Source of the DNA: an uncultured Gammaproteobacteria bacterium | GTDB lineage: Bacteria; Patescibacteriota; Microgenomatia; CAZETR01; Amesbacteraceae | Reading direction: 5' to 3' | NCBI GenBank assembly: GCA_964633995.1 | Contig: CAZWKN010000005.1 | Span: 920-64,919, forward strand | DNA length: 64,000 bases | In this document: one piece after another, positions 1-64,000 of the stretch | How the letters are laid out: every line of letters begins with the position of its first letter | Position numbering within the stretch: the stretch's first letter is position 1 | Made by a program: the position numbers and the translations under genes | Notes under the pieces: model-generated | What the model was told of the DNA's origin: nothing | The model's input: the letters and a program-made list of their open reading frames with translations, nothing else | The model's database searches: none

Positions 1-303
1 GAACATCACTCTGTATTTAAACGGGAGGGTGATGATATATATATGGATCACAAAATACCCTTCACCTTGGCTATCTTGGGAGGCGAGACTGCCGTCACAA
101 CTTTGGACGGCCAACTTAAGTTAAAAATTCGACCCGGTACTCAGCCTGGTACCAGTGTCAGGCTAACAGGCAAGGGCGCTCCCCATATCCAATCACTTCA
201 CAAAGACGCTAGGGGAGATTTTTATATCCGCCTGATCATTCAGCTTCCGGATCACATTTCTAAACGCCAAAAGCAGCTCTTAGAGGAGTATGATAAATCA
301 TAA
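1..303 (+). CDS. dnaJ: Chaperone DnaJ, C-terminal fragment (5' end lies upstream of window)
   Basis: Frame-1 ORF is open from nt 1. The translation ...VTTLDGQLKLKIRPGTQPGTSVRLTGKGAP...GDFYIRLIIQLP...QKQLLEEY matches the conserved C-terminal domain of DnaJ. Confidence 0.8.
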   Translation, partial: EHHSVFKREGDDIYMDHKIPFTLAILGGETAVTTLDGQLKLKIRPGTQPGTSVRLTGKGAPHIQSLHKDARGDFYIRLIIQLPDHISKRQKQLLEEYDKS

Positions 304-306
304 GTT

Positions 307-624
307 ATGGCTGAAGTTTTTTGTGACCCCGCTACCAAAACCCAGATCAACACCGCCATCGGTTGTCTGGATATTACCGGTAAAGGCACCATCACTTCTC
401 TACTAAGACTAGGAACTAGCATTGCCAGTGGGGCTGCGCTCGTCTTAATTTTTTATGGGGGTATAAAAATCATTATGGCCCACGGTGACCCCAAAGCCGT
501 TCAAGCCGGCAAAGAACTTATCACCGCCGCAGTCACTGGCCTCGTCCTCATCTCTCTGAGTGTTGTCGTTCTTAACTTTTTCGGTATCAGAATTCTAAAC
601 CTACCCGGTTTCGCCACCCCATAG
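307..624 (+). CDS. Small two-helix membrane protein, possibly VirB2/TrbC-pilin-like; function unknown
   Basis: 105 aa, 4 nt after dnaJ. Two long hydrophobic helices are separated by HGDPKAVQAGKE. There is no prepilin GFTLIE motif. Confidence 0.45.
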   Translation: MAEVFCDPATKTQINTAIGCLDITGKGTITSLLRLGTSIASGAALVLIFYGGIKIIMAHGDPKAVQAGKELITAAVTGLVLISLSVVVLNFFGIRILNLPGFATP

Positions 625-663
625 CTCTCAAAATACACTCAACCACCCCAATCTTATAGTATA

Positions 664-1185
664 ATGGGGTGCATGGGAGCGATTTACGAACAATCAGCCA
701 ACGGCCTTAATGAGTTATATTTTCACATGGGCCATGAAATTGCCGGTTTTTCAGCCACAGTATGCCATTTAATTGATGACTTGGCAGAAGTGGGGCCGGT
801 GGGTAGCGCAGCTTCGTGGAAACCAAGTCCAAAACTACTGGCGCTCCATGAGGACGGTGCAGACATTGGTCGGTTCCTAAGTCAAGGGGCCAAGATAAAC
901 GCTAGCACAAATAGTCTGGCTACCAAGGTAGAAGAAATAACTACCGGATCAGCTTGGGCGATTTCCAGCGTGGCCATTGGTTTGATATTTGGAGAGGAAG
1001 TAGGCAAAACAAACCCCATTTTAAGAACTCTGGGTACACTAATAGGATTTTCCTTAGCGACAATTATGCTGATGCCAATGAGAAGGGCGGGCAAAGAAAT
1101 AGTTCATGGAGTCGTAGGCTTGATTAAATCCGCCCAATTTAATCAATCTCTTAAGGACGCACTCCACTCCGAGGGTTTAAGCTAA
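664..1185 (+). CDS. Hypothetical protein with C-terminal hydrophobic segments
   Basis: 173-aa ORF with no recognizable motifs. Confidence 0.4.
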   Translation: MGCMGAIYEQSANGLNELYFHMGHEIAGFSATVCHLIDDLAEVGPVGSAASWKPSPKLLALHEDGADIGRFLSQGAKINASTNSLATKVEEITTGSAWAISSVAIGLIFGEEVGKTNPILRTLGTLIGFSLATIMLMPMRRAGKEIVHGVVGLIKSAQFNQSLKDALHSEGLS

Positions 1186-1426
1186 GCCCCCAACCAATTA
1201 GTTCTGTTCAGGGTGGCCTGTTGGTATTCCAGGATGGCTCTCGTCTCCGGCGGCTGGCAATGAACTATCCGGGTCGAAGTTTGGTGGATTGTCGTCGTAT
1301 GTTCCACCATCATGACCCGTTCCCGGATTGTCGGGAGCCTTCATTCTGCCGCTTTGATGTTTTGGTTTCTGTGATTCGTGTTTTATTCCCAAATCGGTCA
1401 TATTTTGAAATATATCACGTCCCAAC

Positions 1427-1455
1427 TAGTTCTACCACCCAATTCCTGCTATAAT
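1427..1455 (+). promoter_or_regulatory. Putative extended -10 promoter (TGcTATAAT) upstream of nusA
   Basis: TGCTATAAT at 1447-1455, about 55 nt upstream of the nusA ATG. The -35 is poor. Confidence 0.3.
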
Positions 1456-1513
1456 GACCTCAGTTTAAGAGTTTAAGGTGGGAAGTTAAGCCCGCCTTTT
1501 TTAAAGAAAAATT

Positions 1514-2548
1514 ATGCAAAAACCATCTACATCACGTTCTGACTTTGCGTTAGCAGTTGCCCAAATCGCCCACGAGAGGGGTTTGGACCCCAATATTATT
1601 CTTGAATCAATTAAACAAGCTTTGGTGGCAGCCTTCAAAAAAGACCACCCCGACTCTGTCAAGCCGGACCATGTCTACGATGCCGATCTAGACGCCTCCT
1701 CTGGTGAAGCCAAGATCTTTGAAATTGCAGGCGATGTAACCGAGGAAGGCGAAACAATCACAGTAACCCCCAAAAAAGGTGCTAAAAGAGTCGATATTAC
1801 CCCACCGGGCTATGGTCGAATTGCAGCCCAAACCGCCAAGCAAGTAATTTTACAAAAAGTCCGTGAAGCTGAAAAATCTAATATTATCTCCGAATATGAA
1901 AAAAAGATTGGGTCGTTAGTAACCGGCATGATCATTCGCTTTGCAGGACCAGATATCGTTGTAGACATTGGTAAAACCGAAGCAGTTATGCCTCCCGCTC
2001 ATCAGGTTCACTCTGAAGACTATAGAATTAATGGCCGTTTTACGTTTCTATTACACAGCGTTCGTGAAGGAGTTCGAGGTAAAGAAGTAGTTGTCTCTAG
2101 GTCAGACGATGGCCTAATCAAAGAGCTTTTCCGTCGCGAAGTCCCTGAGGTTGGCTCGGGAAGTGTTGAAATAAAAGTGGTCGCCAGAGACCCAGGCTCT
2201 AGGACAAAAATTGCAGTGTATTCTCATCAGCCCGGAGTGGACCCAGTTGGCTCGTGTGTTGGTCAAAAAGGAGTTCGCGTCCAGGCCGTAATATCCGAAC
2301 TTAATGGTGAGAAGATTGACATAGTTCAATTTAACGAAGAACCAGAAAAGTTTATTGCTTCGGCCCTGGCCCCTGCTTCAAATCTGTCCGTCAAGATAAA
2401 TTCCAAAAAACAATCAGCCGAGGTTACAGCTCCGGCTGACCAACTTTCTCTAGCGATAGGTAGAGATGGTCAAAACGCGAAACTAGCCGGCAAGCTTACT
2501 GGCTTTCACATTGACATCTCGGGAGCAGAGAGTTCAAGCCAGATCTAG
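1514..2548 (+). CDS. nusA: Transcription termination/antitermination factor NusA
   Basis: N-terminal NusA domain, an S1-like segment and a KH region (GQKGVRVQAVISELNGEKIDIV; LAIGRDGQNAKLAGKLTG). Classic nusA-infB arrangement. Confidence 0.9.
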   Translation: MQKPSTSRSDFALAVAQIAHERGLDPNIILESIKQALVAAFKKDHPDSVKPDHVYDADLDASSGEAKIFEIAGDVTEEGETITVTPKKGAKRVDITPPGYGRIAAQTAKQVILQKVREAEKSNIISEYEKKIGSLVTGMIIRFAGPDIVVDIGKTEAVMPPAHQVHSEDYRINGRFTFLLHSVREGVRGKEVVVSRSDDGLIKELFRREVPEVGSGSVEIKVVARDPGSRTKIAVYSHQPGVDPVGSCVGQKGVRVQAVISELNGEKIDIVQFNEEPEKFIASALAPASNLSVKINSKKQSAEVTAPADQLSLAIGRDGQNAKLAGKLTGFHIDISGAESSSQI

Positions 2549-2575
2549 AATTTATAAATTAGTAATTAGAAATTT

Positions 2576-3967
2576 ATGGAAACACCCCGTCCTCCTATTG
2601 TCGTCATATTAGGCCATGTCGATCACGGTAAAACCAGCCTATTGGACTATCTACGCAAATCAAATGTTGCCGCTCACGAAGCAGGGGGAATTACTCAGTC
2701 TGTCCGTTCGTTCAAAATCCCCCAAGGTACTTTTATCGATACCCCAGGACACGCAGCGTTCTCAGGTATGCGATCACGGGGAAGCTTTTTAGCGGATGTA
2801 GCCATTTTGGTTGTTTCCTCAGTGGATGGGGTTATGCCTCAAACCAAAGAATCAGTCGACTTTATTAAACAAGCCGGGATTCCGTTCATAGTGGCAATCA
2901 CCAAATCAGACCTTGATACTCAAAATCCCGATAGGGTCAAAACCCAACTCACCGAAATTGGAGTAATTGTGGAAGATTTTGGTGGAGAAGTTCCTGTGGT
3001 TTCGATTTCTGCCAAAACCGGCAAGGGGATTCCGGAACTACTCGAAATGCTTGAACTTATTACATCCTTAAATCCTCCTCTGTCGGACCCCTCATCGCCT
3101 TCGCAGTCCATAGTTCTTGAGTCGAAATTAGACTCAAAAAAGGGTCCACTAGCTTTCGTTATTGTTAAAAATGGCACCCTTTCTATTGGGCAACCTCTTT
3201 TTGGTTCAGTGCCTGTAGGAAAAATACGTGCTCTGATAAGTTCCACCGGTGAAAATCTTACAGTTGCCCCCCCTTCCACTCCAGTAGAAATATTAGGACT
3301 GACCTCCGTCCCCGAAGTGGGTTCTACCCTAACCTCCGCTCCGGTTTCTATCTCGTCAAAGCCGTCTTCGACTTCAAAAATAGGAGGCGACAAAGCGGGT
3401 AGCCTGAACATCATTTTGTGTGCAGATGTCGCTGGTTCTTTGGAGGCTATTTTTGTTTCGCTTCCATCTGGAGTTAATGTTGTTTCCTCTCATACCGGGG
3501 ATGTTAACGAAACAGATATCACCAACGCCATCGCTTCAAAAGCCAGAATAGTTTGTTTTGGTTCAAGAATTCCCAACTCAGTCTCAAAGTTGGCCGAAGT
3601 CGAAAAAATCACTATTGATAACTTTTCCATAATTTACGAATTACTGGATCACCTTTCTAAGTTGGTAAATTCCCGTGTTACAGAAACTATTTTAGGCAGG
3701 TCTATTATTTCCGCTGAATTCAAAATTGGTCCTGATAGGGTAGCCGGTTGTAAATGTGTCGAGGGGATTATTTCCAAACAAGACAAAATTCGGATAGTTA
3801 GAGGAGATAAAATAATTTCCGAGTCCAAGCTAAAAACTCTAAAATCCGGTAAACAAGACATAGACAAAGTAAAATCAGGAACTGAATTTGGAGCCGTGTT
3901 TAGCCCTTATGTTGATTTTAAGCTTGGAGATAGTATAATCTCATACGAATTACATGGCCAAGCCTGA
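2576..3967 (+). CDS. infB: Translation initiation factor IF-2, short form beginning directly at the G domain
   Basis: P-loop GHVDHGKTSLLD, DTPGH and TKSD (NKxD-like) motifs. The C-terminal beta-barrel domains are present. 463 aa, with no N-terminal extension. Confidence 0.85.
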   Translation: METPRPPIVVILGHVDHGKTSLLDYLRKSNVAAHEAGGITQSVRSFKIPQGTFIDTPGHAAFSGMRSRGSFLADVAILVVSSVDGVMPQTKESVDFIKQAGIPFIVAITKSDLDTQNPDRVKTQLTEIGVIVEDFGGEVPVVSISAKTGKGIPELLEMLELITSLNPPLSDPSSPSQSIVLESKLDSKKGPLAFVIVKNGTLSIGQPLFGSVPVGKIRALISSTGENLTVAPPSTPVEILGLTSVPEVGSTLTSAPVSISSKPSSTSKIGGDKAGSLNIILCADVAGSLEAIFVSLPSGVNVVSSHTGDVNETDITNAIASKARIVCFGSRIPNSVSKLAEVEKITIDNFSIIYELLDHLSKLVNSRVTETILGRSIISAEFKIGPDRVAGCKCVEGIISKQDKIRIVRGDKIISESKLKTLKSGKQDIDKVKSGTEFGAVFSPYVDFKLGDSIISYELHGQA

Positions 3968-4832
3968 CACCGCACAAATAGCAGTACTGCTTGAGCCTGC
4001 CCGCTCCATAGCCCTGCTTTTTCCAGAAAATCCCACACATGATGTGGTGGCTTCTGGACTGGCTCTCAAACTAGTTTTAGAAAAAGCTGGAAAAGTAGTC
4101 CACGCCGCCTGTGTGCACCCCATGACCGTGGAGTTTAACCGGTTAGTAGGAGTGGAGTCGATCGTTACTTCCTTTGGGGGGCGTAACTTGGTTATTACCT
4201 TCCCGGGTCAAACCGAACATGTTGACAAAATAAGCTACAACATTGAAGCAGGGGAGTTGCAATTGGTCGTTACTCCCAAGCCCGCTTCACCCGGATTGGA
4301 CCACAGAAAGCTCAAATTTGTCACTGGACCGTCGCAAGTTGATCTGTCAATTTTGGTGGGGGTTTATCACACTTCGGAATTAGGAAGTCTTTACGAAGAG
4401 ACCAAAGACCTAATGTCCAAGTCCAAAATTATTGGACTTACGCTTTCCGAACCCCACGAAAAATACGCCCACCACCATGTTATAGACACCCAATCCGCCT
4501 CGCTTTCAGAATTAGTTTTCCAAATAATCGAGACGGCTCGTCTCAAACTAGATCCCGATTCAGCATCCAATCTTTTTTCCGGTCTCAAAGACGCCACCGA
4601 CAACTTCCAAACTTCAAAAGTTAGTATCATCACGTTCGAAACAGCAGCCAATCTTTTGCGCCAAGGGGCTCAGAAACACGATGTTTTATCGGCTTCCGAT
4701 TTTCCGGAAGGATCAATTCCCGCCGCTGCCCCTCAGTCCACAGACTTAGGATTTGGTACCGACAGCCAACCCAAAGCCCCTTCACCAGACTGGTACGAAC
4801 CAAAAATCTACCAAGGATCACAACTGGTGTAG
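3954..4832 (+). CDS. Hypothetical protein in the NrnA/DHH-like position after infB, with degenerate motifs
   Basis: 292 aa. N-terminal ...LFPENPTHDVVASGLAL... weakly resembles NrnA motif I (HxNPDGDAxGS) but lacks the acidic residues. No clear DHH triad. Call is based on position and weak similarity only. Confidence 0.3.
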   Translation: MAKPDTAQIAVLLEPARSIALLFPENPTHDVVASGLALKLVLEKAGKVVHAACVHPMTVEFNRLVGVESIVTSFGGRNLVITFPGQTEHVDKISYNIEAGELQLVVTPKPASPGLDHRKLKFVTGPSQVDLSILVGVYHTSELGSLYEETKDLMSKSKIIGLTLSEPHEKYAHHHVIDTQSASLSELVFQIIETARLKLDPDSASNLFSGLKDATDNFQTSKVSIITFETAANLLRQGAQKHDVLSASDFPEGSIPAAAPQSTDLGFGTDSQPKAPSPDWYEPKIYQGSQLV

Positions 4833-4925
4833 TTGTGTGATATAATTACCCAACTTAACGACTTACTAACGAAAGTTTGTCCGCCAATTAGGTACTCACT
4901 TTCGCCCTATGTCTAAGTCTTCTTT

Positions 4926-5195
4926 ATGGCTTTAGATACCAAATACAAACAAGAAATTATCAAAAAATTTGCCACTGTAAAAGGTGACACTGGCTCGCCA
5001 GAAGTTCAAGTTGCCCTTCTAACCGAAAAGATAACCAAGCTCACAGAACACCTTAAGGAGCATAAAAAAGACAATCATTCCAGAAGGGGACTTATCAGCA
5101 TGGTTTCCAAGCGTCGCAGATTACTGTCATATCTACAAAAAAAAGACGCCAAGAGGTATCAGGTGGTCGCCAAAAAACTTGGCCTAACTAAATAA
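4926..5195 (+). CDS. rpsO: 30S ribosomal protein S15
   Basis: 89 aa. [37 protein letters not shown] is a typical S15 sequence. Sits upstream of pnp. Confidence 0.95.
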
Positions 5196-5308
5196 TTTAA
5201 TCTGTTATATAATAAATCACAACACAGCGTCCAAAGGTTTTTTAAGAGGTGCGAAGAGAAGTAGTTACTCTTCTTCAGACTTCTTAATAACCTCAGGAAA
5301 TAAGCGTT

Positions 5309-7498
5309 GTGGATCGTTTCATGAACAACCAAGTTGTAACCAAATCAGTTGAAGTAGCAGGAAGGACACTTTCTTTCGAAGTTGGCCGTCTTGCGCCTCA
5401 AGCCACCGGTTCCGTTCTTGCGAAATATGGCGATTCCGTTGTTTTGGCAGCGGTAACCATTGGAGCTGAAGATACAAAAAAAGACTATTTTCCGTTGTCA
5501 GTGGAATACCAAGAACGCCTCTACGCTGGTGGTCGCATCAAGGGATCACGTTGGGTCAAGCGCGAAAGAAACACTGACGAAGAAACTCTCTCCGCCAGAT
5601 TAATAGATAGATCCATTCGCCCTCTCTTTCCCAAATGGTTCAAAAACGAGGTTCAGGTAATAGTCATGGTCTTGGCCACAGACACAGATAACGACACCGA
5701 TGTTTTAGCCGTTAACGCTGCCTCAGCTGCAATAGCAATTTCACCGATTCCATGGAACGGTCCAATTGGCTCATGCAGAGTAGGTATTGAGGCCGGTGAG
5801 CTGGTCATAAATCCTAAAAACGGCAACCGTGAAGGAGTCGATTTAGACTTAGTAGTCTCGTCAACCAACGATCTAATTCCCATGCTTGAGGCCGGTGCCA
5901 ACCAGATACCGGAAGATCAAATGTATCAGGCCTTTGAATTGGCTGTTCAAAACAATAAAAAAATCATCACCGCCCTTAATGAATTGGCAGTAGAAGTTGG
6001 CAAGCCCAAAATTTCATTTAACCGTCCCAGCCTCGACGCCTCGTTTGTAACTGAAATAGAAAAAAAGGCTTTGCCATTGGTTGAATCCTATCTCAAAGCT
6101 TCTTCTACTAAAGAAGGCAACAGCTTAACTGATATCGTGTCTCAATTGAGTTCAGAATACGAGCCAGCTCAAAAGTCCGCTATTCCCGCCATCATTGAGG
6201 AATTAGTCTATAAAACGCTTCGTACTAACGTAACCAAACATTCTCTTCGCGCAGACGGTCGAAAATTAGACGAGATTAGGCCACTTAATGTTCAAGTAGG
6301 GGTCCTTCCAAGAGTTCACGGATCTGCAATTTTTCAGCGTGGACAAACTCAGGCCCTGACAGTAACAACCATTGGTGCTCCGTCATTAGGCCAAACGCTA
6401 GAGTCTGCAGAGGGCGAAGAGGTAAAAAGATATATTCACCATTACAACTTTCCGCCCTTTTCAACTGGAGAAACAGGAAAAGTAGGATCTCCTAAACGAC
6501 GCGAAATAGGTCACGGAGCCTTAGCCGAAAGAGCTATTTTTCCTGTCATTCCCCCCGAGTCAGAATTTCCCTACGCGATTCGTGTGGTTTCAGAGATAAT
6601 GAGCTCAAATGGTTCGTCCAGCATGGCCAGCACTTGCGGATCGACCATGTCTCTAATGGATGCCGGGGTGCCAATTTTAGCCCCAGTGTCTGGAATTTCT
6701 ACAGGATTAATAGACGGTGTTTTGCTAACGGATATTATTGGTCTGGAAGACCACTATGGCGACATGGATTTCAAAGTGGCAGGAACTACCAAGGGCATCA
6801 CCGCCATTCAGCTCGATGTTAAAATCCCCGGACTTACTTTAGACATCTGCAAACAAACTCTAGCAAGAGCCAGAACAGCCAGGCTTCAAGTATTAGATGC
6901 CATGCTTAAAGCTTTGGACAAACCCAGACCAGAACTTTCGCAGTTTGCTCCCAAGATCCACACTGTTCAAATCCCCACCGACAAGATAGGTGAACTTATT
7001 GGACCAGGTGGAAAAAATATTAAGAAGCTTATGGCCGAAACTGGTACCCAAATTGACACGCGCGACGATGGGTACATATTTATTTCGGGGATTGACCCAG
7101 AGGGTGTTTCCAGAGCCGTTGACTACGTTGCCGGATTAGCCAAGGAAGTAAAAGCTGGGGAAATCTATGAAGGGACTGTCGCCAGAATTCAGCCGTTTGG
7201 GGCTTTTGTAAACATCCTTCCTGGTAAAGACGGCCTAGTTCACGTATCGCAAATGGGTCAAGGTTTTATCTCGGACCCTGCCCAGGTGGTACATGAGGGC
7301 CAGCAAGTTAGGGTTTGGGTTATCGAAATAGACAGCCAGAACAGAATTAGTCTTAGCATGCTATTTGATGAAGCTGGCCAACCGTTGGTTAAAGCCAGAG
7401 AAGAGCGGGCTCCTAGACCTTTTACCCCAAGGCCAGATGATTCCTTCCGCGGCCCTAGGCTTGCCGGGCGCGACCGTGGTCCCCGTCGAAGATTCTAG
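5309..7498 (+). CDS. pnp: Polynucleotide phosphorylase (PNPase)
   Basis: Two RNase PH domains plus KH (IGELIGPGGKNIKKL) and S1 domains, with a C-terminal R/G-rich tail. rpsO-pnp synteny. Confidence 0.95.
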   Translation: MDRFMNNQVVTKSVEVAGRTLSFEVGRLAPQATGSVLAKYGDSVVLAAVTIGAEDTKKDYFPLSVEYQERLYAGGRIKGSRWVKRERNTDEETLSARLIDRSIRPLFPKWFKNEVQVIVMVLATDTDNDTDVLAVNAASAAIAISPIPWNGPIGSCRVGIEAGELVINPKNGNREGVDLDLVVSSTNDLIPMLEAGANQIPEDQMYQAFELAVQNNKKIITALNELAVEVGKPKISFNRPSLDASFVTEIEKKALPLVESYLKASSTKEGNSLTDIVSQLSSEYEPAQKSAIPAIIEELVYKTLRTNVTKHSLRADGRKLDEIRPLNVQVGVLPRVHGSAIFQRGQTQALTVTTIGAPSLGQTLESAEGEEVKRYIHHYNFPPFSTGETGKVGSPKRREIGHGALAERAIFPVIPPESEFPYAIRVVSEIMSSNGSSSMASTCGSTMSLMDAGVPILAPVSGISTGLIDGVLLTDIIGLEDHYGDMDFKVAGTTKGITAIQLDVKIPGLTLDICKQTLARARTARLQVLDAMLKALDKPRPELSQFAPKIHTVQIPTDKIGELIGPGGKNIKKLMAETGTQIDTRDDGYIFISGIDPEGVSRAVDYVAGLAKEVKAGEIYEGTVARIQPFGAFVNILPGKDGLVHVSQMGQGFISDPAQVVHEGQQVRVWVIEIDSQNRISLSMLFDEAGQPLVKAREERAPRPFTPRPDDSFRGPRLAGRDRGPRRRF

Positions 7499-7513
7499 TG
7501 TAGAATAGATTAA

Positions 7514-8557
7514 GTGGACGAACAATTTTCTACCGACATAAAAAGACTTTCTTCGCTTGTTGATTCGGCTAATCTTCCAGATGAATTAAAGACCAAAATA
7601 ACTGAAATGTTGGCTCGCCTAAATCGCCAGGCGAAATATGGTAATTATTCCGGCGAATTCGAACAGGCTCAACATTACATTGACTGGATAGTCAATCTGC
7701 CTTGGGACAAAACCTCAAAAGACATTCTGGATTTAACTTTTGCCAAACAGATCCTGGATAAACACCACCATGGTTTAACAGACGTCAAGCAACGGTTTTT
7801 AGAGTATCTGTCTGTTCTCATTCTGAATGAAACAAAAAATCCTGATTTCCACGCTCCTGTCCTATTGTTAGTAGGTCTTGTTGGAACTGGCAAGACCACT
7901 TTTGCCTACAGCCTTGCCGAAGCATTGGGTCGAAAGATTATTCGTATCCCCTTTGGGGGTATGAGTTCGGCCTTAGATTTAAGGGGTCTATCCAAATCCC
8001 ATCCCGAGGCAGAGCCTGGTCAAATAGTCAAAAACATCCGTCGGGCAGGCGTCAAAAACCCGGTGATTCTATTAGACGAGATAGACCGGGTTTCCGACAC
8101 CGCCCGTGGCGAGATTATGGGTGTATTGGTCGAGCTGTTAGATCCTAGTCAAAATATGGCTTTTTCTGATCATTACATAGACTTTCCTCTGGACCTGTCA
8201 CAAGCATTATTTGTGGCTACCGCCAACAACACATCTAATATTTCGACAGCCGTTATGGATCGTCTGGAAGTTATTACCATGCCCAGTTATACCGACGAGG
8301 AAAAAATCAAAATCGCCAAAGATTTTGTGCTTCCTCAGGAAATCGCCAAAGCGGGTTTGCCGGCGGGTTCGTTAACCATAGACGAAACAGTCTGGCCCAA
8401 AGTGGTTCGCCCACTAGGATTTGACGCCGGAATTCGCACATTAGAAAGAACCATCCAGGGAATAGTTCGTAAGGTGGCTATGCTAATAGTACAGGGTAAG
8501 GGTTCCAAGTTTTATCTGACTCAAGACAATGTCAAGGATTTCCTCCCCACATACTAA
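7514..8557 (+). CDS. Lon-family AAA+ ATPase module lacking both the LON N-domain and the S16 protease domain
   Basis: GTG start. Walker A GLVGTGKTT and Walker B ILLDEIDR. The Lon-specific flanks (WIVNLPW...LDKHHHGLTDVKQRFLEYLSV, DPSQNMAFSDHYIDFPLDLSQALFVATAN, MDRLEVITMPSYTDEEK) align with the Lon AAA+ region. Only 347 aa. Confidence 0.75.
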   Translation: MDEQFSTDIKRLSSLVDSANLPDELKTKITEMLARLNRQAKYGNYSGEFEQAQHYIDWIVNLPWDKTSKDILDLTFAKQILDKHHHGLTDVKQRFLEYLSVLILNETKNPDFHAPVLLLVGLVGTGKTTFAYSLAEALGRKIIRIPFGGMSSALDLRGLSKSHPEAEPGQIVKNIRRAGVKNPVILLDEIDRVSDTARGEIMGVLVELLDPSQNMAFSDHYIDFPLDLSQALFVATANNTSNISTAVMDRLEVITMPSYTDEEKIKIAKDFVLPQEIAKAGLPAGSLTIDETVWPKVVRPLGFDAGIRTLERTIQGIVRKVAMLIVQGKGSKFYLTQDNVKDFLPTY

Positions 8558-8563
8558 ACAATT

Positions 8564-9070
8564 GTGAAAGAATTATTCGACTCACCTTGGTTTAAACGAT
8601 TCTATTTTAGTATCTCTTTGGTGTTATTGGTGGTTGGTTTATATTCGGCCATCAAACCTGACCTCTTTTTAAAATTCGGATATGTGGGTATTTTTGTTTT
8701 TAACCTACTCGGAGGCGCGGGTGCATTGTTAATCCCTGCTTTATCGTCCAAGATGAACATCCTTTTATTAGCTGCTGTCACTGCATTGGGTATGGGGATA
8801 AACGATAGCATCGCCTGGTTGGCGGGCAGGGGTGGTTCGGAAGTAATTTACAAGTCGGCCTGGGTCCCAAGGATAGAAAAGTTTCTGGACAAATACGGGT
8901 GGAAACCTTTATTTGTTTTATCAATACTACCGTTTCCTTACGACATTATAGGTTTGGCAACCGGTTATCTTGGCCTGGATTATTTAAAGTTTTTTATTCC
9001 CACCGTAGTTGGAAAATACATAAGAGTGATATTGATTGCGTATGGATACCAATGGATAATTAACCCATGA
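8564..9070 (+). CDS. DedA/SNARE-associated (TVP38/TMEM64-like) membrane protein
   Basis: 168 aa with multiple TM helices. DedA-like core ...GINDSIAWLAGRGG... and C-terminal GYLGLDYLKFFIPTVVGKYIR. Confidence 0.6.
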   Translation: MKELFDSPWFKRFYFSISLVLLVVGLYSAIKPDLFLKFGYVGIFVFNLLGGAGALLIPALSSKMNILLLAAVTALGMGINDSIAWLAGRGGSEVIYKSAWVPRIEKFLDKYGWKPLFVLSILPFPYDIIGLATGYLGLDYLKFFIPTVVGKYIRVILIAYGYQWIINP

Positions 9071-9708
9071 CAATTTCCGAAATCTACGATACATATCGAA
9101 TCCCGCCCCAACTCCGACTCCATCAACTCCGGGTGGCCGCAGTTGCCAAAATACTTAGTCAAAGTATTGCCGGTTTCAATGAATGCACTGGAGTAGTGAG
9201 GGCCATGCTGCTTCATGATATGGGCAACATTATCAAATTCGATCTGCAAAAATTTCCCGAGTTTCTGCAACCCGAAGGACTCGACTACTGGGGTCGAGTC
9301 CAACGTGAATTTATTTCTAAATATGGACCAGATGAACACGTTGCCACGCTTCGCATCGCCCAAGAAATTGGCGTGTCGGAACGCATAATTGATCTTATAA
9401 GCTGTGTAGGTTTCGACAAAGCAGAACTTAACAAAAATACAACCGACACGGCAAAGAAGATATGCGCCTATTCTGATCAACGCGTTGGGCCTCATGGCAT
9501 ATTGTCGTTGGCCCAAAGACTCGAGGAAGGTCGGAAAAGATACGCCGATCACCCCAAGATTGCCCTGAGCTCTCCTGAAAAATACACTCTTCTAAGCACC
9601 AGCCTTTTGAGCATAGAAAAACAAATATTTTCACTCAGTTCTATTCAACCGGAAGATATCTCCGATTCCCAGGTTACGTCCGTAATTGAACAAGGACTGG
9701 TTTTATGA
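9067..9708 (+). CDS. HD-domain phosphohydrolase
   Basis: H...LLHDMGN motif and HD-domain layout. 213 aa. Confidence 0.6.
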   Translation: MTISEIYDTYRIPPQLRLHQLRVAAVAKILSQSIAGFNECTGVVRAMLLHDMGNIIKFDLQKFPEFLQPEGLDYWGRVQREFISKYGPDEHVATLRIAQEIGVSERIIDLISCVGFDKAELNKNTTDTAKKICAYSDQRVGPHGILSLAQRLEEGRKRYADHPKIALSSPEKYTLLSTSLLSIEKQIFSLSSIQPEDISDSQVTSVIEQGLVL

Positions 9709-10310
9709 CCACCCAAGAAAAAATTACTGCATTACAAGAGATAGCTTCGGAAATAATCTCATTTAAAGGCCTTGTTATAGCCAAAAATGCCCTTCATCCC
9801 GTGCCGGGAGAGGGTGATCCCGACGCCGATATTTTAATGATTGGTGAAGCCCCTGGAGAGTTGGAAGACAAAACCGGCCGACCTTTTGTGGGCAGATCAG
9901 GTCAACTAATGAGAACAACCCTTACCGAGGTAACGGGTATAACTCCAAACGAAGTTTTTATCACCAATATTGTTAAATACCGTCCCCCAGAGAACCGGGA
10001 TCCTACCGACGAAGAAATATTAGCATGTAAAAACTGGTTAGATCGTCAAATTCAAATCATTAAGCCTCAGGTTATTGTAACTCTAGGTCGTTTTAGTATG
10101 GCCAAATTCATTTCCGGTATCACCATATCCAGAATCCATGGCCAACCCAGAATTGTAGACTTCTATGGGGTACGTTATACTGTACTTCCAATGTATCATC
10201 CGGCCGCTGCGCTTAGGGGTACTACTGTGTTAAACGAGTTCAAAGCAGATTTCCAAAAACTCACAGGATTACTAAAGCCAAGGGCTTCCACCCAAACAAG
10301 CCTTTTTTAA
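9705..10310 (+). CDS. Uracil-DNA glycosylase, family 4
   Basis: Motif A GEAPGELEDKTGRPFVGRSGQLM and motif B HPAAALR. 201 aa. Confidence 0.85.
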   Translation: MTTQEKITALQEIASEIISFKGLVIAKNALHPVPGEGDPDADILMIGEAPGELEDKTGRPFVGRSGQLMRTTLTEVTGITPNEVFITNIVKYRPPENRDPTDEEILACKNWLDRQIQIIKPQVIVTLGRFSMAKFISGITISRIHGQPRIVDFYGVRYTVLPMYHPAAALRGTTVLNEFKADFQKLTGLLKPRASTQTSLF

Positions 10311-10313
10311 ATT

Positions 10314-11996
10314 ATGCAGTTTATTAATTCAAAACCCAAAAAACCAATACTAAGAATTCTCTCGCTAGGGGGGTTTGGTCGGGTTACCTCAAACATGTTT
10401 GTATATGAGTATGGCTCGGACGTGTTGCTCGTGGATTGTGGCATGGGGTTTCCAACCGAAGACATGTTAGGCGTGGACATTCTCATTCCAGACATAACAT
10501 ATCTCAACCATAAATTGCCAAATATTCGCGGTTTGGTTATCACTCACGGCCACGAAGATCACACTGGAGCACTTCCGTACATACTCCCCCAGCTAGGCAA
10601 TATTCCTATCTATGCTTCAAAACTGACGGCCGCCCTCATTATGGAAAAACTAGCCGACTATCAAAATATGCCCAAAAAAGTCAACGAGCTAATACCAGGA
10701 AACCCTCTAAAATTGGGCGTATTCACGGTTGAGTCAGTTAGAATATCGCATTCAATTCCCGATGCCACTAATTTAATTATTTCAACCCCAGAAGGGACGA
10801 TATATCACGGCAGCGATTTTAAATTTGATTTTACGCCAGTAGACGGCGTACTCCCTGACGTCGGTCGTATCGCACAGGCTGGTAATTCCGGAGTCCAGTT
10901 GTTATTTTCAGATTCGCTTGGTAGTGAGCGCAGAGGATTGACCCCGTCTGAAAAAACGCTCACTGATACCTTTGAAAGAGAAATTGCGTCGTGCCAAGGC
11001 AAATTCATCATGACCACAATGAGTAGCAATATCAGCAGGTTCAGACAAGCCGCTGAGACCGCCATTCGACATGGTAGGAGAATCGCCATTTCCGGTAGAA
11101 GCATAGAAAGAAACATTCAAGTCGCAACCCGATTGGGGTACTTAAATTTACCTAAAAACGCATTCATAGAATTAAAAGATATCAAAAAACTTCCTCCCAA
11201 AAACATATGCATTCTTATAGCCGGTTCCCAAGCTCAACCCGGATCGGCTCTTGAGAGAGTGGCCACCCAGGATCACAAAGATATTAACCTGGATCCGGGA
11301 GATAAGGTGGTCTTTTCTTCCGACTATATCCCAGGCAATGAAAGCGCTGTTCAGGCCCTGATAGATTCTTTAGCCCGTTTGGGGGCCACTGTAGTTTACT
11401 CTGGACTTATGGACAATTTGCACGTCTCTGGTCATGGTAGCCAGCAGGATTTGCTTCTAATGATGGCTCTTGTCAAGCCTAAATTTTTAATTCCCATCGG
11501 TGGAACATATCGCCATATGGTTCAGTATTCCCACCTAGCCCAATCTATGGGCTACACACCCGATAGGATTTTATTACCCAGTTACAATCAAACAATTGAG
11601 GTCTCAAGTGGTCAGGTCACTCTCGGTCCAACAGTAGAAGTCAAAAATGTTATGGTTGACGGTTTGGGTGTGGGCGACGTAGGCAGCGTTGTTTTAAGGG
11701 ATCGTCAACATCTGGCCGAAGAGGGAGTGTTGGTTGTTGTGTTGGAGTTAGACCAAAACGACCTAAGCCATTTGACAGATGTAGAGTTAATCAGTCGGGG
11801 CTTTGTCTTTGACCGCCAAAACACTGGCCTGTTAAATGAGGCCTCTCAGCTTGTTAAGCAAACTTTCCTCAACAAAAAAGGAAAAATCGAGTCCGATCGT
11901 CACGCCAAGTTGTTAGTTGCCGATACCCTGGAGCGTTTCCTTTTTGACCGCACCCACCGCCGCCCCATGGTCCTCCCTGTTGTTGTTGAAGTATAA
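10314..11996 (+). CDS. rnj: Ribonuclease J (metallo-beta-lactamase/beta-CASP)
   Basis: VITHGHEDHTGALPYIL (HxHxDH motif), beta-CASP region and C-terminal domain. 560 aa. Confidence 0.9.
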   Translation: MQFINSKPKKPILRILSLGGFGRVTSNMFVYEYGSDVLLVDCGMGFPTEDMLGVDILIPDITYLNHKLPNIRGLVITHGHEDHTGALPYILPQLGNIPIYASKLTAALIMEKLADYQNMPKKVNELIPGNPLKLGVFTVESVRISHSIPDATNLIISTPEGTIYHGSDFKFDFTPVDGVLPDVGRIAQAGNSGVQLLFSDSLGSERRGLTPSEKTLTDTFEREIASCQGKFIMTTMSSNISRFRQAAETAIRHGRRIAISGRSIERNIQVATRLGYLNLPKNAFIELKDIKKLPPKNICILIAGSQAQPGSALERVATQDHKDINLDPGDKVVFSSDYIPGNESAVQALIDSLARLGATVVYSGLMDNLHVSGHGSQQDLLLMMALVKPKFLIPIGGTYRHMVQYSHLAQSMGYTPDRILLPSYNQTIEVSSGQVTLGPTVEVKNVMVDGLGVGDVGSVVLRDRQHLAEEGVLVVVLELDQNDLSHLTDVELISRGFVFDRQNTGLLNEASQLVKQTFLNKKGKIESDRHAKLLVADTLERFLFDRTHRRPMVLPVVVEV

Positions 11997-12004
11997 TATC
12001 TCCG

Positions 12005-14125
12005 ATGCCCGCAAAACGCTCTCTCCTTGGTCGAAAAAAACATCAATTGCGTCTCAAAAAAACCACAGTTAATTCTATTGGGGCCATAATGCTCTTTGGG
12101 TTGGCGGGTTTAGTCTGGGTTTCGTTCATCCGTCAAGGACTTCTTCTAGTCAAGGTAAACAATCTATTAATGCTCCATTTTGGGTTAGTCCCACTTCTTT
12201 TTCTACCCTTTCCGTTTATTGTCGGTGGGTTGATGATTACCAAATTCAAGTCTTCTTTGGCAGAGCCAAACGTGTTTGCGGGCAGCCTCGTTGTCCTGGC
12301 CGTTTTAACGGGCTTGTTTCACCAGGGAGATTTAGGTGCAGAGTTTTGGCGCAGCACCTCCGCACTTTTGTCTCCAGTGGGCTCGTTTTTATTCTTACTT
12401 GTTGGTCTTGCAGTTGGTTTGATAATCATGTTTAACGTCCCCTTTGAGGATGTTATTGGGTTTATTGTAAAACTTTTCACTTTTGAAAAGAAAAGTCCTA
12501 CTGCTATTTCACCCAAGCCCATCAAAATGTCTGGCATGGCAGTATCCAATCCATCTATCCCCACCCCTATCCGTCAATCAGAAATCAAAACTACAGGCAT
12601 TGGTACAAAACCAACTAAAAATTCTCCTACCCAACTATCTATTCCATCTGCACCATCTGCCGCCTCCGATTCTGTCTGGCATTATCCCTCCATGGCCCTT
12701 TTATCGGAAAACATCTCAGGGAAAGCGGATCGTGGGAACGTAAACAATAATGCAGACATAATCGAGAAGACTTTAGATGCGTTTGGTATCACTGCCAAGG
12801 TAGTCGAAGTAAATCTTGGTCCGGCGGTTACTCAATATGCTCTCGAGGTGGCAATTGGTACCAAGCTCTCAAAGATAAACGCATTAAGTAATGACTTAGC
12901 CCTCGCCCTAGCGGCACCTACTGGCCAAATTCGGATCGAAGCACCTATACCAGGTAGATCGCTCGTGGGCATAGAACTCCCGAATCGTACTCCGGAGTTT
13001 GTCAGCTTAAGAAAAATTTTAGATTCTGACGCCTTTAAACACCATAAAAGCAAGCTCTCTGTTGCTCTCGGTTTGGATGTGTCCGGAAGTGCAATCGTTG
13101 CCGATATTGCCAAGATGCCCCACATTCTCATTGCAGGATCTACTGGTTCAGGTAAATCGGTTTGTATTAATGCTTTTATTGCCTCGCTACTTTTCCGTTG
13201 TAGCCCCCAGGAGTTAAATCTCATCATGGTCGATCCCAAGCGGGTCGAGTTAACAGGCTATAACGGCATTCCGCATTTGTTAAGTCCGGTCATAGTTGAA
13301 CCAGACAAGGTTCTATCTGCTCTCAAGTGGGCAACCGGGGAGATGGATCGCAGATATAAATTATTCGCCGAGGTCGGAGTCAGAAATTTGGAAGCCTATA
13401 ACGACCTTTCCGGCTTTCAGGCTCTACCCTACATAGTTATTCTGATCGATGAATTGGCAGATATCATGCTCTTTGCCCCCGTTGAAGTGGAAGATGCCAT
13501 AACTCGTATAGCTCAAATGGCCAGAGCCACGGGTATTCATTTGGTAATTGCCACTCAACGTCCGTCAGTCGATGTAATAACCGGCCTTATTAAAGCAAAC
13601 ATCCCCGCCCGCATGGCTTTTGCAGTCTCATCAATGATTGATTCGCGTGTCATCATCGACCAACCTGGCGCTGAGAAACTCCTTGGTCGGGGCGATATGT
13701 TGTACGTTCCGCCCGATCAGGCAAAACCAAGTCGTATTCAAGGTGCATTTGTCTCCGACAAAGAAATACACCAACTTATCGACTTTATAAAAAAACAGGG
13801 CATTGCTCCACATTACACCGAAGAAGTTCTCACTCAACAAATTTCGACCGGCAAGCGCGGGGCCAATCGTGGATCATCGTTTATTGCCCCCAATGGAGAT
13901 AGTAGGGATGAGCTGTTTGAACCAGCACTTCGAGTTATTGTCCAAAACAACAACGCCTCAGCATCGTTTTTACAAAGAAAACTTAGTGTTGGTTATGCAA
14001 GGGCAGCAAAAATCCTTGACGAGCTACAAGCCGCCGGGGCTATTGGACCTGCCAACGGTGCAAAACCCAGAGATATTCTCATCAACGATGTTACTGGTTT
14101 CTTAACTCCCCCGGCATCGGGATAG
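12005..14125 (+). CDS. ftsK: DNA translocase FtsK/SpoIIIE
   Basis: N-terminal TM helices, then linker and motor domain with Walker A GSTGSGKSVCIN and Walker B IVILIDELAD. C-terminal winged-helix gamma domain. Confidence 0.9.
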   Translation: MPAKRSLLGRKKHQLRLKKTTVNSIGAIMLFGLAGLVWVSFIRQGLLLVKVNNLLMLHFGLVPLLFLPFPFIVGGLMITKFKSSLAEPNVFAGSLVVLAVLTGLFHQGDLGAEFWRSTSALLSPVGSFLFLLVGLAVGLIIMFNVPFEDVIGFIVKLFTFEKKSPTAISPKPIKMSGMAVSNPSIPTPIRQSEIKTTGIGTKPTKNSPTQLSIPSAPSAASDSVWHYPSMALLSENISGKADRGNVNNNADIIEKTLDAFGITAKVVEVNLGPAVTQYALEVAIGTKLSKINALSNDLALALAAPTGQIRIEAPIPGRSLVGIELPNRTPEFVSLRKILDSDAFKHHKSKLSVALGLDVSGSAIVADIAKMPHILIAGSTGSGKSVCINAFIASLLFRCSPQELNLIMVDPKRVELTGYNGIPHLLSPVIVEPDKVLSALKWATGEMDRRYKLFAEVGVRNLEAYNDLSGFQALPYIVILIDELADIMLFAPVEVEDAITRIAQMARATGIHLVIATQRPSVDVITGLIKANIPARMAFAVSSMIDSRVIIDQPGAEKLLGRGDMLYVPPDQAKPSRIQGAFVSDKEIHQLIDFIKKQGIAPHYTEEVLTQQISTGKRGANRGSSFIAPNGDSRDELFEPALRVIVQNNNASASFLQRKLSVGYARAAKILDELQAAGAIGPANGAKPRDILINDVTGFLTPPASG

Positions 14126-14146
14126 GCTGTGGTAACATGACATCAA

Positions 14147-14788
14147 ATGAAGACCACAGGACAAATTCTTCAGGCCGCCAGGGTAAGATCGTTGCAGGAT
14201 CTTTCGGAGATTTCCAAAATAACCAAAATTCGTGAACAGTTTTTACAAGCCCTGGAGTCGGATGATTATTCGGTACTACCCAGTGGTACTGTCGCCAGGG
14301 GATTTATTAAAAATTACAGTACTTTTTTGGGCCTGAATCCAGATTATGTATTAGCGATTTTCCGCCGTGATTTTGTAGAAAATGCCAGTGGGCAAATAGT
14401 GCCAAGGGGTATGGTTGAATCCGTTTCCAAGGTAAGCTTTTGGACTCCAAAATCTACCATCTTCCTTTTTGTTATTTGTATTTTCACCCTATTTTTGGGT
14501 TATCTTTTTTTTCAGTATCGCACATTAACTGGCCCACCAGCGTTAAAAATTATTTCTCCCAGTAATGGTTATACAACCAGCGAAGACACTGTAGAAGTAA
14601 TAGGAATTACAGATCCTGAGGCGACTATTTCAGTTGCCAATCAATTGGTTGCACTGGATAAAGGCGGTCGTTTTTCGTTTCGCGTTCCCTTGAAACCCGG
14701 TCACAACACCATTGCCGTGGTTGCAATTGGCAAGTCAAAAAAAACAGCAACAATTGAACGGGATGTCAACTTGACAACAAGTCCATAA
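14147..14788 (+). CDS. rodZ: RodZ-like cytoskeleton protein (HTH-XRE N-domain, single TM, C-terminal beta domain)
   Basis: TGQILQAARVRSLQDLSEIS...LESDDYSVLP...GFIKNYSTFLGL is a RodZ-like HTH. It is followed by a TM helix and an extracytoplasmic domain. Confidence 0.65.
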   Translation: MKTTGQILQAARVRSLQDLSEISKITKIREQFLQALESDDYSVLPSGTVARGFIKNYSTFLGLNPDYVLAIFRRDFVENASGQIVPRGMVESVSKVSFWTPKSTIFLFVICIFTLFLGYLFFQYRTLTGPPALKIISPSNGYTTSEDTVEVIGITDPEATISVANQLVALDKGGRFSFRVPLKPGHNTIAVVAIGKSKKTATIERDVNLTTSP

Positions 14789-14814
14789 AACCTATAACCT
14801 ATACCAATCAAGCA

Positions 14815-15162
14815 ATGACGACTTTCGTTCAATTATTGATGGGGATAGTTATTACCACTATGACATTTTTGGTTGCAGTGGTTGGCATTCAGGTATTTCA
14901 CATACTCCATGAATTTCGGATACTGCTTCAAAAAACCAATCGAATTTTGGATAATACTCAAACATTGTCGGAAGCCAGTGCTAAGCCAATCGCAGCCGTA
15001 AATGAGTTTTTTTCCGAGGTCAAGGATTTGGTCAACACAACCCAGGATGAAATCATAAATCAAACTCCTGACAGGGTTATTCAACCCGTAACTCGCACTC
15101 CGCAACATATTTCCAAATCCCATTTCTTCAGACGATCTGGCCTTCCTCTTCGACCTTCATAA
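14815..15162 (+). CDS. Hypothetical membrane-anchored protein (N-terminal TM plus predicted helical region)
   Basis: 115 aa with a hydrophobic N-terminus. Confidence 0.4.
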   Translation: MTTFVQLLMGIVITTMTFLVAVVGIQVFHILHEFRILLQKTNRILDNTQTLSEASAKPIAAVNEFFSEVKDLVNTTQDEIINQTPDRVIQPVTRTPQHISKSHFFRRSGLPLRPS

Positions 15163-15189
15163 TCATTACCTTGAGGTATAATTATTCAC

Positions 15190-16941
15190 ATGCTTTCAGG
15201 TAACGCTATTCGTGCAAAATATTTAGCTTTTTTTAAAAGCAAGGGCCATGCTGTAATTCCTTCGGCTCCACTGGTCCCGGAAAACGACCCCACAACCCTC
15301 TTTACAGGCTCCGGCATGCAACCCATGCTACCGTTTTTATTAGGTCAGCCATACCCACATGGCTTAACTCGTCTTGTGGATTCTCAAAAATGTTTCCGCG
15401 CCCAGGACATAGAAGAAGTTGGAGATAATAGACACGACACTTTTTTTGAAATGCTCGGCAATTGGTCCTTGGGGGATTACTTCAAGCAAGAGCAGTTAGC
15501 GTGGTTTTATGAGTTCTTAACCACCGAACTTTCCCTCCCCAGCGACAAGTTATATGTTTCATGTTTTATCGGCAACTCAGAGATACCAAAAGACGAAGAA
15601 GCAGCAAATATATGGAAAAAGTTAGGCATAAAAGAAGATCATATTTTCTATTACGACACGAAAAAAAATTGGTGGGCCAGATCAAACTATGAATCAATGC
15701 CAAATGGTGAACCCGGCGGTCCCGATTCAGAGGTCTTTTTTGACTTCGGCACCCAACATGATTCTAGTTTTGGTGACATCTGTCACCCCAATTGTGATTG
15801 TGGACGTTTTATGGAAATAGGCAACAGCGTGTTTATGACTTACCAAAAAACCTCATTAGGATTTATTCCGTTAGAAAAGAAAAATATTGATTTTGGTGGT
15901 GGACTTGAGCGTCTTACAGCAGCAGTAAACAATAACCCAGATATTTTTAAAACAGATCTCTTTTTAGGGATTATTCAATATCTAGAGACTTGTTCCCTTA
16001 AAAAATATTCAGACAACGCCCCCGCTATGCGGATAGTGGCCGACCACCTCAGAGCGTCTGCCTTTTTAATTTCAGACGGGATTTTTCCATCCAACAAAGC
16101 TCAGGGTTACTTTTTAAGACGTTTGCTTCGACGTGTTTTGGTAAAGCTTCAACAGCTTGGTATTTCTAACCCCGATTTTACAGCTTTGGTCTCAACTATT
16201 TTTGAAATTTACGCCGACTCTCCTTACTTCAAATCATCCTCAGTCTCAGATGTTTCCAAAGTTATCTCCGAAGAGGCTTCCAAGTTTTCAAAAACTCTTA
16301 CTGATGGGCTTAAAAGAATTGCCAACACTAGCCCCTTTGATCTTTTTCAGACCTTTGGATTCCCTCCTGAGGTAACAGAAGAATTGTTAAAGCAACAGGG
16401 CAAAACCTTGGATTGGGATGAATTTAACAAACACAAAGCGCTACATCAGGAGCTATCTCGCACGGCAGGCAAGGGTATGTTTAAAGGAGGCCTTCAAGAT
16501 CAATCTGAAATTACTACCAAATATCACACCGCCACTCACCTTATACACGCGGCTCTCAGACAAATTTTGGGGACTCGTGTCCAGCAAAAAGGAAGCAATA
16601 TAACATCAGAAAGACTCCGGTTCGATTTTTCCCACGATTCAAAAATGACTGAATCACAAATTCGCGAAGTTGAAACTCTGGTCAATCAAAAAATCGCGGA
16701 AGATATTCCTGTCACAAAAATTGAAATGAACAAATCTCAGGCTATTGCAGAAGGCGCAATGGCTTTTTTTCCAGAAAAATATCCTGATATCACCAACGTA
16801 TATTCTATTGGTAAATTCTCAAAGGAACTTTGTGGTGGACCCCATGTTCATTCGACAGGGGAAGTGGGACGTATTAAGATAATAAAGGAAGAATCCGCTG
16901 GAGCCGGAGTTCGTCGTATTTATGCATCTGCCCTTCTTTAA
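15190..16941 (+). CDS. alaS: Alanyl-tRNA synthetase, truncated form (catalytic plus editing core, no C-terminal linker or C-Ala domain)
   Basis: N-terminal AlaRS class II catalytic motifs (FTGSGMQPMLPF, FEMLGNWSLGDYFK). Editing-domain zinc motifs HTATHLIH and CGGPHV lie near the C-terminus. Only 583 aa. Confidence 0.85.
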   Translation: MLSGNAIRAKYLAFFKSKGHAVIPSAPLVPENDPTTLFTGSGMQPMLPFLLGQPYPHGLTRLVDSQKCFRAQDIEEVGDNRHDTFFEMLGNWSLGDYFKQEQLAWFYEFLTTELSLPSDKLYVSCFIGNSEIPKDEEAANIWKKLGIKEDHIFYYDTKKNWWARSNYESMPNGEPGGPDSEVFFDFGTQHDSSFGDICHPNCDCGRFMEIGNSVFMTYQKTSLGFIPLEKKNIDFGGGLERLTAAVNNNPDIFKTDLFLGIIQYLETCSLKKYSDNAPAMRIVADHLRASAFLISDGIFPSNKAQGYFLRRLLRRVLVKLQQLGISNPDFTALVSTIFEIYADSPYFKSSSVSDVSKVISEEASKFSKTLTDGLKRIANTSPFDLFQTFGFPPEVTEELLKQQGKTLDWDEFNKHKALHQELSRTAGKGMFKGGLQDQSEITTKYHTATHLIHAALRQILGTRVQQKGSNITSERLRFDFSHDSKMTESQIREVETLVNQKIAEDIPVTKIEMNKSQAIAEGAMAFFPEKYPDITNVYSIGKFSKELCGGPHVHSTGEVGRIKIIKEESAGAGVRRIYASALL

Positions 16942-19057
16942 AAAACCAATAACGGCCCCCTCCCGGGAGTATTTTTTTGCGTTGGAAATTGACCATCATG
17001 CCGTAAAAAGTGCAGTCTGGACTGTCGCCAACAGTAAAACCCAAATGGTATCCACTGGAAATGTTGTTGCCTGGGACGACAGATCCATAGACAGTCTCAT
17101 CGAAGCCTGTGACCAAACCTTATCAGACTCGGCCAACCGTCTTGATCCGTCGGGTAAGACCCAGCCGGAAAAAGTCATTCTAGGTCTTCCTTCTGATTGG
17201 ATGGGCGAGGACAAAATAATATCCGACCGACTCAAATACCTTAAGGCCATGACCCAAAAACTATCACTTAACGCAGTAGGTTTTGTAGTCAACCCAGAAG
17301 CTGCAGTCCGCTATATACAATCTATAGACGGAGCGCCTCCAACCGCAATCATAATTGGAGTCTGGGACCATCACTTAGAAATAACATTGGTCCGGCTAGG
17401 AAAAATCGATTCAACAGAATTGATTAGTAGAAGCTCTAAAGTAGTCGACGATGTCGTAGAGGGTCTTTCGAGATTTCCCCAAATCAATATGTTGCCATCC
17501 AGAATATTGTTGTATGATTCCGGCCATAGTCTAGAAGAGATAAAGCAACAATTGCTTGCCCACCCCTGGCAAGCTCCTCAAACCAAGCTTCCGTTTTTAC
17601 ACTTTCCCAAGATAGAATCACTGCCTTCAGATTTTTCAATCCGTGCCATCTCGGTCTCGGGAGGAGTGGAGGTAGCTCGTAGTTTAGGTATAATTGCCGA
17701 TGAACCGACTTCCGTGCCAACCCCAGAACCAAATACTGAACCCACCCCGGAGGAATTGGGTTTTTCCACAGTCGATGTTCCATCGCATCCAGAACCTCCG
17801 GCTCTAGAGCAGGACGATTCTATCAATGAAGAGCCGCCCCGTGTCCCTAAGAACCATTTTAAATTCCAATTCCCCAAATTGCCGTCATTTCCAACACTTC
17901 CAATGATCCGTTTACCATACGCCCCTCTGCTGTTTATTATTGCTTTGGTCATTGCTTCAATAGGGCTACTATTAGCTTATTGGTTGCTACCCAGGGCCTC
18001 GGTGACTCTTATCGTAAATTCCCAGGAACTTTCAGCCGATTTTAATCTGACCGCAGACACCCAAATATCCTCCCCCGATTTATCCAAGCCAAGTTTGCCC
18101 GCTCAGATTGTCGAAGTCTCTGTTTCTGCCGAAAAGTCGACTACTGTTACTGGTTCAAAATTAGTCGGTGACAAAGCCACTGGAACGGTCACAGTGATAA
18201 ATGGCACCTCACAACCCAGAACCTTTTTGGCAGGTAGCGTGCTCTCTTCCCCGTCTGGTCTAAAATTCACTACCGATTCGGACATCTCTGTTGCCTCTGC
18301 ATCGGGAACCGCCGATCCAAACTCCTATCAACCTGGCAAGGCCTCCGTAAAGGTTACTGCGTCGTCGATTGGTACAGATAGCAACCTATCTGCAGGAACC
18401 CAGTTTCGGGTTGGTACCTTTGCGTCATTAGATTATGTCGCTAAAAACGATTCAGCGCTATCAGGAGGAAGTAGCAGGCAGGTTAAGGCTGTGTCCAAAT
18501 CCGATTTAGAAAAACTTCGTTCCGACCTGACAGCTTCATTAAAAGATCAGGCAAAATCAGAATTACAATCAAAAGTTGGTTCCGGTCAAACCCTGGTATC
18601 GGATTCGGTCACATTGCAAACTACCACCGAAAACTTTGATCACAAAGAATCTGAAGAAGCAGACGAAGTTAAATTAAAACTCGTTATTTCAGCCAGAGGC
18701 CTAGTTTTAACCAACGCCGACCTAGCTCCAATTGTCTCAGAACAAATTCGTCCAAAAATACCCGACGGTTTTAGTCTGACCGGGGACCCGAAATTCTCGT
18801 TTACTATTAAGAAAGTAGAAAAAAACACCGCTAACTTAATTGTGCATTCCACAGCTTTTGTTTTGCCCAAGTACGATATTCAAAAAATTATAACTGATAT
18901 CTCAGGAAAAATTCCCAATATTGCAGAAGCATACCTTATCAAACTACCCGCCGTTTCATCTACTCACTTCGAATTTCATCCTAAACTTCCAGATTTTCTA
19001 CTTACCCTTCCCCATCAAGCCAAAAACATTAAGCTCACAATTACACCTGCCCCGTAA
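16922..19057 (+). CDS. Large membrane protein: N-terminal actin-fold (PilM/FtsA-like) domain, one TM helix, and a roughly 370-aa Ser/Thr-rich extracytoplasmic domain
   Basis: N-terminal FFALEIDHHAVKSAVWTV...VILGLPSDW...AVGFVVNPEAAVRYI resembles the PilM/FtsA ATPase fold. TM helix LLFIIALVIASIGLLLAYWLL. No LPXTG motif. Confidence 0.45.
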   Translation: MHLPFFKKPITAPSREYFFALEIDHHAVKSAVWTVANSKTQMVSTGNVVAWDDRSIDSLIEACDQTLSDSANRLDPSGKTQPEKVILGLPSDWMGEDKIISDRLKYLKAMTQKLSLNAVGFVVNPEAAVRYIQSIDGAPPTAIIIGVWDHHLEITLVRLGKIDSTELISRSSKVVDDVVEGLSRFPQINMLPSRILLYDSGHSLEEIKQQLLAHPWQAPQTKLPFLHFPKIESLPSDFSIRAISVSGGVEVARSLGIIADEPTSVPTPEPNTEPTPEELGFSTVDVPSHPEPPALEQDDSINEEPPRVPKNHFKFQFPKLPSFPTLPMIRLPYAPLLFIIALVIASIGLLLAYWLLPRASVTLIVNSQELSADFNLTADTQISSPDLSKPSLPAQIVEVSVSAEKSTTVTGSKLVGDKATGTVTVINGTSQPRTFLAGSVLSSPSGLKFTTDSDISVASASGTADPNSYQPGKASVKVTASSIGTDSNLSAGTQFRVGTFASLDYVAKNDSALSGGSSRQVKAVSKSDLEKLRSDLTASLKDQAKSELQSKVGSGQTLVSDSVTLQTTTENFDHKESEEADEVKLKLVISARGLVLTNADLAPIVSEQIRPKIPDGFSLTGDPKFSFTIKKVEKNTANLIVHSTAFVLPKYDIQKIITDISGKIPNIAEAYLIKLPAVSSTHFEFHPKLPDFLLTLPHQAKNIKLTITPAP

Positions 19058-19732
19058 ATGCTTCGATTCAAATCCAAAAAAATTGCCTTTGTTTTAGTTG
19101 GCCTAGGTTTAACAGCCTGGCTTACAATTTTAGTCCCAATACTCATTCATTATTTGTTCTTTGTTACAATCAATCCATTAACAATTCTTGATCCATCTGC
19201 TTCAGTGTACCCCAATCCTATTGTGTTAAACGTCTTGGGTCTGGCCACCTCGGATTTTACTCAAGCATCTACGTGGTTTGAAAATACTTTACCCCCCCAG
19301 GCTTCAAATTCAGCAGGAACTGTCAAATACTATTCTATTTCAATCCCCAAACTAAAGATGTCTGATGTCTCAGTTGAAGTTTATGGCTCAGATCTTAAAA
19401 AAAACGCCATTCAGTACCCTGGCACCGCCCTTCCTGGTAGTCCAGGTAATCCTGTCGTCTTTGGCCACTCAGCCCTGCCCCAATTTTATCAGGCCCGAAA
19501 TCCGTTAACGATTTTTAACCCATTGACAAAAATTGCTATAGGCGATGAGATACTAGTCAACTATGACGGCATCATCTTTAGATATCGTGTTCGTCAGAAA
19601 CAAGAAGTAACCCCCACCGACATTTATGTCTTAGCCCAGCGCTACGACAAAAGAGAATTGACCTTAATTACATGTGTCCCGCTGGGAACCTATTTTCATC
19701 GGCTGGTTGTTCGTGCCGAACTGATAAACTAA
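19058..19732 (+). CDS. Sortase (transpeptidase)
   Basis: N-terminal TM anchor, conserved His in GNPVVFGHS, catalytic TLITC motif and downstream Arg (RLVVRAEL). Confidence 0.8.
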   Translation: MLRFKSKKIAFVLVGLGLTAWLTILVPILIHYLFFVTINPLTILDPSASVYPNPIVLNVLGLATSDFTQASTWFENTLPPQASNSAGTVKYYSISIPKLKMSDVSVEVYGSDLKKNAIQYPGTALPGSPGNPVVFGHSALPQFYQARNPLTIFNPLTKIAIGDEILVNYDGIIFRYRVRQKQEVTPTDIYVLAQRYDKRELTLITCVPLGTYFHRLVVRAELIN

Positions 19733-19737
19733 CTCAC

Positions 19738-20115
19738 ATGAATTATTTAGGTTTAGACTATGGACAAAAAAATATTGGGGTGGCGTTGGCAATCGGCCCA
19801 TTAGCCGAACCATTAATCACTTTTTCCACCGCTAAGTCTATCTCTTTAATCAAGGCTTTGGTAGAAAAACATCATATTGACGAAATTATTATTGGTCAAC
19901 CGGACAAGCTTTTAGAGTCCGAGTTTAAAGGATTTGTTGACCAGTTGTCCATTCTAAATCGTCCACTGTCCATCGTAGACGAAACACTTTCTTCTCACGA
20001 TGCCCGTCAAGCATTGTTGCACACTTCCAGAACCAGGCGTAAAAACTCTGAGCACGCAGTCGCGGCAACCATAATTCTCCAATCATTCCTTGACTATCAG
20101 CTATCAAAAAGTTAA
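19738..20115 (+). CDS. ruvX: Holliday-junction resolvase-like RuvX/YqgF
   Basis: MNYLGLDYGQKNIGVALA... is an RNase H-like YqgF start. Start trimmed to the ATG at 19738; the longer 19672 ORF overlaps the sortase. Confidence 0.8.
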   Translation: MNYLGLDYGQKNIGVALAIGPLAEPLITFSTAKSISLIKALVEKHHIDEIIIGQPDKLLESEFKGFVDQLSILNRPLSIVDETLSSHDARQALLHTSRTRRKNSEHAVAATIILQSFLDYQLSKS

Positions 20116-20123
20116 AGTAAGGC

Positions 20124-20324
20124 ATGTTTAAAAATGTCATTGCCCCAGTTCAAGCTTGGTTGCTTTCGCAAGGTCGCTGTGTAGGCTGTGGAACCGACTT
20201 GAGTACGGCTAAGTCCCAAAAACATGAGGATGGGGAAAAGGTCACTTGTTCAAAATGTGGTCGTATATTTATCAAGGAATCTCCGTCAGGCAAATATCGT
20301 CGGGCATTGTTTGCTGAAGTGTGA
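20124..20324 (+). CDS. Small zinc-ribbon protein
   Basis: 66 aa with CVGCG...CSKCG (two CxxC pairs). Confidence 0.45.
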   Translation: MFKNVIAPVQAWLLSQGRCVGCGTDLSTAKSQKHEDGEKVTCSKCGRIFIKESPSGKYRRALFAEV

Positions 20325-21283
20325 AAAAACTCGCCGCTTTATTAGTCTCCTTACTTTTAGTCGTTGTTGTAGTATCAATTCCAACACTGTGGTATTACAT
20401 TCAAATTTATACTAATCCACTACCCCAAAAACGCTATGCAGAATTTATTATCACCAATGGCTCTCCCGCCTCAACCATAGTAGACAATTTGGTCCAACAA
20501 CAATTTGCTCGTTCCTCTTTGGCGATCAAAATATATCTCCGTCTAAATGGACTTACAAACTCTCTTCGTCCCGGGGGTTATCAAATTTCAAAAGCCTTAA
20601 CCCCAGCGCAAGTTATAAATCAACTCACCAAAGGGCCAGAAGATATCTGGATTACGTTCCCAGAAGGCTGGCGTCGCGAACAAATCGCTCTGAGGTTGTC
20701 TTCACAACTGGCGGATTTTGACATTCAGAGTTTTTTAAGCCTTACGGCTGACCTAGAAGGGCAACTTTTCCCCGACACCTATCTCATTCCGCCCTATGTC
20801 AAAGCTAAAGATGTTGTCGAATTAATGACCAGAAATTTCGTTAATAAATCCAAGCTCAAGCTTCCATTGGATAAAAACATTCTAATCATGGCATCCCTAA
20901 TTGAACGTGAGGTTCGTACGCAGGAGGATAGGGGGTTGGTGGCGGGTATTATGCAAAAACGACTTGAAGCTAATTGGCCGCTTCAGATTGATGCAACCGT
21001 TCAATACGCTCGTGACTCCTATAATTTTAAACTTCATCCCTCAAATTTCAAATTTTGGGAGCCTGTCTTTGATACCAAATTCCCCTCTAGTTACAATACC
21101 TACCTCAACTCTGGTTTGCCACCAGCCCCAATTAGCAACCCCGGTTTGTTTTCGATTCAGGCTGCACAAAACCCCACCCCCTCACCCTATTGGTATTATT
21201 TAACAGACACTTCTGGAACGACCCATTATTCCAAAACACTCTCGGAGCACAACTTCAATGTTGACAAATACCTAAGACCCTGA
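20321..21283 (+). CDS. mltG: Endolytic murein transglycosylase MltG (YceG family)
   Basis: N-terminal TM, YceG-like domain with conserved ...LIEREV... catalytic Glu region. alaS-ruvX-mltG synteny. Confidence 0.8.
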   Translation: MKKLAALLVSLLLVVVVVSIPTLWYYIQIYTNPLPQKRYAEFIITNGSPASTIVDNLVQQQFARSSLAIKIYLRLNGLTNSLRPGGYQISKALTPAQVINQLTKGPEDIWITFPEGWRREQIALRLSSQLADFDIQSFLSLTADLEGQLFPDTYLIPPYVKAKDVVELMTRNFVNKSKLKLPLDKNILIMASLIEREVRTQEDRGLVAGIMQKRLEANWPLQIDATVQYARDSYNFKLHPSNFKFWEPVFDTKFPSSYNTYLNSGLPPAPISNPGLFSIQAAQNPTPSPYWYYLTDTSGTTHYSKTLSEHNFNVDKYLRP

Positions 21284-21331
21284 TATAAGAGAACAAGTTT
21301 ACTAGGCGAAATAAAAATCGCCGAGGGTATT

Positions 21332-24300
21332 TTGCGCACGCTAGCGCATTTTTGTTTTCCAAAACCTTTACAAATGTCGCAGTCAAATCGCCTTTATTGG
21401 GGTAAGAGTTTTTCAAACCTCCCCAAACTAAACCTCAACCAAATCCAGATTGATAGTTGGAAGTGGTTCTTGGAAAATGGCATAAAAGAAAATCTCACCG
21501 AAATTGGCTCCATAGATGATTTTACAGGCAAGAATTGGACTCTTTCTTTTGGAGAACACTCAATTGAGAAGCCCACCATAACTCCATCACAGGCCCTTAG
21601 AAAGGGCCTTACTTTTTCTTCCTCATTGCGTATCCAGACCAAGCTTTTAAACAAACAAACAGGTAAAGAAGCTATTGGGGAGGTGTTTTTGGGCGATCTC
21701 CCTCAAATGACAGATCGTGGCACATTTATCATCAATGGAGTAGAAAGAACGGTCATTACCCAAATCGTTAGGTCCCCTGGTGCATATTTTGGCTCGGAAA
21801 TTGACGCCGCCTCTGGCCGATTAGTTCATACCGCAGAACTTCGTCCAATCCGGGGCACCTGGCTAGAATTTGAAATTTCTCGAGGCGACGTACTTTCAGT
21901 CCGCATTGATAGACGTCGCAAGTTTGTAGTTACTACTCTTCTACGGGCGCTTGGTCTTTCTACTAACCAACAAATCATAGAAGCGTTTTCAGATGTCAAC
22001 TTCGACCCCAATCACCCCTATTTAGATAGCTCTTTGGCCAAAGATACTACCAAAACCACAGAAGAAGCTTTGGTTGAAATTTACAAAAAAATGCGCCCTG
22101 GAGAACCAATCGTTTTAGAAAATGCCCAACGTTTGATTTTTGATCTATTCTTTAATCCTCGTAGATACGATCTGGGCAAGGTGGGTCGTTTCAAGCTCAA
22201 CAAAAGATTAAACCTCTTCTCCGAGTCTCTTATTCTTACTCGTGACGACTTAATCTCGACCATAAAATATTTAATTGGTCTTCAAAACGGCGTAGGCAAA
22301 ATCGATGACATTGATCATTTAGCCAATCGCAGGGTAAGGGGGGTCGGGGAACTCGTGAGTCAAACAGCCTTCCGGGATGGGCTTCTTAGGCTAGAACGGG
22401 CAATTAAAGAGAAGATGAGCTTGGTTTCAACGGAAGAATTAGTATCTCCGACCATGTTGGTAAACGCCAGACCTGTTATTGCCTCCGTAAATGAATTTTT
22501 CAGGAGTTCTCAATTATCTCAAATTCTCGAACAAACCAATCCATTGTCCGAAATTGACCACCTTCGTCGTCTGACGGTGATGGGTCGAGGCGGTATTACC
22601 CGTGAAAGAGCCTCGTTTAGCATCAGAGACGTCAATTCCAGCCAATATGGTCGTATTGATCCAGTCCGTTCACCAGAAGGTGCCAACATTGGACTCGTAA
22701 CCTATTTGGCGTTATACGCCAGAGTTAACGAATTTGGTTTCTTGGAAGTTCCCTACAGAAAACTGAAAAAAGAAGACCTCAATGGCAAGACTCTGGTAAA
22801 AGCCACCGATGAAATTGTTTATCTCAATGCAGACGATGAAGAAAATTTCCGTATTTCCCACAGCGATCTTCACATGGACGAAAATGGTTATGTCAAAGAG
22901 GAGTGGCTTCCAATTCGTTATCAAGGCACTTTTATAGAAGGCACCGCAGCCTCGGTTGATTTCATCGACTCTGTTCCCAGGCAACTTGTTGGCACTTCAG
23001 CCTCGCTTATTCCGTTCTTGGCCAACGACGCTGCAAATCGCGCTCTCATGGGATCAAACATGCAGACTCAAGCTGTTCCATTATTGCGTCCCAACAGTCC
23101 CGTAGTCGGAACTGGTATGGAAAAAGAAGTTGCTGGATTCATGGGTTGGTGTGTATATGCCAGGCATTCGGGTACAGTTTCTTATGTAGATTCTACAAAA
23201 ATTATAATTAAGCTCGACAAAAAACCCGAGTCGGTAGAGGCGGCAGAACATGTCTCAGTCAAGGGGGACCTGGAAACCTACTCTCTCATTAAGTTTAAAC
23301 GGACTTCTCAGAGCTCGTCTTTCAACCAAGAGCCTGTTGTTTCATTGGGCCAAAAAATCGCCAAAGGCCAGTTGCTTATTGATGGTCCATCAACCCAAAA
23401 TGGCGAGCTAGCTTTGGGCCAGAATCTTGTTATCGCCTATGCATCATACGATGGGCTTGGTTACGAAGACGCCATCGTCATTTCTGAGCGCTTGGTTAGG
23501 GAAGATCTTTTAACTTCAATTCACATTGAGGAGTACGAAGCGGATGTTGTAGATACCAAACTTGGCCCTGAGGAACTAACGAGAGATATTCCAAATGTAG
23601 GGGAATCTTTCTTGGCCAATCTTGACTCAGAGGGTATCGTCTCGGTCGGTTCAGAGGTTTCCCCAAATGATATTTTGGTTGGAAAAATTGCCCCCAAGGG
23701 CGAAACTGAACTCTCGGCTGAAGAGCGTCTTTTAAGGGCGATCTTTGGCGAAAAAGCACGCGACGTACGCGACACGTCTCTTCGTATGCCTCATGGGGAA
23801 CGTGGAATGGTTATTGATATTCATGTTTTAGACCGTGAAGCAGGAGATGAACTTCCTCCAGGAGTCAACAAAAGAGTAGTTGTAAAGGTGGCCCAGATAA
23901 GAAAAATAAACGTTGGAGATAAGTTGGCTGGCCGTCACGGAAACAAAGGTGTAATTTCCAAAATTGTTCCCACCGCAGATATGCCTCATCTCGAGGACGG
24001 AACTCCGATCGACATCATGATTTCTCCACTTTCTGTGCTTGCTCGTATGAATTTGGGTCAACTACTCGAAGCAAGACTTGGTTGGGCCATGTCCAAACAG
24101 AACAAGAAAGTAGCAGTTCCTGTTTTTGAAAAAGTTGCAGAAGAACAAATCGCCGATGAGATGCAAAAGGCAGGTCTTCCGGTCTCTGGTAAAACCTATC
24201 TAATTGATGGTAGGACCGGATTGCCATACGAAGAACCAACAGTGGTGGGTATAGGGTACATCCTTAAGCTTCACCACATGGTCGAGGATAAAACTCACGC

Positions 24301-24742
24301 CAGGTCTACTGGGCCATATTCTCTGGTCACTCAACAACCACTCGGTGGAAAAGCCCAAATGGGAGGACAGAGGCTAGGGGAGATGGAGGTCTGGGCGCTC
24401 GAATCTCACCGTGCTGCTTTTACCCTTCAGGAAATGCTTACCATCAAATCTGACGACGTTGTTGGCAGAGCCAAGGCGTTCGAGGCCATCGTTAAAGGCA
24501 CAGACATCCCCACCAGTTCCGTCCCGGAGTCGTTCAATGTTTTGGTTAAAGAACTGCAAAGCCTTGGGCTTCAAGTTATCCCCCAAGGGGTCCAGGTTAA
24601 AGCGTCGGATGATTCTGGAGCCACAACTCCCACTCCCGCAGCGGACGATAATACTGTACAATCAGTTGCTTCAGATGATTTAGTAGACTTAACAGAAGTT
24701 TCAGACGACGAAGCCGTCGAAAAATTACCTGACGATAAATAA
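21332..24742 (+). CDS. rpoB: DNA-directed RNA polymerase subunit beta
   Basis: Full-length RpoB homology (NRRVRGVGEL, GRHGNKGVISKI and others). The start is uncertain: a TTG at 21332 or the ATG at 21374. Confidence 0.93.
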   Translation: MRTLAHFCFPKPLQMSQSNRLYWGKSFSNLPKLNLNQIQIDSWKWFLENGIKENLTEIGSIDDFTGKNWTLSFGEHSIEKPTITPSQALRKGLTFSSSLRIQTKLLNKQTGKEAIGEVFLGDLPQMTDRGTFIINGVERTVITQIVRSPGAYFGSEIDAASGRLVHTAELRPIRGTWLEFEISRGDVLSVRIDRRRKFVVTTLLRALGLSTNQQIIEAFSDVNFDPNHPYLDSSLAKDTTKTTEEALVEIYKKMRPGEPIVLENAQRLIFDLFFNPRRYDLGKVGRFKLNKRLNLFSESLILTRDDLISTIKYLIGLQNGVGKIDDIDHLANRRVRGVGELVSQTAFRDGLLRLERAIKEKMSLVSTEELVSPTMLVNARPVIASVNEFFRSSQLSQILEQTNPLSEIDHLRRLTVMGRGGITRERASFSIRDVNSSQYGRIDPVRSPEGANIGLVTYLALYARVNEFGFLEVPYRKLKKEDLNGKTLVKATDEIVYLNADDEENFRISHSDLHMDENGYVKEEWLPIRYQGTFIEGTAASVDFIDSVPRQLVGTSASLIPFLANDAANRALMGSNMQTQAVPLLRPNSPVVGTGMEKEVAGFMGWCVYARHSGTVSYVDSTKIIIKLDKKPESVEAAEHVSVKGDLETYSLIKFKRTSQSSSFNQEPVVSLGQKIAKGQLLIDGPSTQNGELALGQNLVIAYASYDGLGYEDAIVISERLVREDLLTSIHIEEYEADVVDTKLGPEELTRDIPNVGESFLANLDSEGIVSVGSEVSPNDILVGKIAPKGETELSAEERLLRAIFGEKARDVRDTSLRMPHGERGMVIDIHVLDREAGDELPPGVNKRVVVKVAQIRKINVGDKLAGRHGNKGVISKIVPTADMPHLEDGTPIDIMISPLSVLARMNLGQLLEARLGWAMSKQNKKVAVPVFEKVAEEQIADEMQKAGLPVSGKTYLIDGRTGLPYEEPTVVGIGYILKLHHMVEDKTHARSTGPYSLVTQQPLGGKAQMGGQRLGEMEVWALESHRAAFTLQEMLTIKSDDVVGRAKAFEAIVKGTDIPTSSVPESFNVLVKELQSLGLQVIPQGVQVKASDDSGATTPTPAADDNTVQSVASDDLVDLTEVSDDEAVEKLPDDK

Positions 24743-24747
24743 ATAAT

Positions 24748-27700
24748 ATGGCATCAAACAAAACCGAAACACACGTTGATTCATTCAGAAATATTTTTGA
24801 TTTTTCTGGATTACAACTCAAGCTCGCCTCACCCGACGCAATGAAGTCATGGTCTCATGGTGAGATTACGAAGCCAGAGACAATCAACTACAGAACTCTT
24901 CGTCCCGAAAAAGATGGACTTTTTGACGAGCGAATTTTTGGACCTGTAAAAGATTGGGAGTGTTACTGTGGAAAGTACAAAAGGATTCGATATAAGGGGA
25001 TTATTTGTGACAAATGTGGAGTAGAAGTCACCCACTCTCGAGTCCGTAGAGAGAGAATGGGCCATATTACCCTTGCTTGTCCAGTGGCTCACGTTTGGTA
25101 TTTTCGAGGGGCTCCATCGAAGTTAAGCCTTCTGCTCGATATTTCTCCTAAATCACTAGAGTCTGTAATATATTTCGCCCAATATATTATCACTTCAGTC
25201 GATGTTTCTGCTCAGAACAAGACTGTTGAAAGATTAAAAAAAGAAGCTATCTCCCAAAAAGACGATCTCAAGGCCTCTTATGACGCGAAAATTGAAGCTC
25301 TTCAGAAGGAAATAGATGTTGAGGTGTCTAAAGTACAGGAACAAAATCGAAACATTGACGCAAAAGCAATTGCGTTGGAGCAAGCTTCGCTTAAAGGAAA
25401 ACAACAAATACAAACTTTACGTGATCAACAAACAGCCGAAATGGACAAAACTGTTAGTTTGTATCAAAGACTTGACGAAATTGTTCAAAGTGTTCGCCCA
25501 GCCAGCGTAGTCACAGAAGAAGAATACGCCAAACTAATGGAGTATGGAGCTTTAGACTTCGTCGAGGTGGGGATGGGAGCCGAGGCTGTTCTTGAGGTTA
25601 TTAAAAATCTGGATTTACCGTCGCTTTGTAATGAACTCAGAGGCGAAATCCTCACCTCAACTGGTCAACGTCATATAAAAGCCACCAAAAGACTTCGTGT
25701 TGCAGACGGACTTCGTAGGTCCAATGTTGATCCTGCCTGGATGATTCTCAAGATTCTTCCAGTTATACCCCCTGATTTGCGGCCGATGGTCCAACTTTCT
25801 GGCGGACGATTTGCATCATCAGATCTCAACGATCTCTATCGCCGCGTTCTCAATAGAAACAATCGCCTCAAGCATCTTATGGATCTTGGAGCTCCGGAAA
25901 TAATCCTTAGAAATGAAAAACGCATGCTCCAAGAAGCAGTTGACGCTCTCATTGACTCAGCGCAGCGCGTTACCAGAACCTCCCGCCTGCCGGCAGCTGC
26001 ACACTCCAAATCTTTGTCAGACATGCTTCGTGGCAAGCAAGGTCGTTTCCGCCAAAATTTGTTGGGTAAACGAGTAGATTACTCAGGTCGTTCGGTCATT
26101 GTTGTCGGTCCAGATTTACATATCAATCAATGCGGCCTTCCTAAAGACATGGCTCTCGAGATGTTTAAACCATTTGTTTTAAGACAAATGATTGTTCGAG
26201 GACTGGCTCCAAACGTCAAATCAGCCAAGAATTTGCTTGAATCTCGCCCACCAGAGGTCTTCGATATTCTTGAAGAAATTACTAAAAACCACCCCGTCTT
26301 ATTAAATCGCGCTCCGACTTTGCATAAACTTTCTATTCAAGCGTTCTATCCTATTTTAGTTGAAGGCTCAGCCATTCAAATTCACCCCTGTATTTGTGCA
26401 GGCTTTAACGCAGATTTCGATGGTGACCAAATGGCCGTTCACGTCCCTTTAAGTGAACAATCTATCAAAGAAGTAGAAGCTCTAATGATGCCGGAGAATA
26501 ACCTTAGAAAACCATCTGACGGTACCCCAATTTCAATTCCAGCTACCAAAGACATTGCTTTAGGAAATTACTTCCTTACATCAGTCGATCCGCGTGTCGA
26601 TGTCCATCCGTCAATATTCTCAAACCCCGAAGAAGCAATATTGGCTTATCATACTCAACACATTCGTCTTCGGGGCAGAATAAAATGTCAAATAAATGAC
26701 CAAATTGTGGACACCACCGTGGGAAGATTAATCTTCAATGAAATATTACCCGTCGAGTTAAGATTCATCAACGAAGATGTGAAGAGGGGCACCACAGTAA
26801 ATATTTTCAAGAAGGCCTTTAAGTTATATGATTCCACAGTCATAACCAAGCTAATTGACGACATTAAATCATTAGGCTTTTGGGCAGGTACTATTTCTGG
26901 GCTTTCGGTTGGTATTACAGATAGCGTCATCTTAAAAAACAAAGAGGAGATAATTGCCGAGGCAAACTCACGCGTTGCGGAAATCGAATCCAACTTTTCC
27001 ATGGGTCTGATTACTCAGGAAGAAAAGAAACGACTTTCCCAGGAAATCTGGTTGGAAACTACCGAAAAATTAGCTGACAAAACCTGGGAACTGTTTGAAC
27101 CAACTAACCCCATAAGGTTGATTATTGATGCTCAGGTTGGTCGTGCTTCTCGTGAACAAGTCCGCCAACTTTCCGGTATGCGCGGTTTGGTTGTAGATCC
27201 GTCGGGTCGCATCGTAGATCTTCCTATTAAGAGTAATTATCGCGAAGGCTTTTCTACCTTCGAATATGTCACAGCTTCTCGCGGAGAGCGCAAGGGCTTG
27301 TCCGATACGGCTATTAGAACCGCTGATGCTGGTTATCTTACTCGGCGTTTGGTAGATGTAGCCCATGACGCCATTGTCAGAATTCAAGATTGTAACTCCA
27401 CCAGCGGCTTGTCTATTTACAGATCAGGTCGCCGAGCCAAAGTTTTTGGCAGCCGTATTTTTGGCAGAGTTCTAGCTGCTGATCTACATTCTCCAAATTC
27501 CAAAAAAGTTCTTTTCCCAGCAGGCACTCTGGTCGACGAAGCGGTCTTGGCCAAAATAGAAGCCGAACAGGTTCAAGAAGCAGTCGTCCGTTCACCTCTC
27601 ACTTGCAATTCCAAATACGGGATTTGCGCGGTTTGTTACGGTTGGAGTCTAAGTGCGATGGGCAATGTCACTGTTGGTGACCCGGTGGGTGTAGTTGCTG

Positions 27701-28485
27701 CTCAAAGTATTGGTGAGCCGGGTACCCAAATGACGCTACATGGTAAACAAGGTGCTAAAACCTTAGGTAACGTAGATGTTACGCAAGGGTTACCAAGAAT
27801 AGAAGAGTTATTCGAAGCCAGAACTCCCAAATTAATTTCTCCTCTAGCAGAAATTTCAGGCAAAGTAGAAGTAGTTGAGTCAGAAGATGGCTACAAAGTT
27901 CGCATAAGAAATACCAGTGTTAAACCGGTTGAAGAGCGGGAGTACATTATTCCTTTGGCAGCTGAGCTCAAGGTCACTGATGGTAGCTTGGTCAACAGCG
28001 GTACTCAACTAGCAGCTGGATCCTTGGATATCAAAGAGGTTCTCGAAGTTCGTGGTTTACGTGGAGCCCAGGAGTATTTGATTGAAGAAATTCAGGCAGT
28101 TTATGAATCTCAAGGCGTTCCCATTCACGACAAACATTTTGAAGTAATTGTCAGAAAAATGAGTGACCGGGTTCGAATTCTTACTCAAGGTGATACTACT
28201 GTTTTGCCTGGCGACATAATTGATAGGGCCATTTTTGAAAATGAAAACGCTCGAGTTTTGGCAGCAGGTGGTGAGCCGGCCACTGCTCAGGTCGTAATTT
28301 TGGGTATTACCAGAGCTGCGCTAAAAACAGGCTCATGGCTATCTGCTGCATCGTTCATCGAAACCACTTCTCAGTTGGGAGACGCAGCGGTTGAAGGTAG
28401 AATTGATCCACTTTTGGGCTTGAAGGAAAACGTTATAATCGGAAGACTGATTCCCACCAGTCCAGAACGGGCCGCAATAAATTGA
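24748..28485 (+). CDS. rpoC: DNA-directed RNA polymerase subunit beta'
   Basis: Zinc-binding CYCGKYKR...CDKCGVEV and catalytic NADFDGDQMAVH. 1245 aa. Confidence 0.95.
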   Translation: MASNKTETHVDSFRNIFDFSGLQLKLASPDAMKSWSHGEITKPETINYRTLRPEKDGLFDERIFGPVKDWECYCGKYKRIRYKGIICDKCGVEVTHSRVRRERMGHITLACPVAHVWYFRGAPSKLSLLLDISPKSLESVIYFAQYIITSVDVSAQNKTVERLKKEAISQKDDLKASYDAKIEALQKEIDVEVSKVQEQNRNIDAKAIALEQASLKGKQQIQTLRDQQTAEMDKTVSLYQRLDEIVQSVRPASVVTEEEYAKLMEYGALDFVEVGMGAEAVLEVIKNLDLPSLCNELRGEILTSTGQRHIKATKRLRVADGLRRSNVDPAWMILKILPVIPPDLRPMVQLSGGRFASSDLNDLYRRVLNRNNRLKHLMDLGAPEIILRNEKRMLQEAVDALIDSAQRVTRTSRLPAAAHSKSLSDMLRGKQGRFRQNLLGKRVDYSGRSVIVVGPDLHINQCGLPKDMALEMFKPFVLRQMIVRGLAPNVKSAKNLLESRPPEVFDILEEITKNHPVLLNRAPTLHKLSIQAFYPILVEGSAIQIHPCICAGFNADFDGDQMAVHVPLSEQSIKEVEALMMPENNLRKPSDGTPISIPATKDIALGNYFLTSVDPRVDVHPSIFSNPEEAILAYHTQHIRLRGRIKCQINDQIVDTTVGRLIFNEILPVELRFINEDVKRGTTVNIFKKAFKLYDSTVITKLIDDIKSLGFWAGTISGLSVGITDSVILKNKEEIIAEANSRVAEIESNFSMGLITQEEKKRLSQEIWLETTEKLADKTWELFEPTNPIRLIIDAQVGRASREQVRQLSGMRGLVVDPSGRIVDLPIKSNYREGFSTFEYVTASRGERKGLSDTAIRTADAGYLTRRLVDVAHDAIVRIQDCNSTSGLSIYRSGRRAKVFGSRIFGRVLAADLHSPNSKKVLFPAGTLVDEAVLAKIEAEQVQEAVVRSPLTCNSKYGICAVCYGWSLSAMGNVTVGDPVGVVAAQSIGEPGTQMTLHGKQGAKTLGNVDVTQGLPRIEELFEARTPKLISPLAEISGKVEVVESEDGYKVRIRNTSVKPVEEREYIIPLAAELKVTDGSLVNSGTQLAAGSLDIKEVLEVRGLRGAQEYLIEEIQAVYESQGVPIHDKHFEVIVRKMSDRVRILTQGDTTVLPGDIIDRAIFENENARVLAAGGEPATAQVVILGITRAALKTGSWLSAASFIETTSQLGDAAVEGRIDPLLGLKENVIIGRLIPTSPERAAIN

Positions 28486-28516
28486 TAATTTGGAATTAAA
28501 AATTTAAAATTGTACC

Positions 28517-28951
28517 ATGCCGACGATCAATCAACTAATCAGAAAAGGCCGCCAAAAAAAACATAAAAAAGTTTTAGCCACCGGTCTACGCAAATCCTTT
28601 AACGCCAAGGATCGGGTCTTTACTCCCGACATGAATCCTTTCAAAAGAGGAGTGGTTACCGTTGTTAAAACCATGACTCCCAGAAAACCAAACTCGGCCA
28701 TTAGAAAAGTGGCTCGTGTCCGACTTTCAAACAAAATTGAAGTCACTGCTTATATCCCCGGCATTGGTCATAACATTGCCGAACACGCCATTGTCATGGT
28801 TCGTGGTGGTCGCGTCAAAGATTTACCGGGTGTAAAATACCACATCGTTCGAGGCAAATATGATGCCTCTGGAGTGGAGAACCGTAAACAAGGCAGATCG
28901 CGTTATGGTACCAAATCGGTTTCCGGTCCAAAAGCCGCAGCAGCGAGTTAA
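28517..28951 (+). CDS. rpsL: 30S ribosomal protein S12
   Basis: [15 protein letters not shown]...PKKPNSA.RKVARV is a canonical S12 sequence. Confidence 0.95.
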
Positions 28952-28956
28952 AAACT

Positions 28957-29433
28957 ATGCGTTCGAAAAAAGCACCAATCAGAAATATCCAACCAGATCC
29001 GGTTTACAAATCGCTTATGTTAGCGAAACTTATCAATCGTCTTATGTTGTCAGGTAAAAAGACTGTCGCCGAGAAGCAGGTTTACGCCACCATGGATTTG
29101 TTAAAGGCCAAAACAGAGCAAGACCCGTTAGCCGTTTTTACCGAAGCTCTAGAAAACATTAAGCCTCAAATGGAAGTTCGAGCCAGAAGAATAGGTGGAG
29201 CTGCTTACCAGGTTCCTTCCCCAGTAAGAGGTGTTCGCCGTGACTCATTGGCTATTCGTTGGCTAATTATGGCAGCTACCGCCAGGCCAAGTTCCGAATA
29301 CCACACAGTCGCAGAAAAACTCGCAGCAGAAATTATCGATGCCACCAAAAATCTAGGTGGAGCAATGAAAAAGAAGTTAGATATGCATCGTATGGCCGAA
29401 GCCAACAAAGCCTTCGCCCATTTCCGTTGGTAA
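28957..29433 (+). CDS. rpsG: 30S ribosomal protein S7
   Basis: 158 aa with S7 signature regions. Follows rpsL. Confidence 0.93.
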   Translation: MRSKKAPIRNIQPDPVYKSLMLAKLINRLMLSGKKTVAEKQVYATMDLLKAKTEQDPLAVFTEALENIKPQMEVRARRIGGAAYQVPSPVRGVRRDSLAIRWLIMAATARPSSEYHTVAEKLAAEIIDATKNLGGAMKKKLDMHRMAEANKAFAHFRW

Positions 29434-29436
29434 AAT

Positions 29437-30039
29437 ATGGCACACTATACCGGACCAAAAAACAGATTATCCCGTAGAGAGGGCCTAGATTTATTTGGTA
29501 AAGGCAACAAACTTCGTCGAGCTACCCAAGTTCCAGGACAGCATGGTCCCAAGGGTTCCAAGAGAAAAGTTTCAGACTATGGCACCCAGCTTCGCGAAAA
29601 GCAGAAAACTCGCAGACTTTATGGTATAATGGAAAAACAGTTCCGAGGGTACTTTGAGAAAGCGAGAAAAGTTCGTGGCAAGACTGGAGAAGCTCTCCTG
29701 CGCTTGCTCGAAACCAGGTTGGACAACGTAGTCTACCGCCTTAGTTTTGTTCCCACAAGGAACATGGCGCGTCAACTTGTTGGCCATGGCCACATCTTGG
29801 TAGACGGAAAAATGGTTACCATCCCGTCATATCAGGTCAAAGTTGGTCAACAAATTTCACTCGGCAAAAAAGCCTTGGAAATGCCTGTGGTAAAATCTCG
29901 CCTAGACAATCCCGAATTGAGTCTTCCTGCTTGGCTCAAACGCACTGCAGCTGTTGGACAGATCCAAAGTCTTCCTGCCAGGATCGACATCGACAGTCCA
30001 GTTAACGATCAATTAATAGTTGAGTACTATTCACGCTAA
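29437..30039 (+). CDS. rpsD: 30S ribosomal protein S4
   Basis: MAHYTGPKNRLSRREGLDLFGKG... plus the S4 RNA-binding domain. Confidence 0.93.
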   Translation: MAHYTGPKNRLSRREGLDLFGKGNKLRRATQVPGQHGPKGSKRKVSDYGTQLREKQKTRRLYGIMEKQFRGYFEKARKVRGKTGEALLRLLETRLDNVVYRLSFVPTRNMARQLVGHGHILVDGKMVTIPSYQVKVGQQISLGKKALEMPVVKSRLDNPELSLPAWLKRTAAVGQIQSLPARIDIDSPVNDQLIVEYYSR

Positions 30040-30043
30040 ATTT

Positions 30044-30961
30044 ATGTTAGACCCACAATTTACAGTCACCCAAACCGAATCCAAAGGCAATTATGCCAAA
30101 TTCGTAATTGAACCACTTCCACAAGGATTTGGCCACACGTTAGGCAATAGCCTGCGCCGTGTTTTATATTCTTCAATTCCTGGGGCCAGTATTACCAGTT
30201 TGACAATTGCTGGGGCTAATCATCAATTTTCCTCACTCGAAGGTGTCAGTGAAGACGTTGTTAAACTCGTTCTTTCCTTAAAACAACTCAGAGTTTCTTA
30301 CACCGGAGAAAAACCAACCAAAATTTCTCTTTCTGCCAAGGGTCCAGGTGAAGTAACTGCCGCCCAATTTGAACTTCCTGGTGATGTAAAAATCGCCAAC
30401 CCAGAATTAATTATTGCTCACCTTACAGACAAATCTACCAAACTGGATATCGAAGCAGTAGTTGAATCAGGTTTAGGATATTCTCCAGCTGAAGAGCGCA
30501 AAAGCACCACCGTTGGTGTCATTCCCATCGACGCCAGTTTTACTCCGGTTGTCAGGGTAAATTATACAGTTGAAGCTACCCGCGTAGGGCGAGTTACCAA
30601 TTTCGACAAATTAGTCTTAGAAATTACCACTGATGGCACAATAGATGCCAAATTAGCCCTGGAGACAGCTTCCAAGATTCTTGTAAATTACTTTTCAGCT
30701 GTATCCAATCCCCAGACATCTTCATCTTCAGTAACCACATTTTCAGGTGTTCGTGTTGGTGGAGGGGCTAGTTTAGCAGTTGAAGAATTGGATTTACCTA
30801 CCCGAATCGCGAATGCTCTTCAAAAAGCCGGCATGGAAACAGTTGCCCAGCTTCAAGCGGTTCCCAAAGCGGAGTTGGCAAAAGTCAAAAATCTAGGCAC
30901 CAAGTCCGTAAAAATTATTGAAGTAGCTTTACGTGAGCGCGGGCTAGAACTCGCTCAATGA
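30044..30961 (+). CDS. rpoA: DNA-directed RNA polymerase subunit alpha
   Basis: ...FVIEPLPQGFGHTLGNSLRRVLYSSIPGASITS... and C-terminal domain. Start set to the ATG at 30044; the longer 30020 ORF overlaps rpsD. Confidence 0.9.
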   Translation: MLDPQFTVTQTESKGNYAKFVIEPLPQGFGHTLGNSLRRVLYSSIPGASITSLTIAGANHQFSSLEGVSEDVVKLVLSLKQLRVSYTGEKPTKISLSAKGPGEVTAAQFELPGDVKIANPELIIAHLTDKSTKLDIEAVVESGLGYSPAEERKSTTVGVIPIDASFTPVVRVNYTVEATRVGRVTNFDKLVLEITTDGTIDAKLALETASKILVNYFSAVSNPQTSSSSVTTFSGVRVGGGASLAVEELDLPTRIANALQKAGMETVAQLQAVPKAELAKVKNLGTKSVKIIEVALRERGLELAQ

Positions 30962-30964
30962 CAC

Positions 30965-31438
30965 ATGTCTCACAATGTTTTTGGAAAGAAACTCAATCGT
31001 GATACCGGCCAACGCCTCGCACTTCTAAAAGGCCTAGCCGGAGCTCTTATTCGTTCAGAAGCTATTGAAACTACCCAAGCCAAAGCCATAGCCGCCCGTG
31101 GCCTGATTGAAAAACTAATTACCCAGGCCCGCCGTGGTTCATTAACCGATATCAGACAGATCGAATCAATTATTATTCACAAAGATTTGGTAGACAAACT
31201 GGTTCATGATCTGGCTCCACGTTTTGCCGGAAGACCGGGAGGTTATCTTCGATTAATTAAAGTAGGTAATAGAACCGGTGACAATGCTCCCATGGTTAGA
31301 ATGGAATTTGTTTCAGCGGCGGTTGCACCAGTTAAAGTCGAAAAGGAAGAAAAGACAGAAAAAGTAACAAAAGTTGTAAAAAAAGTTGTAAAAACTGCCG
31401 CCAAAAAGCCGGTGAAAAAAGTTGCGAAATCTAAGTAA
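30965..31438 (+). CDS. rplQ: 50S ribosomal protein L17, with Lys-rich C-terminal tail
   Basis: L17 core (LIKVGNRTGDNAPM) plus a K/V-rich extension. Confidence 0.9.
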   Translation: MSHNVFGKKLNRDTGQRLALLKGLAGALIRSEAIETTQAKAIAARGLIEKLITQARRGSLTDIRQIESIIIHKDLVDKLVHDLAPRFAGRPGGYLRLIKVGNRTGDNAPMVRMEFVSAAVAPVKVEKEEKTEKVTKVVKKVVKTAAKKPVKKVAKSK

Positions 31439-31449
31439 CCTCAATCCAT

Positions 31450-31875
31450 ATGAAAAAAACGTTCGTTCCCAAACCAGCTGATATTGCCAGAAAATGGCAC
31501 ATATTTGATGCCAAAGACCAGGTTTTAGGTAGACTTGCCACCAAAATCGCCGTCATTCTCATGGGCAAACACCGCCCTGATTTTGCCAGACATGTTGACG
31601 GAGGAGACCATGTGGTCGTTATCAATGCTTCAAAAGTTGCTGTCACTGGACGCAAAGAAGTTCAAAAACTTTATCATCGTCACTCCGGCTATCCAGGGGG
31701 CATGAAAGTTACGACCCTTGAGCAGATGCGGGCCAACAAACCAGAACAAGTTATAATTCATGCTATTGCCGGCATGCTTCCTGACAACAAGCTTCAGGAT
31801 CGTGTTCTAAAACATCTCCATGTTTACCCGGACGAAACTCACCCATACGAAAAACAATTTAAATCTCAATCATGA
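31450..31875 (+). CDS. rplM: 50S ribosomal protein L13
   Basis: WHIFDAKDQVLGRLATKIAVILMGKHRP is a typical L13 sequence. Confidence 0.93.
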   Translation: MKKTFVPKPADIARKWHIFDAKDQVLGRLATKIAVILMGKHRPDFARHVDGGDHVVVINASKVAVTGRKEVQKLYHRHSGYPGGMKVTTLEQMRANKPEQVIIHAIAGMLPDNKLQDRVLKHLHVYPDETHPYEKQFKSQS

Positions 31876-32276
31876 CTGATTCAAAAATAAAAATTATTTC
31901 CAATGGAGTTGGTCGTAGAAAAGAAGCTATAGCTTCAGTCCGGCTTATCTCTGGCAATGGTGAGGTTACTGTCAATGGAAAAAACGCTTTGGACTATTTC
32001 CCAGGTGAAATTGCTAAACGCAGACTAAACGAACCCTTTACCTCACTCGCAGTTAGTAAATACTCAGCCATTGCCAAAGCTCATGGCGGAGGCAAATTTG
32101 GCCAGCTAGACGCCGTCGTCTTAGCAATTTCCCGAGCTTTAGTAGCTCACAAATCAGACTACAAACCAGCTCTTCGTAAAGCAGGCCTAATGACCAGAGA
32201 CGCCAGGGTTCGCCAAAGGCGTCAAGTTGGTACCGGCGGCAAAGCCCGAAGACGCAAACAATCCCCCAAGCGCTAA
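31872..32276 (+). CDS. rpsI: 30S ribosomal protein S9
   Basis: GRRKEAIASVRL... and basic C-terminus ...RRRKQSPKR. Confidence 0.93.
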   Translation: MTDSKIKIISNGVGRRKEAIASVRLISGNGEVTVNGKNALDYFPGEIAKRRLNEPFTSLAVSKYSAIAKAHGGGKFGQLDAVVLAISRALVAHKSDYKPALRKAGLMTRDARVRQRRQVGTGGKARRRKQSPKR

Positions 32277-32599
32277 CCTCTCCTTAGCGCCGCAAAAAAG
32301 CCTAGAGCCAGTAGTGCTATTGCAATTCCATTTGCCCAAACCGATACCCTGTTTTTCATCCAAGCATGGGCCATTGTACTTATTACAATAGCCACACCCG
32401 GAAACCCGATTACAATTACAATAATTACCAAATTTCCCCAATACGTCTGGCTGAATTTGTCAATAAACGTATCAAACAAATAATCAGTTCCCAGCCCGGC
32501 ATACAGCATTATCGACATCCAAAACAAAATTGCCGGTGCCAATAGGACCACATTTATAATCGCCAACGCCTTCGTCGAAATTTTTTTACTTTCCCCCAC
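32273..32599 (-). CDS. Small multi-TM membrane protein, hypothetical
   Basis: 108 aa, almost entirely hydrophobic. Convergent with rpsI. Confidence 0.4.
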   Translation of the reverse strand: MGESKKISTKALAIINVVLLAPAILFWMSIMLYAGLGTDYLFDTFIDKFSQTYWGNLVIIVIVIGFPGVAIVISTMAHAWMKNRVSVWANGIAIALLALGFFAALRRG

Positions 32600-32662
32600 A
32601 CTCCCAATTTATCATTACTCGACCTTCTCTGCTACCATTCCTATCCTATCAAACTCACTTTG

Positions 32663-32733
32663 TCGGGGCGGGCAGAATTGAACTGCCTCCACACGCACCC
32701 CATGCGCGCATTCTACCGTCAAACTCCGCCCCG
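32663..32733 (-). tRNA. tRNA-Pro (anticodon GGG)
   Basis: A 71-nt cloverleaf read on the minus strand. Acceptor CGGGGCG/CGCCCCG (C1:G72) with A73, the tRNA-Pro identity pattern. Anticodon stem CGCGC/GCGTG with loop ATGGGGT (U33, GGG, G37). T-arm GGCAG-TTCAATT-CTGCC. The D-stem is weak (GTTT/GAAT) and position 8 is G. CCA is not encoded. Confidence 0.6.
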
Positions 32734-32792
32734 TACGTAAGTTATTTTATCATGGAGCTCCGCTGGCAATACGATCATGCTAAAATAACCTT

Positions 32793-33572
32793 ATGCTGGC
32801 CACATTTAGGGAAACAGTCAAAAGCCTCCAGGACAAAAAATACGGCCCCACTATCATTTCAAAACCCATGGGCCAGGTACTTTGGTACTGGTCCAAATAC
32901 CTTCTCTTGCTTGTTGGGATTGGTTTTGTTATAGGAGCTAGTCTGATCGTCTATTCCACTCCCCAGGTTCCCAAACTTCTCAAATCCAATCTTCCCGACG
33001 CCACCATAAGTATCAAAGACGGCAAATTTTTATCGACACTAAAAGAACCTTATATCGTTGGTTCAACTGAGTTTTCTCTCGTTGTGGACTCGCAAGGTTC
33101 CGCCAAGGATTTAGATAAATATACATCCGGAATTCTTGTTTTGTCGGACGCATTATTAATAAAAAACCCGGACGGCAAAGTCGAATCCAGAAAACTGTCT
33201 GACTTTGGCGATTTCAGTACCAGTAGAGCGGAGTTAGTTTCGTGGACCTCAACTCACAATCTCAAGTTAGCAGGTATTGGAGTAGGCCTTCTTTTGGCAC
33301 TTCTTACGGTCTATTCATTATTTTATTGGTCTTCCAAACTCATCGGATTTTTTATAACAGGCCTAATCTTTTGGCTTATTGCTAAAGTTATCAAACGCCA
33401 ACTGGACTTCCAAAATTCAGTCAAAATTGTTATCTACGCCTCGGTACTTCCTCTTTTGCTAGGAGCTGTTTTGGCCATGGCCCCAAACCAAATACTATCT
33501 TACGTTAATCTGGCTATTTTTCTTTACTTTGGCCTTACTTGGGTTTGGAATTTATCCACTTCTAAATCATGA
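32793..33572 (+). CDS. Hypothetical membrane protein (several TM helices with an extracytoplasmic loop)
   Basis: 259 aa with hydrophobic segments at the N- and C-termini. Confidence 0.45.
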   Translation: MLATFRETVKSLQDKKYGPTIISKPMGQVLWYWSKYLLLLVGIGFVIGASLIVYSTPQVPKLLKSNLPDATISIKDGKFLSTLKEPYIVGSTEFSLVVDSQGSAKDLDKYTSGILVLSDALLIKNPDGKVESRKLSDFGDFSTSRAELVSWTSTHNLKLAGIGVGLLLALLTVYSLFYWSSKLIGFFITGLIFWLIAKVIKRQLDFQNSVKIVIYASVLPLLLGAVLAMAPNQILSYVNLAIFLYFGLTWVWNLSTSKS

Positions 33573-34288
33573 TTTCTCCACTAAATCTCCTCAAACAATC
33601 CATCCGTCTTTTTTTCTCCAATTTTACTTATCTTTTAAAATTTTATTTTGTTAGTGTAGGTGTTTCTCTGCTTGCTTTCTCCCCACTGGCCATTCTTCTT
33701 ATCGTCTTGGGAGTTGCTTATGGTGGACACGCTGAGGTGCTCAACAAAACTCTGCTTATAGCATTGGGGGCGTTGGGTTCAATTCTGGGGGTATTGGCCA
33801 TGATCATATTAAATGTAGCCAGCTTTGTTCAGTACAAATCGATTGTTAGCAACGAACGTCTATCGATTAAAGACCTTTTCCTTCAGGCTAAAAAACTTCT
33901 ATCACCATTCTTTTCCACCGGCCTACTTTCAGGTTTGGCCATCCTGGGTGGCACGTTATTTTTTATCATCCCTGGCATAATCTTCTCCTTCTGGTTTTAT
34001 TTTTCCACCATGGTCGTACTCTTCGAAAACATTTCTGGAGTACCTGCGTTATCGCGAAGCAAACAAATAGTTCGTGGTCGTTTTCTCAAGCTTGTTTGGT
34101 ACTCAATTTTCCCCGGTTTGATTCTTGCCTTGTTATCGCTCGTCATTGGTATGTTCTCAGCCATATCCAAACCCCTTGGTACATCCGCCGATTTACTATT
34201 TTCACTAATTACCATGCCCTTCGGAGTAATCAGCACGATTTATTCTTTCTTGGTATATCAACAATTTTCTTCTTCAGCGCAAAACTAG
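33569..34288 (+). CDS. Hypothetical multi-TM membrane protein
   Basis: 239 aa, about 6 TM helices. Overlaps the upstream gene by 4 nt. Confidence 0.45.
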   Translation: MISPLNLLKQSIRLFFSNFTYLLKFYFVSVGVSLLAFSPLAILLIVLGVAYGGHAEVLNKTLLIALGALGSILGVLAMIILNVASFVQYKSIVSNERLSIKDLFLQAKKLLSPFFSTGLLSGLAILGGTLFFIIPGIIFSFWFYFSTMVVLFENISGVPALSRSKQIVRGRFLKLVWYSIFPGLILALLSLVIGMFSAISKPLGTSADLLFSLITMPFGVISTIYSFLVYQQFSSSAQN

Positions 34289-34329
34289 CCCTTGCAAATT
34301 TTTTATAGGATTGTATATTTGGGTTAACT

Positions 34330-35370
34330 ATGGCAAACGATCAAAAGAACCAGGCGATAAAAACCGCCATGGAACAAATCGAAAAACAATTTGGTAAAGG
34401 CTCGATCATGAAGTTGGGTGAAAAGTCAGAAAAGTTTCAGGTCGATGTTATCTCTAGTGGCTCAATCGCTCTTGACGTAGCTCTCGGCATTGGCGGCTTC
34501 CCCAGAGGGCGTATAACCGAAATCTACGGCCCAGAAGCTTCAGGTAAGACGACAATCGCTCTGCACTGTATCGCCGAAGCCCAAAAAGCCGGGGGAACCG
34601 CTGCTTTCATCGACGCCGAGCACGCCCTAGATCCCAGTCGGGCAGATGCCATCGGTGTAGACCTGGACAACTTATATATTTCCCAACCAGACACTGGTGA
34701 ACAAGCGTTGGAAATAGTAGAGACCTTAATTCGCTCAGGAGCTATCGACGTTATTGTTATCGATTCCGTAGCAGCCCTCGTTCCCCGCGCCGAAATCGAA
34801 GGCGAAATGGGGGATTCTGTCATGGGTGTTCAAGCTCGTCTAATGTCTCAGGCGTTGCGAAAAATTACCGGGGCCATTTCCAAATCCAAAAGCGTCGTCA
34901 TCTTTACCAACCAACTACGCATGAAAATTGGCGTTATGTTTGGTAACCCCGAGACCACCCCCGGAGGCATGGCTCTCAAATTTTATAGTTCAATAAGGAT
35001 CGACACCCGAAAAATTGAAACCCTCAAAGACGGGGATGTAGTGATCGGTTCTCGTCATCGGGCCAGGGTAGTCAAAAACAAAACCGCCCCTCCATTCCGT
35101 GTAGCCGAATTTGATATTTTAAACAACGGTGGTATTAGTAAAAGTGGCGGTCTTTTGGATGTGGGTCTTGAATTGGGCATCTTTACCAAAAAAGGTTCGT
35201 TCATATATTTTCAAGAAGCTATTATCGGTCAAGGTAAAGAAGCCGCCAGAGCTTATTTGGACGAGAATCACAAAATAGCCAAGCAAGTCGAAGAAGCAAT
35301 TTGGAAGACAGTCAAAGACAACAAAAAACCTCTTCCCAAACAGGTCGGCACCGAAATGCCCGAGGAATAA
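34330..35370 (+). CDS. recA: Recombinase RecA
   Basis: Walker [10 protein letters not shown], the RecA signature [11 protein letters not shown], and L1/L2 loop regions. Confidence 0.95.
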
Positions 35371-35376
35371 TCACCC

Positions 35377-35829
35377 ATGAACGATGTCCAAAGACTCCAG
35401 GATTTAGGACTCAAGTTTCTCAGTTTTCGCCCCCGTAGCAAAAAAGAACTAGAAACGTATTTATCAAAGAAAACTTCAGATCAGGATTTGGTAGCTCAAA
35501 TTATAAAAAAATTCGAAGATCAAAAATTGATCAACGATCAGGAATTTGCCACTTGGTTAATCGAATCCAGATCTCGCTCCAGTCCCCGCGGAAGTAGGCT
35601 GCTAAAACAAGAGCTAAAACAAAAAGGCATCGACTTAGAAACAATCAACGACTATCGTATGACCACAAATGACGAAATCGTCTTGGCAAAAAAAGCCATG
35701 GAAAAAAAACTAAATTTATGGAAAAAACTTTCAAAAAGGGAAGTTGAGATTAAGGCAAAGCGATTTCTAATGACCAGGGGCTTTTCCTGGGAGACGATTG
35801 AGAAAGTCGTCAAATCAGAGTATAATTAG
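35377..35829 (+). CDS. recX: Regulatory protein RecX
   Basis: 150-aa helical-repeat protein immediately after recA. Confidence 0.7.
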   Translation: MNDVQRLQDLGLKFLSFRPRSKKELETYLSKKTSDQDLVAQIIKKFEDQKLINDQEFATWLIESRSRSSPRGSRLLKQELKQKGIDLETINDYRMTTNDEIVLAKKAMEKKLNLWKKLSKREVEIKAKRFLMTRGFSWETIEKVVKSEYN

Positions 35830-35855
35830 ATCATGTTAACTAAACATCTACTTTT

Positions 35856-37034
35856 ATGGCCACTGATCCCCGGGAAGAGTATTTAACAAAGCTAGAAAAA
35901 CTATCTGGGTTGTCGCGTGAAGAAGCCAAAAAACTTTTATTGGCAGAAGCCGAAAAATTATTTGCTTCGGATCTGGCCAAGCAAATCGAACAAACCAGGG
36001 CCGATTACACCAGCCGGGCCAACGAGTTAGCCCAAGATATTATTGTCGAAGCCATGCTTCATGGCGCGACTGAATACACAGCTGAATATACCGTTTCGTT
36101 GGTTACCCTTCCAAACGAAGGCGTAAAAGGCAGTATTATCGGCAAGGGTGGTAACAATATTGCCGCTTTTGAACGCGCCACAGGAGTCGAAATAGAAATA
36201 GAAGAGGGAAATGCTATCAGATTGTCATCCTTTGATTCACTGCGACGCGAAGTGGCCAGAAGATCGTTAGAGTTTCTCATCAAAGATGGTCGTATTACCC
36301 CATCCCGCATAGAAGAAGTTGTTATCCAGACCAGAAACCAGTTGGATCTTACCCTCATGGACGAAGGCCGGAAAATTTGTGCCGCTTGTGGTGTTTACAA
36401 TTTGGATCCAGAACTTATCAAGATTATCGGCCGCTACCGTTTCAGATTTTCCTACGGTCAAAACTTGGGTATTCATACTATTGAGGAAACCAAAATCGGT
36501 GTCCAAATTGCCCACGAGATTGGCCTCTCCGAATCTCAGATTCAAAATGTCAGGTTGGGCTGTCTTTTGCACGATATTGGTAAAGTAGTAACAGATGAAG
36601 AAGGTACCCATGTCCAACTTGGTGTCCAACTACTCAAAAAATTCAATTTCGCGGACGAGGTAGTCAACGCAGTCGCCGAACATCATGAAGACAAGCCTTT
36701 CTCGTCAGTTGTCTCCCGCATCGTTTGGGTCGCGGATGCAATTTCAGGATCCAGGCCAGGTGCTAGATACGAACCTCACGAGTCCTATGTCAAAAGGCTA
36801 GAAAAAATCGAAGAGGTCGGCCATTCTTTCCCCGAAGTTGCGGAAGTTTTCGCTTTTCAAGCCGGCCGTGACGTCAGAGTTATTGTGAGACCTGAGGCAG
36901 TTTCAGATGCAGAGCTCACTATGCTTGTTTCAAAAATTCGTCAAAAACTGGAAAAAGATGCCCAATATGTGGGCCAAATAAAGATAACTGCCATCCGCGA
37001 AGTTCGCGCTACAGACATTACCAAGGCCAAATAG
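35856..37034 (+). CDS. rny: Ribonuclease Y (KH plus HD domains), short form without long N-terminal region
   Basis: KH motif VTLPNEGVKGSIIGKGGNNIAAFE, linker ...RREVARRSLEFLIKDGRITPSRIEEVV, and HD motif LLHDIGK. recA-recX-rny order as in Firmicutes. Confidence 0.88.
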   Translation: MATDPREEYLTKLEKLSGLSREEAKKLLLAEAEKLFASDLAKQIEQTRADYTSRANELAQDIIVEAMLHGATEYTAEYTVSLVTLPNEGVKGSIIGKGGNNIAAFERATGVEIEIEEGNAIRLSSFDSLRREVARRSLEFLIKDGRITPSRIEEVVIQTRNQLDLTLMDEGRKICAACGVYNLDPELIKIIGRYRFRFSYGQNLGIHTIEETKIGVQIAHEIGLSESQIQNVRLGCLLHDIGKVVTDEEGTHVQLGVQLLKKFNFADEVVNAVAEHHEDKPFSSVVSRIVWVADAISGSRPGARYEPHESYVKRLEKIEEVGHSFPEVAEVFAFQAGRDVRVIVRPEAVSDAELTMLVSKIRQKLEKDAQYVGQIKITAIREVRATDITKAK

Positions 37035-37121
37035 AAACTCCCGCTTGACTTCCTCTCTCACTTATAATATTTTTGGCTAAGATATGTGGTTTTTTAAAAT
37101 AGCGAAAGGGGGTGAAGATAA

Positions 37122-37394
37122 ATGACCAAACAACAAATGTTCGAGTTGGTAGCCAGAAAAGCTCACTTGACCAAAAAAGCCGCTCGTGAATCAGTTGAGA
37201 CATTACTAGACGAGATCAAAAAATCTCTTTCCAAAGGAGACAAAGTAGTTCTCTCGGGTTTCGGCACTTTCAAAGTAGTCAGTGTCAAAGACAAACCGGT
37301 AATCATCCCCGGTACTTCTGAAAGAAAAATGGTCAAAGGCCATCGTGCCGCTCGCTTCACTCCGGGTAAGACTCTCAAAAAAGCAGTAAAGTAG
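37122..37394 (+). CDS. hup: DNA-binding protein HU
   Basis: 90 aa: ...VVLSGFGTFKVVSVKDKPVIIPGTSERKMVKGHRAARFTPGK. SD AAGGGGGTGA upstream. Confidence 0.93.
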   Translation: MTKQQMFELVARKAHLTKKAARESVETLLDEIKKSLSKGDKVVLSGFGTFKVVSVKDKPVIIPGTSERKMVKGHRAARFTPGKTLKKAVK

Positions 37395-37413
37395 TAGAGT
37401 CTGCATCGGAATT

Positions 37414-37439
37414 AAAACGGGGCCAAGGCCCCGTTTTTG
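37414..37439 (+). terminator. Rho-independent terminator after hup
   Basis: Hairpin ACGGGGCC-AA-GGCCCCGT followed by TTTTT. Confidence 0.7.
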
Positions 37440-37454
37440 GTAAAATCTTTCCAT

Positions 37455-38240
37455 ATGCGCAAATATTGGAGATTTTTTACCGTCGAGTTTCAACAGTCCG
37501 TCAACTACCGACCTGAAGCCTTCGTTTGGTTTCTATTAGAATTGGCCCCCATGTTGATAATGGTCAATCTTTCTGGATATCTTCAATCAACAGGTCGGTT
37601 AAACCACCAGCAATACAGTCAGTTTATTTTATATTTTGTCGTCAATCTTTATGTTTCCAGGCTTACCGCAGTGCATTTTGAGGACAATCTTATAGATGAC
37701 ATCAAAGACGGTAAGATAAGTTCAGGGCTCCTCAAGCCCTTTTCCTTTTATTGGCATTTACTATTTAGGGAATTTTCATGGAGACTGTCCGGGCTCATGT
37801 ATCTTATTCCAACGTTTTTATTATTAATTCCGCTTATCAATACATTAATACTTCCTCATACTACTCCAGGGATAATCTTGGCGCTTATTCCAGCTCTTGT
37901 AATCGCATATTTACAACGTTATTTTCTTGGCTGGATAATCAGCCTTCCCGCCTTTTGGTTTGACCAGTCGAAGGTCTTGGTCCATTTGCGTTGGATGGCC
38001 GAGGGAATTCTTGGTGGCGCCTGGTTACCCCTCTATCTTTTCCCCGCCTGGTGGCAGTCTTTTGCCCGACTAACACCGTTTTATTATTGGTTTTATTTTC
38101 CTACCCAGTTATTTCTCGGCAATATTACAAACATAGCCGGTCAATTTCTAATAGCCATTTTATGGGTTTTTATTCTTTATTTTATTTCTTCCTGGTTTTG
38201 GAATTTCGCTGTCAAAAGTTATTCTTCGGTTGGGGGTTAA
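37455..38240 (+). CDS. ABC-2-type transporter permease, paralog 1 of 6
   Basis: About 6 TM helices and a shared motif (I/V)SxGxLxxLLKPxSFY. Start chosen at MRKYWRFF to match the MKKY/MRKY starts of the paralogs. Confidence 0.7.
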   Translation: MRKYWRFFTVEFQQSVNYRPEAFVWFLLELAPMLIMVNLSGYLQSTGRLNHQQYSQFILYFVVNLYVSRLTAVHFEDNLIDDIKDGKISSGLLKPFSFYWHLLFREFSWRLSGLMYLIPTFLLLIPLINTLILPHTTPGIILALIPALVIAYLQRYFLGWIISLPAFWFDQSKVLVHLRWMAEGILGGAWLPLYLFPAWWQSFARLTPFYYWFYFPTQLFLGNITNIAGQFLIAILWVFILYFISSWFWNFAVKSYSSVGG

Positions 38241-38243
38241 TAT

Positions 38244-39032
38244 ATGCGCAAATATTTATCACTCTTTGCAAAATTTATCAGCCTTTCTTGGATGAGTGCC
38301 ATGGAATATCGCGCCAATTTTATTTCCTGGATGCTTGTTGATCTCGGCTGGTCGTGCATGGACTTACTGTTTACTACAGTACTTATCAACTTTACTCAGG
38401 TCATGGGATCGTGGAACAGGGGCGAAATGTTGGTTGTTTTGGGCGTTTTTCGCCTATTGGTAGTACCTGTCTGGGGTTGGATGTATCAAAGTTTTAATCT
38501 TGTTCCTAGGTATATCTCAGAAGGCCGGCTTGATTTGTTTCTTACAAAACCAGCAGATAGTCAATTTTTAATTTCGTCCCAACAATTTGGATTTTCCATT
38601 ATTCCGTCATTTTTTACTGGTATCGGGTTTGTCATATATGGATTTTTTCTCCTAGGAAAATTTCCCTCGTTTCCTTCAGTAATGTTGTCTATCTGGCTGC
38701 TTGGAGTTTCTACTCTTTTGGCGTATGGAGTATATTTCTCCATGATCGCCTATAGTTTATATGTAGAAAGATTAAACAATATCCAGCACATTTTTACTTC
38801 GCTTTACGAAGCCTCTCGTTACCCTGCCATCATTTTTTCTCCTGTACTAAGATTTATATTCTTGACTATATTGCCGATTTCCGTAATTGTTACTGTTCCC
38901 GCCCAGGCGTTATTTTCGCATGTTAAATTTTTCGACCTTGTTAGTTTTCATCTCCTGGCCATAATATTTTTCTTTGTAAGTCGCTTTATTTGGAACCGGG
39001 GTTTACGTCGTTACAGTAGCGCCTCATCATGA
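38244..39032 (+). CDS. ABC-2-type transporter permease, paralog 2
   Basis: MRKYLSLF start, motif ISEGRLDLFLTKPADSQF, C-terminal ...RRYSSASS. Confidence 0.7.
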   Translation: MRKYLSLFAKFISLSWMSAMEYRANFISWMLVDLGWSCMDLLFTTVLINFTQVMGSWNRGEMLVVLGVFRLLVVPVWGWMYQSFNLVPRYISEGRLDLFLTKPADSQFLISSQQFGFSIIPSFFTGIGFVIYGFFLLGKFPSFPSVMLSIWLLGVSTLLAYGVYFSMIAYSLYVERLNNIQHIFTSLYEASRYPAIIFSPVLRFIFLTILPISVIVTVPAQALFSHVKFFDLVSFHLLAIIFFFVSRFIWNRGLRRYSSASS

Positions 39033-39799
39033 AGAAATACTTTGTTCTGTTTAGCCAGCGCTTCTCCGAATACTCCACTTATCGCGTCAGGCTTCTGGTT
39101 ACCCTGCTGCAGGGATTCGTCACTCCATTGTTTTTACTTTTGGTTTTATCTCATGTTTCGCCCAGACCCGGTTTTACCACCTCGGGTCTAGTTAGCTACT
39201 TTTTATTAGTAGGTCTGATTTATCCACTAACCAAATCCAAAGTAAACGAATTTGTCGAGGAATATACCACGTCGGGCGACGTAAATAATTTTCTGGTCAA
39301 GCCTTTATCATTTTACAAATACATGTTAGCAAACGATCTGTCTTGGAAAATTCTCAACCTTCTAACCGTATTGCCGTTTATCATCCTTACTGGTTTTTTT
39401 ATCTTAAGAGACAATCCTGTCAATTCAAACGTGTTGGTAATTGGGACAACTGTCCTTACCACGATTATTTCGTTTTTAATTTCATTCAACTTCAGTTATC
39501 TGGTTGGCCTGTTTTCGTTTTGGTTGGACGAATTTTGGGCAATAAATAATGTTAAATTCGTAGTTGTAAATTTATTGGGTGGGGTAGTTTTGCCATACAC
39601 TTTTTTCCCTGGTTGGGCCACCCTAGTTTTAAAATATTCCCCCTTCCCGTACATGATTACTTGGCCAGTTAGGGTTATTCAGGGGCAGTTCGAGTCGCTC
39701 GAGCTATTAGTATCGTTCATCTGGCTCATCGTCTTTGCGATTTTAATCAGGTTCTTTCAAAACCAGGCCATTCAAAAATATTCGCATACTGCTAGTTAA
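39029..39799 (+). CDS. ABC-2-type transporter permease, paralog 3
   Basis: MKKYFVLF start, motif TSGDVNNFLVKPLSFYKY, C-terminal ...QKYSHTAS. Confidence 0.7.
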   Translation: MKKYFVLFSQRFSEYSTYRVRLLVTLLQGFVTPLFLLLVLSHVSPRPGFTTSGLVSYFLLVGLIYPLTKSKVNEFVEEYTTSGDVNNFLVKPLSFYKYMLANDLSWKILNLLTVLPFIILTGFFILRDNPVNSNVLVIGTTVLTTIISFLISFNFSYLVGLFSFWLDEFWAINNVKFVVVNLLGGVVLPYTFFPGWATLVLKYSPFPYMITWPVRVIQGQFESLELLVSFIWLIVFAILIRFFQNQAIQKYSHTAS

Positions 39800-39800
39800 T

Positions 39801-40589
39801 ATGAAAAAATATCTTAAATTATTTTGGGTTGTTCAACGTTCTGGTGTTGCCAAGGAGATTTCTATGCGGGGCAATTTCTTAATAACATTATTAGGTTCGG
39901 CCTGTTTTTTCTATCTCCACGTCATTTCGTTTAATTTGCTTATTAGCAAATTTGATTTTTTAGGTTGGGAAACTGGTAACCTATGGGTTATGATGTACAC
40001 GTTTGAAATCTTTACTTACCTGGCGTTTTATTTTTTTTGGAAAGGACTTCAAAAAACACCTCAGGAAATTGGCACGGGAGCGTTTGACATCATTTTAGCC
40101 AAGCCTTTTAACACCAGGTTCGTTGCCCTTTTCAGAAATGGCTCACTTCACAATTTAATCTGTGCGTTGTTGGGCGTTTGTTATCTGGTTTATACTTTGC
40201 GTTATTACCATGTTCCAACGACATCTTTGTCAGTTGTTGTGTACGTTTTGTCCCTGGCTGTAAGTCTGTGGATTTTCCACTGCCTATCTGTTTTATTCAT
40301 TTGCCTGAACTTTAAAAATGGTTATGTTCCCGGGACGTCAACGGCGCCTTTTGAGATTCAAGAGGTTTTCAAATATCCAGCATCAGTTTTTGAACAATCG
40401 GGATTGCTTCTACGCATCTTGATTATCCCCTTCGCGCTCCTAGTTACCGTCCCCACCGCCAGTTTGATATCAAAACCCTTATCGCCTTCGCTTTTATCAA
40501 CCTATCTCCTCACCTTTGTCGTTTTGACCCTCTGGTCTGGTTGGACTTGGAAGTCTTCACTTCGTCACTACAGTAGCGCCTCCTCGTAA
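39801..40589 (+). CDS. ABC-2-type transporter permease, paralog 4
   Basis: MKKYLKLF start, motif GTGAFDIILAKPFNTRF, C-terminal ...RHYSSASS. Confidence 0.7.
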   Translation: MKKYLKLFWVVQRSGVAKEISMRGNFLITLLGSACFFYLHVISFNLLISKFDFLGWETGNLWVMMYTFEIFTYLAFYFFWKGLQKTPQEIGTGAFDIILAKPFNTRFVALFRNGSLHNLICALLGVCYLVYTLRYYHVPTTSLSVVVYVLSLAVSLWIFHCLSVLFICLNFKNGYVPGTSTAPFEIQEVFKYPASVFEQSGLLLRILIIPFALLVTVPTASLISKPLSPSLLSTYLLTFVVLTLWSGWTWKSSLRHYSSASS

Positions 40590-40608
40590 TTTGGGATAAA
40601 ATCACCAC

Positions 40609-41592
40609 ATGTCTATCATTTCTGTAAAAAATCTCAAAAAATATTACAAGGTCCACCAAAAGGAGCCTGGTCTTTCTGGTTCGTTCAAATCGTTATTTCA
40701 CAGAAAATATTACGACGTCAAAGCCGTCGACGATGTTTCTTTCCACATCGACGAAGGCGAGTTAGTCGGCTTCATAGGTCCCAACGGCGCAGGCAAGACC
40801 ACCACCCTAAAAGTTCTCTCGGGCCTTTTGTACCCCTCCTCGGGTGATGTGTCCGTTTTGGGATTCAGACCCTGGGACCGAAAACCGGCTTTTCAAAAGC
40901 AATTTAGTCTGGTCATGGGTCAAAAGAATCAACTGTGGTGGGATTTGCCGGCTATCGAGTCGTTTATTCTCAATAAAGAGATTTACGAAGTTCCCAACGC
41001 CCAGTACAAAAAAACGCTTGACGAACTTGTGGAATTATTAGAAGTCTCAGATTTTCTCAAAGTTCAGGTTCGCAAACTATCTTTAGGCCAGCGTATGAAA
41101 ATGGAACTGATAGCGGCCCTCATCCATTCTCCAAAAATATTGTTTCTGGATGAACCCACCATAGGACTTGATGTGGTCATGCAAAAAAAGATGCGCGATT
41201 TTATCAGAGACTACAATCAAAAATATAATTCCACAATCATCCTTACCTCTCATTACATGGATGATGTGAAGGAATTATGTAAACGGGTGGTGGTTATCGA
41301 TAAAGGCAAGCTTCTTTTCGACGGAGCTTTGGATGAGATAGTTAAAAAATATGCTAATCATAAACTAATCACTGTCATTTTCGACAAAGAAGTAGCCAAA
41401 ACAGATCTAAAAAAAATCGGTGAAATCAAAGAGTTCTCCTATCCCAAGGCAGTGATAATGGTCAAAAGAGACCTGGTAAACACTTCAGCCTCCAAACTCC
41501 TGCAGGATTTTCCGGTAGCAGATTTGAATATCGAGGAACCTTCCATTGAAGACATCATTCGGGAGGTCTTCACCGGCAAAGACCTTGCATGA
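40609..41592 (+). CDS. ABC transporter ATP-binding protein (single NBD with a roughly 90-aa C-terminal extension)
   Basis: Walker A GPNGAGKTT, signature LSLGQRMK, Walker B ILFLDEPTIGLD, H-loop TSHYM. Confidence 0.9.
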   Translation: MSIISVKNLKKYYKVHQKEPGLSGSFKSLFHRKYYDVKAVDDVSFHIDEGELVGFIGPNGAGKTTTLKVLSGLLYPSSGDVSVLGFRPWDRKPAFQKQFSLVMGQKNQLWWDLPAIESFILNKEIYEVPNAQYKKTLDELVELLEVSDFLKVQVRKLSLGQRMKMELIAALIHSPKILFLDEPTIGLDVVMQKKMRDFIRDYNQKYNSTIILTSHYMDDVKELCKRVVVIDKGKLLFDGALDEIVKKYANHKLITVIFDKEVAKTDLKKIGEIKEFSYPKAVIMVKRDLVNTSASKLLQDFPVADLNIEEPSIEDIIREVFTGKDLA

Positions 41593-42389
41593 AAAAATAC
41601 CTCACAATTTTCTCCCTCTCGTTTCAAAACGAATTTACCTACAGATTCAACTTTATCCTTTGGCGTTTAAGAAATGTTCTTAGGGTTTGCATGACTATTT
41701 TTTTGTGGAATGTTGTTTTCTCTGCCAGAAGTTCTGCCTTTGGTTATTCCAAGGCACAACTAATGGGTTACGTATTTTTAGTTCTTATTGTTCAGGCCTT
41801 TGTTACAGCAGCTCCGTCAAACGACAATATTGGAGGGGAAATTAGCAATGGTGACCTTTCAAATTACTTAGTCAAACCCGTAAATTACATAAGTTATTGG
41901 CTCACCCGTGATCTTGCCAGTAAACTGTTAAATATTCTTTTTGCGGTTTTGGAAATTACAGTAATACTCTTTCTTTTCAGACCCGAAATTAGCATTCCCC
42001 TGGTACTGCAATCGCTTGTTGTAGGAGTTATGGTATGGTTCATTGGAGCGGGTATATTTTTCTTTATTACCAAACTTGCGGTATTCACTGCTTTTTGGAT
42101 ACCCGAAAACACCTGGGGGTTAATGTTTACCGTAATGGTGTTCTTGGAAATGCTGTCAGGGAGCATGTTTCCCTTAGATGTTTTACCTCATTCTCTTCAA
42201 TCCGCATTACAGTTTACACCGTTTCCCTATCTAGTTTATTACCCTATAGGTATTTTAATCGGCCATATTCGAGGTCAGGCAATGTTGCAGGTTTTGCTTG
42301 GGTCGGTTGTATGGTTGGCTATCTCCTATTTTTTGTCACAAAAAGTTTGGCATGCAGGATTAAAAATTAATTCGGCTAACGGTAAGTAA
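41589..42389 (+). CDS. ABC-2-type transporter permease, paralog 5
   Basis: MKKYLTIF start, motif ISNGDLSNYLVKPVNYISY. Confidence 0.7.
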   Translation: MKKYLTIFSLSFQNEFTYRFNFILWRLRNVLRVCMTIFLWNVVFSARSSAFGYSKAQLMGYVFLVLIVQAFVTAAPSNDNIGGEISNGDLSNYLVKPVNYISYWLTRDLASKLLNILFAVLEITVILFLFRPEISIPLVLQSLVVGVMVWFIGAGIFFFITKLAVFTAFWIPENTWGLMFTVMVFLEMLSGSMFPLDVLPHSLQSALQFTPFPYLVYYPIGILIGHIRGQAMLQVLLGSVVWLAISYFLSQKVWHAGLKINSANGK

Positions 42390-42390
42390 T

Positions 42391-43170
42391 ATGAAGCATC
42401 TAAGAGTCGTCCGATTATATTTCTCAAACTCCTTTCAGGGTATGATTACCCACCCAATTGGTTTTTTGATTTTTTTCTTTAGCAAAATAACTAGATACTC
42501 GCTTTTTATCGCGTTTTTAATCTTTCTTACCAGAAGCATTTCTAATGTAGGTGGATTCACCTCCTCGCAAATATTGATCTTTTATCTAACCTTCAATTTA
42601 ATTGATACCATAGGGCAAATGCTTTTTAGGGAAGTCTATCGTTTCCGGCAATTAATTGTATCTGGGGACTTCGATATGGTTCTGGCCAAGCCCTTTCCAC
42701 CGCTACTAAGAGTATTAGTTGGCGGGCCGGATTTTATCGACATGGGCATTTTACTCATTCTTATTAGTGTCATGTGTTACTACTTTTTGTTTGTAGTTCA
42801 TCCATCGCTAAGTTTGATTCTTTTATATTTATTGCTGATAGTCAATTCGCTGGTGATTTCCACCGCTTTTCACATACTTATTTTAGCCGTTGGGATATTG
42901 ACTACGTCAATTGATCACTTGGTAATGATTTACCGGGACATCACAGCTCTCATGCGCATTCCAGTAGATTTTTTTCCCGGATCACTGCGCATGTTATTCA
43001 CTTTTGTGATTCCCATCGGAATAATGTTTACTTTTCCGGCTAAAGCCCTTATGGGTCTGCTTTCTCCTCAAAACATGTTACTTTCGCTTGTCGTCGCGTT
43101 CGTTTTTTGTTACTTATCTTTTACTCTTTGGAAGTTTGCCCTTTCTCGTTATTCATCCGCCGGTTCGTAG
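42391..43170 (+). CDS. ABC-2-type transporter permease, paralog 6
   Basis: MKHLRVVRLYF start, motif VSGDFDMVLAKPFPPLL, C-terminal ...SRYSSAGS. Confidence 0.7.
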   Translation: MKHLRVVRLYFSNSFQGMITHPIGFLIFFFSKITRYSLFIAFLIFLTRSISNVGGFTSSQILIFYLTFNLIDTIGQMLFREVYRFRQLIVSGDFDMVLAKPFPPLLRVLVGGPDFIDMGILLILISVMCYYFLFVVHPSLSLILLYLLLIVNSLVISTAFHILILAVGILTTSIDHLVMIYRDITALMRIPVDFFPGSLRMLFTFVIPIGIMFTFPAKALMGLLSPQNMLLSLVVAFVFCYLSFTLWKFALSRYSSAGS

Positions 43171-43174
43171 TATC

Positions 43175-43816
43175 ATGGTTTCAGTGCCTAAGTGGAAAAA
43201 ATTAGTTGTTGGGTTTGGTACTGCCACGGCCATTAGTATCGCCAGTTTGCCTTATTTCATTGGTGAAAAAGTAGTCGATGTTAAAGACGGCGATTCTTTT
43301 GTCTTACAAAATAGACAAATGGTCAGGTTGTTTGGTGTCGACGCCCCCGAGAAAGGGAACTGCTACTCCGAGGAGTCAAAAGCCTATTTGACCAAACTAA
43401 TTATGGGAAAAAGGATAATTTTGCGCCAACCCATAACCGACCAATTTCGTAGAGTCGTTGCCTTAGTCTATCTGCCCAATGGCAAATTGATTAATGCAGA
43501 AGTTGTAAGAAATGGCTTTGCAGTATTTACCAGGAGTGGTCAAGGCGAAACCATGGATATGAAATCAGCCAACGAGTATGCACGGGCCAACAATCTTGGA
43601 ATATTTAGCGCCAAGTGTTACGGCTTTAATCCTCCCGACCCCACGTGTGTTATCAAGGGCAATTTGGATCGGGACAAAAAACAATTAACATACATGCTCC
43701 CCGGCTGTTCATATTACGCCAAAACAGCCATTGAGCAATTCCGGGGTGAAAAGTGGTTTTGCACAGAAACGGAAGCCCAAAAATCCGGCTTTACGAAACA
43801 TTTTACTTGCAGGTAA
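43175..43816 (+). CDS. Membrane-anchored or secreted thermonuclease (SNase-like) with a Cys-rich C-terminal domain
   Basis: N-terminal TM, then SNase motifs DGDSFVL...VRLFGVDAPEKG...RRVVALVYLPNGKLINAEVVRNGFA. A C-terminal roughly 70-aa segment carries 4 Cys. Start trimmed to MVSVPK. Confidence 0.7.
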   Translation: MVSVPKWKKLVVGFGTATAISIASLPYFIGEKVVDVKDGDSFVLQNRQMVRLFGVDAPEKGNCYSEESKAYLTKLIMGKRIILRQPITDQFRRVVALVYLPNGKLINAEVVRNGFAVFTRSGQGETMDMKSANEYARANNLGIFSAKCYGFNPPDPTCVIKGNLDRDKKQLTYMLPGCSYYAKTAIEQFRGEKWFCTETEAQKSGFTKHFTCR

Positions 43817-43828
43817 TCAACTCTTTCA

Positions 43829-43869
43829 TCCCTCTCCATAATTGTGGAGAGGGGCAGGGGGTGAGGTGG
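43829..43869. repeat. Palindromic repeat element (CCCTCTCC-ATAATTGT-GGAGAGGGG plus GGGGGTGAGGTGG tail), intergenic copy upstream of miaA
   Basis: A 9-bp inverted repeat flanks an AT loop, followed by the G-rich tail. The same architecture recurs at least 12 times in the window. Confidence 0.85.
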
Positions 43870-43884
43870 TTGAGTTAAAATGAG

Positions 43885-44799
43885 ATGATGGTGTCCAAAG
43901 TTCTCATTATCAGTGGTCCTACTGCGACAGGAAAAACTAAATTTGGGTTAGAAATAGCCAAACAGTTCGACGGTGAAATTGTCTCCGCCGACTCTCGCCA
44001 GGTCTACATAGGTAAAAACATAATTCATGGCAAAGATCTCCCCGTCACTGTCAATTGTCAATCGTCAATTGTCAATTGGAGAGGGAGACGTTTAAAATAT
44101 TATGTAGTCGATGGTGTCAGGGTGTGGTTGTATGACGTAGTCAATCCCGGTGAAGACTTCAGTGTGGCTTTTTGGAAAGAATGCGCCGATTTGGTAATAG
44201 CAGATATTGTTTCGCGCAACAAATTGCCAATTATTGTCGGCGGTTCAGGTCTTTACATCAAATCACTTACCCAAAACCTGTCCCAGGTTTCAGTACCCCG
44301 CAACGAGAAACTAAGAGATCAGCTCCTAAATAAATCTGTCAAATACCTGTTTAATTATTTAAATCGTATCGATTCTTTCCGTGCCGCAGCCCTAAATCAT
44401 TCTGATAAAAACAACCCCCGTCGCCTTGTCAGGGCAATTGAATTATCGTTGTCAAAAGAAAAGTTACACCCCTCTCCTGAATTAAAGAGAGGCCTGTCTG
44501 CCGGCATGGCAGGGGTAGGGGGTGAGGTTTTGCAAATTGGTCTCATTGCCCCCCGCGATTATCTTTATCAGCTCGTAAATCACAGGGTCTCAGATCGCAT
44601 TGCAGCCGGCGCTGCCGCCGAGGACGCAAACTTAGCGAATTCACCAGTTCTTTGGCAAAATCAGGAACATGCCATTATTCGCCACCAACTCACCTGGTTC
44701 AAAAAACAACCCAACGTGACTTTTTTTGACGTTTCAGCTCCAAATTGGCAGGCAAACGCAACGACTTTTATCAAAAATTGGTATAATAACTCTACATGA
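43885..44799 (+). CDS. miaA: tRNA dimethylallyltransferase MiaA (carries in-frame repeat-derived insertions)
   Basis: P-loop ISGPTATGKT and SADSRQVY motifs. The ORF includes the heptamer tract at 44050-44078 and the palindromic element at 44468-44529. Confidence 0.85.
   Translation: MMVSKVLIISGPTATGKTKFGLEIAKQFDGEIVSADSRQVYIGKNIIHGKDLPVTVNCQSSIVNWRGRRLKYYVVDGVRVWLYDVVNPGEDFSVAFWKECADLVIADIVSRNKLPIIVGGSGLYIKSLTQNLSQVSVPRNEKLRDQLLNKSVKYLFNYLNRIDSFRAAALNHSDKNNPRRLVRAIELSLSKEKLHPSPELKRGLSAGMAGVGGEVLQIGLIAPRDYLYQLVNHRVSDRIAAGAAAEDANLANSPVLWQNQEHAIIRHQLTWFKKQPNVTFFDVSAPNWQANATTFIKNWYNNST
44050..44078. repeat. Tandem heptamer tract (TCAATTG x4, one variant) inside miaA
   Basis: tcaattg tcaatcg tcaattg tcaattg encodes ...VNCQSSIVN... 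in a region absent from typical MiaA. A similar tract lies in recJ at 56334-56378. Confidence 0.6.
44468..44529. repeat. Palindromic repeat element copy in frame within miaA (encodes ...HPSPELKRGLSAGMAGVGGEV...)
   Basis: CACCCCTCTCC-TGAATTAA-AGAGAGG plus a CTGCCGGCATGGCAGG palindrome module and a GGGGTAGGGGGTGAGG tail. The reading frame avoids the TGA and TAA in the loop. Confidence 0.85.
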
Positions 44800-45782
44800 A
44801 TTCAAAGATAGAAGTTTCCTACAAAACGGTTATTTTTTCGTTAGTTTTAATCCTATTGGCATGGGTAGTGTGGCACATTTCAGACATCATTCTCATGCTA
44901 TTTATTTCGGTCATCCTCATGTCAGCCCTAAGTCCGGCTGTCGACAAACTGGAAAAGCTAAAATGTCCCCGTTGGTTAGCCATCTTGCTGATTTATTCAC
45001 TTCTGTGGTCATTGGTGGGTGTAGTCATAGCAGGTCTTGTTCCATCCCTGGTGGACCAGACCGCAAAACTTATTGGTTTGCTTCCGGAAGCCATCGGCAA
45101 AATTGAGTTCCTAAATGACCATCAACTGGAAATTAGTCAGGAAATCCTCACCCAGATAGGCGGCTTACCTGGAAACATTCTTAAGTTTACGGTTTCACTC
45201 TTTAGCAATTTGATCAACGTCCTGACCACTATAGTGTTCAGTATTTATCTGTTGTTGGAACGCAAAAATCTAAACTTCCATATGGAAAACTACTTTACAG
45301 AACAGACTTCAACCCGTGTTATTAATTTAATCAAAGCCATTGAGCGCAGATTAGGCAGTTGGGTTAGGGGAGAATTGGTACTTATGCTCGCCGTTGGTGT
45401 CCTAAGTTATATAGGGCTACTGATTTTGGGAGTAGAAATAGCATTGCCTTTGGCTATCATCGCCGGTATTTTAGAGATCATCCCCAACATTGGCCCCATC
45501 CTTTCAGCCGTTCCAGCGGTTATCGTCGCTTTTTCAATTCACCCCATGCTAGCATTGGCCACGATCGCCTTATATTTCTTGGTTCAATTTTTAGAAAATC
45601 ATTTCTTAGTCCCCAAAATTATGGAAAAAGCAGTTGGAGTCAATCCGCTTGTAAGTATCGTTGCCCTCATGGTTGGTTTTAGATTTGCGGGTCCTCTTGG
45701 GGCAGTACTGGCAATTCCTATCATCATTGTTGCGCACTCAATTTTTTCTGAGTTCTCCCCAAAACGCTCCTTGGGGTTATAA
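44796..45782 (+). CDS. AI-2E family transporter (PerM/YhhT-like, UPF0118)
   Basis: 328 aa, about 8 TM helices, typical AI-2E N-terminal region and conserved ...LEIIPNIGP... segment. Confidence 0.75.
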   Translation: MNSKIEVSYKTVIFSLVLILLAWVVWHISDIILMLFISVILMSALSPAVDKLEKLKCPRWLAILLIYSLLWSLVGVVIAGLVPSLVDQTAKLIGLLPEAIGKIEFLNDHQLEISQEILTQIGGLPGNILKFTVSLFSNLINVLTTIVFSIYLLLERKNLNFHMENYFTEQTSTRVINLIKAIERRLGSWVRGELVLMLAVGVLSYIGLLILGVEIALPLAIIAGILEIIPNIGPILSAVPAVIVAFSIHPMLALATIALYFLVQFLENHFLVPKIMEKAVGVNPLVSIVALMVGFRFAGPLGAVLAIPIIIVAHSIFSEFSPKRSLGL

Positions 45783-45793
45783 GTTATAATTAC

Positions 45794-46096
45794 TCCACCT
45801 GGAGACCGTGCGTCTATGCCTCCACAGTCCGGCTTGCCGGATGAAGGGGTAAGGAAAGTCCGGACAGCAGAAGGCAGGGTACCCCGCCGATGAGGCGGGG
45901 ACGCGCAAGCGCTAGATAGTGCCACAGAGACAACGACTCATCCCGCCAATGGCGGGAAAGAGGGTGAAAAGAGGAAAACCTTACCCGCTGCAACCTCCGA
46001 AATGGGTGGGTAGCCTTCCCCAATACCCAAAAGCTTGAGGGCGCAAGATAGATTGACGCATTAAAACAGAATCCGGCTTACCAGTTTCCAGGTGTA
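45794..46096 (+). ncRNA. rnpB: RNase P RNA (bacterial type A), compact roughly 300 nt
   Basis: Conserved P4 strands GGAAAGTCCGGAC (5') and ACAGAATCCGGCTTA (3'). P1 pairing CACCTGGA/TCCAGGTG at the ends. Also ...GCCACAGAGACAA...CCCGCCAATGGCGGG...AGGGTGAAAAGAGG... and GCTTGAGGGCGCAAGATAGATTGAC. Confidence 0.9.
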
Positions 46097-46106
46097 TAAT
46101 ATCTAC

Positions 46107-46268
46107 ATGGATTTCACTGTGCTTTTAACTAACCGCACAGCCCTTCAGGGAGCAATCTCTGTAGTTTTTGGTTTTTTGGTTCTCATGTTTCCCAAATTGC
46201 TTAACTACTTAATTGCTTTTTACTTCATTATCTCTGGCCTATCCCTTCTCCTGCCCCACCTACGCTAA
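46107..46268 (+). CDS. Small membrane protein (53 aa), hypothetical; below the ORF-track size cutoff
   Basis: MDFTVLLTNRTALQGAISVVFGFLVLMFPKLLNYLIAFYFIISGLSLLLPHLR has two hydrophobic helices. Its stop abuts the next gene's ATG. Confidence 0.4.
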   Translation: MDFTVLLTNRTALQGAISVVFGFLVLMFPKLLNYLIAFYFIISGLSLLLPHLR

Positions 46269-46832
46269 ATGCCGTTCTTGCTGGATCCCAAAGGCATTAA
46301 CTTTCGTGATCGCCCCATTCTGTTCATCGACCTAGAAACCACCGGCCTGGATCGACATCATCACGAGATTGTAGAAATTGCCGCCTTACTGGTTTCCCAG
46401 CCAGATTTTACCGTTACCAACTCTTTTTATACTAAAGTTATTCCGACCCATATCGAAACTGCCGATCCAAAAGCTCTCAAAGTGATCAATTATTCACCAG
46501 ATGATTGGCAGGAGGCTATCCCCCTAAACCAGGCTATGGAAGAATTGTCCAACTTTGCTCCTGGTTGCATCTTGGCTGGCTGGTCAGTCCAAACCGAGTG
46601 GGATTTTTTATGCCAATCGTTAGAAGCATGCAAACTCCCGTATTTTTTTACCCACCGGCTATTAGAGGTCTATACTCTGGCTTTTGCCAAATTTTACAAC
46701 GATCAATCCATTTCGTTTCTCAATCTGCCAAATGTTTGCAAAGCTCTAAATATTCGGCTAGATCAGCACAAACCAGATTCGGATATCCGTGCCACCTACG
46801 AGATCTTCAAACGCCTTTTCCCGTCCCCATAA
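46269..46832 (+). CDS. DEDD-family 3'-5' exonuclease (DnaQ/oligoribonuclease-like)
   Basis: Exo I motif ILFIDLETTGLD, Exo II and III regions with H/Y and D. 187 aa. Confidence 0.75.
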   Translation: MPFLLDPKGINFRDRPILFIDLETTGLDRHHHEIVEIAALLVSQPDFTVTNSFYTKVIPTHIETADPKALKVINYSPDDWQEAIPLNQAMEELSNFAPGCILAGWSVQTEWDFLCQSLEACKLPYFFTHRLLEVYTLAFAKFYNDQSISFLNLPNVCKALNIRLDQHKPDSDIRATYEIFKRLFPSP

Positions 46833-47262
46833 TTTCTCTAATTTTTTCAACCACTTTCTCTGTATCACTATCCACCTCCGCATTCCATACTTCCAGCAAG
46901 TTAATTCCAAAAGATTCTAAATATCTTCTTCGATAACAATCATATTTTTTATTGCTCTCGATTTTATGTACACTTCCAAGCAATTCAACCCCAAATCTTT
47001 TTTCCGGGCAATAAAAATCTATCACATATCCATTCACGCTATATTGTCTTCTAAATTTCACACCCAATTTGCCATTTCTCAGACTTTCCCACAACAACTT
47101 CTCTGCCTTTGTTGATTTCTGTCGCAAATCCCTTCTCCGCGCCTTCAATTCTGTACGGTAATACACCCTTTTTCTGTCGTCCACATTTCTAATTTTACTC
47201 TCCCAAAACCCCCCCTCTCCATAATTATGGAGAGGGGGTTGGGGGGTGAGGTGGAAGACCAT
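46807..47262 (-). CDS. DUF559 (Vsr-like endonuclease-fold) domain protein, copy 1; N-terminus runs into the palindromic repeat
   Basis: ...LWESLRNGKLGVKFRRQYSVNGYVIDFYCPEKRFGVELLGSVH... matches the DUF559 core. The first roughly 20 codons (..PPLHNYGEGG..) are encoded by the repeat element at 47210-47240. Confidence 0.7.
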   Translation of the reverse strand: MVFHLTPQPPLHNYGEGGFWESKIRNVDDRKRVYYRTELKARRRDLRQKSTKAEKLLWESLRNGKLGVKFRRQYSVNGYVIDFYCPEKRFGVELLGSVHKIESNKKYDCYRRRYLESFGINLLEVWNAEVDSDTEKVVEKIREIMGTGKGV

Positions 47263-47338
47263 GCGTCACAGTTGGGGTTGGGGGGTGAGGTGGAAGACCA
47301 TATGTCACAGTTGGGTGATGGGGGTGGGGTTGAAAAGG
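47210..47338. repeat. Palindromic repeat element cluster with an internal tandem duplication (about 39-nt unit x2)
   Basis: CCCCCCTCTCC-ATAATTAT-GGAGAGGGGG, then GGTTGGGGGGTGAGGTGGAAGACCAT(G/A)(C/T)GTCACAGTTGG twice. The listed minus ORF 47225..47437 (PPHPPTP repeats) is derived from this repeat. Confidence 0.85.
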
Positions 47339-47354
47339 GTTTAGTAGCCTACCA

Positions 47355-47385
47355 CCAAAAAACCCCGCCATCGGCGGGGTTTTTG
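47355..47385. terminator. Bidirectional rho-independent terminator
   Basis: AAAAAACCCCGCC-ATCG-GCGGGGTTTTT. Lies 18 nt downstream of the minus-strand zinc-ribbon gene. Confidence 0.75.
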
Positions 47386-47402
47386 TGATCGAAAAGCAAG
47401 GC

Positions 47403-47546
47403 TTAGGCAGCACCGATCTTATACATACCGGTTCCACAAACTGGACATTTGCCCTTCATTGCGGCCTTACCATTTTTCATCGTTACTTTTTGGGCACTAG
47501 GATCTTCTCTTTTGGTTCTACATTTTACGCAAAACATTGAAGCCAT
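47403..47546 (-). CDS. Small zinc-ribbon protein (47 aa; two CxxC pairs)
   Basis: MASMFCVKCRTKREDPSAQKVTMKNGKAAMKGKCPVCGTGMYKIGAA. Strong SD GAGGAGGTGAGG 7 nt upstream of the ATG. A terminator follows. Preferred over the overlapping + ORF 47449..47727. Confidence 0.6.
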   Translation of the reverse strand: MASMFCVKCRTKREDPSAQKVTMKNGKAAMKGKCPVCGTGMYKIGAA

Positions 47547-47821
47547 GACTGCCTCACCTCCTCTCGATTCTCAAATTTGTAATAATGATTTAACACTTTG
47601 CCATCCTCCATGGTCTAGCCACCTGGCCAAAGCTAATTGTAAAAGCAAGGCAAGGATAGTCACGATCCCGGTTCTTGTCAAGTCGAAGACTATTTGCTTC
47701 ATCGGCAAATTTAGCTCGGGTGTATAAAAACTTCCCTTCATCACCCAACCATACCACACCTATTCAAGCACGGCAACGCAGCACTGGAAAACTCTGCCTT
47801 TTTAAGTTATCCTTAACAAAC

Positions 47822-49003
47822 ATGTTATTAAACAAGAAAACACTCGGCTATGTCTTAGGGGCTATTTCTATTTTTTCGCTTTCAGCCATTGTCTCCTTTA
47901 GTATTTTCAAATCTGTAAAAAGTTATCCGTCGCAAGTTGTTCCCGTTCCCACCCCAGCAAAATCAACTTCTAAAAAATCAAAAATAGACCCCAAGATTCC
48001 CAGGACCGAAGTTTGTCCTATCAATGGCTTGCTTTATACCAAGGGTGAAAAAGACATCTGGGTCACCAGAAGGCCCATCGCCGCCATGATAGAAAATCAT
48101 GAAGACTCTCGTCCCGCTTCGGGATTGAGTAGCGCGGATGTGGTTTATGAAGCCGTAGCGGAAGGCGGGATAACTCGTTTCATGGGCATCTTCTACTGCA
48201 ATATTTCAGAAAACACGACCCTGGCTCCTGTCAGGAGCGCCCGTATTTACTTCGTCAAACTTCTTTCGGAATACGATCCTCTGTATAACCATGTGGGCGG
48301 TGCCGGAAATTGCGATGATCCCACCGTCGATGATCGTGCCAAAGCGCTATGTTTTCTAAGGAGAAACAATATCAAAGACATGGATCAATTTGGTCGTGCT
48401 GGGGATTTTAAGACCTGTCATCGGTTAACCAATCGACTGGACCAGGACGTCGCCTATGAGCACACCATGGGCTGTTGGACAGACGAGCTGTACAAGGCCG
48501 CCGCCAAAAACGATTGGACAAATGTCGACGAAAAAGGGGTCCCTTGGGACAAAAATTTCAAACCCTGGAAATTCAAAGATGATTCCAAGCAAGCTGGGAT
48601 TGTTAATCGCATAGCCTTCGATTTTTGGAAATCCAAGCAACTTTACTCTGTAGTTTGGAACTACGACTCAGGAAGTAACTCGTATCTTAGAGAAAATGGT
48701 GGTCAAAAGGCGATTGATTTAAACACCGATGAACAACTCGCCGCCAAAAACGTTGTCATCCAATTTGTCCCAGAGACAGGGCCATTGGATGAACATCTTC
48801 ACATGTATTATGAGATAACCGGGACCGGCAAGGCTCTAATCTTTCAAGATGGGGGAGTAATTGCAGGAACATGGTCCAAACTATCTCTCTCATCCAGAAC
48901 CAGATTTTATGACGCCAAAGGCGTGGAAATAGCGCTAAATAAAGGCCAAACATGGGTCGAGCTTCTTCCCAAAGGCAACGCCGTAGACTATCCTCAACCA
49001 TAA
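47822..49003 (+). CDS. DUF3048-like (YerB-type) secreted or lipoprotein-like protein
   Basis: N-terminal TM or signal, then ...VTRRPIAAMIENHEDSRPASGLSSADVVYEAVAEGGITRFMGIFY... resembling the DUF3048 core. Start set at MLLNKK (47822) rather than 47675. Confidence 0.55.
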   Translation: MLLNKKTLGYVLGAISIFSLSAIVSFSIFKSVKSYPSQVVPVPTPAKSTSKKSKIDPKIPRTEVCPINGLLYTKGEKDIWVTRRPIAAMIENHEDSRPASGLSSADVVYEAVAEGGITRFMGIFYCNISENTTLAPVRSARIYFVKLLSEYDPLYNHVGGAGNCDDPTVDDRAKALCFLRRNNIKDMDQFGRAGDFKTCHRLTNRLDQDVAYEHTMGCWTDELYKAAAKNDWTNVDEKGVPWDKNFKPWKFKDDSKQAGIVNRIAFDFWKSKQLYSVVWNYDSGSNSYLRENGGQKAIDLNTDEQLAAKNVVIQFVPETGPLDEHLHMYYEITGTGKALIFQDGGVIAGTWSKLSLSSRTRFYDAKGVEIALNKGQTWVELLPKGNAVDYPQP

Positions 49004-49071
49004 CTGCTCACACATTGTCCTCAATCCTCTTGATTTTCTCAACACTTCTGGTATCTTCAACTTAACAAACT

Positions 49072-49650
49072 ATGCTAAAAGATCTATTCATCTCCAAGGC
49101 CCGGGTTCACATTCTCGAAACATTTCTTTCTGATCCCACTCAAATGTTTCATGTGCGTGATTTAGTCAGAAGAACAGGGGAAGAAATAAATGCTATTCGT
49201 CGTGAATTGTTGCGCATGGAAGAAGCTGGTATGGTCAAGAAAGAACCTCGTGGTAACAGGCTTTATTACTGGTTTCGGAAAGATTACGTTTACTATTCGG
49301 ATCTATTAAGTTTAGTTGCCAAAAACGTCGGTCTTGGTGCAGACCTCATTAAAAACAAATCTAAATTGGGTAGGGTTTCATTCATCATGCTTTCAGGTCG
49401 CTTCGTCCGCCATCAGCCCAAAAAAACTCCCGACGAAGTAGAGTTATTAGTTGTTGGTGATATCGTTCTTCCTGAATTGGCCAGTATTGTTAGGGCCGAA
49501 GAGACCAAACGGGGTCAGGCAATTAATTACACACCCATGACCGACGACGAATTAAAGTTTAGAAGAAGCCGCAGAGACCCGTTTCTTCTTGGCATTTTGA
49601 CCGGAGGTCGGGTTATAATTCTAGGGTCCGAAGAAGACCTGGTGGGTTAA
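49072..49650 (+). CDS. Winged-helix transcriptional regulator-like protein with an uncharacterized C-terminal domain
   Basis: N-terminal wHTH-like segment (ARVHILETFLSDP...VRDLVRRTGEEINAIRRELLRMEEAGMV). 192 aa. Confidence 0.4.
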   Translation: MLKDLFISKARVHILETFLSDPTQMFHVRDLVRRTGEEINAIRRELLRMEEAGMVKKEPRGNRLYYWFRKDYVYYSDLLSLVAKNVGLGADLIKNKSKLGRVSFIMLSGRFVRHQPKKTPDEVELLVVGDIVLPELASIVRAEETKRGQAINYTPMTDDELKFRRSRRDPFLLGILTGGRVIILGSEEDLVG

Positions 49651-49833
49651 ATGCAACATAAAATACTAAAAACAGGCCACAGTCTTTGTGTGACAATTCC
49701 TGCAAATTTCGCCCAGGTTTTGGGTCTAAAGCCCGGACAGCCTGTCAAAGCCGAAGTTAACATGCTAGACCAAACTCTTACATACAAATTTACCAGCGTA
49801 GGCCAGCTTACCCTACTGCCGTCTTCAAAATAA
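49651..49833 (+). CDS. AbrB/MazE/SpoVT-family swapped-hairpin DNA-binding protein
   Basis: KTGHSLCVTIPANFAQVLGLKPGQPVKAEV matches the SpoVT/AbrB fold motif. 60 aa. No toxin gene follows. Confidence 0.55.
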   Translation: MQHKILKTGHSLCVTIPANFAQVLGLKPGQPVKAEVNMLDQTLTYKFTSVGQLTLLPSSK

Positions 49834-49834
49834 T

Positions 49835-51124
49835 ATGCGTTTTTTTCTGCTGATTTCGTTCTTGCTCACATTTCTTTTGCTGGTTCTAATGCCAAAAAGT
49901 TTTAAACTCGGGCCTCGTACTTTTTATCGCCCAGTGATCAACGTGGGTTTTCAAAATTTAAAGTTCCAACGCGATTTAGACTTTCGTCTGGGCTTAGATC
50001 TCCAGGGGGGGACTCATTTAGCTTATCAAGCCGACGTCAAAAAAATTCCCGCCAAAGATAGAGATCAGGCAATTTCCGCCACTCGCCAAAACATAGAACG
50101 GAGGGTCAATTTATTAGGTGTCTCGGAAGCGCTTGTCCAGACATCAAAAACCGGTGATGACTATCGACTGATTGTAGAGTTGCCGGGAGCAAAAAACATC
50201 AAAGCGGCCTTACAAACTATCGGAGCTACCGCCCAGCTGGATTTTCGGGAAGTAGATCAGGCGACACCCGGCGCCGAACCGGTATTTACCCCCACCGATT
50301 TAACCGGTAAAGAACTTCAATTAGCCCAAGTTCAGTTTGGGGCAGGGGGAAATTCCGTAGGTAGCGAACCCTCGGTAGCCTTACAATTTTCAGAAGAAGG
50401 TGGTAAAAAATTTGCCGAAATTACCAAAAAAAGCATTGGCAAGCCATTGGCGATTTTTCTTGATGATCAAATTATAACCGCCCCAGTAGTCCGCGATGCC
50501 ATTACCGATGGCCGGGCCGTTATTAGTGGTAAGTTTAGTCTCGAAGACGCCAAGAGACTGGCAATTCAGTTAAACGCCGGAGCCCTTCCGGTTCCTATAA
50601 AAGTTATTGAACAAAGGAGTATCGGGGCTACCTTGGGAACGGAATCCATCGCCAAAAGTTTATTTGCGGGCTTGGTCGGTCTTCTTGTCATTTGGGCCTT
50701 CATGCTAATCAATTACGGTTTCAAGGGCTTACTTGCCAACATTGCCCTCACCATTTACGTATTAATCTCACTGGCCGCATTCAAATTAATCCCCGTTACC
50801 CTAACATTGGCTGGCATCGCCGGATTTGTCTTGTCGGTGGGTATGGCCGTGGATGCCAATATCCTTATTTTTGAGCGCATCAAGGAAGAAGTCCGCTGGG
50901 GTCGTCCCCGTCATGCCGCGCTGGAACTAGGATTTCACCGGGCCTGGAGTTCGGTTCGGGATTCAAACGTTAGCTCGCTTATTACAGCCGGTATTCTTTT
51001 CTGGTTTGGTAGTGGGCCGGTTAGGGGTTTTGCTCTGACCCTGATCTTTGGTATTTTAATTTCGCTATTTACATCCATTACCATCACCCGGGGATTGTTG
51101 AGAGCTACAGGAGGTAGGGCATGA
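49835..51124 (+). CDS. secD: Protein translocase subunit SecD
   Basis: N-terminal TM, periplasmic domain LGLDLQGGTHLAYQAD, and C-terminal 6-TM bundle. Confidence 0.9.
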   Translation: MRFFLLISFLLTFLLLVLMPKSFKLGPRTFYRPVINVGFQNLKFQRDLDFRLGLDLQGGTHLAYQADVKKIPAKDRDQAISATRQNIERRVNLLGVSEALVQTSKTGDDYRLIVELPGAKNIKAALQTIGATAQLDFREVDQATPGAEPVFTPTDLTGKELQLAQVQFGAGGNSVGSEPSVALQFSEEGGKKFAEITKKSIGKPLAIFLDDQIITAPVVRDAITDGRAVISGKFSLEDAKRLAIQLNAGALPVPIKVIEQRSIGATLGTESIAKSLFAGLVGLLVIWAFMLINYGFKGLLANIALTIYVLISLAAFKLIPVTLTLAGIAGFVLSVGMAVDANILIFERIKEEVRWGRPRHAALELGFHRAWSSVRDSNVSSLITAGILFWFGSGPVRGFALTLIFGILISLFTSITITRGLLRATGGRA

Positions 51125-52014
51125 TGGGTATTCCATTCATGAAATACAAATGGGCTTACTTTGCCATTTCTTTATTGGTGCTTATTCCAGGATCAATTTC
51201 TTTGGTCGTCTTCGGTCTTCGCCTTTCGGTCGATTTTACCGGAGGAAGTCTTTTGGAAATTCAATCCAAATCTGCCATTTCCCAGCAGGTATTCAAAGAC
51301 ACTGCAAGCAAGTCGCATCTGGAACTTTCCTCCGTAGTTACCTCAAGCGATCTTGTATATTTACTTCGTTTCAAGCCGCTTACTCAGGCTCAAAACGACA
51401 CTTTCAAATTAGAGTTGGAAAAAGCAGCTGGAAAAATAACCGAACGGCGGTTTGAAACGGTTGGCCCGGCTATTGGTTCCGAATTAACCAAAAAAGCTAT
51501 CTTGTCAATTGTTGTGGCCTCGCTGTTTATTATTCTTTACATCTCCTGGGCTTTTAGGACAATTCCCAAACCGTATACTTCGTGGAAATTTGGTGTGTCA
51601 GCGGTCGTTGCCCTTATACACGACGCCCTGGTTGTCTTGGGTATATTTTCCATTTTTGGTCATTATTATAAAGTCGAAGTCGATTCCTTGTTTATTACCG
51701 CCCTCTTAACAGTTATCGGTTTTTCGGTTCATGACACCATAGTTGTTTTTGACAGGATCAGAGAAAATATGCCCAAACTTCCCAAAGCATCATTCTCGGA
51801 CGTAGTCGATTTCTCTCTTACTGAAACCCTTGGTAGATCGTTAAACACTTCGCTTACCGTGGTGCTTACACTTACTTCCCTGCTTCTTTTTGGAGGAGAA
51901 ACAACTCGCTGGTTTGTAACCGCTCTTCTTGTTGGAGTTGTGTCAGGCACCTTCAGTAGTATCTTCAACGCCGCCCCACTGCTTGTCTTGTGGGAAGAAA
52001 AAGGTAAAAAATAG
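51121..52014 (+). CDS. secF: Protein translocase subunit SecF
   Basis: SecF topology and conserved ...SVDFTGGS... region. Overlaps secD by 4 nt. Confidence 0.88.
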   Translation: MMGIPFMKYKWAYFAISLLVLIPGSISLVVFGLRLSVDFTGGSLLEIQSKSAISQQVFKDTASKSHLELSSVVTSSDLVYLLRFKPLTQAQNDTFKLELEKAAGKITERRFETVGPAIGSELTKKAILSIVVASLFIILYISWAFRTIPKPYTSWKFGVSAVVALIHDALVVLGIFSIFGHYYKVEVDSLFITALLTVIGFSVHDTIVVFDRIRENMPKLPKASFSDVVDFSLTETLGRSLNTSLTVVLTLTSLLLFGGETTRWFVTALLVGVVSGTFSSIFNAAPLLVLWEEKGKK

Positions 52015-52028
52015 TCTAGAATGACTTT

Positions 52029-52388
52029 GTGAACCTCAGATATAACAGAGTTTCTCTTAAACCACGTCGCAGACAATTAAGAAAAAATTCAACTCATTGT
52101 GAACAGTTGTTATGGGGAGAAATTAGAAACAGGAAGCTCAAATATAAATTTATTAGGCAGTATAGCGTAGATGGTTATGTAATGGATTTTTATTCACCGG
52201 AAGCAAGATTGGGAATCGAGATCGAAGGGGAGATTCATAAATTTACAAAGAAATACGATAAATATCGAGAAAAATATATAAGTGCGTTTTGGATAAAGAT
52301 TTTAAAATTTAAGAACGATGATATCCAAAACAATATTACCTTTGTCGTGGAAACAATAAAACGAAACCTTGACTCCCCCTCTATTTAA
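52029..52388 (+). CDS. DUF559 (Vsr-like endonuclease-fold) domain protein, copy 2; C-terminus and stop are supplied by the repeat loop
   Basis: ...LLWGEIRNRKLKYKFIRQYSVDGYVMDFYSPEARLGIEIEGEIH... The last codons ..SPSI plus TAA lie inside the palindromic element at 52375. Confidence 0.7.
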   Translation: MNLRYNRVSLKPRRRQLRKNSTHCEQLLWGEIRNRKLKYKFIRQYSVDGYVMDFYSPEARLGIEIEGEIHKFTKKYDKYREKYISAFWIKILKFKNDDIQNNITFVVETIKRNLDSPSI

Positions 52389-52487
52389 CTAAAGAGAGGG
52401 GGGCTGGGGGGTGAGTTAAACACAAACAAATCAAGTTTTCTCCCCCTCTATTTAACTAAAGAGAGGGGGGCTGGGGGGTGAGTTACA
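52375..52487. repeat. Two tandem copies (about 66-nt spacing) of the palindromic element, variant loop TATTTAACTAAAG
   Basis: CCCCCTCTA-TTTAACTAA-AGAGAGGGGGG CTGGGGGGTGAG occurs twice. Confidence 0.85.
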
Positions 52488-53685
52488 CCTTCAACTTCCC
52501 TTTAGTAATCTCCCCCAAATTAGCCAAAATATTTGATTTAAAGTTAAAAGTTAATTGCGACTTTTCTTCATATCTTTTTTCAGCCAGTGCTATCAACTTA
52601 TCCAAAAAGCTGGCATAAGTGTAACCCGATGCAGTCCATAGGAAATGCGCCAAACTTCCGGGAATGGTGTTCAATTCGTTTATATAAATCATTTTCTCAT
52701 CCCGGCTTACTAGAAAATCTGCTCTAGTAAAACCAAATCCGTCGATAGCCGAAAAAGCTTGTTTAGCAAAGTCACTGATCTTTTTCAAAGTACCAGGTTT
52801 TATTGGAGCCGGAATAATGTGTTGGCCCGACGCCATGCCGGCGTTTTTTAGCCCGGTTTTTGTCCCCTTAGACATGTATTTGTCCTCATATGACAGAAGT
52901 CCTTTAGAAGGTACATATTCGCACACAGATGTTTCCAATTCGTCGCCAGAATTACCCATCACCGAAATATTTATTTCCATAAAATTCTCCGCCGATTCCT
53001 CGACCAAAATTTTTCGGTCATAAAAGCACGCCACGTCAATCGCATCTTTCAATTCGGTGGTGGTAGTGGCTCTGGAAATACCAATACTGGATCCACCATT
53101 GCACGGCTTTACATACACCGGCAATTTAAGTTTAGTTAATTTGCGCAATATCATTTCGGCATTTTCTCTCCAGTCCTTCCTGAAAAAATACTGATACTTA
53201 ACTTGTGGGAGGCCGGCCTGAGTAAAAATTTGTTTTTGGATGATTTTGTCCATCCCAAGCGCGGATCCCACTACTCCACATCCTACATATGGCACATTTA
53301 ACAACTCCAATAGTCCCTGTGTGCAACCATCCTCGCCGTTCGTGCCATGAAAAATAGGGAAAATTACATCAGCCTGTTCCAGGGTCTGTATCAGGTTGGT
53401 AGACCCAATCGCCCGAATCTGTTTTGCCAACTTGCCCTTGTCGCTCAAAGAAATCGTCACGCCCGGATTGTTTTCTTCCAATGAAACCAAATCTTTATAT
53501 TTATTGGGGGAAAGAAAAGCATCGTTGCCCAAAATCCACTTACCCGATTTACTGACATAAATAGGTACCAGGTCATACTTGGACCTGTCCAGGTTTTCCA
53601 TTGCTTGGAGTGCCGAAATAATCGAAATCTCATGCTCAGTCGACTTTCCTCCAAACAACACCACCAATCTCTTTTTGGTCATCAC
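52483..53685 (-). CDS. ddl: D-alanine--D-alanine ligase
   Basis: N-terminal LVVLFGGKSTEHEISIISA and an ATP-grasp domain. 400 aa. Confidence 0.85.
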   Translation of the reverse strand: MMTKKRLVVLFGGKSTEHEISIISALQAMENLDRSKYDLVPIYVSKSGKWILGNDAFLSPNKYKDLVSLEENNPGVTISLSDKGKLAKQIRAIGSTNLIQTLEQADVIFPIFHGTNGEDGCTQGLLELLNVPYVGCGVVGSALGMDKIIQKQIFTQAGLPQVKYQYFFRKDWRENAEMILRKLTKLKLPVYVKPCNGGSSIGISRATTTTELKDAIDVACFYDRKILVEESAENFMEINISVMGNSGDELETSVCEYVPSKGLLSYEDKYMSKGTKTGLKNAGMASGQHIIPAPIKPGTLKKISDFAKQAFSAIDGFGFTRADFLVSRDEKMIYINELNTIPGSLAHFLWTASGYTYASFLDKLIALAEKRYEEKSQLTFNFKSNILANLGEITKGKLKV

Positions 53686-55049
53686 AACGATTCTAGCACA
53701 CCGATCAAAACTTCTCTTTCATTGGCTATCCCATTATTTACCACCTCGTCAAACAATTGTTGCAGATATTTACCCACTTCTGGGCCGGGGCCTATTTTCT
53801 TAATCTCCATCACATCTTTTCCGCTTACTTTCAAGTCAGGTATGGCAAAAGGTTGTACCTGTACTTCTTCAATTCGCCTCTTGTATTCTTCCAGTCTCCA
53901 GCTCGTTTCCCTAGCTCCACCTCCCAATCGGTCGCCGGTTCTAAGAGCCAGCATGTCAGAGATATTATCTTTACCCACGTTGACAATAAATCTTCTAATT
54001 GCCGAATCAGTCTGCCGCTCATCTACGCTAAACTGGTGCCACCTCACCAATCTGACAAACTTATCTTTTTGGTCGTTTGAAAACCTTAATCTCCCGGCAA
54101 TGTCCTCTGCAATTCTGGCCGATTCCATCTCGTGGTTATAAAAAGTTATCCTGCCGTCAGGATATTTACGGCATGTTTTCACCTTACCTACATCGTGAAT
54201 CAGTGTTGCTAGACGGGTAATTGGATCTGTGCTGGTACACGTTCTTAGTGATTCCACGCAATGTGTCCCTACGTCATAAATATGATGTCTTCCGGGGCTT
54301 TTTTGTTCGACTCCAAATGTTTTTTCCATTTCAGGCAAAATAATTTGAGCCAACCCGGTGTTGCGGAGCAATTTATATCCGTCTGCAGGAAACTCACACG
54401 CCATAATTTTAAGCAGTTCGTCTCGGATTCTTTCAAAAGAAACTTGGCCAATTTTTTCAGAATTAGTTTTAATGGCTTCAAATGTACCTTCTTCAATAGC
54501 AAATCCCAGTTGAGCCCCAATTCTAACCGCCCTCATCATCCGCAGGGCGTCTTCAGAAAATCGGTCGTTTGGGTTCCCCACTGTCCTAATCATTCTATTT
54601 TCCAGATCATTTTTCCCATCAAACAAATCAACCAGTTCAAACTCCTTAGCACTTTGCCCTTCACCCTTCGCACTTTTTTTGAGTGCCATCGCGTTGATCG
54701 TAAAATCTCTTCGGGCCAAATCTTCGGCCAAGTCGTTTCCCCATTTCACTTCATCGGGATGTCTGCCGTCCGAATACCCATGCTCAGTACGAAATGTAGT
54801 AATTTCCAGTGGCTTACCGTCGGTTTTTACTCCCACAGTCCCAAATTTGTTGTCATAAAATCCGTTTTCGCCCACCAGTTCCAATATTTCCTCCGGCTTG
54901 GCGTTAGTTGTAAAATCCCAGTCACCCAATTCCCGTTTCAAAAAAATATCCCTGACCACTCCGCCTACTACGTATATTTCAAAACCGTTTTTTTTAAAAA
55001 GATGCAGGATATGTTGAACTTGGTCTGGTACGTCAATTTTCAATAACAT
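53682..55049 (-). CDS. cca: CCA-adding tRNA nucleotidyltransferase / poly(A) polymerase family protein with HD domain
   Basis: Pol-beta NTase head (IYVVGGVVRDIFL...GDWDFTT) and an HD domain (LIHDVGK). Confidence 0.8.
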   Translation of the reverse strand: MLLKIDVPDQVQHILHLFKKNGFEIYVVGGVVRDIFLKRELGDWDFTTNAKPEEILELVGENGFYDNKFGTVGVKTDGKPLEITTFRTEHGYSDGRHPDEVKWGNDLAEDLARRDFTINAMALKKSAKGEGQSAKEFELVDLFDGKNDLENRMIRTVGNPNDRFSEDALRMMRAVRIGAQLGFAIEEGTFEAIKTNSEKIGQVSFERIRDELLKIMACEFPADGYKLLRNTGLAQIILPEMEKTFGVEQKSPGRHHIYDVGTHCVESLRTCTSTDPITRLATLIHDVGKVKTCRKYPDGRITFYNHEMESARIAEDIAGRLRFSNDQKDKFVRLVRWHQFSVDERQTDSAIRRFIVNVGKDNISDMLALRTGDRLGGGARETSWRLEEYKRRIEEVQVQPFAIPDLKVSGKDVMEIKKIGPGPEVGKYLQQLFDEVVNNGIANEREVLIGVLESL

Positions 55050-55066
55050 GCTGTTAAAATCATATC

Positions 55067-56683
55067 ATGACTCTCGACTCTATCATCCAACTTCTTCTCA
55101 AAAATCGCGGTCTGACGACCAAAAAAGCTATCGCGGATTTTTTTTCACCTCCCCATCCCAACGATATCATCTCACCCTTTGACTCCAAACCTGCTATCGA
55201 CTTAATTCATAGTCACATAGCTCAAAATAACCCCATTGCCGTTTATGGCGACTACGACGTCGATGGTATCTGTTCAACAGCAATTTTGTGGGAGACGTTG
55301 CATGCAGAATATCCGCATGTTTTTCCCCACATTCCTCACCGAAGGCTTGAAGGTTACGGCTTGTCTATTGCCGGGATCGATCATTGTCTTGCCCAGGGTG
55401 CCAAACTAATTATTGCTGTAGACAACGGTATTACTGCCGTGGATCAGGTTAAGTATTGTCGTGACCATGGATGTGACATTTTAATCATCGACCACCACGA
55501 AAAAGGTTCAACGCTTCCGGATACGCAATATGTACTACACGCTACGGATTGTTGTGCCGCCGGCCTGACCTGGTTTTTCTGCCGAGACTACATTAAAAAA
55601 TTCCCCTCTCCTGAATTAAGGAGAGGGGGCAGGGGTGAGGTTTTAGAACTAGTCTCTCTCGCCACCATATGTGACATGGTTCCTCTAATTGGCACCAACC
55701 GTTCTTTTGCCAAATTTGGATTAGAGCAATTAAACCACACCACCCGCCCCGGCCTCCTTGCCTTATTTCAAAAAGCCTCTCTAACCCCTAACACCCAACC
55801 CCTAACCACCTATCATATCGGTTTTCTCATCGGTCCTCGTCTCAATGCCATGGGTAGATTGGAGCACGCTATCGACAGTCTCCGTCTGCTTTGTACCAAA
55901 GATCCGATCAAGGCAGATTCAATCGCCACTTTACTAAACGACACCAACAAGCTTCGCCAGGATCTTACTGAGTCAGCCGTAAAAAACGCAACAAATTCAC
56001 TATCCCCTAGCTCCCTATCCCCAGTAATAGTTGTCTCCAGCTCGGATTACGACGAAGGGGTTATCGGGTTAATCGCTTCCAAGTTAGTTGAAAAATTTCA
56101 TCATCCGGCAATCGCTATTAGTGTAGGGGAGACCGTGTCCAAAGGTTCAGCCAGATCTATTCCCGGTTTTGATATTACAGCTCATTTGCGCCAGTTTTCC
56201 GGTTTGTTGGTAAGCATAGGTGGTCACACCATGGCCGCTGGTTTCACCATCGAAACCTCAAGGATCCAGGATCTAGTATCTAGCATCTCCCATCCAGATA
56301 TCCCCAAGGAGTTGTTGCAAAAAACCCAACGTGTCGATTGCGAAATTCCATTGTCGATTGTCAATTCTCAATTATCAACTGCACTCAAATCTTTCGAGCC
56401 ATTTGGCCTTGGCAACCCCACTCCGGTTTTTCAATCACAAGCCGAAATTTCATCGATCAAAACCATGGGCAGTATGGGACAACATGCCAGGTTAACTCTA
56501 AAGGATTGTCCATTCGATGCCGTCTGGTTCAACGCCACATTCCCCTCTCCTGAAATGAGGAGAGGGGGTAGGGGTGAGGTTGTGGGAGAAGTTTGGAACA
56601 TAATTTATACTCTCTCCGAAAACACCTACAACGGCCAAACCAAACTCCAGCTACTCATCAAATCCGTTACCCCCTCTCCATGA
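55067..56683 (+). CDS. recJ: Single-stranded-DNA-specific exonuclease RecJ (DHH/DHHA1), carrying two in-frame palindromic-element insertions
   Basis: DHH motifs (VYGDYDVDGICS; ILIIDHHE) and a DHHA1 region (GGHTMAAG). The stop TGA lies in the loop of the repeat copy at 56670. Confidence 0.85.
   Translation: MTLDSIIQLLLKNRGLTTKKAIADFFSPPHPNDIISPFDSKPAIDLIHSHIAQNNPIAVYGDYDVDGICSTAILWETLHAEYPHVFPHIPHRRLEGYGLSIAGIDHCLAQGAKLIIAVDNGITAVDQVKYCRDHGCDILIIDHHEKGSTLPDTQYVLHATDCCAAGLTWFFCRDYIKKFPSPELRRGGRGEVLELVSLATICDMVPLIGTNRSFAKFGLEQLNHTTRPGLLALFQKASLTPNTQPLTTYHIGFLIGPRLNAMGRLEHAIDSLRLLCTKDPIKADSIATLLNDTNKLRQDLTESAVKNATNSLSPSSLSPVIVVSSSDYDEGVIGLIASKLVEKFHHPAIAISVGETVSKGSARSIPGFDITAHLRQFSGLLVSIGGHTMAAGFTIETSRIQDLVSSISHPDIPKELLQKTQRVDCEIPLSIVNSQLSTALKSFEPFGLGNPTPVFQSQAEISSIKTMGSMGQHARLTLKDCPFDAVWFNATFPSPEMRRGGRGEVVGEVWNIIYTLSENTYNGQTKLQLLIKSVTPSP
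55601..55641. repeat. Palindromic element copy in frame within recJ (encodes FPSPELRRGGRGEV)
   Basis: TCCCCTCTCC-TGAATTAA-GGAGAGGGGG CAGGGGTGAGG. Confidence 0.85.
56334..56378. repeat. Degenerate tandem heptamer tract (TCGATTG/TCAATTN) inside recJ
   Basis: tcgattg cgaaattccat tgtcgattg tcaattc tcaatta tcaa encodes ...DCEIPLSIVNSQLST... The heptamer family matches the miaA tract. Confidence 0.5.
56541..56581. repeat. Second palindromic element copy in frame within recJ (encodes FPSPEMRRGGRGEV)
   Basis: TCCCCTCTCC-TGAAATGA-GGAGAGGGGG TAGGGGTGAGG. Confidence 0.85.
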
Positions 56684-56995
56684 TTATGGAGAGGGGGGGC
56701 CTGCCCGCCGGCAGGCGGGGGTGAGGTGGAATATTATGTCATCGCTAAACCCGCCCTGGCGGGTGTGGCGATCTTGGGTAGAGATTGCTTCTCTTCGTTC
56801 GCAATGACATAAAACTGTTCGTGCACCCCCCTCTTAAATTAAGAGGGGGGAAGGGGGGTGATATCTCTCTTATGGTGTCATCGCGAACCCGCCCCGGCAA
56901 TCCCATATTGTCATCGCGAACCCGCCTTGGCGGATGTGGAGATCTACATCTCCCTCTCCTGAAATGAGGAGAGGGAATAAGGGAGAGGTCATAAT
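56668..56995. repeat. Dense composite repeat cluster: three palindromic-element variants plus three copies of a second repeat (TGTCATCGCGAACCCGCC-YTGG-CGGRTGTGG) and an inverted partial copy
   Basis: Element variants at 56670-56730 (loop ATGATTAT plus a GCCTGCCCGCCGGCAGGCGGG module), 56826-56865 (CTCTTAAATTAAGAG) and 56948-56992 (CTCTCCTGAAATGAGGAGAG). TGTCATCGC... copies at 56737, 56876 and 56908, with an inverted GCAATGACA copy at 56801. Confidence 0.8.
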
Positions 56996-56998
56996 AAG

Positions 56999-57184
56999 CT
57001 AAGTTCTAGCTGTTCTTGCTCTTTGTGCGACCTTTTTATCTTCTTCAGCTCTTCTCCTTTGCGCTTCAGTGGGTCTGAATTGTGGCACTAGCCCCAAAAC
57101 CGCATTCATAATCATATCTCTCATGGGCAACCCCGCTTCGTGAGCGCAACCAAATTTTGCAGGTTTTGCTTCTGTTGCTGCCAT
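56999..57184 (-). CDS. Small hypothetical protein (61 aa) with basic C-terminus
   Basis: Canonical SD AAGGAGGTGA 7 nt upstream of the ATG (minus strand). Confidence 0.5.
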   Translation of the reverse strand: MAATEAKPAKFGCAHEAGLPMRDMIMNAVLGLVPQFRPTEAQRRRAEEDKKVAQRARTART

Positions 57185-57205
57185 ATTTTTTCACCTCCTT
57201 CAACT

Positions 57206-57228
57206 AAAAAACCCCGCTTTTTGCGGGG
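57206..57228 (-). terminator. Intrinsic terminator-like hairpin (CCCCGC-AAAAA-GCGGGG plus TTTTTT on the minus strand) 9 nt upstream of the small gene's SD; possible attenuator
   Basis: GC hairpin and U-tract read on the minus strand, placed between the upstream leader and the RBS of 56999..57184. Confidence 0.5.
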
Positions 57229-57362
57229 TATTTGTAAAAAATAAATAACGTTTCTTACATTCCCCCGCGGATTGCCCAGTTAAGGACAATACGAAGCCCG
57301 CCCTTAATAATGGCGTGCTGGGAAAATGTATGCATCAAAGACATGTGAAACATTTTAATATC

Positions 57363-57391
57363 TTGACTTAAGTTTAGTCAAGAACGATAAT
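57363..57391 (+). promoter_or_regulatory. Sigma-70-like promoter (TTGACT-N17-GATAAT) directed toward aspS; -35 embedded in a palindrome TTGAC-N10-GTCAA
   Basis: Near-consensus -35 and -10 hexamers with 17-nt spacing, about 190 nt upstream of the aspS ATG. Confidence 0.5.
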
Positions 57392-57537
57392 ACCCTCAAA
57401 GCGTTATTAGTCTGCCGACACCAGACGAGCTTCCCGAAAAAACCGGGACGGACCCATCCGTAAAAGTGGAAATCAAGACCCCTGATGTGGATGGCACCTT
57501 GGATCCGCACCATTAAAGGGTCTTTTTTGTTTTTATT

Positions 57538-57580
57538 TCCCCTCTTAGATTAAGAGGGGAACCCGAAGGAGGGGTGATAT
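57538..57580. repeat. Palindromic element variant (CCCCTCTTAGATTAAGAGGGG plus GGAGGGGTGA) overlapping the aspS ribosome-binding site
   Basis: The tail AAGGAGGGG ends 9-11 nt before the aspS ATG. Confidence 0.75.
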
Positions 57581-57583
57581 TTT

Positions 57584-58900
57584 ATGAACCGTACTTTAAT
57601 TAATCAAACCATCTCAAAAATTGGAGAAACAGTCCTTCTTAAAGGCTGGGTAAACAGTAGGCGGGATCATGGCAAGATCGTTTTTATAGACTTGCGTGAC
57701 AGGACGGGTCTAATGCAGATAGTTTTATCGCCGGAATTAGCCGCCGATCTTCATGTTGAGGATGTTGTCCAAATATCTGGATTAGTCAAAGCCCGGCCTG
57801 AAAAACTAGTTAATCCAAAGCTGGTTTCAGGTACGGTAGAGCTGGAAGCCAAAGAGGTTGTCGTGCTTAGTAAATCAGCCGAATTGCCTTTCGACCTGGG
57901 TCAGGAAACATTGGACCTACAGCTTCCTACCCTTTTGGATTATCGGGCGCTTACTCTCAGGCATCCCAAAGTTCAGGCGATTTTCAAAGTTCAGGAGGTA
58001 GTCATTGATAGCTTTAGAAAAGCGCTACAAGCGAGGGATTTTAGAGAGTTCCAAGCACCAAACATCATTTCCTCGATTCCCGAGGGGGGGGCCGAAGTTT
58101 TTGAGGTCAAATACTTTGACCACAAAGCTTATTTGTCCCAGAGCCCTCAGTTATATAAATCATTGTTAGTAGGGGATTTTGAAAGAGTCTTTAGCGTCAA
58201 CAAAGTTTTTAGGGCCGAACCCAGTGTCACGACCCGTCACCTAACCGAAGTAGTAAGTTTGGACGCAGAATTTGGCTTTTTGGAGTCCTGGTTAGATGTT
58301 TTGGAGATGGAGGAATACGTAGTCAGATTTATCTTTTCAGAAGTAGAAAAAAAGTGTCAGGCTGAGTTGGCATTATTCCAGGCTACCTTGCCCAAATTGG
58401 CAGATAAAATACCGTTGGTGAAACTCAGGGATGCCCAAGAAATAATTCTTCAAAGAACCGGGCGAGATTCCCGACACGAAAAAGATCTTTCACCGGAAGA
58501 CGAACGCGAAATCTGTAGATGGTCACTCGAAGAACATGGGTCTGATCTGGTCTACGTTTCACATTTCTTAACTGCCAAAAAACCTTTTTACATCCAACCA
58601 GATCCGGAAAATCCAGAGTTTGTTTTAAGCGTAGATTTGTTGGGACGAGGGGTAGAATGGTCCAGTGGGGGCCAAAGGCTCAATGATTATGACCACATAC
58701 GAAAAAACATCAAAGAGTGGGGATTAAAAGAGGAAGATGTGGCCATGTATCTTCAAGCATTTAAATATGGCGTGCCTCCTTTGGGGGGTTTTGCCTTGGG
58801 AGCGGAAAGAGTGACCATGCACATTTTGGGTCTACAAAACATTCGTGAAGCCTCTTTGTTTCCCCGCGATATGGAAAGAGTAGACTTCCGACTTTCATGA
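57584..58900 (+). CDS. aspS: Aspartyl-tRNA synthetase, short (archaeal/eukaryal-like, likely non-discriminating) type
   Basis: N-terminal OB anticodon-binding domain and class II motifs (FRAE..; GLDRLVM-like GAERVTMHILG). 438 aa with no GAD insertion domain. Confidence 0.88.
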   Translation: MNRTLINQTISKIGETVLLKGWVNSRRDHGKIVFIDLRDRTGLMQIVLSPELAADLHVEDVVQISGLVKARPEKLVNPKLVSGTVELEAKEVVVLSKSAELPFDLGQETLDLQLPTLLDYRALTLRHPKVQAIFKVQEVVIDSFRKALQARDFREFQAPNIISSIPEGGAEVFEVKYFDHKAYLSQSPQLYKSLLVGDFERVFSVNKVFRAEPSVTTRHLTEVVSLDAEFGFLESWLDVLEMEEYVVRFIFSEVEKKCQAELALFQATLPKLADKIPLVKLRDAQEIILQRTGRDSRHEKDLSPEDEREICRWSLEEHGSDLVYVSHFLTAKKPFYIQPDPENPEFVLSVDLLGRGVEWSSGGQRLNDYDHIRKNIKEWGLKEEDVAMYLQAFKYGVPPLGGFALGAERVTMHILGLQNIREASLFPRDMERVDFRLS

Positions 58901-59805
58901 CCAAGAAATTTCTTATCCGCAAATTCAAGCTGCTATTTCATAAATCCAAAAAAAAAGATTTTTCTCACCTGGCGGTCTTTTTATTGACGGTTTTAATCGG
59001 TCTAAATCTTTCATCACCATCAAAAATCCCGGTTACTAGGCAGTCGGTTTTAGGGCAATCATCAAAATTTCTCAAAGCCTCGCCACCCGTCGTTTCCGCT
59101 AAAAGCGTTTTTATTCTCGATATAACTTCTGGGGAAGTGGTCTATCAAAAACAAGCAGATTCCGAGGTCTACCCGGCATCCACCACCAAAATGATGACAG
59201 CTGTAATTGCCAAAGAAACTTTCGACCCGAATCAAGTCCTCACCATTTCCCGTCTATATAATCTTGGGAGTCAGGATCTCAAATTGCCGGTAGGCGGGAA
59301 AATTACTATAGAAAAATTGCTGTACGCTCTCCTGGTTTCTTCTTCAAACGATGCGGCCGAAATACTTGCCGAAAATTACCCCGGAGGAAGAACCGCTTTC
59401 GTTGAGGCCATGAATCGCAAGGCTTCGGAACTGTTACTTCACCACACTCATTTTGAAAATCCTACCGGCTTGGACCAAATAAACCATTATTCATCCGCAG
59501 CCGATTTAGCCAGGTTGGCCAAACATCTGATTTCAGTTCCGGAATTAGCCAGGATCGTTGGGACTCAAACCGCCGTCCTTTCCACCGTCGACTTTTCCGG
59601 GGTCTACACGGTCACAAATGTAAACCAGCTGTTGGGTAAAGTGCCTGGCGTTATGGGGGTAAAGACTGGTTTTACAGATTTAGCAGGCCAGGTCTTAGTG
59701 ACTTACGTCAATCGCGAGAACAGACCTCTAATCATTAGTGTCCTGGGCAGTTTAGACCGTTTTTCTGATACCGAATCCCTCATCACCTGGGCCTATTCGC
59801 AATAA
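58897..59805 (+). CDS. D-alanyl-D-alanine carboxypeptidase (S11 family, PBP5-like)
   Basis: SxxK ASTTKMM, SxN SSSND and KTG KTGFT motifs. N-terminal TM or signal. Confidence 0.8.
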   Translation: MTKKFLIRKFKLLFHKSKKKDFSHLAVFLLTVLIGLNLSSPSKIPVTRQSVLGQSSKFLKASPPVVSAKSVFILDITSGEVVYQKQADSEVYPASTTKMMTAVIAKETFDPNQVLTISRLYNLGSQDLKLPVGGKITIEKLLYALLVSSSNDAAEILAENYPGGRTAFVEAMNRKASELLLHHTHFENPTGLDQINHYSSAADLARLAKHLISVPELARIVGTQTAVLSTVDFSGVYTVTNVNQLLGKVPGVMGVKTGFTDLAGQVLVTYVNRENRPLIISVLGSLDRFSDTESLITWAYSQ

Positions 59806-60130
59806 CAACTTCTCCACAACCTTGTCCATATCCCTTTCAACTTCATTATTCCAAAATTCCAGTACAACTATGCCAAACGCCTCTAAATATTTTTTTCTGT
59901 AACCATCATATCGATCCCCAATCTTTTTTCCGGACAATAAAAATCCATTACATACCCATTCACGCTGTACTGTCTTCTAAATTTTACCCATAATTGATTG
60001 TTTCGCAATTTTTCCCAAAGCAATTTCTCTGCATTCGTCGATTTTTGTCGTTAATCTCTTCTTCTGGCCTTGAGTTCAGTACGATAATATACTCTTTTTC
60101 TATCGTCCATGCCATAATTTTACTCTTCTT
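59752..60130 (-). pseudogene. DUF559 gene copy 3, disrupted (frameshifted); only a 61-aa C-terminal ORF remains
   Basis: Nucleotide sequence 59905-60125 is near-identical to 46925-47205 (DUF559 copy 1) but with a broken frame. The remnant ORF ...KKYLEAFGIVVLEFWNNEVERDMDKVVEKL matches the copy-1 C-terminus. It is followed by the same palindromic element. Confidence 0.7.
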
Positions 60131-60133
60131 ATT

Positions 60134-60300
60134 TCTCCCCTCTCCACAATTGTGGAGAGGGGCAGGCCTGCCTGCCGGCAGGCAGGGGGTGAGGTGGTAC
60201 GCGTGTCGCGGAATTATTGTGAAGTTATGGTTACAGCGTGTGGGCAGGGGGTGAGGTGGTACACACGTCGCGGAACTATTGTGAAGTTATGGTTACAGCA
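60134..60300. repeat. Palindromic element (loop ACAATTGT plus GCCTGCCTGCCGGCAGGCAGG module) followed by a diverged tandem duplication (about 62-nt period x2)
   Basis: CCCTCTCC-ACAATTGT-GGAGAGGGG, then GGCAGGGGGTGAGGTGGTAC..CGTCGCGGAA.TATTGTGAAGTTATGGTTACAGC repeated at 60181 and 60243. Confidence 0.85.
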
Positions 60301-60313
60301 TTGGGTTTCTACT

Positions 60314-61351
60314 TTATTGTACAAACTTCGCATCCACTGCCTGCACGTATCCCATAAACCCTCCGTCGCCCTCAAATACAAACACGGGTTGTAAAAAATC
60401 CTGGGGGTCGTTGGACTCGTAATATGCCAAACTTGCTCTTCGGACAATAATTTTATTTCCAGCCTTTTTAGCCACATACCCTTCACCCTTCATTAGTTGT
60501 GACCAAGCCAATTCGACCGATTTAAGTGGATATGTCTCAAAACTGGTATCGACCGTGTCAGAGTACTGTGAGTTGGCGGCAATCACTCGTTTAATCCCCG
60601 GAAGCCTAGACAAAACTACACTAACAGGAGATGTGTCACCTCCGGTTGTTACAACCCTCATCTTGTCTTTATCGGCCCTCCAAAGATCAACTCTTGCAAA
60701 ATTAGCCTCGTAAAACGAATCCGTCGGTATCATGGCTGATCCGGTAGCCACCAAGTAAGTTATCTTATATTGCCCGGACCTTAGGTCCTCCTGCAAATAT
60801 CCAATGTTGTTTAAAAATTCCCTGGCCTGCGTCAAAGCCTGATCGCCAGTAGGCACGGCCTTCGTGGTATAGGCCAGTTTATCTGTTGTCCAGTCAAATT
60901 TATAGCTCATGGATCCGGTAATGATGTTACTGACAATGCTGATTGGAGCCCCGGGATAAGCAAACTTATAATTTTGCTCATCCAACATTTCCGGATCTAC
61001 TGTAAAACCTTGGGTTCGAAGCTTGGATTTTATTCTGTCCAGGGTAAGTAATCTGGATTTATTAATTCCCACTACATACACTCGGCCCACGTTTGGTAAT
61101 GCCGGCAACCTTCCGTCAATAGTAATCAAAGAATACTCAGGCGTAGCCTCCGATGCATTTGCCGGAAAAGCAATTTTAGGCAATTTTCCATAACGGGCAG
61201 TCGGTTGTGGCGGTGGAGGGGGGTTAAGTTTTAAGTAATATAATCTGGCTGCCCTAAAAACAAACGGTATTATCGACAGTACAACCACCACCACCGCCCC
61301 CCATTTGATACCCTTGCGGGCAATTACGCTTACCTCAGTCAGTGTTGCCAT
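60314..61351 (-). CDS. Hypothetical secreted, membrane-anchored protein (N-terminal TM, Pro-rich linker)
   Basis: Start trimmed to MATLTEV (61351); the longer ORF would overlap gltX. TM WGAVVVVVLSIIPFVF, then PPPPPQP. Confidence 0.5.
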   Translation of the reverse strand: MATLTEVSVIARKGIKWGAVVVVVLSIIPFVFRAARLYYLKLNPPPPPQPTARYGKLPKIAFPANASEATPEYSLITIDGRLPALPNVGRVYVVGINKSRLLTLDRIKSKLRTQGFTVDPEMLDEQNYKFAYPGAPISIVSNIITGSMSYKFDWTTDKLAYTTKAVPTGDQALTQAREFLNNIGYLQEDLRSGQYKITYLVATGSAMIPTDSFYEANFARVDLWRADKDKMRVVTTGGDTSPVSVVLSRLPGIKRVIAANSQYSDTVDTSFETYPLKSVELAWSQLMKGEGYVAKKAGNKIIVRRASLAYYESNDPQDFLQPVFVFEGDGGFMGYVQAVDAKFVQ

Positions 61352-61368
61352 GCTAAAATTATAATACC

Positions 61369-62682
61369 ATGATCCGTACTCGTTTTGCCCCATCTCCCAC
61401 CGGTTTTTTGCATATCGGTGGATTACGCACCGCCGTCTATGCATATGCCCTGGCCAAACACTCACAGGGTCAGTTTTTGCTTCGCATCGAAGACACCGAT
61501 CAAAAACGGGAAGTTGCTGGTGCCACCCAAGCTCTCAAGGACACGCTTTTAAAATTTGGTCTTGTCTGGGACGAGTTGTATGTTCAGTCAGACCGGGCCA
61601 AATCCGGGGTTTACAAAGAAGCCGCCGAAAAATTAGTAAAAAATGGTCAGGCCTTTTTCTGTCAGTGTCCCGCCAAAAACGCCAAACTGGATGGGTTTAC
61701 CACCATTCTTAGGGATCCCTGCCGGGACAAAAACTTTACCTCAGGGGCCATTAAGCTCAAGGTTCCCGATGGTCAGATCGTTAAATACCGGGATTTTGTC
61801 CACCGCAAAGAAATTTCCTGGGAGACAAGTAAGGTTTATGACGCCACGCTTTTAAAATCAGACGGCTTTCCCACGTATCATTTGGCAGTGGCCGTAGACG
61901 ATTTAGATATGGGTATTACTCACATCTTAAGAGGTCACGACTGGCTTCCATCGACCCCTATCCATTTATTAGTCTTTTCATATTTAGGTTTCACCCGACC
62001 GGAGATTGGTCATCTTTCGGATATTCTGTCAGTTCAAACCGGCAAGAAACTATCCAAACGTCGCGACTCTGTTTTCGTAGAACAATTTTTAGCCGATGGA
62101 TACTTGCCGGAAGCGCTGTTAAATTTCATCTTTTTATTAGGTTGGGCGCCCAAGGACAACCGGGAATTGTATACGTTAGATGAATTTGTCCAAGCTTTCG
62201 ACCCCAAAGGGTTTCAGGAAGCCAACCCCCATTTCTATTCCGAAAAATTAAATTGGTTCAATGGTCAATACATTCGTCGCAAATCGGATGAAGAGCTAGT
62301 TCAATTAATTAAACCACATTATGCTGATCCAAAACTGCCCCAAATCCTACCTCTTATCAAAGATCGGCTTGTTTCCCTGGCCGATTTCCCAAAACTAGCA
62401 AAAGTGTTTACTGAAAGGCCGGCTGTTTCGGCCGACCCTGCCATGTCTCCCAGTCATCTGACTTTTGCAATCGCAAATATTGATGCTCTATTACGAGGTG
62501 AATTGGTAGAATCTGTAAAATCCCAAGGATGGAAAGTGGGGGATTTCTTTATGTCTCTTCGTCTTGCCATCTGCGGTTCCCGCCAGACCCCTCCGCTTAC
62601 CGAAACCATGCAAATTCTAGGCAAAGAAGAATCGCTCAGCCGTCTCTCCCTGGCATTAAATTTATTAGCAATTCGCAATTAG
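61369..62682 (+). CDS. gltX: Glutamyl-tRNA synthetase (class I, HIGH motif), short form
   Basis: RFAPSPTGFLHIGGLRTA (HIGH), a KMSKS-like KLSKR, and the Glu/Gln-RS catalytic core. 437 aa. Confidence 0.85.
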   Translation: MIRTRFAPSPTGFLHIGGLRTAVYAYALAKHSQGQFLLRIEDTDQKREVAGATQALKDTLLKFGLVWDELYVQSDRAKSGVYKEAAEKLVKNGQAFFCQCPAKNAKLDGFTTILRDPCRDKNFTSGAIKLKVPDGQIVKYRDFVHRKEISWETSKVYDATLLKSDGFPTYHLAVAVDDLDMGITHILRGHDWLPSTPIHLLVFSYLGFTRPEIGHLSDILSVQTGKKLSKRRDSVFVEQFLADGYLPEALLNFIFLLGWAPKDNRELYTLDEFVQAFDPKGFQEANPHFYSEKLNWFNGQYIRRKSDEELVQLIKPHYADPKLPQILPLIKDRLVSLADFPKLAKVFTERPAVSADPAMSPSHLTFAIANIDALLRGELVESVKSQGWKVGDFFMSLRLAICGSRQTPPLTETMQILGKEESLSRLSLALNLLAIRN

Positions 62683-62699
62683 CAATTAGTAATTTTTAG

Positions 62700-63593
62700 A
62701 TGTCTGCCCACACTCTTAACACCTCTCTTTTAAGATCCAGGCTCAAACTCAAAAGCCTTCAGTCGGAATCAATCCTGTCCGCCCATCACCCCCAAGCGGT
62801 TGCGGTTTTAGAATCAGCAGGTATCAGGCCGGGAAAGATTCGTCATCATGCCCAAAAATTGCTTCTCTCCGCAGCCACAGCTGCCTCCATTATTTCATCC
62901 CCTATGCAATCTCTTGCCGCCAACCAGTCAAATCTCCCCGACACTTCCAGGTTCGCACTGGTCTCTTCTTTGGATTTACACGCTGCTATGGCATCGCAAC
63001 TCGCTAGTATTCTTCCTAAAATTGTCCGCCCCCTCCGCCCGGATGAGGAGTCGCAAATTAGTGATCTATTCAAAAAAATATACGGCATAACCGCCACACC
63101 CGAGTTGGATAACAATAGGTTAAATACCGATTATGGACTTATTGGTTTAGAGCAACATTTAGCTAGATTTCCGGGGGATATCGTACCCGATATGGCCCCG
63201 GGGCGAGGTGCCTGGGGTTATTTTGCTCCCTCAAAAGACCAGCTGACCGAAGAGCTAGTGCTTACCGAAAAGTATTATGTTGCAGTTCAGACGCTGTATC
63301 TTCCCGATTGGAATACGAGGTTGGCCTACCTAAGGGATTGGTATAAATACCGTCGGGTAGTGTTGGCAAATCCGAAAAATGGCAAGGTTATAATAGCAGC
63401 GGTAGCCGATTCTGGTCCTGCTGCCTGGACTGGTAAACATTTTGGTGGCAGTCCCGAGGTTATGGAATACTTGCACATGAAAGACGGCCGTCAAAAAGGA
63501 CCGGTCGTCCTATTCTTTTTAGATGATCCGAAAAATCAGGTTCCGTTGGGCCCAGTGGAGTACAATTTAGCAAAAGGACTTCCAATCATATGA
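62700..63593 (+). CDS. Hypothetical protein (possible secreted; unknown function)
   Basis: 297-aa ORF following gltX. No confident motif. Confidence 0.4.
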   Translation: MSAHTLNTSLLRSRLKLKSLQSESILSAHHPQAVAVLESAGIRPGKIRHHAQKLLLSAATAASIISSPMQSLAANQSNLPDTSRFALVSSLDLHAAMASQLASILPKIVRPLRPDEESQISDLFKKIYGITATPELDNNRLNTDYGLIGLEQHLARFPGDIVPDMAPGRGAWGYFAPSKDQLTEELVLTEKYYVAVQTLYLPDWNTRLAYLRDWYKYRRVVLANPKNGKVIIAAVADSGPAAWTGKHFGGSPEVMEYLHMKDGRQKGPVVLFFLDDPKNQVPLGPVEYNLAKGLPII

Positions 63594-63937
63594 GTCACAT
63601 TTTTTATGATCACTTAGTCAATCGGCACGAACTAACAGCCGAGATTGATAACTATGAATTAGAAGCCGAAGATCGGCAGGAGTTGTTGGATTTGATAGAT
63701 GAAACTCTTCACCATCACATTCTAAATGTCATATTAAATCATCTCCCTAAAGATCATCATGTCGAGTTTATGATCCTATTAAAAACCGCCCCGCACGATC
63801 CCCAGATCTTGGAGTTTGTTAAATCCAAAATTACGATCGATATCGAATTAGAGATATCTACACAAGCAACCAAGGTAAAAAAAGATATCATAACCGAGAT
63901 TACCAAATCCCGTCTCAAAAAACCTCTTCGCAAATGA
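63590..63937 (+). CDS. Hypothetical acidic protein
   Basis: 115 aa. Overlaps the upstream gene by 4 nt. Confidence 0.35.
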   Translation: MSHIFYDHLVNRHELTAEIDNYELEAEDRQELLDLIDETLHHHILNVILNHLPKDHHVEFMILLKTAPHDPQILEFVKSKITIDIELEISTQATKVKKDIITEITKSRLKKPLRK

Positions 63938-64000
63938 GAAACAGTGCCCGTTCTTTAGCAGTTTTATCACTGGAAATTCTGTTGGGGATTCTTATTACCG

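What the first reader, a model, noticed from the sequence alone, without database searches (positions are those of the whole stretch)
16922..19732. A PilM/FtsA-like membrane fusion protein plus a sortase are inserted into the conserved alaS-ruvX-mltG locus
In many bacteria alaS is followed directly by ruvX (yqgF) and mltG (yceG), for example the B. subtilis alaS-yrzL-yrrK-yrzB-yrrL locus. Here a 711-aa protein and a class-E-like sortase (TLITC) sit between alaS and ruvX. The 711-aa protein has an N-terminal actin-fold domain resembling PilM/FtsA, one TM helix and a roughly 370-aa Ser/Thr-rich extracellular domain, in the order PilM-PilN(/O). Its start overlaps the alaS stop by 20 nt. No LPXTG substrate is encoded nearby. 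The pair could belong to a CPR-type surface pilus or attachment apparatus, or to a cell-division module.
Basis: partly seen in the sequence, partly recalled or inferred. Interest (0 to 1): 0.55.

Follow-up and report, generated by a model that had tools for sequence, protein, structure and literature searches.

The report
Actin-fold/baseplate-like membrane protein paired with sortase
A previously undescribed membrane protein sits next to a sortase in the same housekeeping gene cluster across the Microgenomates group of ultrasmall (CPR) bacteria; it has a degenerate actin-like domain inside the cell and a phage-baseplate-like domain outside, which suggests a lineage-specific cell-envelope module rather than a pilus (PilM/PilN) or FtsA protein.

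Summary
alaS is at 15190-16941, the 711-aa gene at 16922-19057 (20-nt overlap), the sortase at 19058-19732 (stop TAA abutting ATG), followed by ruvX, a Zn-ribbon gene, mltG and rpoB.

The AlphaFold2 model (pLDDT 88) shows a minimal actin-like (ASKHA) core at aa 17-255. It has no FtsA/PilM 1C subdomain and its phosphate loops are degenerate. No sequence model of PilM, FtsA or any other actin-fold family matches it.

A disordered linker with an invariant GF motif and one TM helix follow. The 356-aa ectodomain is Baseplate-J/gp47-like, on Pfam, PHROG and Foldseek evidence (Mu gp47, phi812, XM1, diffocin). It is not PilN/PilO-like.

The arrangement is not a local insertion. In 80 genomes spanning the Ames-, Shapiro-, Woese-, Chisholm-, Davies- and Gottesmanbacteria the order ftsK-rodZ-alaS-X-sortase-ruvX-mltG-rpoB recurs. 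The X-to-sortase junction is mostly -4, -1 or 0 nt, which indicates translational coupling. No pil genes, ftsZ or sorting-signal substrate lie nearby.

My best reading is a bitopic pseudo-ATPase scaffold that works with a catalytically intact, unclassified sortase in envelope or surface-protein assembly. The anatomy is well supported; the function is inferred.

The parts
16922..19057 (+). CDS of the 711-aa bitopic membrane protein ('X711')
   Evidence: ORF. More than 357 homologues exist, at up to 57% identity. The AF2 model has pLDDT 88.
16970..17686 (+). Cytoplasmic minimal ASKHA (actin-like) domain, aa 17-255, with degenerate nucleotide-binding motifs
   Evidence: The secondary structure is two beta-beta-beta-alpha-beta-alpha-beta-alpha lobes without inserts. 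Foldseek hits EutJ, PilM, PPX/GppA, FtsA, Mbl and DnaK. No ASKHA Pfam hit occurs in 62 members. Found in 1251 clusters, and in all 150 best hits listed it lies at the N-terminus.
17687..17920 (+). Disordered Pro/Glu-rich cytoplasmic linker, aa 256-333
   Evidence: pLDDT is 41-57. Mean pairwise identity is 22%.
17753..17764 (+). Conserved short linear motif ELGF ([DEN][LF]GF) within the linker
   Evidence: G280 and F281 are invariant in 62 sequences and at least 90% conserved in 80 class-wide sequences.
17921..17986 (+). Single transmembrane helix, aa 334-355 (N-in, C-out)
   Evidence: Helix 334-355 in the model. Lys/Arg cluster on the N-terminal side.
17987..19054 (+). Extracellular Baseplate-J/gp47-like domain, aa 356-711, made of a beta-barrel part (356-525) and an alpha/beta part (526-711)
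   Evidence: - Pfam Baseplate_J: window protein 19.4 bits (cut-off 21.1); 53 of 62 homologues hit, best E=1e-9.
- PHROG_6 baseplate wedge: E=4.5e-7.
- Domain-only model has pLDDT 92.7.
- Foldseek full-length collinear hits to phi812, A-1(L), XM1, Pa193, Mu gp47 and diffocin baseplate proteins, and to 43 BFVD proteins, most of them baseplate-J or wedge proteins by name.
19058..19732 (+). Sortase, 224 aa, with an N-terminal TM anchor (aa ~9-33) and an extracellular catalytic domain (aa 94-222)
   Evidence: Pfam Sortase E=4e-24. It falls below the cut-off of every NCBIfam sortase class. The nearest solved structures are class C/D sortases at E~1e-9. Its start codon abuts the X711 stop.
19466..19702 (+). 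Sortase catalytic residues H137 (19466-19468), C206 in LTLITC (19673-19675) and R215 (19700-19702)
   Evidence: All three are at least 90% conserved in 75 orthologues.
15190..16941 (+). Context: alaS (short 583-aa form), upstream neighbour overlapping X711 by 20 nt
   Evidence: NF002436 at 653 bits. Conserved neighbour in the related loci.
19738..21283 (+). Context: ruvX (19738-20115), 66-aa Zn-ribbon gene (20124-20324) and mltG/yceG (20321-21283)
   Evidence: Pfam RuvX and YceG, NCBIfam MltG. Conserved downstream order.
12005..15162 (+). Context: ftsK (12005-14125), rodZ-like HTH-TM gene (14147-14788) and a 115-aa membrane protein (14815-15162)
   Evidence: Pfam results. Conserved upstream order in most of the related loci.

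Best explanation
The 711-aa protein (X711) and the sortase form a two-gene cell-envelope module that is conserved across the class and translationally coupled.

X711 is a bitopic scaffold with four parts:
- a cytoplasmic, minimal and probably non-catalytic actin-fold (ASKHA) domain;
- a disordered tether carrying an invariant GF peptide motif;
- one TM helix;
- an extracellular domain homologous to the J/gp47/gp6 wedge protein of contractile-tail baseplates. That fold oligomerises in its phage context.

The sortase is anchored by an N-terminal TM helix, has its active site outside the cell, and retains an intact His-Cys-Arg triad.

Proposed mechanism (inferred): X711 and the sortase are made in fixed proportion and act together at the outer face of the membrane. 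The baseplate-like ectodomain would provide a platform that positions the sortase, or its products, relative to the wall. The pseudo-actin domain and GF motif would link this platform to a cytoplasmic partner.

The outcome would be anchoring or assembly of surface proteins during envelope growth. The embedding of the pair among ftsK, rodZ-like and mltG genes fits that role.

Shown here: gene structure, folds, topology logic, conservation, coupling and synteny. Inferred: physical interaction, oligomerisation, lack of ATPase activity, and the identity of the substrates.
For: Anatomy:
- AF2 models have pLDDT 88 (full length) and 92.7 (ectodomain).
- ASKHA fold hits.
- Baseplate-J evidence from four independent routes: Pfam on 53 of 62 members, PHROG_6, PDB Foldseek and BFVD Foldseek.

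Degenerate ATP site:
- The phosphate-1 position reads ALEIxxxxVK and phosphate-2 reads LLGFWP in place of DxGxxT-type loops.
- No canonical ASKHA phosphate motif was found in any locus.

Pairing:
- The sortase lies immediately downstream in about 75 of 80 genomes from at least six candidate phyla.
- The junction distances cluster at -4, -1 and 0 nt. The alaS-X711 and sortase-ruvX junctions vary far more, up to hundreds or thousands of nt.
- The sortase catalytic triad is conserved in 75 orthologues.

Family size and constancy of architecture:
- The N-domain is found in 1251 clusters at 50% identity. In the 150 best hits listed it is always N-terminal, mostly in proteins of about 670-820 aa.

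Context: a conserved ftsK, rodZ-like, alaS, X711, srt, ruvX, mltG, rpoB block.

Literature:
- A sortase family is reported as near-ubiquitous in the Microgenomates (PMC6744442).
- A complete Microgenomates genome has a separate PilM in its type IV pilus locus (PMC7143001).
Against: - No direct evidence shows that the two proteins interact. A complex prediction could not be run.
- No sortase substrate was found in the window or in the flanks of 80 loci, so the enzyme's role is unknown.
- Four loci keep X711 next to ruvX without an adjacent sortase, so the pairing is not obligatory at the level of gene order.
- Tight packing and overlaps are common in these small genomes, and the surrounding cluster also contains unrelated housekeeping genes (alaS, rpoB). 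Synteny alone is therefore weak functional evidence.
- Foldseek global TM-scores for the ectodomain are low (~0.2). The homology rests on local 3Di/sequence scores and domain collinearity.
- Loss of ATP binding is inferred from sequence only.
Confidence: 0.45

Rival explanations
1. X711 is a GspL- or PilM-PilN-type alignment protein of a type IV pilus-like machine. The cytoplasmic actin-like domain would dock an assembly ATPase, and the ectodomain would form the trans-envelope alignment complex.
For: - The bitopic topology, with a cytoplasmic actin-fold domain lacking nucleotide motifs, is the GspL/PilM-N layout.
- PilM structures are among the best fold hits (E 1e-7, TM 0.44-0.48).
- A conserved peptide motif sits between the fold and the TM helix, recalling the way the PilN N-terminus binds PilM.
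Against: - No PilM_2, PilN or PilO model matches any of 62 members.
- The ectodomain's top PDB and BFVD matches are baseplate-J proteins, with no PilN/PilO among the top 50.
- There is no 1C/SHS2 subdomain.
- No pil or gsp gene lies in the window or in the +/-6 kb flanks of 80 loci.
- A Microgenomates genome has its own PilM in the pilus locus (PMC7143001).
Confidence: 0.1
2. X711 is a lineage-specific divisome or elongasome component, acting as an FtsA- or RodZ-like membrane anchor for cytoskeletal filaments. Its function would be independent of the sortase, which is merely a neighbour.
For: - The actin-like fold includes FtsA and Mbl hits.
- It is conserved next to ftsK, a rodZ-like gene and mltG.
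- Four loci keep X711 without the adjacent sortase.
Against: - The X711-sortase junction is the tightest and most conserved in the cluster.
- No FtsZ signature occurs within the window or the 80 loci.
- X711 lacks the FtsA 1C subdomain, an amphipathic C-terminal helix and ATP motifs.
- A minimal two-lobe core lacks the IB/IIB subdomains that actin-like protofilament contacts use (established knowledge; not tested here).
Confidence: 0.15
3. X711 is the sortase's dedicated partner in the chemical sense. Its ectodomain would supply the acceptor nucleophile (for example the near-invariant Lys448) or be processed at the LP[KR]A junction after the TM helix. The sortase would then ligate proteins onto X711, or release the ectodomain.
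For: - Dedicated sortase-target gene pairs are known in other lineages (for example the marine class GN sortase systems; established knowledge).
- The closest solved relatives are pilin-polymerising class C sortases.
- The coupling is tight.
- An LP[KR]A motif lies at the outer face of the membrane.
Against: - X711 has no C-terminal sorting signal (motif followed by a TM helix and a basic tail).
- The residue after LP[KR]A varies (T, K, E, V, D, S, Q), unlike true sorting motifs.
- That segment is the first beta-strand of the folded domain.
- No pilin-like YPKN motif was identified.
Confidence: 0.1
4. The baseplate-like gene is a remnant of a prophage or contractile injection system that happens to lie here.
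For: Baseplate_J, PHROG and Foldseek matches to phage wedge proteins.
Against: - The position is identical, within a housekeeping operon, in 80 genomes of at least six candidate phyla.
- No sheath, tube, gp25/TssE-like or gpI/TssG-like genes are adjacent.
- It is fused to a TM helix and a cytoplasmic domain.
- Base composition does not differ from the flanks.
Confidence: 0.02

Closest known systems
GspL / EpsL (type II secretion) and PilM-PilN (type IV pilus alignment proteins, fused in some Gram-positives)
   Same: Both are bitopic or paired layouts. A cytoplasmic actin-like (ASKHA) domain serves as a scaffold rather than an enzyme (GspL), followed by a short conserved peptide or tether, one TM helix and an extracytoplasmic domain. 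PilM is among the best structural matches.
   Different: X711 has no SHS2/1C subdomain and no sequence-model match. Its ectodomain is 356 aa and baseplate-J-like, not a ~100-aa ferredoxin-like PilN/PilO/GspL domain. It never lies in a pil or gsp locus, and it is paired with a sortase.
Baseplate J / gp47 / T4 gp6 / TssF wedge proteins of contractile tails and related injection systems (PF04865)
   Same: The ectodomain matches at sequence-profile level (Pfam in 53 of 62 members; PHROG_6). It also matches as a full-length collinear structural alignment to Mu gp47 and to phi812, XM1, A-1(L), Pa193 and diffocin baseplate proteins.
   Different: X711 is membrane-anchored and extracellular, and is fused to a cytoplasmic domain. 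It is encoded in a housekeeping operon without any other tail or baseplate gene. Global TM-scores are only ~0.2, so subdomain arrangement differs or is flexible.
FtsA
   Same: Both have an actin-superfamily fold at the membrane. FtsA structures are hit at E 1e-6.
   Different: X711 has no 1C subdomain and a TM helix plus ectodomain in place of the amphipathic helix. Its ATP motifs are degenerate, it is not next to ftsZ, and no FtsA model matches it.
Class C/D/E sortases of Gram-positive bacteria
   Same: The partner gene has the sortase fold, the TLxTC motif and the His-Cys-Arg triad, with an N-terminal membrane anchor.
   Different: It scores 25-61 bits against NCBIfam class models whose cut-offs are 140-166 bits, so it belongs to none of the defined classes. 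It has no adjacent LPXTG substrate or pilin genes. Its conserved neighbour is X711.
EutJ and PPX/GppA (small ASKHA proteins)
   Same: These give the best fold scores for the N-domain (EutJ TM 0.53; PPX/GppA E 4e-8). They are of similar minimal size, without large inserts.
   Different: They are soluble proteins with intact nucleotide- or phosphate-binding loops. There is no sequence-level relationship.

Membership tests
ASKHA (actin/Hsp70/sugar-kinase) fold superfamily | Two RNase-H-like beta-beta-beta-alpha-beta-alpha-beta-alpha lobes | tested here: met
   The AF2 secondary-structure order for aa 17-255 fits this pattern. Foldseek probability is 1.00 to EutJ, PilM, PPX/GppA, FtsA, Mbl and DnaK, with TM up to 0.54 normalised on the target.
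ASKHA (actin/Hsp70/sugar-kinase) fold superfamily | Phosphate-1/phosphate-2 loops (DxG..., DxGGG[ST]T) for nucleotide and Mg binding | tested here: not met
   The family consensus reads ALEIxxxxVK and AILLGFWPxxLEV at the equivalent strands. A regular-expression scan found no canonical motif. This is a sequence-level test only; no binding assay was done.
FtsA | Match to FtsA sequence models | tested here: not met
   There is no Pfam or NCBIfam FtsA hit for the window protein or for 62 homologues. A family profile finds no solved FtsA at E<=10.
FtsA | Subdomain 1C (SHS2 insert) and a C-terminal amphipathic membrane-targeting helix | tested here: not met
   The core is only ~240 aa with no insert. 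It is followed by a linker, a true TM helix and a 356-aa ectodomain.
FtsA | Genomic association with ftsZ (dcw cluster) | tested here: not met
   No GGGTG[ST]G tubulin signature occurs in the 64-kb window or in 80 loci of ~14 kb. The neighbours are alaS and the sortase.
PilM (type IV pilus) | Match to PilM_2 or equivalent sequence models | tested here: not met
   No hit in any of 62 members at E<=0.05.
PilM (type IV pilus) | Structural similarity to PilM | tested here: inconclusive
   5eou/5eox match at E 1e-7 with TM 0.44-0.48. This is no better than EutJ or PPX/GppA, so the match is at superfamily level only.
PilM (type IV pilus) | Encoded with pilN/pilO/pilB/pilC | tested here: not met
   The window genes scanned contain no pil genes. 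The conserved flanks in 80 loci are ftsK, rodZ, alaS | srt, ruvX, mltG, rpoB.
PilN / PilO | Short periplasmic coiled coil plus a ferredoxin-like (alpha-beta-beta)x2 domain | tested here: not met
   The ectodomain-only model gives baseplate-J and GlxA-barrel hits. No PilN/PilO appears among the top 50 of the PDB search, and no Pfam PilN/PilO hit was found. Weaker matches below rank 50 were not visible.
Baseplate J / gp47 (PF04865) | Match to the family's sequence model at the curated threshold | tested here: inconclusive
   The window protein scores 19.4 bits against a cut-off of 21.1. However, 53 of 62 homologues match at E<=0.05 (best 1.2e-9), and PHROG_6 'baseplate wedge subunit' scores 4.5e-7.
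Baseplate J / gp47 (PF04865) | Same fold and domain order as solved wedge proteins | tested here: met
   Collinear alignments of 340-380 columns to 9euf_I, 8kea_d, 7kh1_A5, 9b45_j, 9ki1_H (Mu) and 8v3w (diffocin), at E 2e-6 to 6e-5 and probability 1.00. Another 43 BFVD hits have E<1e-3. Caveat: global TM is ~0.2.
Baseplate J / gp47 (PF04865) | Part of a contractile-tail or injection-system gene set (gp25/TssE-like, gpI/TssG-like, hub, sheath, tube) | tested here: not met
   None of these lies in the window region or the conserved flanks. X711 is therefore a domain-level homologue, not a baseplate component.
Sortase (PF04203) | Sortase domain with catalytic His, TLxTC Cys and Arg | tested here: met
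   85.2 bits against a cut-off of 26.6. H137, C206 and R215 are conserved in at least 90% of 75 orthologues.
Sortase classes A-F (NCBIfam) | Score above the class-specific cut-off | tested here: not met
   Class C scores 60.6, E 44.2, D 42.3 and F 24.7 bits, against cut-offs of 160-166 bits. 'Class-E-like' is not supported.
Sortase system | A substrate with a C-terminal sorting signal encoded nearby | tested here: not met
   Motif and hydropathy scans of the window and 80 loci found none. Whole genomes could not be searched.
GspL | Bitopic protein with a cytoplasmic actin-like domain and a small periplasmic ferredoxin-like domain, encoded in a gsp operon | tested here: not met
   The topology is analogous. 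However, the ectodomain differs, the context differs, and GspL is absent from the top 50 fold hits.

The most novel reading that the evidence does not exclude
The Microgenomates may have exapted a phage baseplate-wedge fold as the extracellular, ring- or platform-forming part of a trans-membrane machine. In this reading the pseudo-actin domain and the GF motif control the machine from the cytoplasm. Its dedicated, unclassified sortase builds or anchors a surface appendage or attachment structure used in the episymbiotic lifestyle. That would be a new kind of sortase-dependent envelope apparatus, specific to CPR bacteria.
Probability: 0.12. Interest if true: 0.8.

Novelty: new variant of a known kind. 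Interest (0 to 1): 0.55.

Why it matters
CPR/Patescibacteria make up a large share of bacterial diversity, and their envelope and attachment biology is almost unknown. A sortase family was already noted as near-ubiquitous in the Microgenomates (PMC6744442), but no partner or substrate has been described.

This analysis gives that sortase a conserved, translationally coupled partner with an unprecedented architecture: pseudo-actin domain, TM helix, then baseplate-J-like ectodomain. The partner family has at least 1,251 clusters at 50% identity.

It also shows a contractile-tail wedge fold used as a cellular housekeeping ectodomain. This yields concrete, testable targets for understanding how these ultrasmall bacteria organise their cell surface: the X711-sortase complex, the GF motif and ectodomain oligomers.

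The analysis also corrects a plausible but wrong annotation route (PilM/PilN, FtsA, or 'baseplate protein' implying a prophage).

Tried and rejected
- **Sorting signals.** LPXTG-like regular-expression and C-terminal TM/basic-tail scans of all ORFs in the window and in 80 related loci found no credible sortase substrate. The only recurring candidate is a 608-aa beta-helix surface protein after ruvX in L019 and L025. It has a C-terminal TM anchor but no LPXTG-type motif, and occurs in only two closely related genomes.
- **Promoters and terminators.** The scan of 11.5-25 kb gave counts no higher than shuffled sequence and no intergenic signal. It is uninformative about operon boundaries.
- **Solved structures.** A family-profile search of all solved-structure sequences returned only a weak diffocin baseplate hit (E=0.34) and no actin-fold protein.
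- **Taxonomy of distant hits.** The cluster-member look-up for ten divergent representatives returned no names or taxonomy.
- **Possible split genes.** One short N-domain-only hit (P0136) is cut by a contig end. The other (P0126/L081) is a 401-aa product close to a contig end, with an extra 226-aa gene upstream. Neither is convincing evidence for a natural split.
- **LP[KR]A as a sortase motif.** I considered the LP[KR]A sequence at the TM exit, and rejected it as unlikely because the next position is variable and the segment is a structural strand.
- **Literature.** Searches (baseplate J + Patescibacteria; sortase + Microgenomates; LPXTG + Patescibacteria; sortase + CPR + pili) found nothing on this protein family. 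The 2026 preprint on a novel CPR pilus concerns Saccharibacteria filaments and does not involve this module.
- **Prophage reading.** Rejected on synteny and uniform base composition.


Full report
**1. What is in the sequence.**
Between 12 and 25 kb every gene is on the + strand and closely packed. The order is as follows:

| Gene | Coordinates | Notes |
|---|---|---|
| ftsK | 12005-14125 | |
| rodZ-like gene | 14147-14788 | HTH_25, TM, Glucodextran_B-like domain |
| 115-aa membrane protein | 14815-15162 | |
| alaS | 15190-16941 | short 583-aa form |
| 711-aa ORF ('X711') | 16922-19057 | |
| sortase | 19058-19732 | 224 aa |
| ruvX | 19738-20115 | true start |
| 66-aa Zn-ribbon ORF | 20124-20324 | |
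| mltG/yceG | 20321-21283 | |
| rpoB | 21332-24742 | |

X711 overlaps alaS by 20 nt, and its TAA stop is followed directly by the sortase ATG. The rest of the window is housekeeping: nusA, infB, pnp, RNase J, rpoA, recA/recX, RNase Y, ABC transporters, miaA, secDF, ddl, cca and recJ. It contains no pil genes, no ftsZ or ftsA, and no protein with a C-terminal sorting signal.

**2. Anatomy of X711.**
Sequence models say little. Pfam gives only a sub-threshold Baseplate_J match at aa 416-516 (19.4 bits against 21.1), and NCBIfam gives nothing. With a 62-sequence alignment, AlphaFold2 gives a confident model (mean pLDDT 88).

*N-terminal domain.*
- Residues 17-255 form two consecutive beta-beta-beta-alpha-beta-alpha-beta-alpha lobes, which is the minimal ASKHA/actin core with no inserted subdomains.
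- Foldseek against the PDB returns PPX/GppA (E 4e-8), EutJ (TM 0.53 on the target), PilM (TM 0.44-0.48), FtsA, Mbl and DnaK, all at similar significance.
- The domain is therefore actin-superfamily, but it is no closer to PilM or FtsA than to other small members.
- None of 62 family members hits any ASKHA Pfam model. A family profile finds no solved ASKHA protein at E<=10.
- The strands that normally carry the phosphate-binding loops read ALEIxxxxVK and LLGFWPxxLEV in the family consensus. The glycine-rich loops and the phosphate-2 aspartate are missing. I infer a non-catalytic scaffold domain, as in GspL; this was not tested biochemically.

*Linker and TM helix.*
- Residues 256-333 are disordered, Pro/Glu-rich and poorly conserved (22% pairwise identity). 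The exception is an invariant Gly-Phe in a [DEN][LF]GF motif (ELGF, aa 278-281). It is conserved across all 80 class-wide sequences and has the look of a docking peptide.
- A single TM helix (334-355) follows a Lys/Arg-rich segment. The topology is therefore N-in, C-out.

*Ectodomain.*
- The ectodomain (356-711; 23% Ser+Thr) was modelled alone at pLDDT 92.7.
- In the PDB it matches baseplate wedge proteins over essentially its whole length (340-380 aligned columns). These are phi812 9euf_I (1.8e-6), cyanophage A-1(L), XM1, Pa193, Mu gp47 (9ki1_H) and diffocin. The GlxA beta-barrel also matches the barrel subdomain.
- In BFVD, 43 hits at E<1e-3 are, where a name is available, almost all 'Baseplate J-like'.
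- Independent sequence evidence agrees. Of the 62 homologues, 53 match Pfam Baseplate_J (best 1.2e-9). PHROG_6 'baseplate wedge subunit' scores 4.5e-7.
- Global TM-scores are low (~0.2), as expected for an elongated multi-subdomain protein compared with assembled conformations. The claim is therefore homology at domain level, not identical quaternary behaviour.
- No PilN or PilO structure appears among the listed matches.

**3. The sortase.**
It has an N-terminal TM anchor and a complete catalytic domain. H137, C206 (LTLITC) and R215 are at least 90% conserved in 75 orthologues. Its nearest solved relatives are class C and D enzymes at E~1e-9. It scores only 25-61 bits against NCBIfam class models whose cut-offs are 140-166 bits. 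It is a distinct, unclassified sortase and is not specifically class E.

**4. Distribution and synteny.**
- X711 has more than 357 word-index homologues, all from CPR/Microgenomates sources where a name is given.
- The N-domain alone finds 1,251 clusters at 50% identity (363 at E<=1e-30). In the 150 best hits listed it is always at the N-terminus, mostly in proteins of about 670-820 aa.
- A scan of species-representative genomes returned 129 relatives. The 80 retained loci come from the Ames-, Shapiro-, Woese-, Chisholm-, Davies- and Gottesmanbacteria and from unclassified Microgenomates.
- tblastn with the window's proteins shows the same order, ftsK, rodZ, (small TM), alaS, X711, sortase, ruvX, (Zn-ribbon), mltG, rpoB, in nearly all of them.
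- The X711-stop to sortase-start distance is -4, -1 or 0 to +3 nt in most of 75 loci. The alaS-X711 and sortase-ruvX junctions range much more widely, the latter up to 2.3 kb.
- Four Daviesbacteria-type loci lack the adjacent sortase but keep X711 next to ruvX.
- No FtsZ signature occurs in any locus.
- The pair is therefore an ancestral, class-wide feature, not an insertion peculiar to this genome. It looks 'inserted' only by comparison with the alaS-ruvX-mltG arrangement of Firmicutes (my own knowledge of the B. subtilis locus; not tested here).

**5. Interpretation.**
The best-supported reading is a two-protein envelope module. One part is a bitopic scaffold with a pseudo-ATPase actin-fold domain and a GF tether motif inside the cell, and outside a baseplate-wedge-like domain whose fold oligomerises in its phage context. 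The other part is an active sortase made in fixed proportion through translational coupling.

The conserved neighbourhood of wall and division genes (ftsK, rodZ-like, mltG) fits a role in surface-protein anchoring or envelope assembly. So does the published observation that a sortase family is near-ubiquitous in the Microgenomates (PMC6744442).

The architecture works like GspL or PilM-PilN in layout, but it fails the membership tests for PilM, PilN/O, FtsA and GspL. It also fails the contextual test for a true baseplate protein. A complete Microgenomates genome has its own PilM in the pilus locus (PMC7143001), which argues against X711 being the pilus PilM.

Physical interaction, oligomeric state, substrates and the cytoplasmic partner all remain inferred.

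**6. Rivals.**
- A pilus or secretion alignment protein, about 0.10.
- A sortase-independent divisome or elongasome anchor, about 0.15.
- X711 as the sortase's chemical acceptor or processed target, about 0.10.
- A prophage remnant, about 0.02.
- The evidence for and against each is given in the Rival explanations section.

**7. Novelty.**
No paper in the searchable library describes this family. Public annotations are 'hypothetical protein' or 'baseplate J/gp47 family protein'. Each fold is known, but the combination and its conserved coupling to a sortase are new. I rate it a new variant of a known kind (bitopic actin-fold scaffolds; dedicated sortase modules), of moderate interest (0.55). 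Interest would rise considerably if the ectodomain proves to form an extracellular platform for a CPR-specific surface structure.

Noticed in passing
window 17753-17764 (X711 aa 278-281): An invariant Gly-Phe within a [DEN][LF]GF motif is the only conserved element of an otherwise variable, disordered cytoplasmic linker. It is conserved across all 80 class-wide homologues and is a candidate docking peptide.
   Followed up: partly
window 17981-18001 (X711 aa 354-360): A conserved W-x-L-P-[KR]-A-x sequence lies at the outer end of the TM helix. It superficially resembles a sortase motif, but the following residue is variable and the segment is the first beta-strand of the ectodomain.
   Followed up: partly
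L019:4552-6378 and L025:9081-10907: In two Amesbacteria-like genomes a 608-aa secreted beta-helix/Ig-like protein lies directly downstream of ruvX. It has a C-terminal TM anchor ending in WRK and no LPXTG motif. Its relation to the sortase is unknown.
   Followed up: partly
window 37437-43816: A run of ~260-aa ORFs, two of them confirmed as ABC-2 family permeases, plus an ABC ATPase. GC is lower here (0.39-0.41) and AT skew strongly negative (to -0.28), unlike the rest of the window.
   Followed up: no
window 1-64000: Nearly all genes are on the + strand while GC skew is persistently negative (cumulative -1.83 over the window). A published Microgenomates genome paper reports unusual strand compositional disparity.
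   Followed up: no
window 15190-16941: alaS is the short 583-aa form (NF002436, 653 bits). It is far shorter than the 847-position TIGR00344 alaS model, which it matches only over its N-terminal half.
   Followed up: no
window 20124-20324: A 66-aa CxxC...CxxC zinc-ribbon ORF between ruvX and mltG is conserved in Ames-, Woese-, Shapiro- and Chisholmbacteria loci. tblastn does not detect it in Daviesbacteria-type loci.
   Followed up: partly
L065, L071, L073, L074: Four loci, at least one of them from Daviesbacteria, have X711 directly followed by ruvX with no adjacent sortase. In three of them alaS is on the opposite strand.
   Followed up: partly
L081:1063-3073: One metagenomic contig has an extra 226-aa gene of unknown family between alaS and a 401-aa X711 N-terminal product that stops 63 nt before the contig end. 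This may be a frameshift or a variant architecture.
   Followed up: partly
window 14147-14788: The rodZ-like gene combines the RodZ-type HTH_25 domain and a TM segment with a Glucodextran_B-like beta-sandwich ectodomain. It matches the RodZ NCBIfam model only over the HTH.
   Followed up: no

Follow-up and report, generated by a model that had tools for sequence, protein, structure and literature searches.

The locus examined here raises the question of how six paralogous ABC-2 permease genes come to flank one ATPase gene, and whether a single ATPase could serve them all. It lies in a 64-kb stretch of DNA (hereafter the window) from Candidatus Amesbacteria, a groundwater bacterium with a tiny genome, in which positions 37455-43170 of the + strand are occupied by seven closely packed genes, of which six encode PF06182 (DUF990) permeases and the seventh an ABC ATPase. 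The open reading frames match the coordinates given in the first-pass annotation, which had described four permease genes, a nucleotide-binding domain (NBD) gene and two further permease genes, all co-directional and overlapping or abutting. In order, these are P1 (37455..38240), P2 (38244..39032), P3 (39029..39799), P4 (39801..40589), the NBD gene (40609..41592), P5 (41589..42389) and P6 (42391..43170), with junctions of +3, -4, +1, +19, -4 and +1 nt; the start of P3 overlaps the stop of P2 by 4 nt, as the start of P5 does the stop of the NBD gene. An alternative longer reading of P1 is possible from a TTG at 37437. The six permeases are probably co-expressed from one operon. A promoter and terminator scan returned counts at shuffle level and does not mark the operon boundaries.

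A Pfam profile search placed all six permeases in PF06182 (ABC2_membrane_6), at 65, 132, 50, 86, 77 and 117 bits for P1 to P6 (overall 50-132 bits, E 3e-13 to 5e-38; Pfam gathering cut-off 22 bits), which bears out the family assignment first proposed from the letters alone; an NCBIfam search yielded no curated family match for any of them. Two subtypes, corresponding to the adjacently encoded COG4587 and COG3694 permease types, were distinguished: A (P1, P3 and P5) and B (P2, P4 and P6), which align with the first and second permease, respectively, of Bacillus and Bradyrhizobium operons. The array therefore reads A-B, A-B, NBD, A-B, and the description of six tandem paralogs stands as regards their common family, not as regards equivalence, since the genes form three ordered pairs of two subtypes. 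These pairs are the accessory cassettes alpha (P1-P2, clades A3 and B2) and gamma (P3-P4, clades A5 and B3), and the core cassette (P5-P6, clades A1 and B1). Protein identity is 17-29% among all permease copies and 23-29% within one subtype, with P3 and P5 being 29% identical, P5 and P3 being the nearest paralogs of P1 inside the window, and P2 clustering with P4 and P6; no similarity among the six copies was found at the DNA level. Both subtypes are ancient, and the duplications are old rather than recent tandem copies. All six proteins carry an exact G-x5-L-x-K-P core motif, while the longer shared motif originally described is otherwise approximate (P6 has 'IVSG' rather than 'ISxG'). A C-terminal Y-S-(S/H)-x-x-(S/G), attributed earlier to most of the permeases, is present in five (RRYSSASS in P2) and absent from P5.

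The product of the NBD gene, the sole ABC ATPase of the array (PF00005 ABC_tran, 94 bits), is DrrA/NatA-like with a C-terminal extension of ~90 aa. Its best NCBIfam match is TIGR01188 (drrA) at 214 bits, under that model's 312-bit cut-off, and an alignment of 322 aa spanning its full length shows 46% identity with the NBD from a canonical plasmid system of Bacillus cereus. No second ABC ATPase was found in the 64-kb window, and counts of NBD genes here cover the sampled loci and that window rather than whole genomes.

The locus in related Microgenomates

The window was compared with 80 other Microgenomates genomes or loci, across which the locus is syntenic (recA-recX-rny ... miaA). NBD-P5-P6 constitutes a canonical and near-universal core, with a P5 orthologue directly 3' of the NBD gene in nearly all 80 loci, and no accessory cassette is nearly as widely conserved as this core pair. 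Zero to three extra A-B cassettes are found per locus, with two to eight permease genes per NBD; the maximum of eight (four pairs) occurs in one Amesbacteria genome. Two pairs are the commonest state and three a minority, and at least four permease genes are present in 26 of the 39 loci with full flanks. The look at related genomes suggested at the outset thus reveals the same locus with one to four pairs beside one NBD, and the expansion, initially called unusual, proves to be so only in part: six permeases per NBD do depart from the family norm, but this is a variable feature of the whole class and not peculiar to one genome. None of the sampled loci contains an accessory cassette with its own NBD gene of the same type. 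Unrelated ABC ATPases are encoded near some of the loci (L015, L070, L074, L075 and L080).

Within these 80 loci, an A gene is followed by a B gene at 128 adjacencies, and there are no B-B adjacencies. Distances among the A parts correlate with those among the B parts at rho 0.68, whereas permutation never gave more than 0.08. For 123 of the 128 pairs, the closest B subunit is itself paired with an A of the same clade, and the permease sequences form ten discrete clades across loci. Within-pair junctions, with a median gap of -4 nt, are translationally coupled. Taken at the level of sequence, these comparisons show that the A and B halves of a cassette evolve together and are gained and lost together. 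Orthologues of P1 (42-65% identity) were found in L004, L008, L024 and L067, whereas clade A5, that of P3, is restricted to Amesbacteria, with orthologues only in L004, L007, L012, L013, L021 and L067; in relatives a P4-type gene always follows an A5 gene. In L021 the gamma cassette lies between recA and recX, ~5 kb from the NBD gene, which indicates that co-operonic linkage is not obligatory. Deletion remnants of cassettes in L003 and L017 indicate that cassettes have been differentially lost, and split A genes were seen in L014 and L046.

The subunits differ sharply in their rates of change. Across Microgenomates the NBD retains 68-84% identity, comparable to RecA (67-89%), while the permeases retain 24-65%; such conservation of the ATPase beside fast-diverging permeases accords with a hub subunit under constraint from several partners.

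Predicted fold and known systems

P6, the sole permease modelled, yielded an AlphaFold2 structure (pLDDT 85.6, pTM 0.81) with an N-terminal interface helix and six transmembrane (TM) helices, in keeping with the roughly six per permease estimated earlier. TM2 and TM3 are separated by a coupling helix on the cytoplasmic side, and TM5 and TM6 by re-entrant helices on the extracellular side. The top Foldseek matches to the model were Wzm, KpsM and ABCG2 (probability 0.99-1.0), with TM-scores against Wzm and KpsM of 0.60-0.66 query-normalised and 0.62-0.69 target-normalised (probability 1.0). The predicted structure, a confident model, thus gives P6 the fold of type V (ABC-2) exporters, with Wzm and KpsM as its nearest counterparts. 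A sequence search of the PDB with a profile of the six paralogs returned no matches, even at E <= 10. The positions conserved across all ten clades include, among others, R22, G92/L98/K100/P101 and W247/Y254, which fall on the predicted cytoplasmic side at interface-helix, coupling-helix and C-terminal interface positions, elements defined for type V by the TarGH architecture (PMC11971408).

The predicted membrane fold of P6 matches those of the type V exporters Wzm-Wzt, KpsMT, TarGH and ABCG2 (PMC11971408). In contrast to the proposed A-B heterodimers and multiple cassettes of the window, the transmembrane domains (TMDs) of Wzm-Wzt, KpsMT and TarGH are homodimers encoded by one gene, and identity to them is 10-13%. 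Closer in sequence is the EVE/DUF990 family, TCDB 3.A.1.141 (Synechocystis EvrABC, B. cereus BC0513-0515 and the natA-COG3694-COG4587 operons), which has the same PF06182 domain, A/B subtypes and motifs; the canonical Bacillus and Bradyrhizobium operons also share the NBD-A-B order and NBD type of the window's core. The usual layout of the family is one ATPase gene with two permease genes (PMC5417439, PMC6003355), as the first-pass annotation had stated. A single B-type gene was found in 57 of 57 matched plasmid records. Against the single A-B pair per NBD of these canonical systems, the window has three and its relatives have up to four, the extra pairs being upstream of the NBD gene. The ppGpp-riboswitch natA-COG3694-COG4587 operons further differ in carrying a ykkC 2a riboswitch; no ppGpp (ykkC subtype 2a) or other riboswitch was detected at the array, RNase P RNA being the only match in the window at Rfam gathering threshold. 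To our knowledge, the only characterised function of the EVE family is viologen-type cation export, documented for the cyanobacterial system alone.

The sharing of one NBD among several sets of TMDs is established for MsmX and MsmK (PMC7658222). In serving several TMD pairs with one NBD, MsmX, MsmK and MsiK exemplify the principle proposed here for the window array. These are, however, type I sugar importers with binding proteins, and their orphan NBD gene stands apart from the permease operons, whereas the array has a type V fold, no binding-protein gene in its locus, and an NBD gene inside a row of candidate partners. Group II ECF transporters (EcfAA'T with exchangeable S components) follow a similar modular logic, a conserved energiser with variable substrate-specific subunits, but their folds and subunits are unrelated to those of the array, and a Pfam profile search found no EcfT or S-component families. 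Literature on DUF990/PF06182/EVE, ABC-2 systems of CPR bacteria and shared-NBD exporters yielded family listings and the riboswitch association, with no multi-cassette arrays.

A proposed shared motor and its alternatives

We consider it rather probable that one ATPase dimer powers alternative cognate A-B heterodimers with presumably different substrates. In the arrangement we infer, the single ATPase gene would supply an NBD homodimer, NBD-P5-P6 would be a canonical transporter with an A-B heterodimeric membrane domain, and the accessory pairs P1-P2 and P3-P4 would each form a further cognate heterodimer, docking on the same, physically shared NBD dimer. Docking would involve cytoplasmic elements conserved throughout the family, namely the N-terminal interface helix, the TM2-TM3 coupling loop with G-x5-L-x-K-P and the C-terminal Y-S-S-A-S tail. 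One motor would thus drive three alternative transporters, presumably diversified in substrate. Given the type V fold and a locus without a substrate-binding protein, the likeliest direction would be export or flipping, presumably of a hydrophobic, lipid-linked or polymeric molecule. We would like to note that the interface positions conserved across clades are consistent with NBD sharing but do not discriminate, as motifs found family-wide would persist even if the accessory pairs used another NBD of the same kind. Sharing would also call for a high ratio of NBD to TMD expression from one internal gene, and the sequence offers no visible means for this.

Should only P5-P6 work with this ATPase, the accessory pairs would use another NBD encoded elsewhere in the genome, or none at all and act in immunity, sensing or as a scaffold. 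Such a division of labour would accord with the other ABC ATPases near some related loci, the position of the gamma cassette away from the NBD operon in L021 and the far wider conservation of the core pair. Nevertheless, the accessory pairs retain every family-wide cytoplasmic interface motif, lie wherever sampled in this NBD's locus, usually abutting the NBD gene, and have no second ABC ATPase within the 64-kb window to draw on; we also know of no NBD-independent role for the PF06182 family. On balance we regard this division as unlikely. A different departure from cognate pairing, in which any A subunit could join any B, so that one motor would carry as many as nine TMD dimers instead of three, seems to us quite improbable: the fold and conserved motifs common to all A and B subunits, and their probable co-expression from one operon, would permit it, but the tight co-evolution of partners noted above (rho 0.68; 123/128 nearest-neighbour matches) argues against it, as do the gain and loss of cassettes as A-B units and the translational coupling within pairs.

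That the extra copies might instead be decaying or non-functional duplicates is suggested by the cassette remnants and split A genes of the four relatives named above. The six permease genes of the window are nevertheless all intact (256-266 aa) and above the Pfam threshold, and both accessory cassettes have intact orthologues in other species at 41-65% identity, a depth of divergence incompatible with neutral decay, making this explanation very improbable. An assembly artefact, which the first-pass annotation had itself named as a possible undoing of its reading, or a recent tandem duplication can be rejected with near certainty, as the copies lack DNA similarity and share only 17-29% of their protein sequence, the cassettes occur in many genomes, and an independent Logan assembly (SRR8893623) has an identical order of P1-P5, so that the array is not an assembly duplication.

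If one NBD does serve up to four heterodimeric type V TMDs, then NBD sharing, documented in type I sugar importers and ECF transporters, would extend into the exporter-type ABC-2 class. The array would also offer, ready-made in nature, three or four divergent TMD pairs (~25% identity) that must all fit one ATPase, a set that could help to define the minimal NBD-TMD interface. CPR organisms have very few recognisable transporters, and the array, with its housekeeping neighbourhood and an ATPase as slow-evolving as RecA, is among the most conserved transport systems of the Microgenomates. Close relatives differ through gain and loss of its membrane modules, a pattern expected for functions in envelope composition or host association. 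More tentatively, and with some doubt, we suggest that the array may be an ECF-like modular DUF990 type V exporter, in which a hub ATPase would drive one to four lineage-variable, fast-evolving A-B cassettes, whose repertoire would set which envelope or host-interaction molecules are moved by an episymbiont. On this view it would be the first type V/ABC-2 system with a multitask NBD, and also the first multitask system whose motor lies inside a tandem row of alternative partners. The organisms are uncultivated, which limits the immediate impact of these proposals.

The downstream nuclease

An SNase-family nuclease gene (43175..43816, + strand), recognised from the start as a secreted thermonuclease directly downstream of the array, matches PF00565 at 53.7 bits and NF051437 at 33 bits. 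In relatives, the interval from the core pair to miaA is either empty or occupied by miaB, and only 3 of the 80 other loci have an SNase gene close to the array, at a different position each time; the nuclease was therefore rejected as a conserved functional partner. In the window, its gene begins 4 nt 3' of P6 and is probably co-transcribed with the array, and its product, which has an N-terminal hydrophobic anchor and a C-terminal 'sunset' domain, is predicted to be membrane-anchored or secreted.

The permease array and its two subtypes

The array consists of seven co-directional genes on the forward strand, all recovered where the first-pass annotation had placed them: the permease genes P1 (37455-38240), P2 (38244-39032), P3 (39029-39799) and P4 (39801-40589), a single ABC_tran ATPase gene (NBD, 40609-41592), and the permease genes P5 (41589-42389) and P6 (42391-43170), with successive junctions of +3, -4, +1, +19, -4 and +1 nt. 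The six permeases scored 50-132 bits against the Pfam family PF06182 (gathering cut-off 22 bits), upholding the proposed DUF990/ABC2_membrane_6 assignment. The G-x5-L-x-K-P core motif is exact in all six and the C-terminal Y-S-(S/H)-x-x-(S/G) is present in five, and thus the earlier description of a shared motif and a common tail was correct. By every sequence criterion tested, the array belongs to the PF06182/DUF990 (EVE) family, from which it differs in gene stoichiometry only. The top NCBIfam match of the NBD was the DrrA subfamily, under the DrrA cut-off.

The six paralogous permeases are not equivalent to one another: pairwise BLASTP separated P1, P3 and P5 (subtype A; 23-29% identity, E 1e-17 to 1e-22) from P2, P4 and P6 (subtype B; 23-25% identity, E 1e-8 to 1e-14), with far weaker cross-matches between A and B; the layout is therefore A-B, A-B, NBD, A-B, and we refer to each adjacent A-B pair as a cassette. 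No DNA similarity was found among the six copies, and the P1-P5 order is identical in an independent Logan assembly of run SRR8893623, which excludes a recent duplication and refutes an artefact, including the assembly duplication that the first-pass annotation had allowed for.

Cassettes across related genomes

Close NBD homologues (76-86% identity) belong to Candidatus Amesbacteria and other Microgenomates (CPR/Patescibacteria). A scan of species-representative genomes yielded 80 related loci from Amesbacteria, Daviesbacteria, Gottesmanbacteria, Chisholmbacteria, Shapirobacteria, Woesebacteria, Beckwithbacteria and Dojkabacteria MAGs; each ORF in them was assigned to whichever window protein it matched best. 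The conserved neighbourhood is recA-recX-rny-[array]-(miaB)-miaA-AI-2E permease, and almost all loci have a P5-P6 orthologue directly 3' of the NBD. The order NBD-A-B, the expected layout of two permeases beside one ATPase, was also seen in the two non-CPR systems inspected, on a Bacillus cereus and a Bradyrhizobium plasmid, whose permeases align as types A and B with identical motifs and whose NBD is 46% identical to that of the window over its full length. NBD-P5-P6 thus represents the canonical transporter (the core), with P1-P2 and P3-P4 as additions. Many MAG records titled 'uncultured Gammaproteobacteria' or 'Pseudomonadales' (L002, L011, L012, L015, L019-L024 and many others) show the Microgenomates recA-rny-array-miaA synteny with NBD identities of 70-84%, and these labels look wrong.

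Permeases were counted in the 39 loci in which sequence around the NBD extends for at least 6.5 kb on the 5' side and at least 5 kb on the 3' side; these counts are lower bounds because detection relied on phmmer with six queries. Four genes were most common (21 loci), ahead of two (11) and six (4), with zero, three and seven genes in one locus each; relatives are thus not restricted to two ordinary permease genes. By the same search, four loci have an NBD without a detectable permease. The proposed expansion is real and unusual for an ABC-2 system, but it is lineage-wide with a variable number of cassettes rather than peculiar to this genome.

Clustering of 267 permease ORFs from the loci gave two superclusters, A and B, each splitting into discrete clades. 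The core is A1-B1 (P5-P6). Alpha (A3-B2; P1-P2) and beta (A2-B2; not in the window) are widespread, gamma (A5-B3; P3-P4) is limited to Amesbacteria-like genomes, in Gottesmanbacteria an A4-B2 cassette separates the NBD from the core pair, and A6-B4 is a further clade pair. Almost every combination occurs within Amesbacteria: alpha with gamma (the window, L067), alpha with beta (L009, L014), gamma with beta (L012), alpha only (L008, L011), gamma only (L007, L013), beta only (L002, L005, L010), and no accessory cassette (L003, L017). In L004 (Amesbacteria GW2011_GWC1_47_15), alpha, beta and gamma accompany the core pair around one NBD, with seven permease ORFs intact and the eighth truncated at the contig end. 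Both genomes that lack accessory cassettes retain remnants immediately 5' of the NBD: in L017 a C-terminal piece of 69 aa from a B2 gene (70% identity), and in L003 an N-terminal piece of 41 aa from an A2 gene. Differential loss from a multi-cassette ancestor fits this pattern. That the extra copies are themselves decaying is argued against by their intact and conserved ORFs.

Across loci, A was followed by B in 128 adjacencies, B-B never occurred, and both A-A cases were split genes. Distances among A parts and among B parts correlate (Spearman 0.68; permutation maximum 0.08), and in 123 of 128 pairs the nearest relative of the B subunit in another genome has a partner of the same A clade. 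Each cassette is therefore passed on, and duplicated, as an A-B unit. This tight co-evolution speaks against combinatorial mixing of A and B subunits and argues for cognate heterodimers within each cassette. The split A-type genes, each two overlapping ORFs (L014 4781-5511; L046 8632-9464), are probably frameshifts, either pseudogenes or sequencing errors.

Other genes occur among the cassettes. A putative Fic-domain gene (motif picked out by eye, HPFADGNGRVGR) lies between accessory cassette and NBD in L010 (6562-7524, +) and L007 (6045-6878, +); in L010 the ORF terminates with '...VVYSSASS', the tail conserved in B-type permeases, which suggests insertion into, or replacement of, a former cassette. 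A gene for a putative two-NBD, ABC-F-like ATPase lies on the opposite strand between accessory cassettes and transporter NBD in L002 (5944-7404, -) and L012 (4420-5766, -).

Predicted fold and sharing of the ATPase

No PDB match to the permease family was found by sequence. A confident AlphaFold2 model of P6 (pLDDT 85.6, pTM 0.81, from 74 aligned sequences) was grouped by Foldseek with type V ABC exporter membrane domains; Wzm and KpsM matched best (TM-score 0.60-0.66 query-normalised, 0.62-0.69 target-normalised, probability 1.0), followed by ABCG2, ABCH, PmtCD, NosY and CcmB. In its elements the model follows the type V layout reported for TarG (PMC11971408), with six long helices preceded by a helix at the N terminus, short TM2-TM3 and TM5-TM6 helices and a C-terminal tail. 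Conserved in all ten cassette clades are R22 at the interface-helix/TM1 boundary, G92, L98, K100 and P101 in a positively charged TM2-TM3 loop at the coupling-helix position, and W247, Y254 and the C-terminal tail; three prolines of the re-entrant region are also conserved. Every cassette has thus retained the elements through which solved type V transporters contact their NBD. The same residues are conserved in the canonical, single-pair Bacillus and Bradyrhizobium proteins, and therefore they are consistent with NBD sharing rather than proof of it.

Across the class, identity to the window protein is 68-84% for the NBD and 67-89% for RecA (34330-35370), as against 33-62% for core P5/P6 and 24-65% for accessory subunits. 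NBD conservation is thus close to that of RecA and far above that of MiaA (36-63% across Microgenomates). The motor ranks with the most constrained proteins that these genomes encode, as expected of a hub subunit, with fast-evolving membrane partners.

We infer that a single ATPase dimer would power any of the three A-B heterodimers encoded in this genome, or of the one to four encoded by relatives, so that one motor would give several transporters, presumably with different substrates. This reading draws on the absence of an NBD of this type belonging to any accessory cassette in the loci examined, the absence of a second ABC ATPase within the 64-kb window, the translational coupling of the array genes, the hub-like constraint, and the precedent of MsmX and MsmK, type I importer NBDs established as shared among several TMD sets (PMC7658222). 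Alternatively, accessory pairs may run on another NBD, or on none; in favor of this, the gamma cassette of L021 (1154-2726) lies in the recA-recX interval, some 5 kb 5' of the NBD, and thus cassettes can relocate away from the ATPase operon. A shared motor would make the array similar in its working to multitask-ATPase and ECF-type modular systems, without membership in either. No description of such multi-cassette arrays was found in the searchable literature, and plasmid records matching P2 carry a single B-type gene in 57 of 57 cases.

Transport is probably outward (export or flipping), given the type V fold, the lack of a binding-protein gene in the locus, and the biosynthetic context of non-CPR homologues. 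The sole characterised family member exports viologens (TCDB 3.A.1.141, listed in PMC5417439).

Genomic context

Both canonical NBD-A-B operons sit inside natural-product biosynthetic clusters, which hints at a family role in product export or self-resistance. The B. cereus cluster (NZ_CP063159.1, 183656-194441) encodes queC/queD/queE/folE with a glycosyltransferase, carbamoyltransferase, methyltransferase and deacetylase, and looks like deazapurine nucleoside synthesis; that on Bradyrhizobium pUSDA123-1 is NRPS/MbtH.

The genes neighbouring the array are housekeeping genes that give no hint of its function. The thermonuclease gene predicted downstream is present 4 nt after P6 (43175-43816, +) and encodes an SNase-family nuclease that has a hydrophobic anchor at the N terminus and a 'sunset' domain (NF051437) at the C terminus. 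Three further genomes have an SNase homologue close to the array (L012 588-1208; L011 1445-2122, -; L048 244-921, -), and since position and strand differ in each, the association is loose. Firmicutes natA-COG3694-COG4587 operons are ppGpp-controlled (PMC6003355) and have a riboswitch, whereas Rfam at the gathering threshold detected none in the window. The sole Rfam match at that threshold was a bacterial class A RNase P RNA (RF00010, 113 bits; 45798-46096, +), immediately 3' of the gene for the AI-2E family permease.

Follow-up and report, generated by a model that had tools for sequence, protein, structure and literature searches.

Intrastrand triplex motifs and their DUF559 neighbours in a Microgenomates genome segment

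Judged by sequence, the 12 palindromic elements dispersed in the window (the whole 64,000-nt stretch of DNA analysed here) belong to the G/C-rich intrastrand triplex motif family, known as BoxC in E. coli, as PIT elements and as TM or TM_ECO, and both here and across bacterial phyla these motifs are genetically tied to ~120-aa genes of the DUF559/YcjD type. A selfish partnership of nuclease and repeat, of which this tie is a part, is the best reading of the data and, on balance, a probable one. The DUF559 neighbours were missed by the initial annotation and are the strongest lead to the spread of the family. What differs from the published picture is the CPR host, the in-frame copies in the essential genes miaA and recJ and the co-travel with DUF559.

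Twelve copies of a three-block element

The generic triplex-motif detector required an 8-nt C/T arm containing five or more C, then a loop 3-10 nt long and a reverse-complement arm, and beyond a spacer of 1-32 nt a mirror third strand; the second arm and the third strand could each contain one mismatch. On the + strand it returned 12 sites (starting at 43829, 44471, 47212, 52375, 52442, 55603, 56542, 56671, 56826, 56951, 57537 and 60137), exactly those from which the initial annotation had reported at least 12 copies in ~17 kb, and on the - strand 1 match, which uses the same hairpin as the 47212 copy. Dinucleotide shuffles averaged 0.02 matches and never exceeded 1, against these 13 real matches on both strands. 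Chance, low-complexity sequence or an assembly artefact is thereby already refuted as the source of the pattern and keeps a negligible probability, since part of the contig was also recovered independently from a sequencing run (Logan SRR8893623) and since homologous copies are found in relatives as well as in thousands of genomes. The regular expression CCCYCTCY-N4-12-RGAGRGGG found 10 distinct copies in the window, the degenerate copies at 44469 and 57538 being outside this set and recognisable by eye.

No match lies between 1 and 43 kb, as the initial annotation had also found; its explanation, that this part lacks space for copies, holds only in part, with ~2.0 kb of non-coding DNA there and 2.8 kb in 43-64 kb. 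By simple arithmetic, the chance of all 9 intergenic copies falling in the second part is ~0.008. The element cluster coincides with three DUF559 loci, which are likewise absent from 1-43 kb.

In each unit a pyrimidine arm (CCCCTCTCC) is joined by a short AT loop to its purine complement (GGAGAGGGG), and a purine third strand (GGGGTGAGG) follows. The hairpin had been described as a 9-bp stem around an AT loop, followed by a shared 3' tail. The hairpin stands, with a longer stem in which part of the supposed loop pairs: the copies folded as single-stranded DNA with stems of 10-12 bp and loops of 3-6 nt (z -2.6 to -5.2), more weakly for the miaA copy (z -1.3), which is also the sole one whose tail is not left unpaired. 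The tail is real as well (9 matches to GGGGGTGAGGTGG with at most 2 mismatches, all on the + strand, vs 1.17 expected), yet it is no mere appendix, as it is the mirror image of the purine arm, which makes it the third strand of the unit. It begins 2-5 nt after the arm or follows a nested GC hairpin, GGCCTGCC-N-GGCAGGC, that is inserted between arm and tail in 3 copies (44471, 56671 and 60137). This mirror-repeat third strand is the defining feature of the family. When the mirror rule was not assumed in advance, asymmetric C/T hairpins were followed on their 3' side, within 12 nt, by a perfect mirror third strand in 38.4% of strand-instances; the controls, a direct repeat and a permuted arm, reached 3.6% and 4.8%.

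All copies are on the + strand and are both intergenic and intragenic, as the initial annotation had stated, with 3 wholly inside genes and the others between genes, including 2 that overlap stop codons (those of recJ and DUF559-B). Copy 1 (43829..43869; TCCCTCTCC-ATAATTGT-GGAGAGGGG-CAG-GGGGTGAGGTGG) is intergenic, 16 nt 5' of the miaA start. Copy 2 (44469..44530), with a degenerate stem and the nested second hairpin before its third strand, lies in frame within miaA and is translated as HPSPELKRGLSAGMAGVGGEV, while copies 6 (55603..55641; FPSPELRRGGRGEV, ~residue 178) and 7 (56542..56582; FPSPEMRRGGRGEV, OB domain, ~residue 494) are in frame within recJ. Copy 8 (56670..56729), which has a nested second hairpin and overlaps the recJ stop codon, is the first of four copies that occupy the place of the relatives' relA/spoT. 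Copies 9 (56826..56860; CCCCCCTCTTAAATTAAGAGGGGGG-AA-GGGGGGTG) and 10 (56951..56987; third strand AAGGGAGAG) are intergenic. Copy 11 (57537..57576), directly upstream of aspS, is the least certain, because its third strand, GGAGGGGTG, is at the expected position of a ribosome-binding site.

An unrecognised family was rejected, since the sequences and the mirror design match the BoxC, PIT or intrastrand triplex motif, whose family and same sequences have been listed in E. coli and many other bacteria (NAR 2015, PMC4666352); a search of Rfam and other families with the elements gave no match. The 8-mers CCCTCTCC, GGAGAGGG and GGGTGAGG are identical in the window elements and in E. coli, and the exact 24-nt pattern CCCTCTCC-N6-8-GGAGAGGG-N1-30-GGGTGAGG occurs in at least 120 genome stretches, with hosts among the matches listed that include Chloroflexi, Cyanobacteria, Proteobacteria, Planctomycetes, Bacteroidota, Acidobacteria and CPR. 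Every one of the 5426 complete E. coli genomes has matches to a related Enterobacteriaceae element, at a median of 13 places per genome. As single-stranded DNA, the E. coli version forms a hairpin and then a purine-motif triplex, and no association of TM_ECO with mobile elements was reported (PMC4666352).

DUF559 genes beside the motifs

Three DUF559 loci are present in the window, each adjoining a motif. DUF559-A (46807..47262, - strand) is an ORF of 151 aa with the Pfam domain at residues 39-144, and copy 3 (47211..47254), read as its reverse complement, supplies the first 18 codons; this is a bilateral copy at the 5' end of the gene with a weak third strand on the other side too (- strand match at 47198). 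Positions 47235..47332 (+ strand) hold ~2.5 tandem units of 39 nt, each opening with the third-strand sequence GGGGGGTGAGGTGG. DUF559-B (52029..52388, + strand, 119 aa) has its stop codon within copy 4 (52375..52414), of which copy 5 (52442..52481) is a 67-nt tandem duplicate with 98% identity. DUF559-C (59752..60115, - strand) is a pseudogene, interrupted by an internal stop and a frameshift and shortened by a 40-nt deletion. At its 5' end is copy 12 (60137..60197), which contains a nested second hairpin, and 60181..60299 (+ strand) holds two tandem units of 62 nt that each open with GGCAGGGGGTGAGGTGG, the repeated third strand. Cassettes A and C align at 74-76% DNA identity over a stretch that starts with the third-strand repeats, includes the hairpin and ends at the stop codon, so that motif and gene were duplicated as one unit.

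The window proteins match DUF559 (PF04480) with E values of 1e-25 to 1e-28, the YcjD model (NCBIfam NF007294) with 1e-17 to 1e-20, below its equivalog cutoff, and PDB 3HRL with 8e-14. The fold of DUF559/YcjD-type proteins is a Vsr-like PD-(D/E)xK fold, similar to that of the homing endonuclease I-Bth0305I. A CPR subgroup that includes copies A and C carries E-L-L-G in place of the E-x-D-G of most DUF559 members, and by this substitution its members may be inactive as nucleases.

The association extends well beyond the window. Among 80 metagenome DUF559 loci, chosen only by a motif-free DUF559 core and being those most similar to the CPR query, so that a few lineages may be over-represented, 71 have a motif within 100 nt of the domain, a ~100-fold enrichment. 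Motif density at these loci was 11.5/kb upstream and 6.5/kb downstream, vs 0.03-0.08/kb beyond 300 nt. The motifs bracket the gene, most commonly as an inverted pair with the third strands inward (22 of the 41 loci flanked on both sides), and an identical 8-mer stem was present on both flanks at 13/41 loci, vs 6.5% for pairs taken from different loci. The association also occurs in Brasilonema, Ignavibacteriaceae, Nitrospiraceae and Beijerinckiaceae (L029), and it was not found in the literature searched. Counting from the motifs instead, DUF559, whether as a gene or as a fragment, was within 400 nt at only 2 of 120 solo-motif loci among the matches listed, which indicates that most copies are independent of a neighbouring gene.

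The same pairing was seen in E. coli, where TM_ECO no. 9 is 168 nt downstream of ycjD and the YcjD C-terminus (...SPSP*) falls within a hairpin. The ycjD cassette is present in 3375/5426 E. coli genomes, and eefRABCD occupies its place in those without it (PMC12817139). Two comparisons of filled and empty sites in E. coli revealed no target-site duplication; the motif allele instead replaces 10-39 nt of the other allele, which makes classical transposition unlikely.

Readings of the association

In the selfish partnership of motif and DUF559, the triplex motifs would be cis-acting DNA recognised by the DUF559 nuclease, and a cassette would reach a variable gap between conserved genes through replacement during break and repair, not through classical transposition. 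The majority of motifs would be solo, non-autonomous copies or scars, surviving wherever they are tolerated, even at in-frame positions in MiaA and RecJ surface loops. Whereas the duplication of cassettes as units is observed, it is the action of the nuclease on the motif and the origin of new solo copies that we infer. Comparison with related genomes, proposed with the initial annotation, confirmed that the presence of elements varies: the syntenic relatives L203-L205 have no DUF559 at any of the three junctions, and the dacB|hyp junction measures 5 bp in L203 and 60 bp in L204, where it is a solo motif, and in the window it extends over 508 bp and contains a pseudogene and motifs.

Conversely, the motifs may be targets that arise and persist for host reasons, with DUF559 genes as homing-type selfish genes inserting beside them, analogous to the IS elements that target REPs, in which case the association would be silent on how motifs spread. 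This is a serious but rather doubtful possibility. The solo motif of L204 sits exactly where the window has DUF559-C and motifs, the fold resembles that of a homing endonuclease, most motifs are solo and at 30/80 DUF559 loci just one flank carries a motif; however, cassettes A and C share the motif region within the duplicated unit, and the flanks of one locus share stems 5x more often than flanks from different loci. It is also countered by E. coli, where the one eefRABCD allele examined has no motif at the junction and 60 spread chromosomes have a median of 16 other motif places with ycjD vs 3 without (Mann-Whitney p = 2e-9, without phylogenetic correction and confounded by phylogroup), a difference that also speaks for the partnership. 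Against the partnership, E. coli O157:H7, with no ycjD at the fabI-sapF locus, still has ~12 motifs.

Non-mobile host elements with a cellular role are an unlikely explanation, under which the motifs, structured in DNA or RNA as a hairpin, a triplex or a G-quadruplex switch, would act in replication, transcription or mRNA stability and DUF559 would be a structure-specific repair nuclease encoded beside its substrate. The Vsr-like fold and the conservation of the 8-mers across phyla are compatible with such a role, as are the 19/19 copies on the + strand in four syntenic genomes and the retention at the DNA level of the MiaA and RecJ loop motifs, in three reading frames and in genomes only ~60% identical in protein. 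Kaplan et al. (2016, PMC5100583) have moreover proposed that the E. coli motif switches between G-quadruplex, hairpin and duplex. Against this, published tests of TM_ECO gave no promoter, terminator or in vivo structure signal and no triplex in double-stranded DNA was reported (PMC4666352), and E. coli strains differ in copy number, from 1 to 29, with none in Salmonella. DUF559 occurs in several copies, with pseudogenisation, and is missing from the corresponding sites of relatives, which is the behaviour of selfish genes, and in the window a motif nest replaces relA/spoT.

The initial annotation had called the elements REP/MITE/RPE-like, which is right in so far as they are dispersed, structured, multi-copy repeats whose in-frame copies behave like the RPEs of Rickettsia. 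A REP/REPIN family moved by a RAYT (Y1) transposase, or a MITE moved by an IS transposase elsewhere in the genome, is highly improbable, even though the elements are short, palindromic, dispersed and strand-biased like REPs. Membership among REPs fails because a Pfam scan of the 19 ORFs in 43-64 kb found no Y1/RAYT or other transposase family, and membership among MITEs because both E. coli comparisons showed replacement and no target-site duplication; the empty Rfam search and the identity of the motif-flanked gene across phyla, DUF559, argue likewise.

Comparison with known systems

The window elements share with BoxC/PIT/TM_ECO the three-block design of pyrimidine arm, purine arm and mirror purine strand, the core 8-mers, a multi-copy, dispersed distribution with frequent inverted pairs, and local rearrangement nearby, such as replacement alleles and gene loss beside copies. 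TM_ECO was reported for 262 proteobacterial genomes and as 'always intergenic' in E. coli, and the main text of that work does not mention a DUF559 link (PMC4666352), whereas the host here is a member of the Microgenomates (CPR) and three copies are translated in frame, with elements of this kind also present at the same loops of orthologues, there in other frames. The window copies also share one orientation, and they differ in register (CCCCTCTCC), in their partly pairing 6-9-nt loops and in a nested hairpin of ~20 nt that may precede the third strand, so that the strict TM_ECO regular expression does not match them.

The window proteins resemble E. coli YcjD (NF007294; PF04480; PDB 3HRL) in lying beside triplex motifs in a strain-variable gap, but copies A and C carry E-L-L-G rather than E-x-D-G. 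Unlike the free-standing or intron-borne PD-(D/E)xK homing endonucleases (I-Bth0305I, PDB 3R3P) and the mismatch endonuclease Vsr (PDB 1CW0), for which flanking structured repeats are not a described feature, DUF559 is flanked by such repeats, and no intron or intein context was seen for the window genes.

With REP/REPIN and RAYT systems, the motifs have in common short, mostly solo palindromic repeats, strand bias and a single-gene partner flanked by repeats. The partner here is a predicted Vsr-fold PD-(D/E)xK nuclease of ~120 aa rather than a Y1 (HUH) transposase, and the triplex motif has a mirror third strand and a sequence conserved across phyla, whereas REPs are species-specific. Rickettsia palindromic elements are likewise in-frame palindromic repeats in protein genes, including essential ones, that add surface peptides and vary in presence among orthologues. 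RPEs are ~100-150 bp long and restricted to Rickettsia, while the window units are of the triplex type, measure 37-63 nt and belong to a pan-bacterial family linked to DUF559.

Triplex motifs of the window

The triplex motif, which is composed of a pyrimidine arm, a loop, a purine arm and a mirror purine third strand, occurs 12 times in the window in units of 37-63 nt, following the pattern CCCCTCTCC-N6-9-GGAGAGGGG-N2-5 (or about 22-26)-GGGGTGAGG. The regular expression CCCYCTCY-N4-12-RGAGRGGG returned 10 distinct hairpins at 43.8-60.2 kb, and the degenerate copies at 44469 and 57538, which lie outside this expression, were recognised by eye. A generic detector was then set up to look for a C/T arm 8 nt long that is followed, after a loop of 3-10, by its reverse complement and, after a further spacer of 1-32, by a third strand mirrored under the purine-motif rule (G over G, A or T over A); up to one mismatch was allowed in the second arm and up to one in the third strand. 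On the + strand it recovered exactly the 12 sites listed in the initial annotation, and its single - strand match shares the 47212 hairpin, giving 13 matches on both strands versus a mean of 0.02 in 100 dinucleotide shuffles. All 12 copies carry both a hairpin (stem of at least 8 nt, at most one mismatch) and a mirror third strand 3' of it with at most one mismatch, and the CPR variant mostly has GG tracts between long G runs.

The 3' tail noted as common to the copies is likewise real: GGGGGTGAGGTGG has 9 matches in the window with at most two mismatches, all on the + strand, versus 1.17 expected. Set side by side, the copies show that the tail mirrors their purine arm (GGAGAGGGG then GGGGTGAGG). 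Pairing of the tail with the pyrimidine arm was rejected after checking by hand, since a mirror orientation cannot pair, and the idea of a Shine-Dalgarno decoy was dropped; only copy 11 has its third strand at the position of a ribosome-binding site. Folding as single-stranded DNA (ViennaRNA, a model without triplexes) gave stems of 10-12 bp with z of -2.6 to -5.2, the miaA copy being weaker at -1.3, and left the third strand unpaired in all copies but that one. Three copies (44471, 56671 and 60137) show a nested GC hairpin ahead of the third strand. Two similar terminator-like hairpins, AAAAACCCCGC..GCGGGGTTTTT at 47348-47386 and 57197-57235, are 79% identical and lie downstream of motif clusters.

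The detector gave zero matches at 1-43 kb, in agreement with the initial annotation, which had pointed out the scarce intergenic space there. The stretch is indeed 95% coding, but 2.0 kb of non-coding DNA is still present there, so lack of space explains the clustering only in part.

The elements are securely assigned to a family named BoxC in the 1990s, later PIT (potential intrastrand triplex) and then TM, or TM_ECO in E. coli (Holder et al. 2015, PMC4666352). All three core 8-mers of the window copies are common to TM_ECO. The copies depart from it at stem position nine and in loop length; because of this difference in register and loops, the window copies do not match the strict TM_ECO pattern CCCTCNCCC-N3-6-GGGNGAGGG-N3-GGGNGAGGG. 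According to the same study, TM_ECO has 23 copies in MG1655 and 3610 in 262 proteobacterial genomes, and G/C-rich motifs are abundant in cyanobacteria. Published TM_ECO numbers are uneven, from 1 copy in E. coli IHE3034 to 29 in E. coli 55989, with none in Salmonella. The isolated strand, for the E. coli sequence only, formed a triplex in vitro by CD and NMR, but neither duplex DNA nor in vivo tests gave a triplex signal. Promoter or terminator activity was absent, no link with mobile elements was reported and local rearrangement was elevated (PMC4666352). The motif was also taken as a G-quadruplex/hairpin switch (Kaplan et al. 2016, PMC5100583). Location sets the two apart, since TM_ECO is exclusively intergenic in E. 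coli MG1655 (PMC4666352), whereas the window has three in-frame copies (in miaA and recJ) and two copies that overlap stop codons.

A search of the genome collection with the exact 24-nt pattern CCCTCTCC-N6-8-GGAGAGGG-N1-30-GGGTGAGG found at least 120 genome stretches versus about 0.4 by chance, an estimate that assumes uniform base composition. Among the matches listed, the hosts include Ignavibacteria, Chloroflexi, Cyanobacteria, Alpha-, Beta-, Gamma- and Deltaproteobacteria, Planctomycetes, Acidobacteria, Bacteroidota, Verrucomicrobia, Gemmatimonadetes and CPR. An Enterobacteriaceae copy matches all 5426 complete E. coli genomes, at a median of 13 places per genome. When hairpins of related loci were picked with no regard to a third strand, a perfect mirror block followed within 12 nt 3' of the hairpin in 38.4% of strand-instances, ten-fold above the controls (direct repeat, 3.6%; permuted arm, 4.8%). 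Gathering-threshold and permissive Rfam scans offered no family for the motif and gave only RNase P and chance-level matches; the bacterial class A RNase P RNA lies at 45798-46096 on the + strand (RF00010, 113 bits, E 9e-34). Taken alone, the repeat is an ordinary case of a known family in a new host. To judge by how the best RecJ, MiaA and DUF559 homologues are named, this host is a Microgenomates (CPR) bacterium related to Amesbacteria; the window belongs to a 66.7-kb contig.

DUF559 genes and their flanking motifs

Three small DUF559 (YcjD-like) loci were found by Pfam within the motif-rich zone, with none elsewhere in the window. DUF559-A (46807-47262, - strand) has a motif at its 5' end, DUF559-B (52029-52388, + strand) has two motifs at its 3' end, and the pseudogene DUF559-C (59752-60115, - strand) again has a motif at its 5' end. 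A PF04480 match above the gathering score and a Vsr-like fold place the partner gene in the DUF559/YcjD nuclease family. Cassettes A and C, each comprising the gene and its motifs, align at 74% in the order tandem third-strand repeats, hairpin, gene and stop codon, indicating that motif and gene were duplicated as one unit. The tandem repeats occupy 47235-47332 (39 nt, about 2.5 units) and 60181-60299 (62 nt, 2 units) on the 5' side of cassettes A and C, within the A-C homology, and each unit starts with third-strand sequence. The CPR subgroup, to which DUF559-A, DUF559-C and P0001-P0015 belong, reads E-L-L-G-S-V-H where most members have E-x-D-G-x-x-H, which may represent a change at an acidic position of the active site. 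DUF559-A homologues often end in translated motifs such as HLTPGPSPQLWRGGRR, ISPLLTKERGRGEV and SPLTKGESEGVL.

To avoid circularity, proteins were cut back to the motif-free DUF559 core, and 80 metagenome loci were drawn by this core alone. A motif was located within 100 nt of the DUF559 domain in 71 of them. Over the 100 nt on either side of it, motif density reached 11.5 per kb upstream and 6.5 per kb downstream, versus 0.03-0.08 per kb at more than 300 nt from DUF559. Motifs occur on both sides in 41 loci, and the commonest layout is an inverted pair with third strands inward (22/41); an identical stem 8-mer is present on both flanks in 13/41, compared with 6.5% for flanks of different loci. 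The same adjacency is seen in the named genomes of Brasilonema, Ignavibacteriaceae, Nitrospiraceae and a Beijerinckiaceae MAG. The DUF559-motif association is a strong statistical fact.

Counting from the motif side gives another picture. A DUF559 gene falls within the 8-kb stretch at just 1 of the 120 listed exact-motif loci, and relaxed fragment searches found 2 of the 120 with such a gene, or a piece of one, no more than 400 nt away, versus 0 in a four-fold larger control. The notion that every motif sits by a nuclease was rejected by these counts, and the association holds from the gene side only. In the searchable literature, which is incomplete so that an earlier description elsewhere is possible, neither a link of DUF559 or ycjD to BoxC or triplex motifs nor any intrastrand triplex work from 2016 on tying the motif to DUF559 was found.

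Presence and absence of motifs among relatives and in E. coli

Three syntenic relatives of the window (L203, L204 and L205) share its gene order, with RecJ 58-63% identical to that of the window, and DUF559 is absent from all three at the three junctions where the window carries it. The dacB/hyp junction forms a series, measuring 5 bp in L203, holding a 60-bp solo motif in L204 and extending to 508 bp with pseudogene and motifs in the window. Between recJ and aspS, all three relatives encode relA/spoT (L203 11577-13055, L204 11554-13023, L205 8846-10315), which is absent from the window (56684-57583), with no remnant under the motif nest; four triplex motifs and a second repeat family stand in its place. 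The relatives contain seven motifs, all on the + strand, and L205 has in common with the window a motif at RecJ residue 178 and another at the RecJ stop codon. Taking the four syntenic genomes together, 19 of 19 triplex motifs are on the + strand, which also carries most genes, yet the GC skew of this strand is negative all along the window.

The second repeat family of the recJ-aspS gap (56737-56945) reads TGTCATCGC(G/T)AA(A)CCCGCC..GGCGG.TGTGG(C/A)GATC at 56737, 56876 and 56909 on the + strand, with an inverted partner, GAGATTGCTTCTCTTCGTTCGCAATGACA, at about 56781-56810. In RecJ orthologues P0132, P0135, P0137 and P0152, the loop of the triplex motif holds peptides such as CHPERSRGIPPLASLGRDDK. 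About 300 nt of non-coding DNA upstream of aspS (57240-57530) has no Rfam match, and in its place the relatives show only short unannotated ORFs.

The in-frame copy of MiaA is translated as HPSPELKRGLSAGMAGVGGEV, and the two of RecJ as FPSPELRRGGRGEV and FPSPEMRRGGRGEV. Motif-type peptides, for example PSPELRRG.GGEV, PSPSLELREGLGV and FPDSGEGLEVR, occupy the same two RecJ loops (about query residues 178 and 494) in many of 120 orthologues, others having unrelated short sequences there, and one MiaA loop presents the same picture. At the DNA level, the MiaA site between AIEISLS and LQIGLTAPR holds a 63-nt composite motif in the window, CCCCTCTCCTAGATTAGGAGAGGGGCGGGGGGTGAGGT in L218 and CCCCCTCTCTTGAATCAAGAGAGGGGCTAGGGGTGAGT in L219, and is without a motif in the Amesbacteria genome L220 (301-1170). 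The three motifs are read in three different frames, implying that the DNA element persists or recurs while the peptide does not. The in-frame copies of both proteins fall in the same loops in genomes that are only about 60% identical in protein, and they are a warning for the annotation and protein-family alignment of CPR genomes. Motif-free orthologues show a third kind of short sequence in these loops (EHLTLNIEH, EHRTPNTEH, ERYTLDA, STTYNPQSTTFNF), which may represent a further family of short repeats that is tolerated in frame. The comparison of copy positions across relatives, recommended in the initial annotation, uncovered presence/absence variation both at the junctions of L203-L205 and in the MiaA and RecJ loops.

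E. coli K-12 offers a check: its DUF559 gene ycjD (b1289) has TM_ECO no. 9 (Table 1 of PMC4666352) 168 nt downstream, and the YcjD C-terminus ...SPSP* falls inside a hairpin. Between TM_ECO no. 9 and ycjD (L122 3740-3905), part of the ycjD 3' end is duplicated beside the motif, with TTCAG..GAATATTCTCCAGCACCGTCTCC occurring twice, which suggests that a second DUF559 copy once stood there and left a remnant. Of 5426 E. coli genomes, 3375 have the ycjD segment, and genomes without it have eefRABCD between fabI and sapF instead (PMC12817139); in the one eefRABCD allele examined, homology ends about 40 nt ahead of the motif and the junction is without a motif. Among 60 chromosomes taken as a spread sample, the 37 with ycjD carry motifs at a median of 16 other places (range 10-23) and the 23 without it at a median of 3 (range 1-15), with B2 strains at 1-3 and O157:H7 at 12 (Mann-Whitney p = 2e-9, uncorrected for phylogeny).

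Target-site duplication was assessed at the polymorphic tauD-hemB (L221, L223, L224 and L226) and hrpB-mrcB (L222 and L225) sites of E. coli, the CPR relatives being too divergent for this comparison. At both sites the whole short intergenic segment is replaced, with no clean insertion and no target-site duplication: the motif stands where the alternative allele has 10-39 nt of its own. In L224 a further 51 nt adjoin the motif.

Possible spread of the motif and comparison with known systems

The mechanism favoured here is that the DUF559 nuclease would act on triplex motifs, that cassettes would spread by break-repair replacement and that solo motifs would be derivatives of cassettes. It agrees with the inverted orientation of the flanks, with motif and gene having duplicated together, with the series of presence and absence seen at syntenic junctions and with a fold like that of homing endonucleases. 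It also fits the missing target-site duplications and the smaller number of motifs in chromosomes without ycjD. It gives no account of how solo copies reach new sites, of the 8-mers kept across phyla or of the strand bias. The signs of a homing endonuclease are indirect only: a fold similar to I-Bth0305I and replacement-type presence/absence alleles. We tentatively propose that BoxC-type motifs may be the non-autonomous partners of an unrecognised pan-bacterial selfish element, whose sole gene would encode a DUF559/YcjD endonuclease of Vsr fold recognising the hairpin- or triplex-forming repeat, with spread by break-induced replacement and solo motifs as derived forms. The two main rival readings are considered improbable: DUF559 may insert at motifs that serve as its targets, or, with still lower probability, the motifs may be structural elements of the host, with DUF559 as the repair nuclease that services them. 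A phage-borne system was rejected, as just 8 DUF559 loci, 3 of them motif-flanked, were found in 2.9 million viral contigs, and so was a defence system, for which PADLOC gave two weak matches for one DUF559 copy (E about 5e-5 to 8e-5).

About 30 years of work on BoxC, PIT or TM, since the 1990s, have assigned it neither a function nor a means of spread. If the proposed selfish DUF559 element is real, it would account for where the BoxC-type repeat came from, for the conservation of its sequence across phyla and for its 'genomic instability', as well as for the motif peptides in loops of CPR proteins. The importance may lie in the partner gene rather than in the repeat alone, as motif and DUF559 gene duplicate together and come and go together between related genomes, E. 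coli ycjD included. The question of BoxC function would become testable as binding or cutting of the motif by YcjD/DUF559, and DUF559, a very common domain, would gain a candidate function.

The initial annotation had likened the motifs to REP, MITE and RPE elements. The first likeness did not hold for a REP/REPIN-RAYT or IS partner, since 0/19 ORFs at 43-64 kb match a transposase family in Pfam and the motif-flanked gene is DUF559, although many motifs with few DUF559 genes make an asymmetry of the REP/RAYT kind. MITEs and classical transposition were set aside on the filled and empty alleles of the two E. coli sites, which show replacement and no target-site duplication. The resemblance to Rickettsia palindromic elements stands, as both are found in frame within ORFs with presence/absence among orthologues, here of RecJ and MiaA; by description they are set apart, the former being about 100-150 bp in Rickettsia and the window motifs 37-63 nt in CPR.
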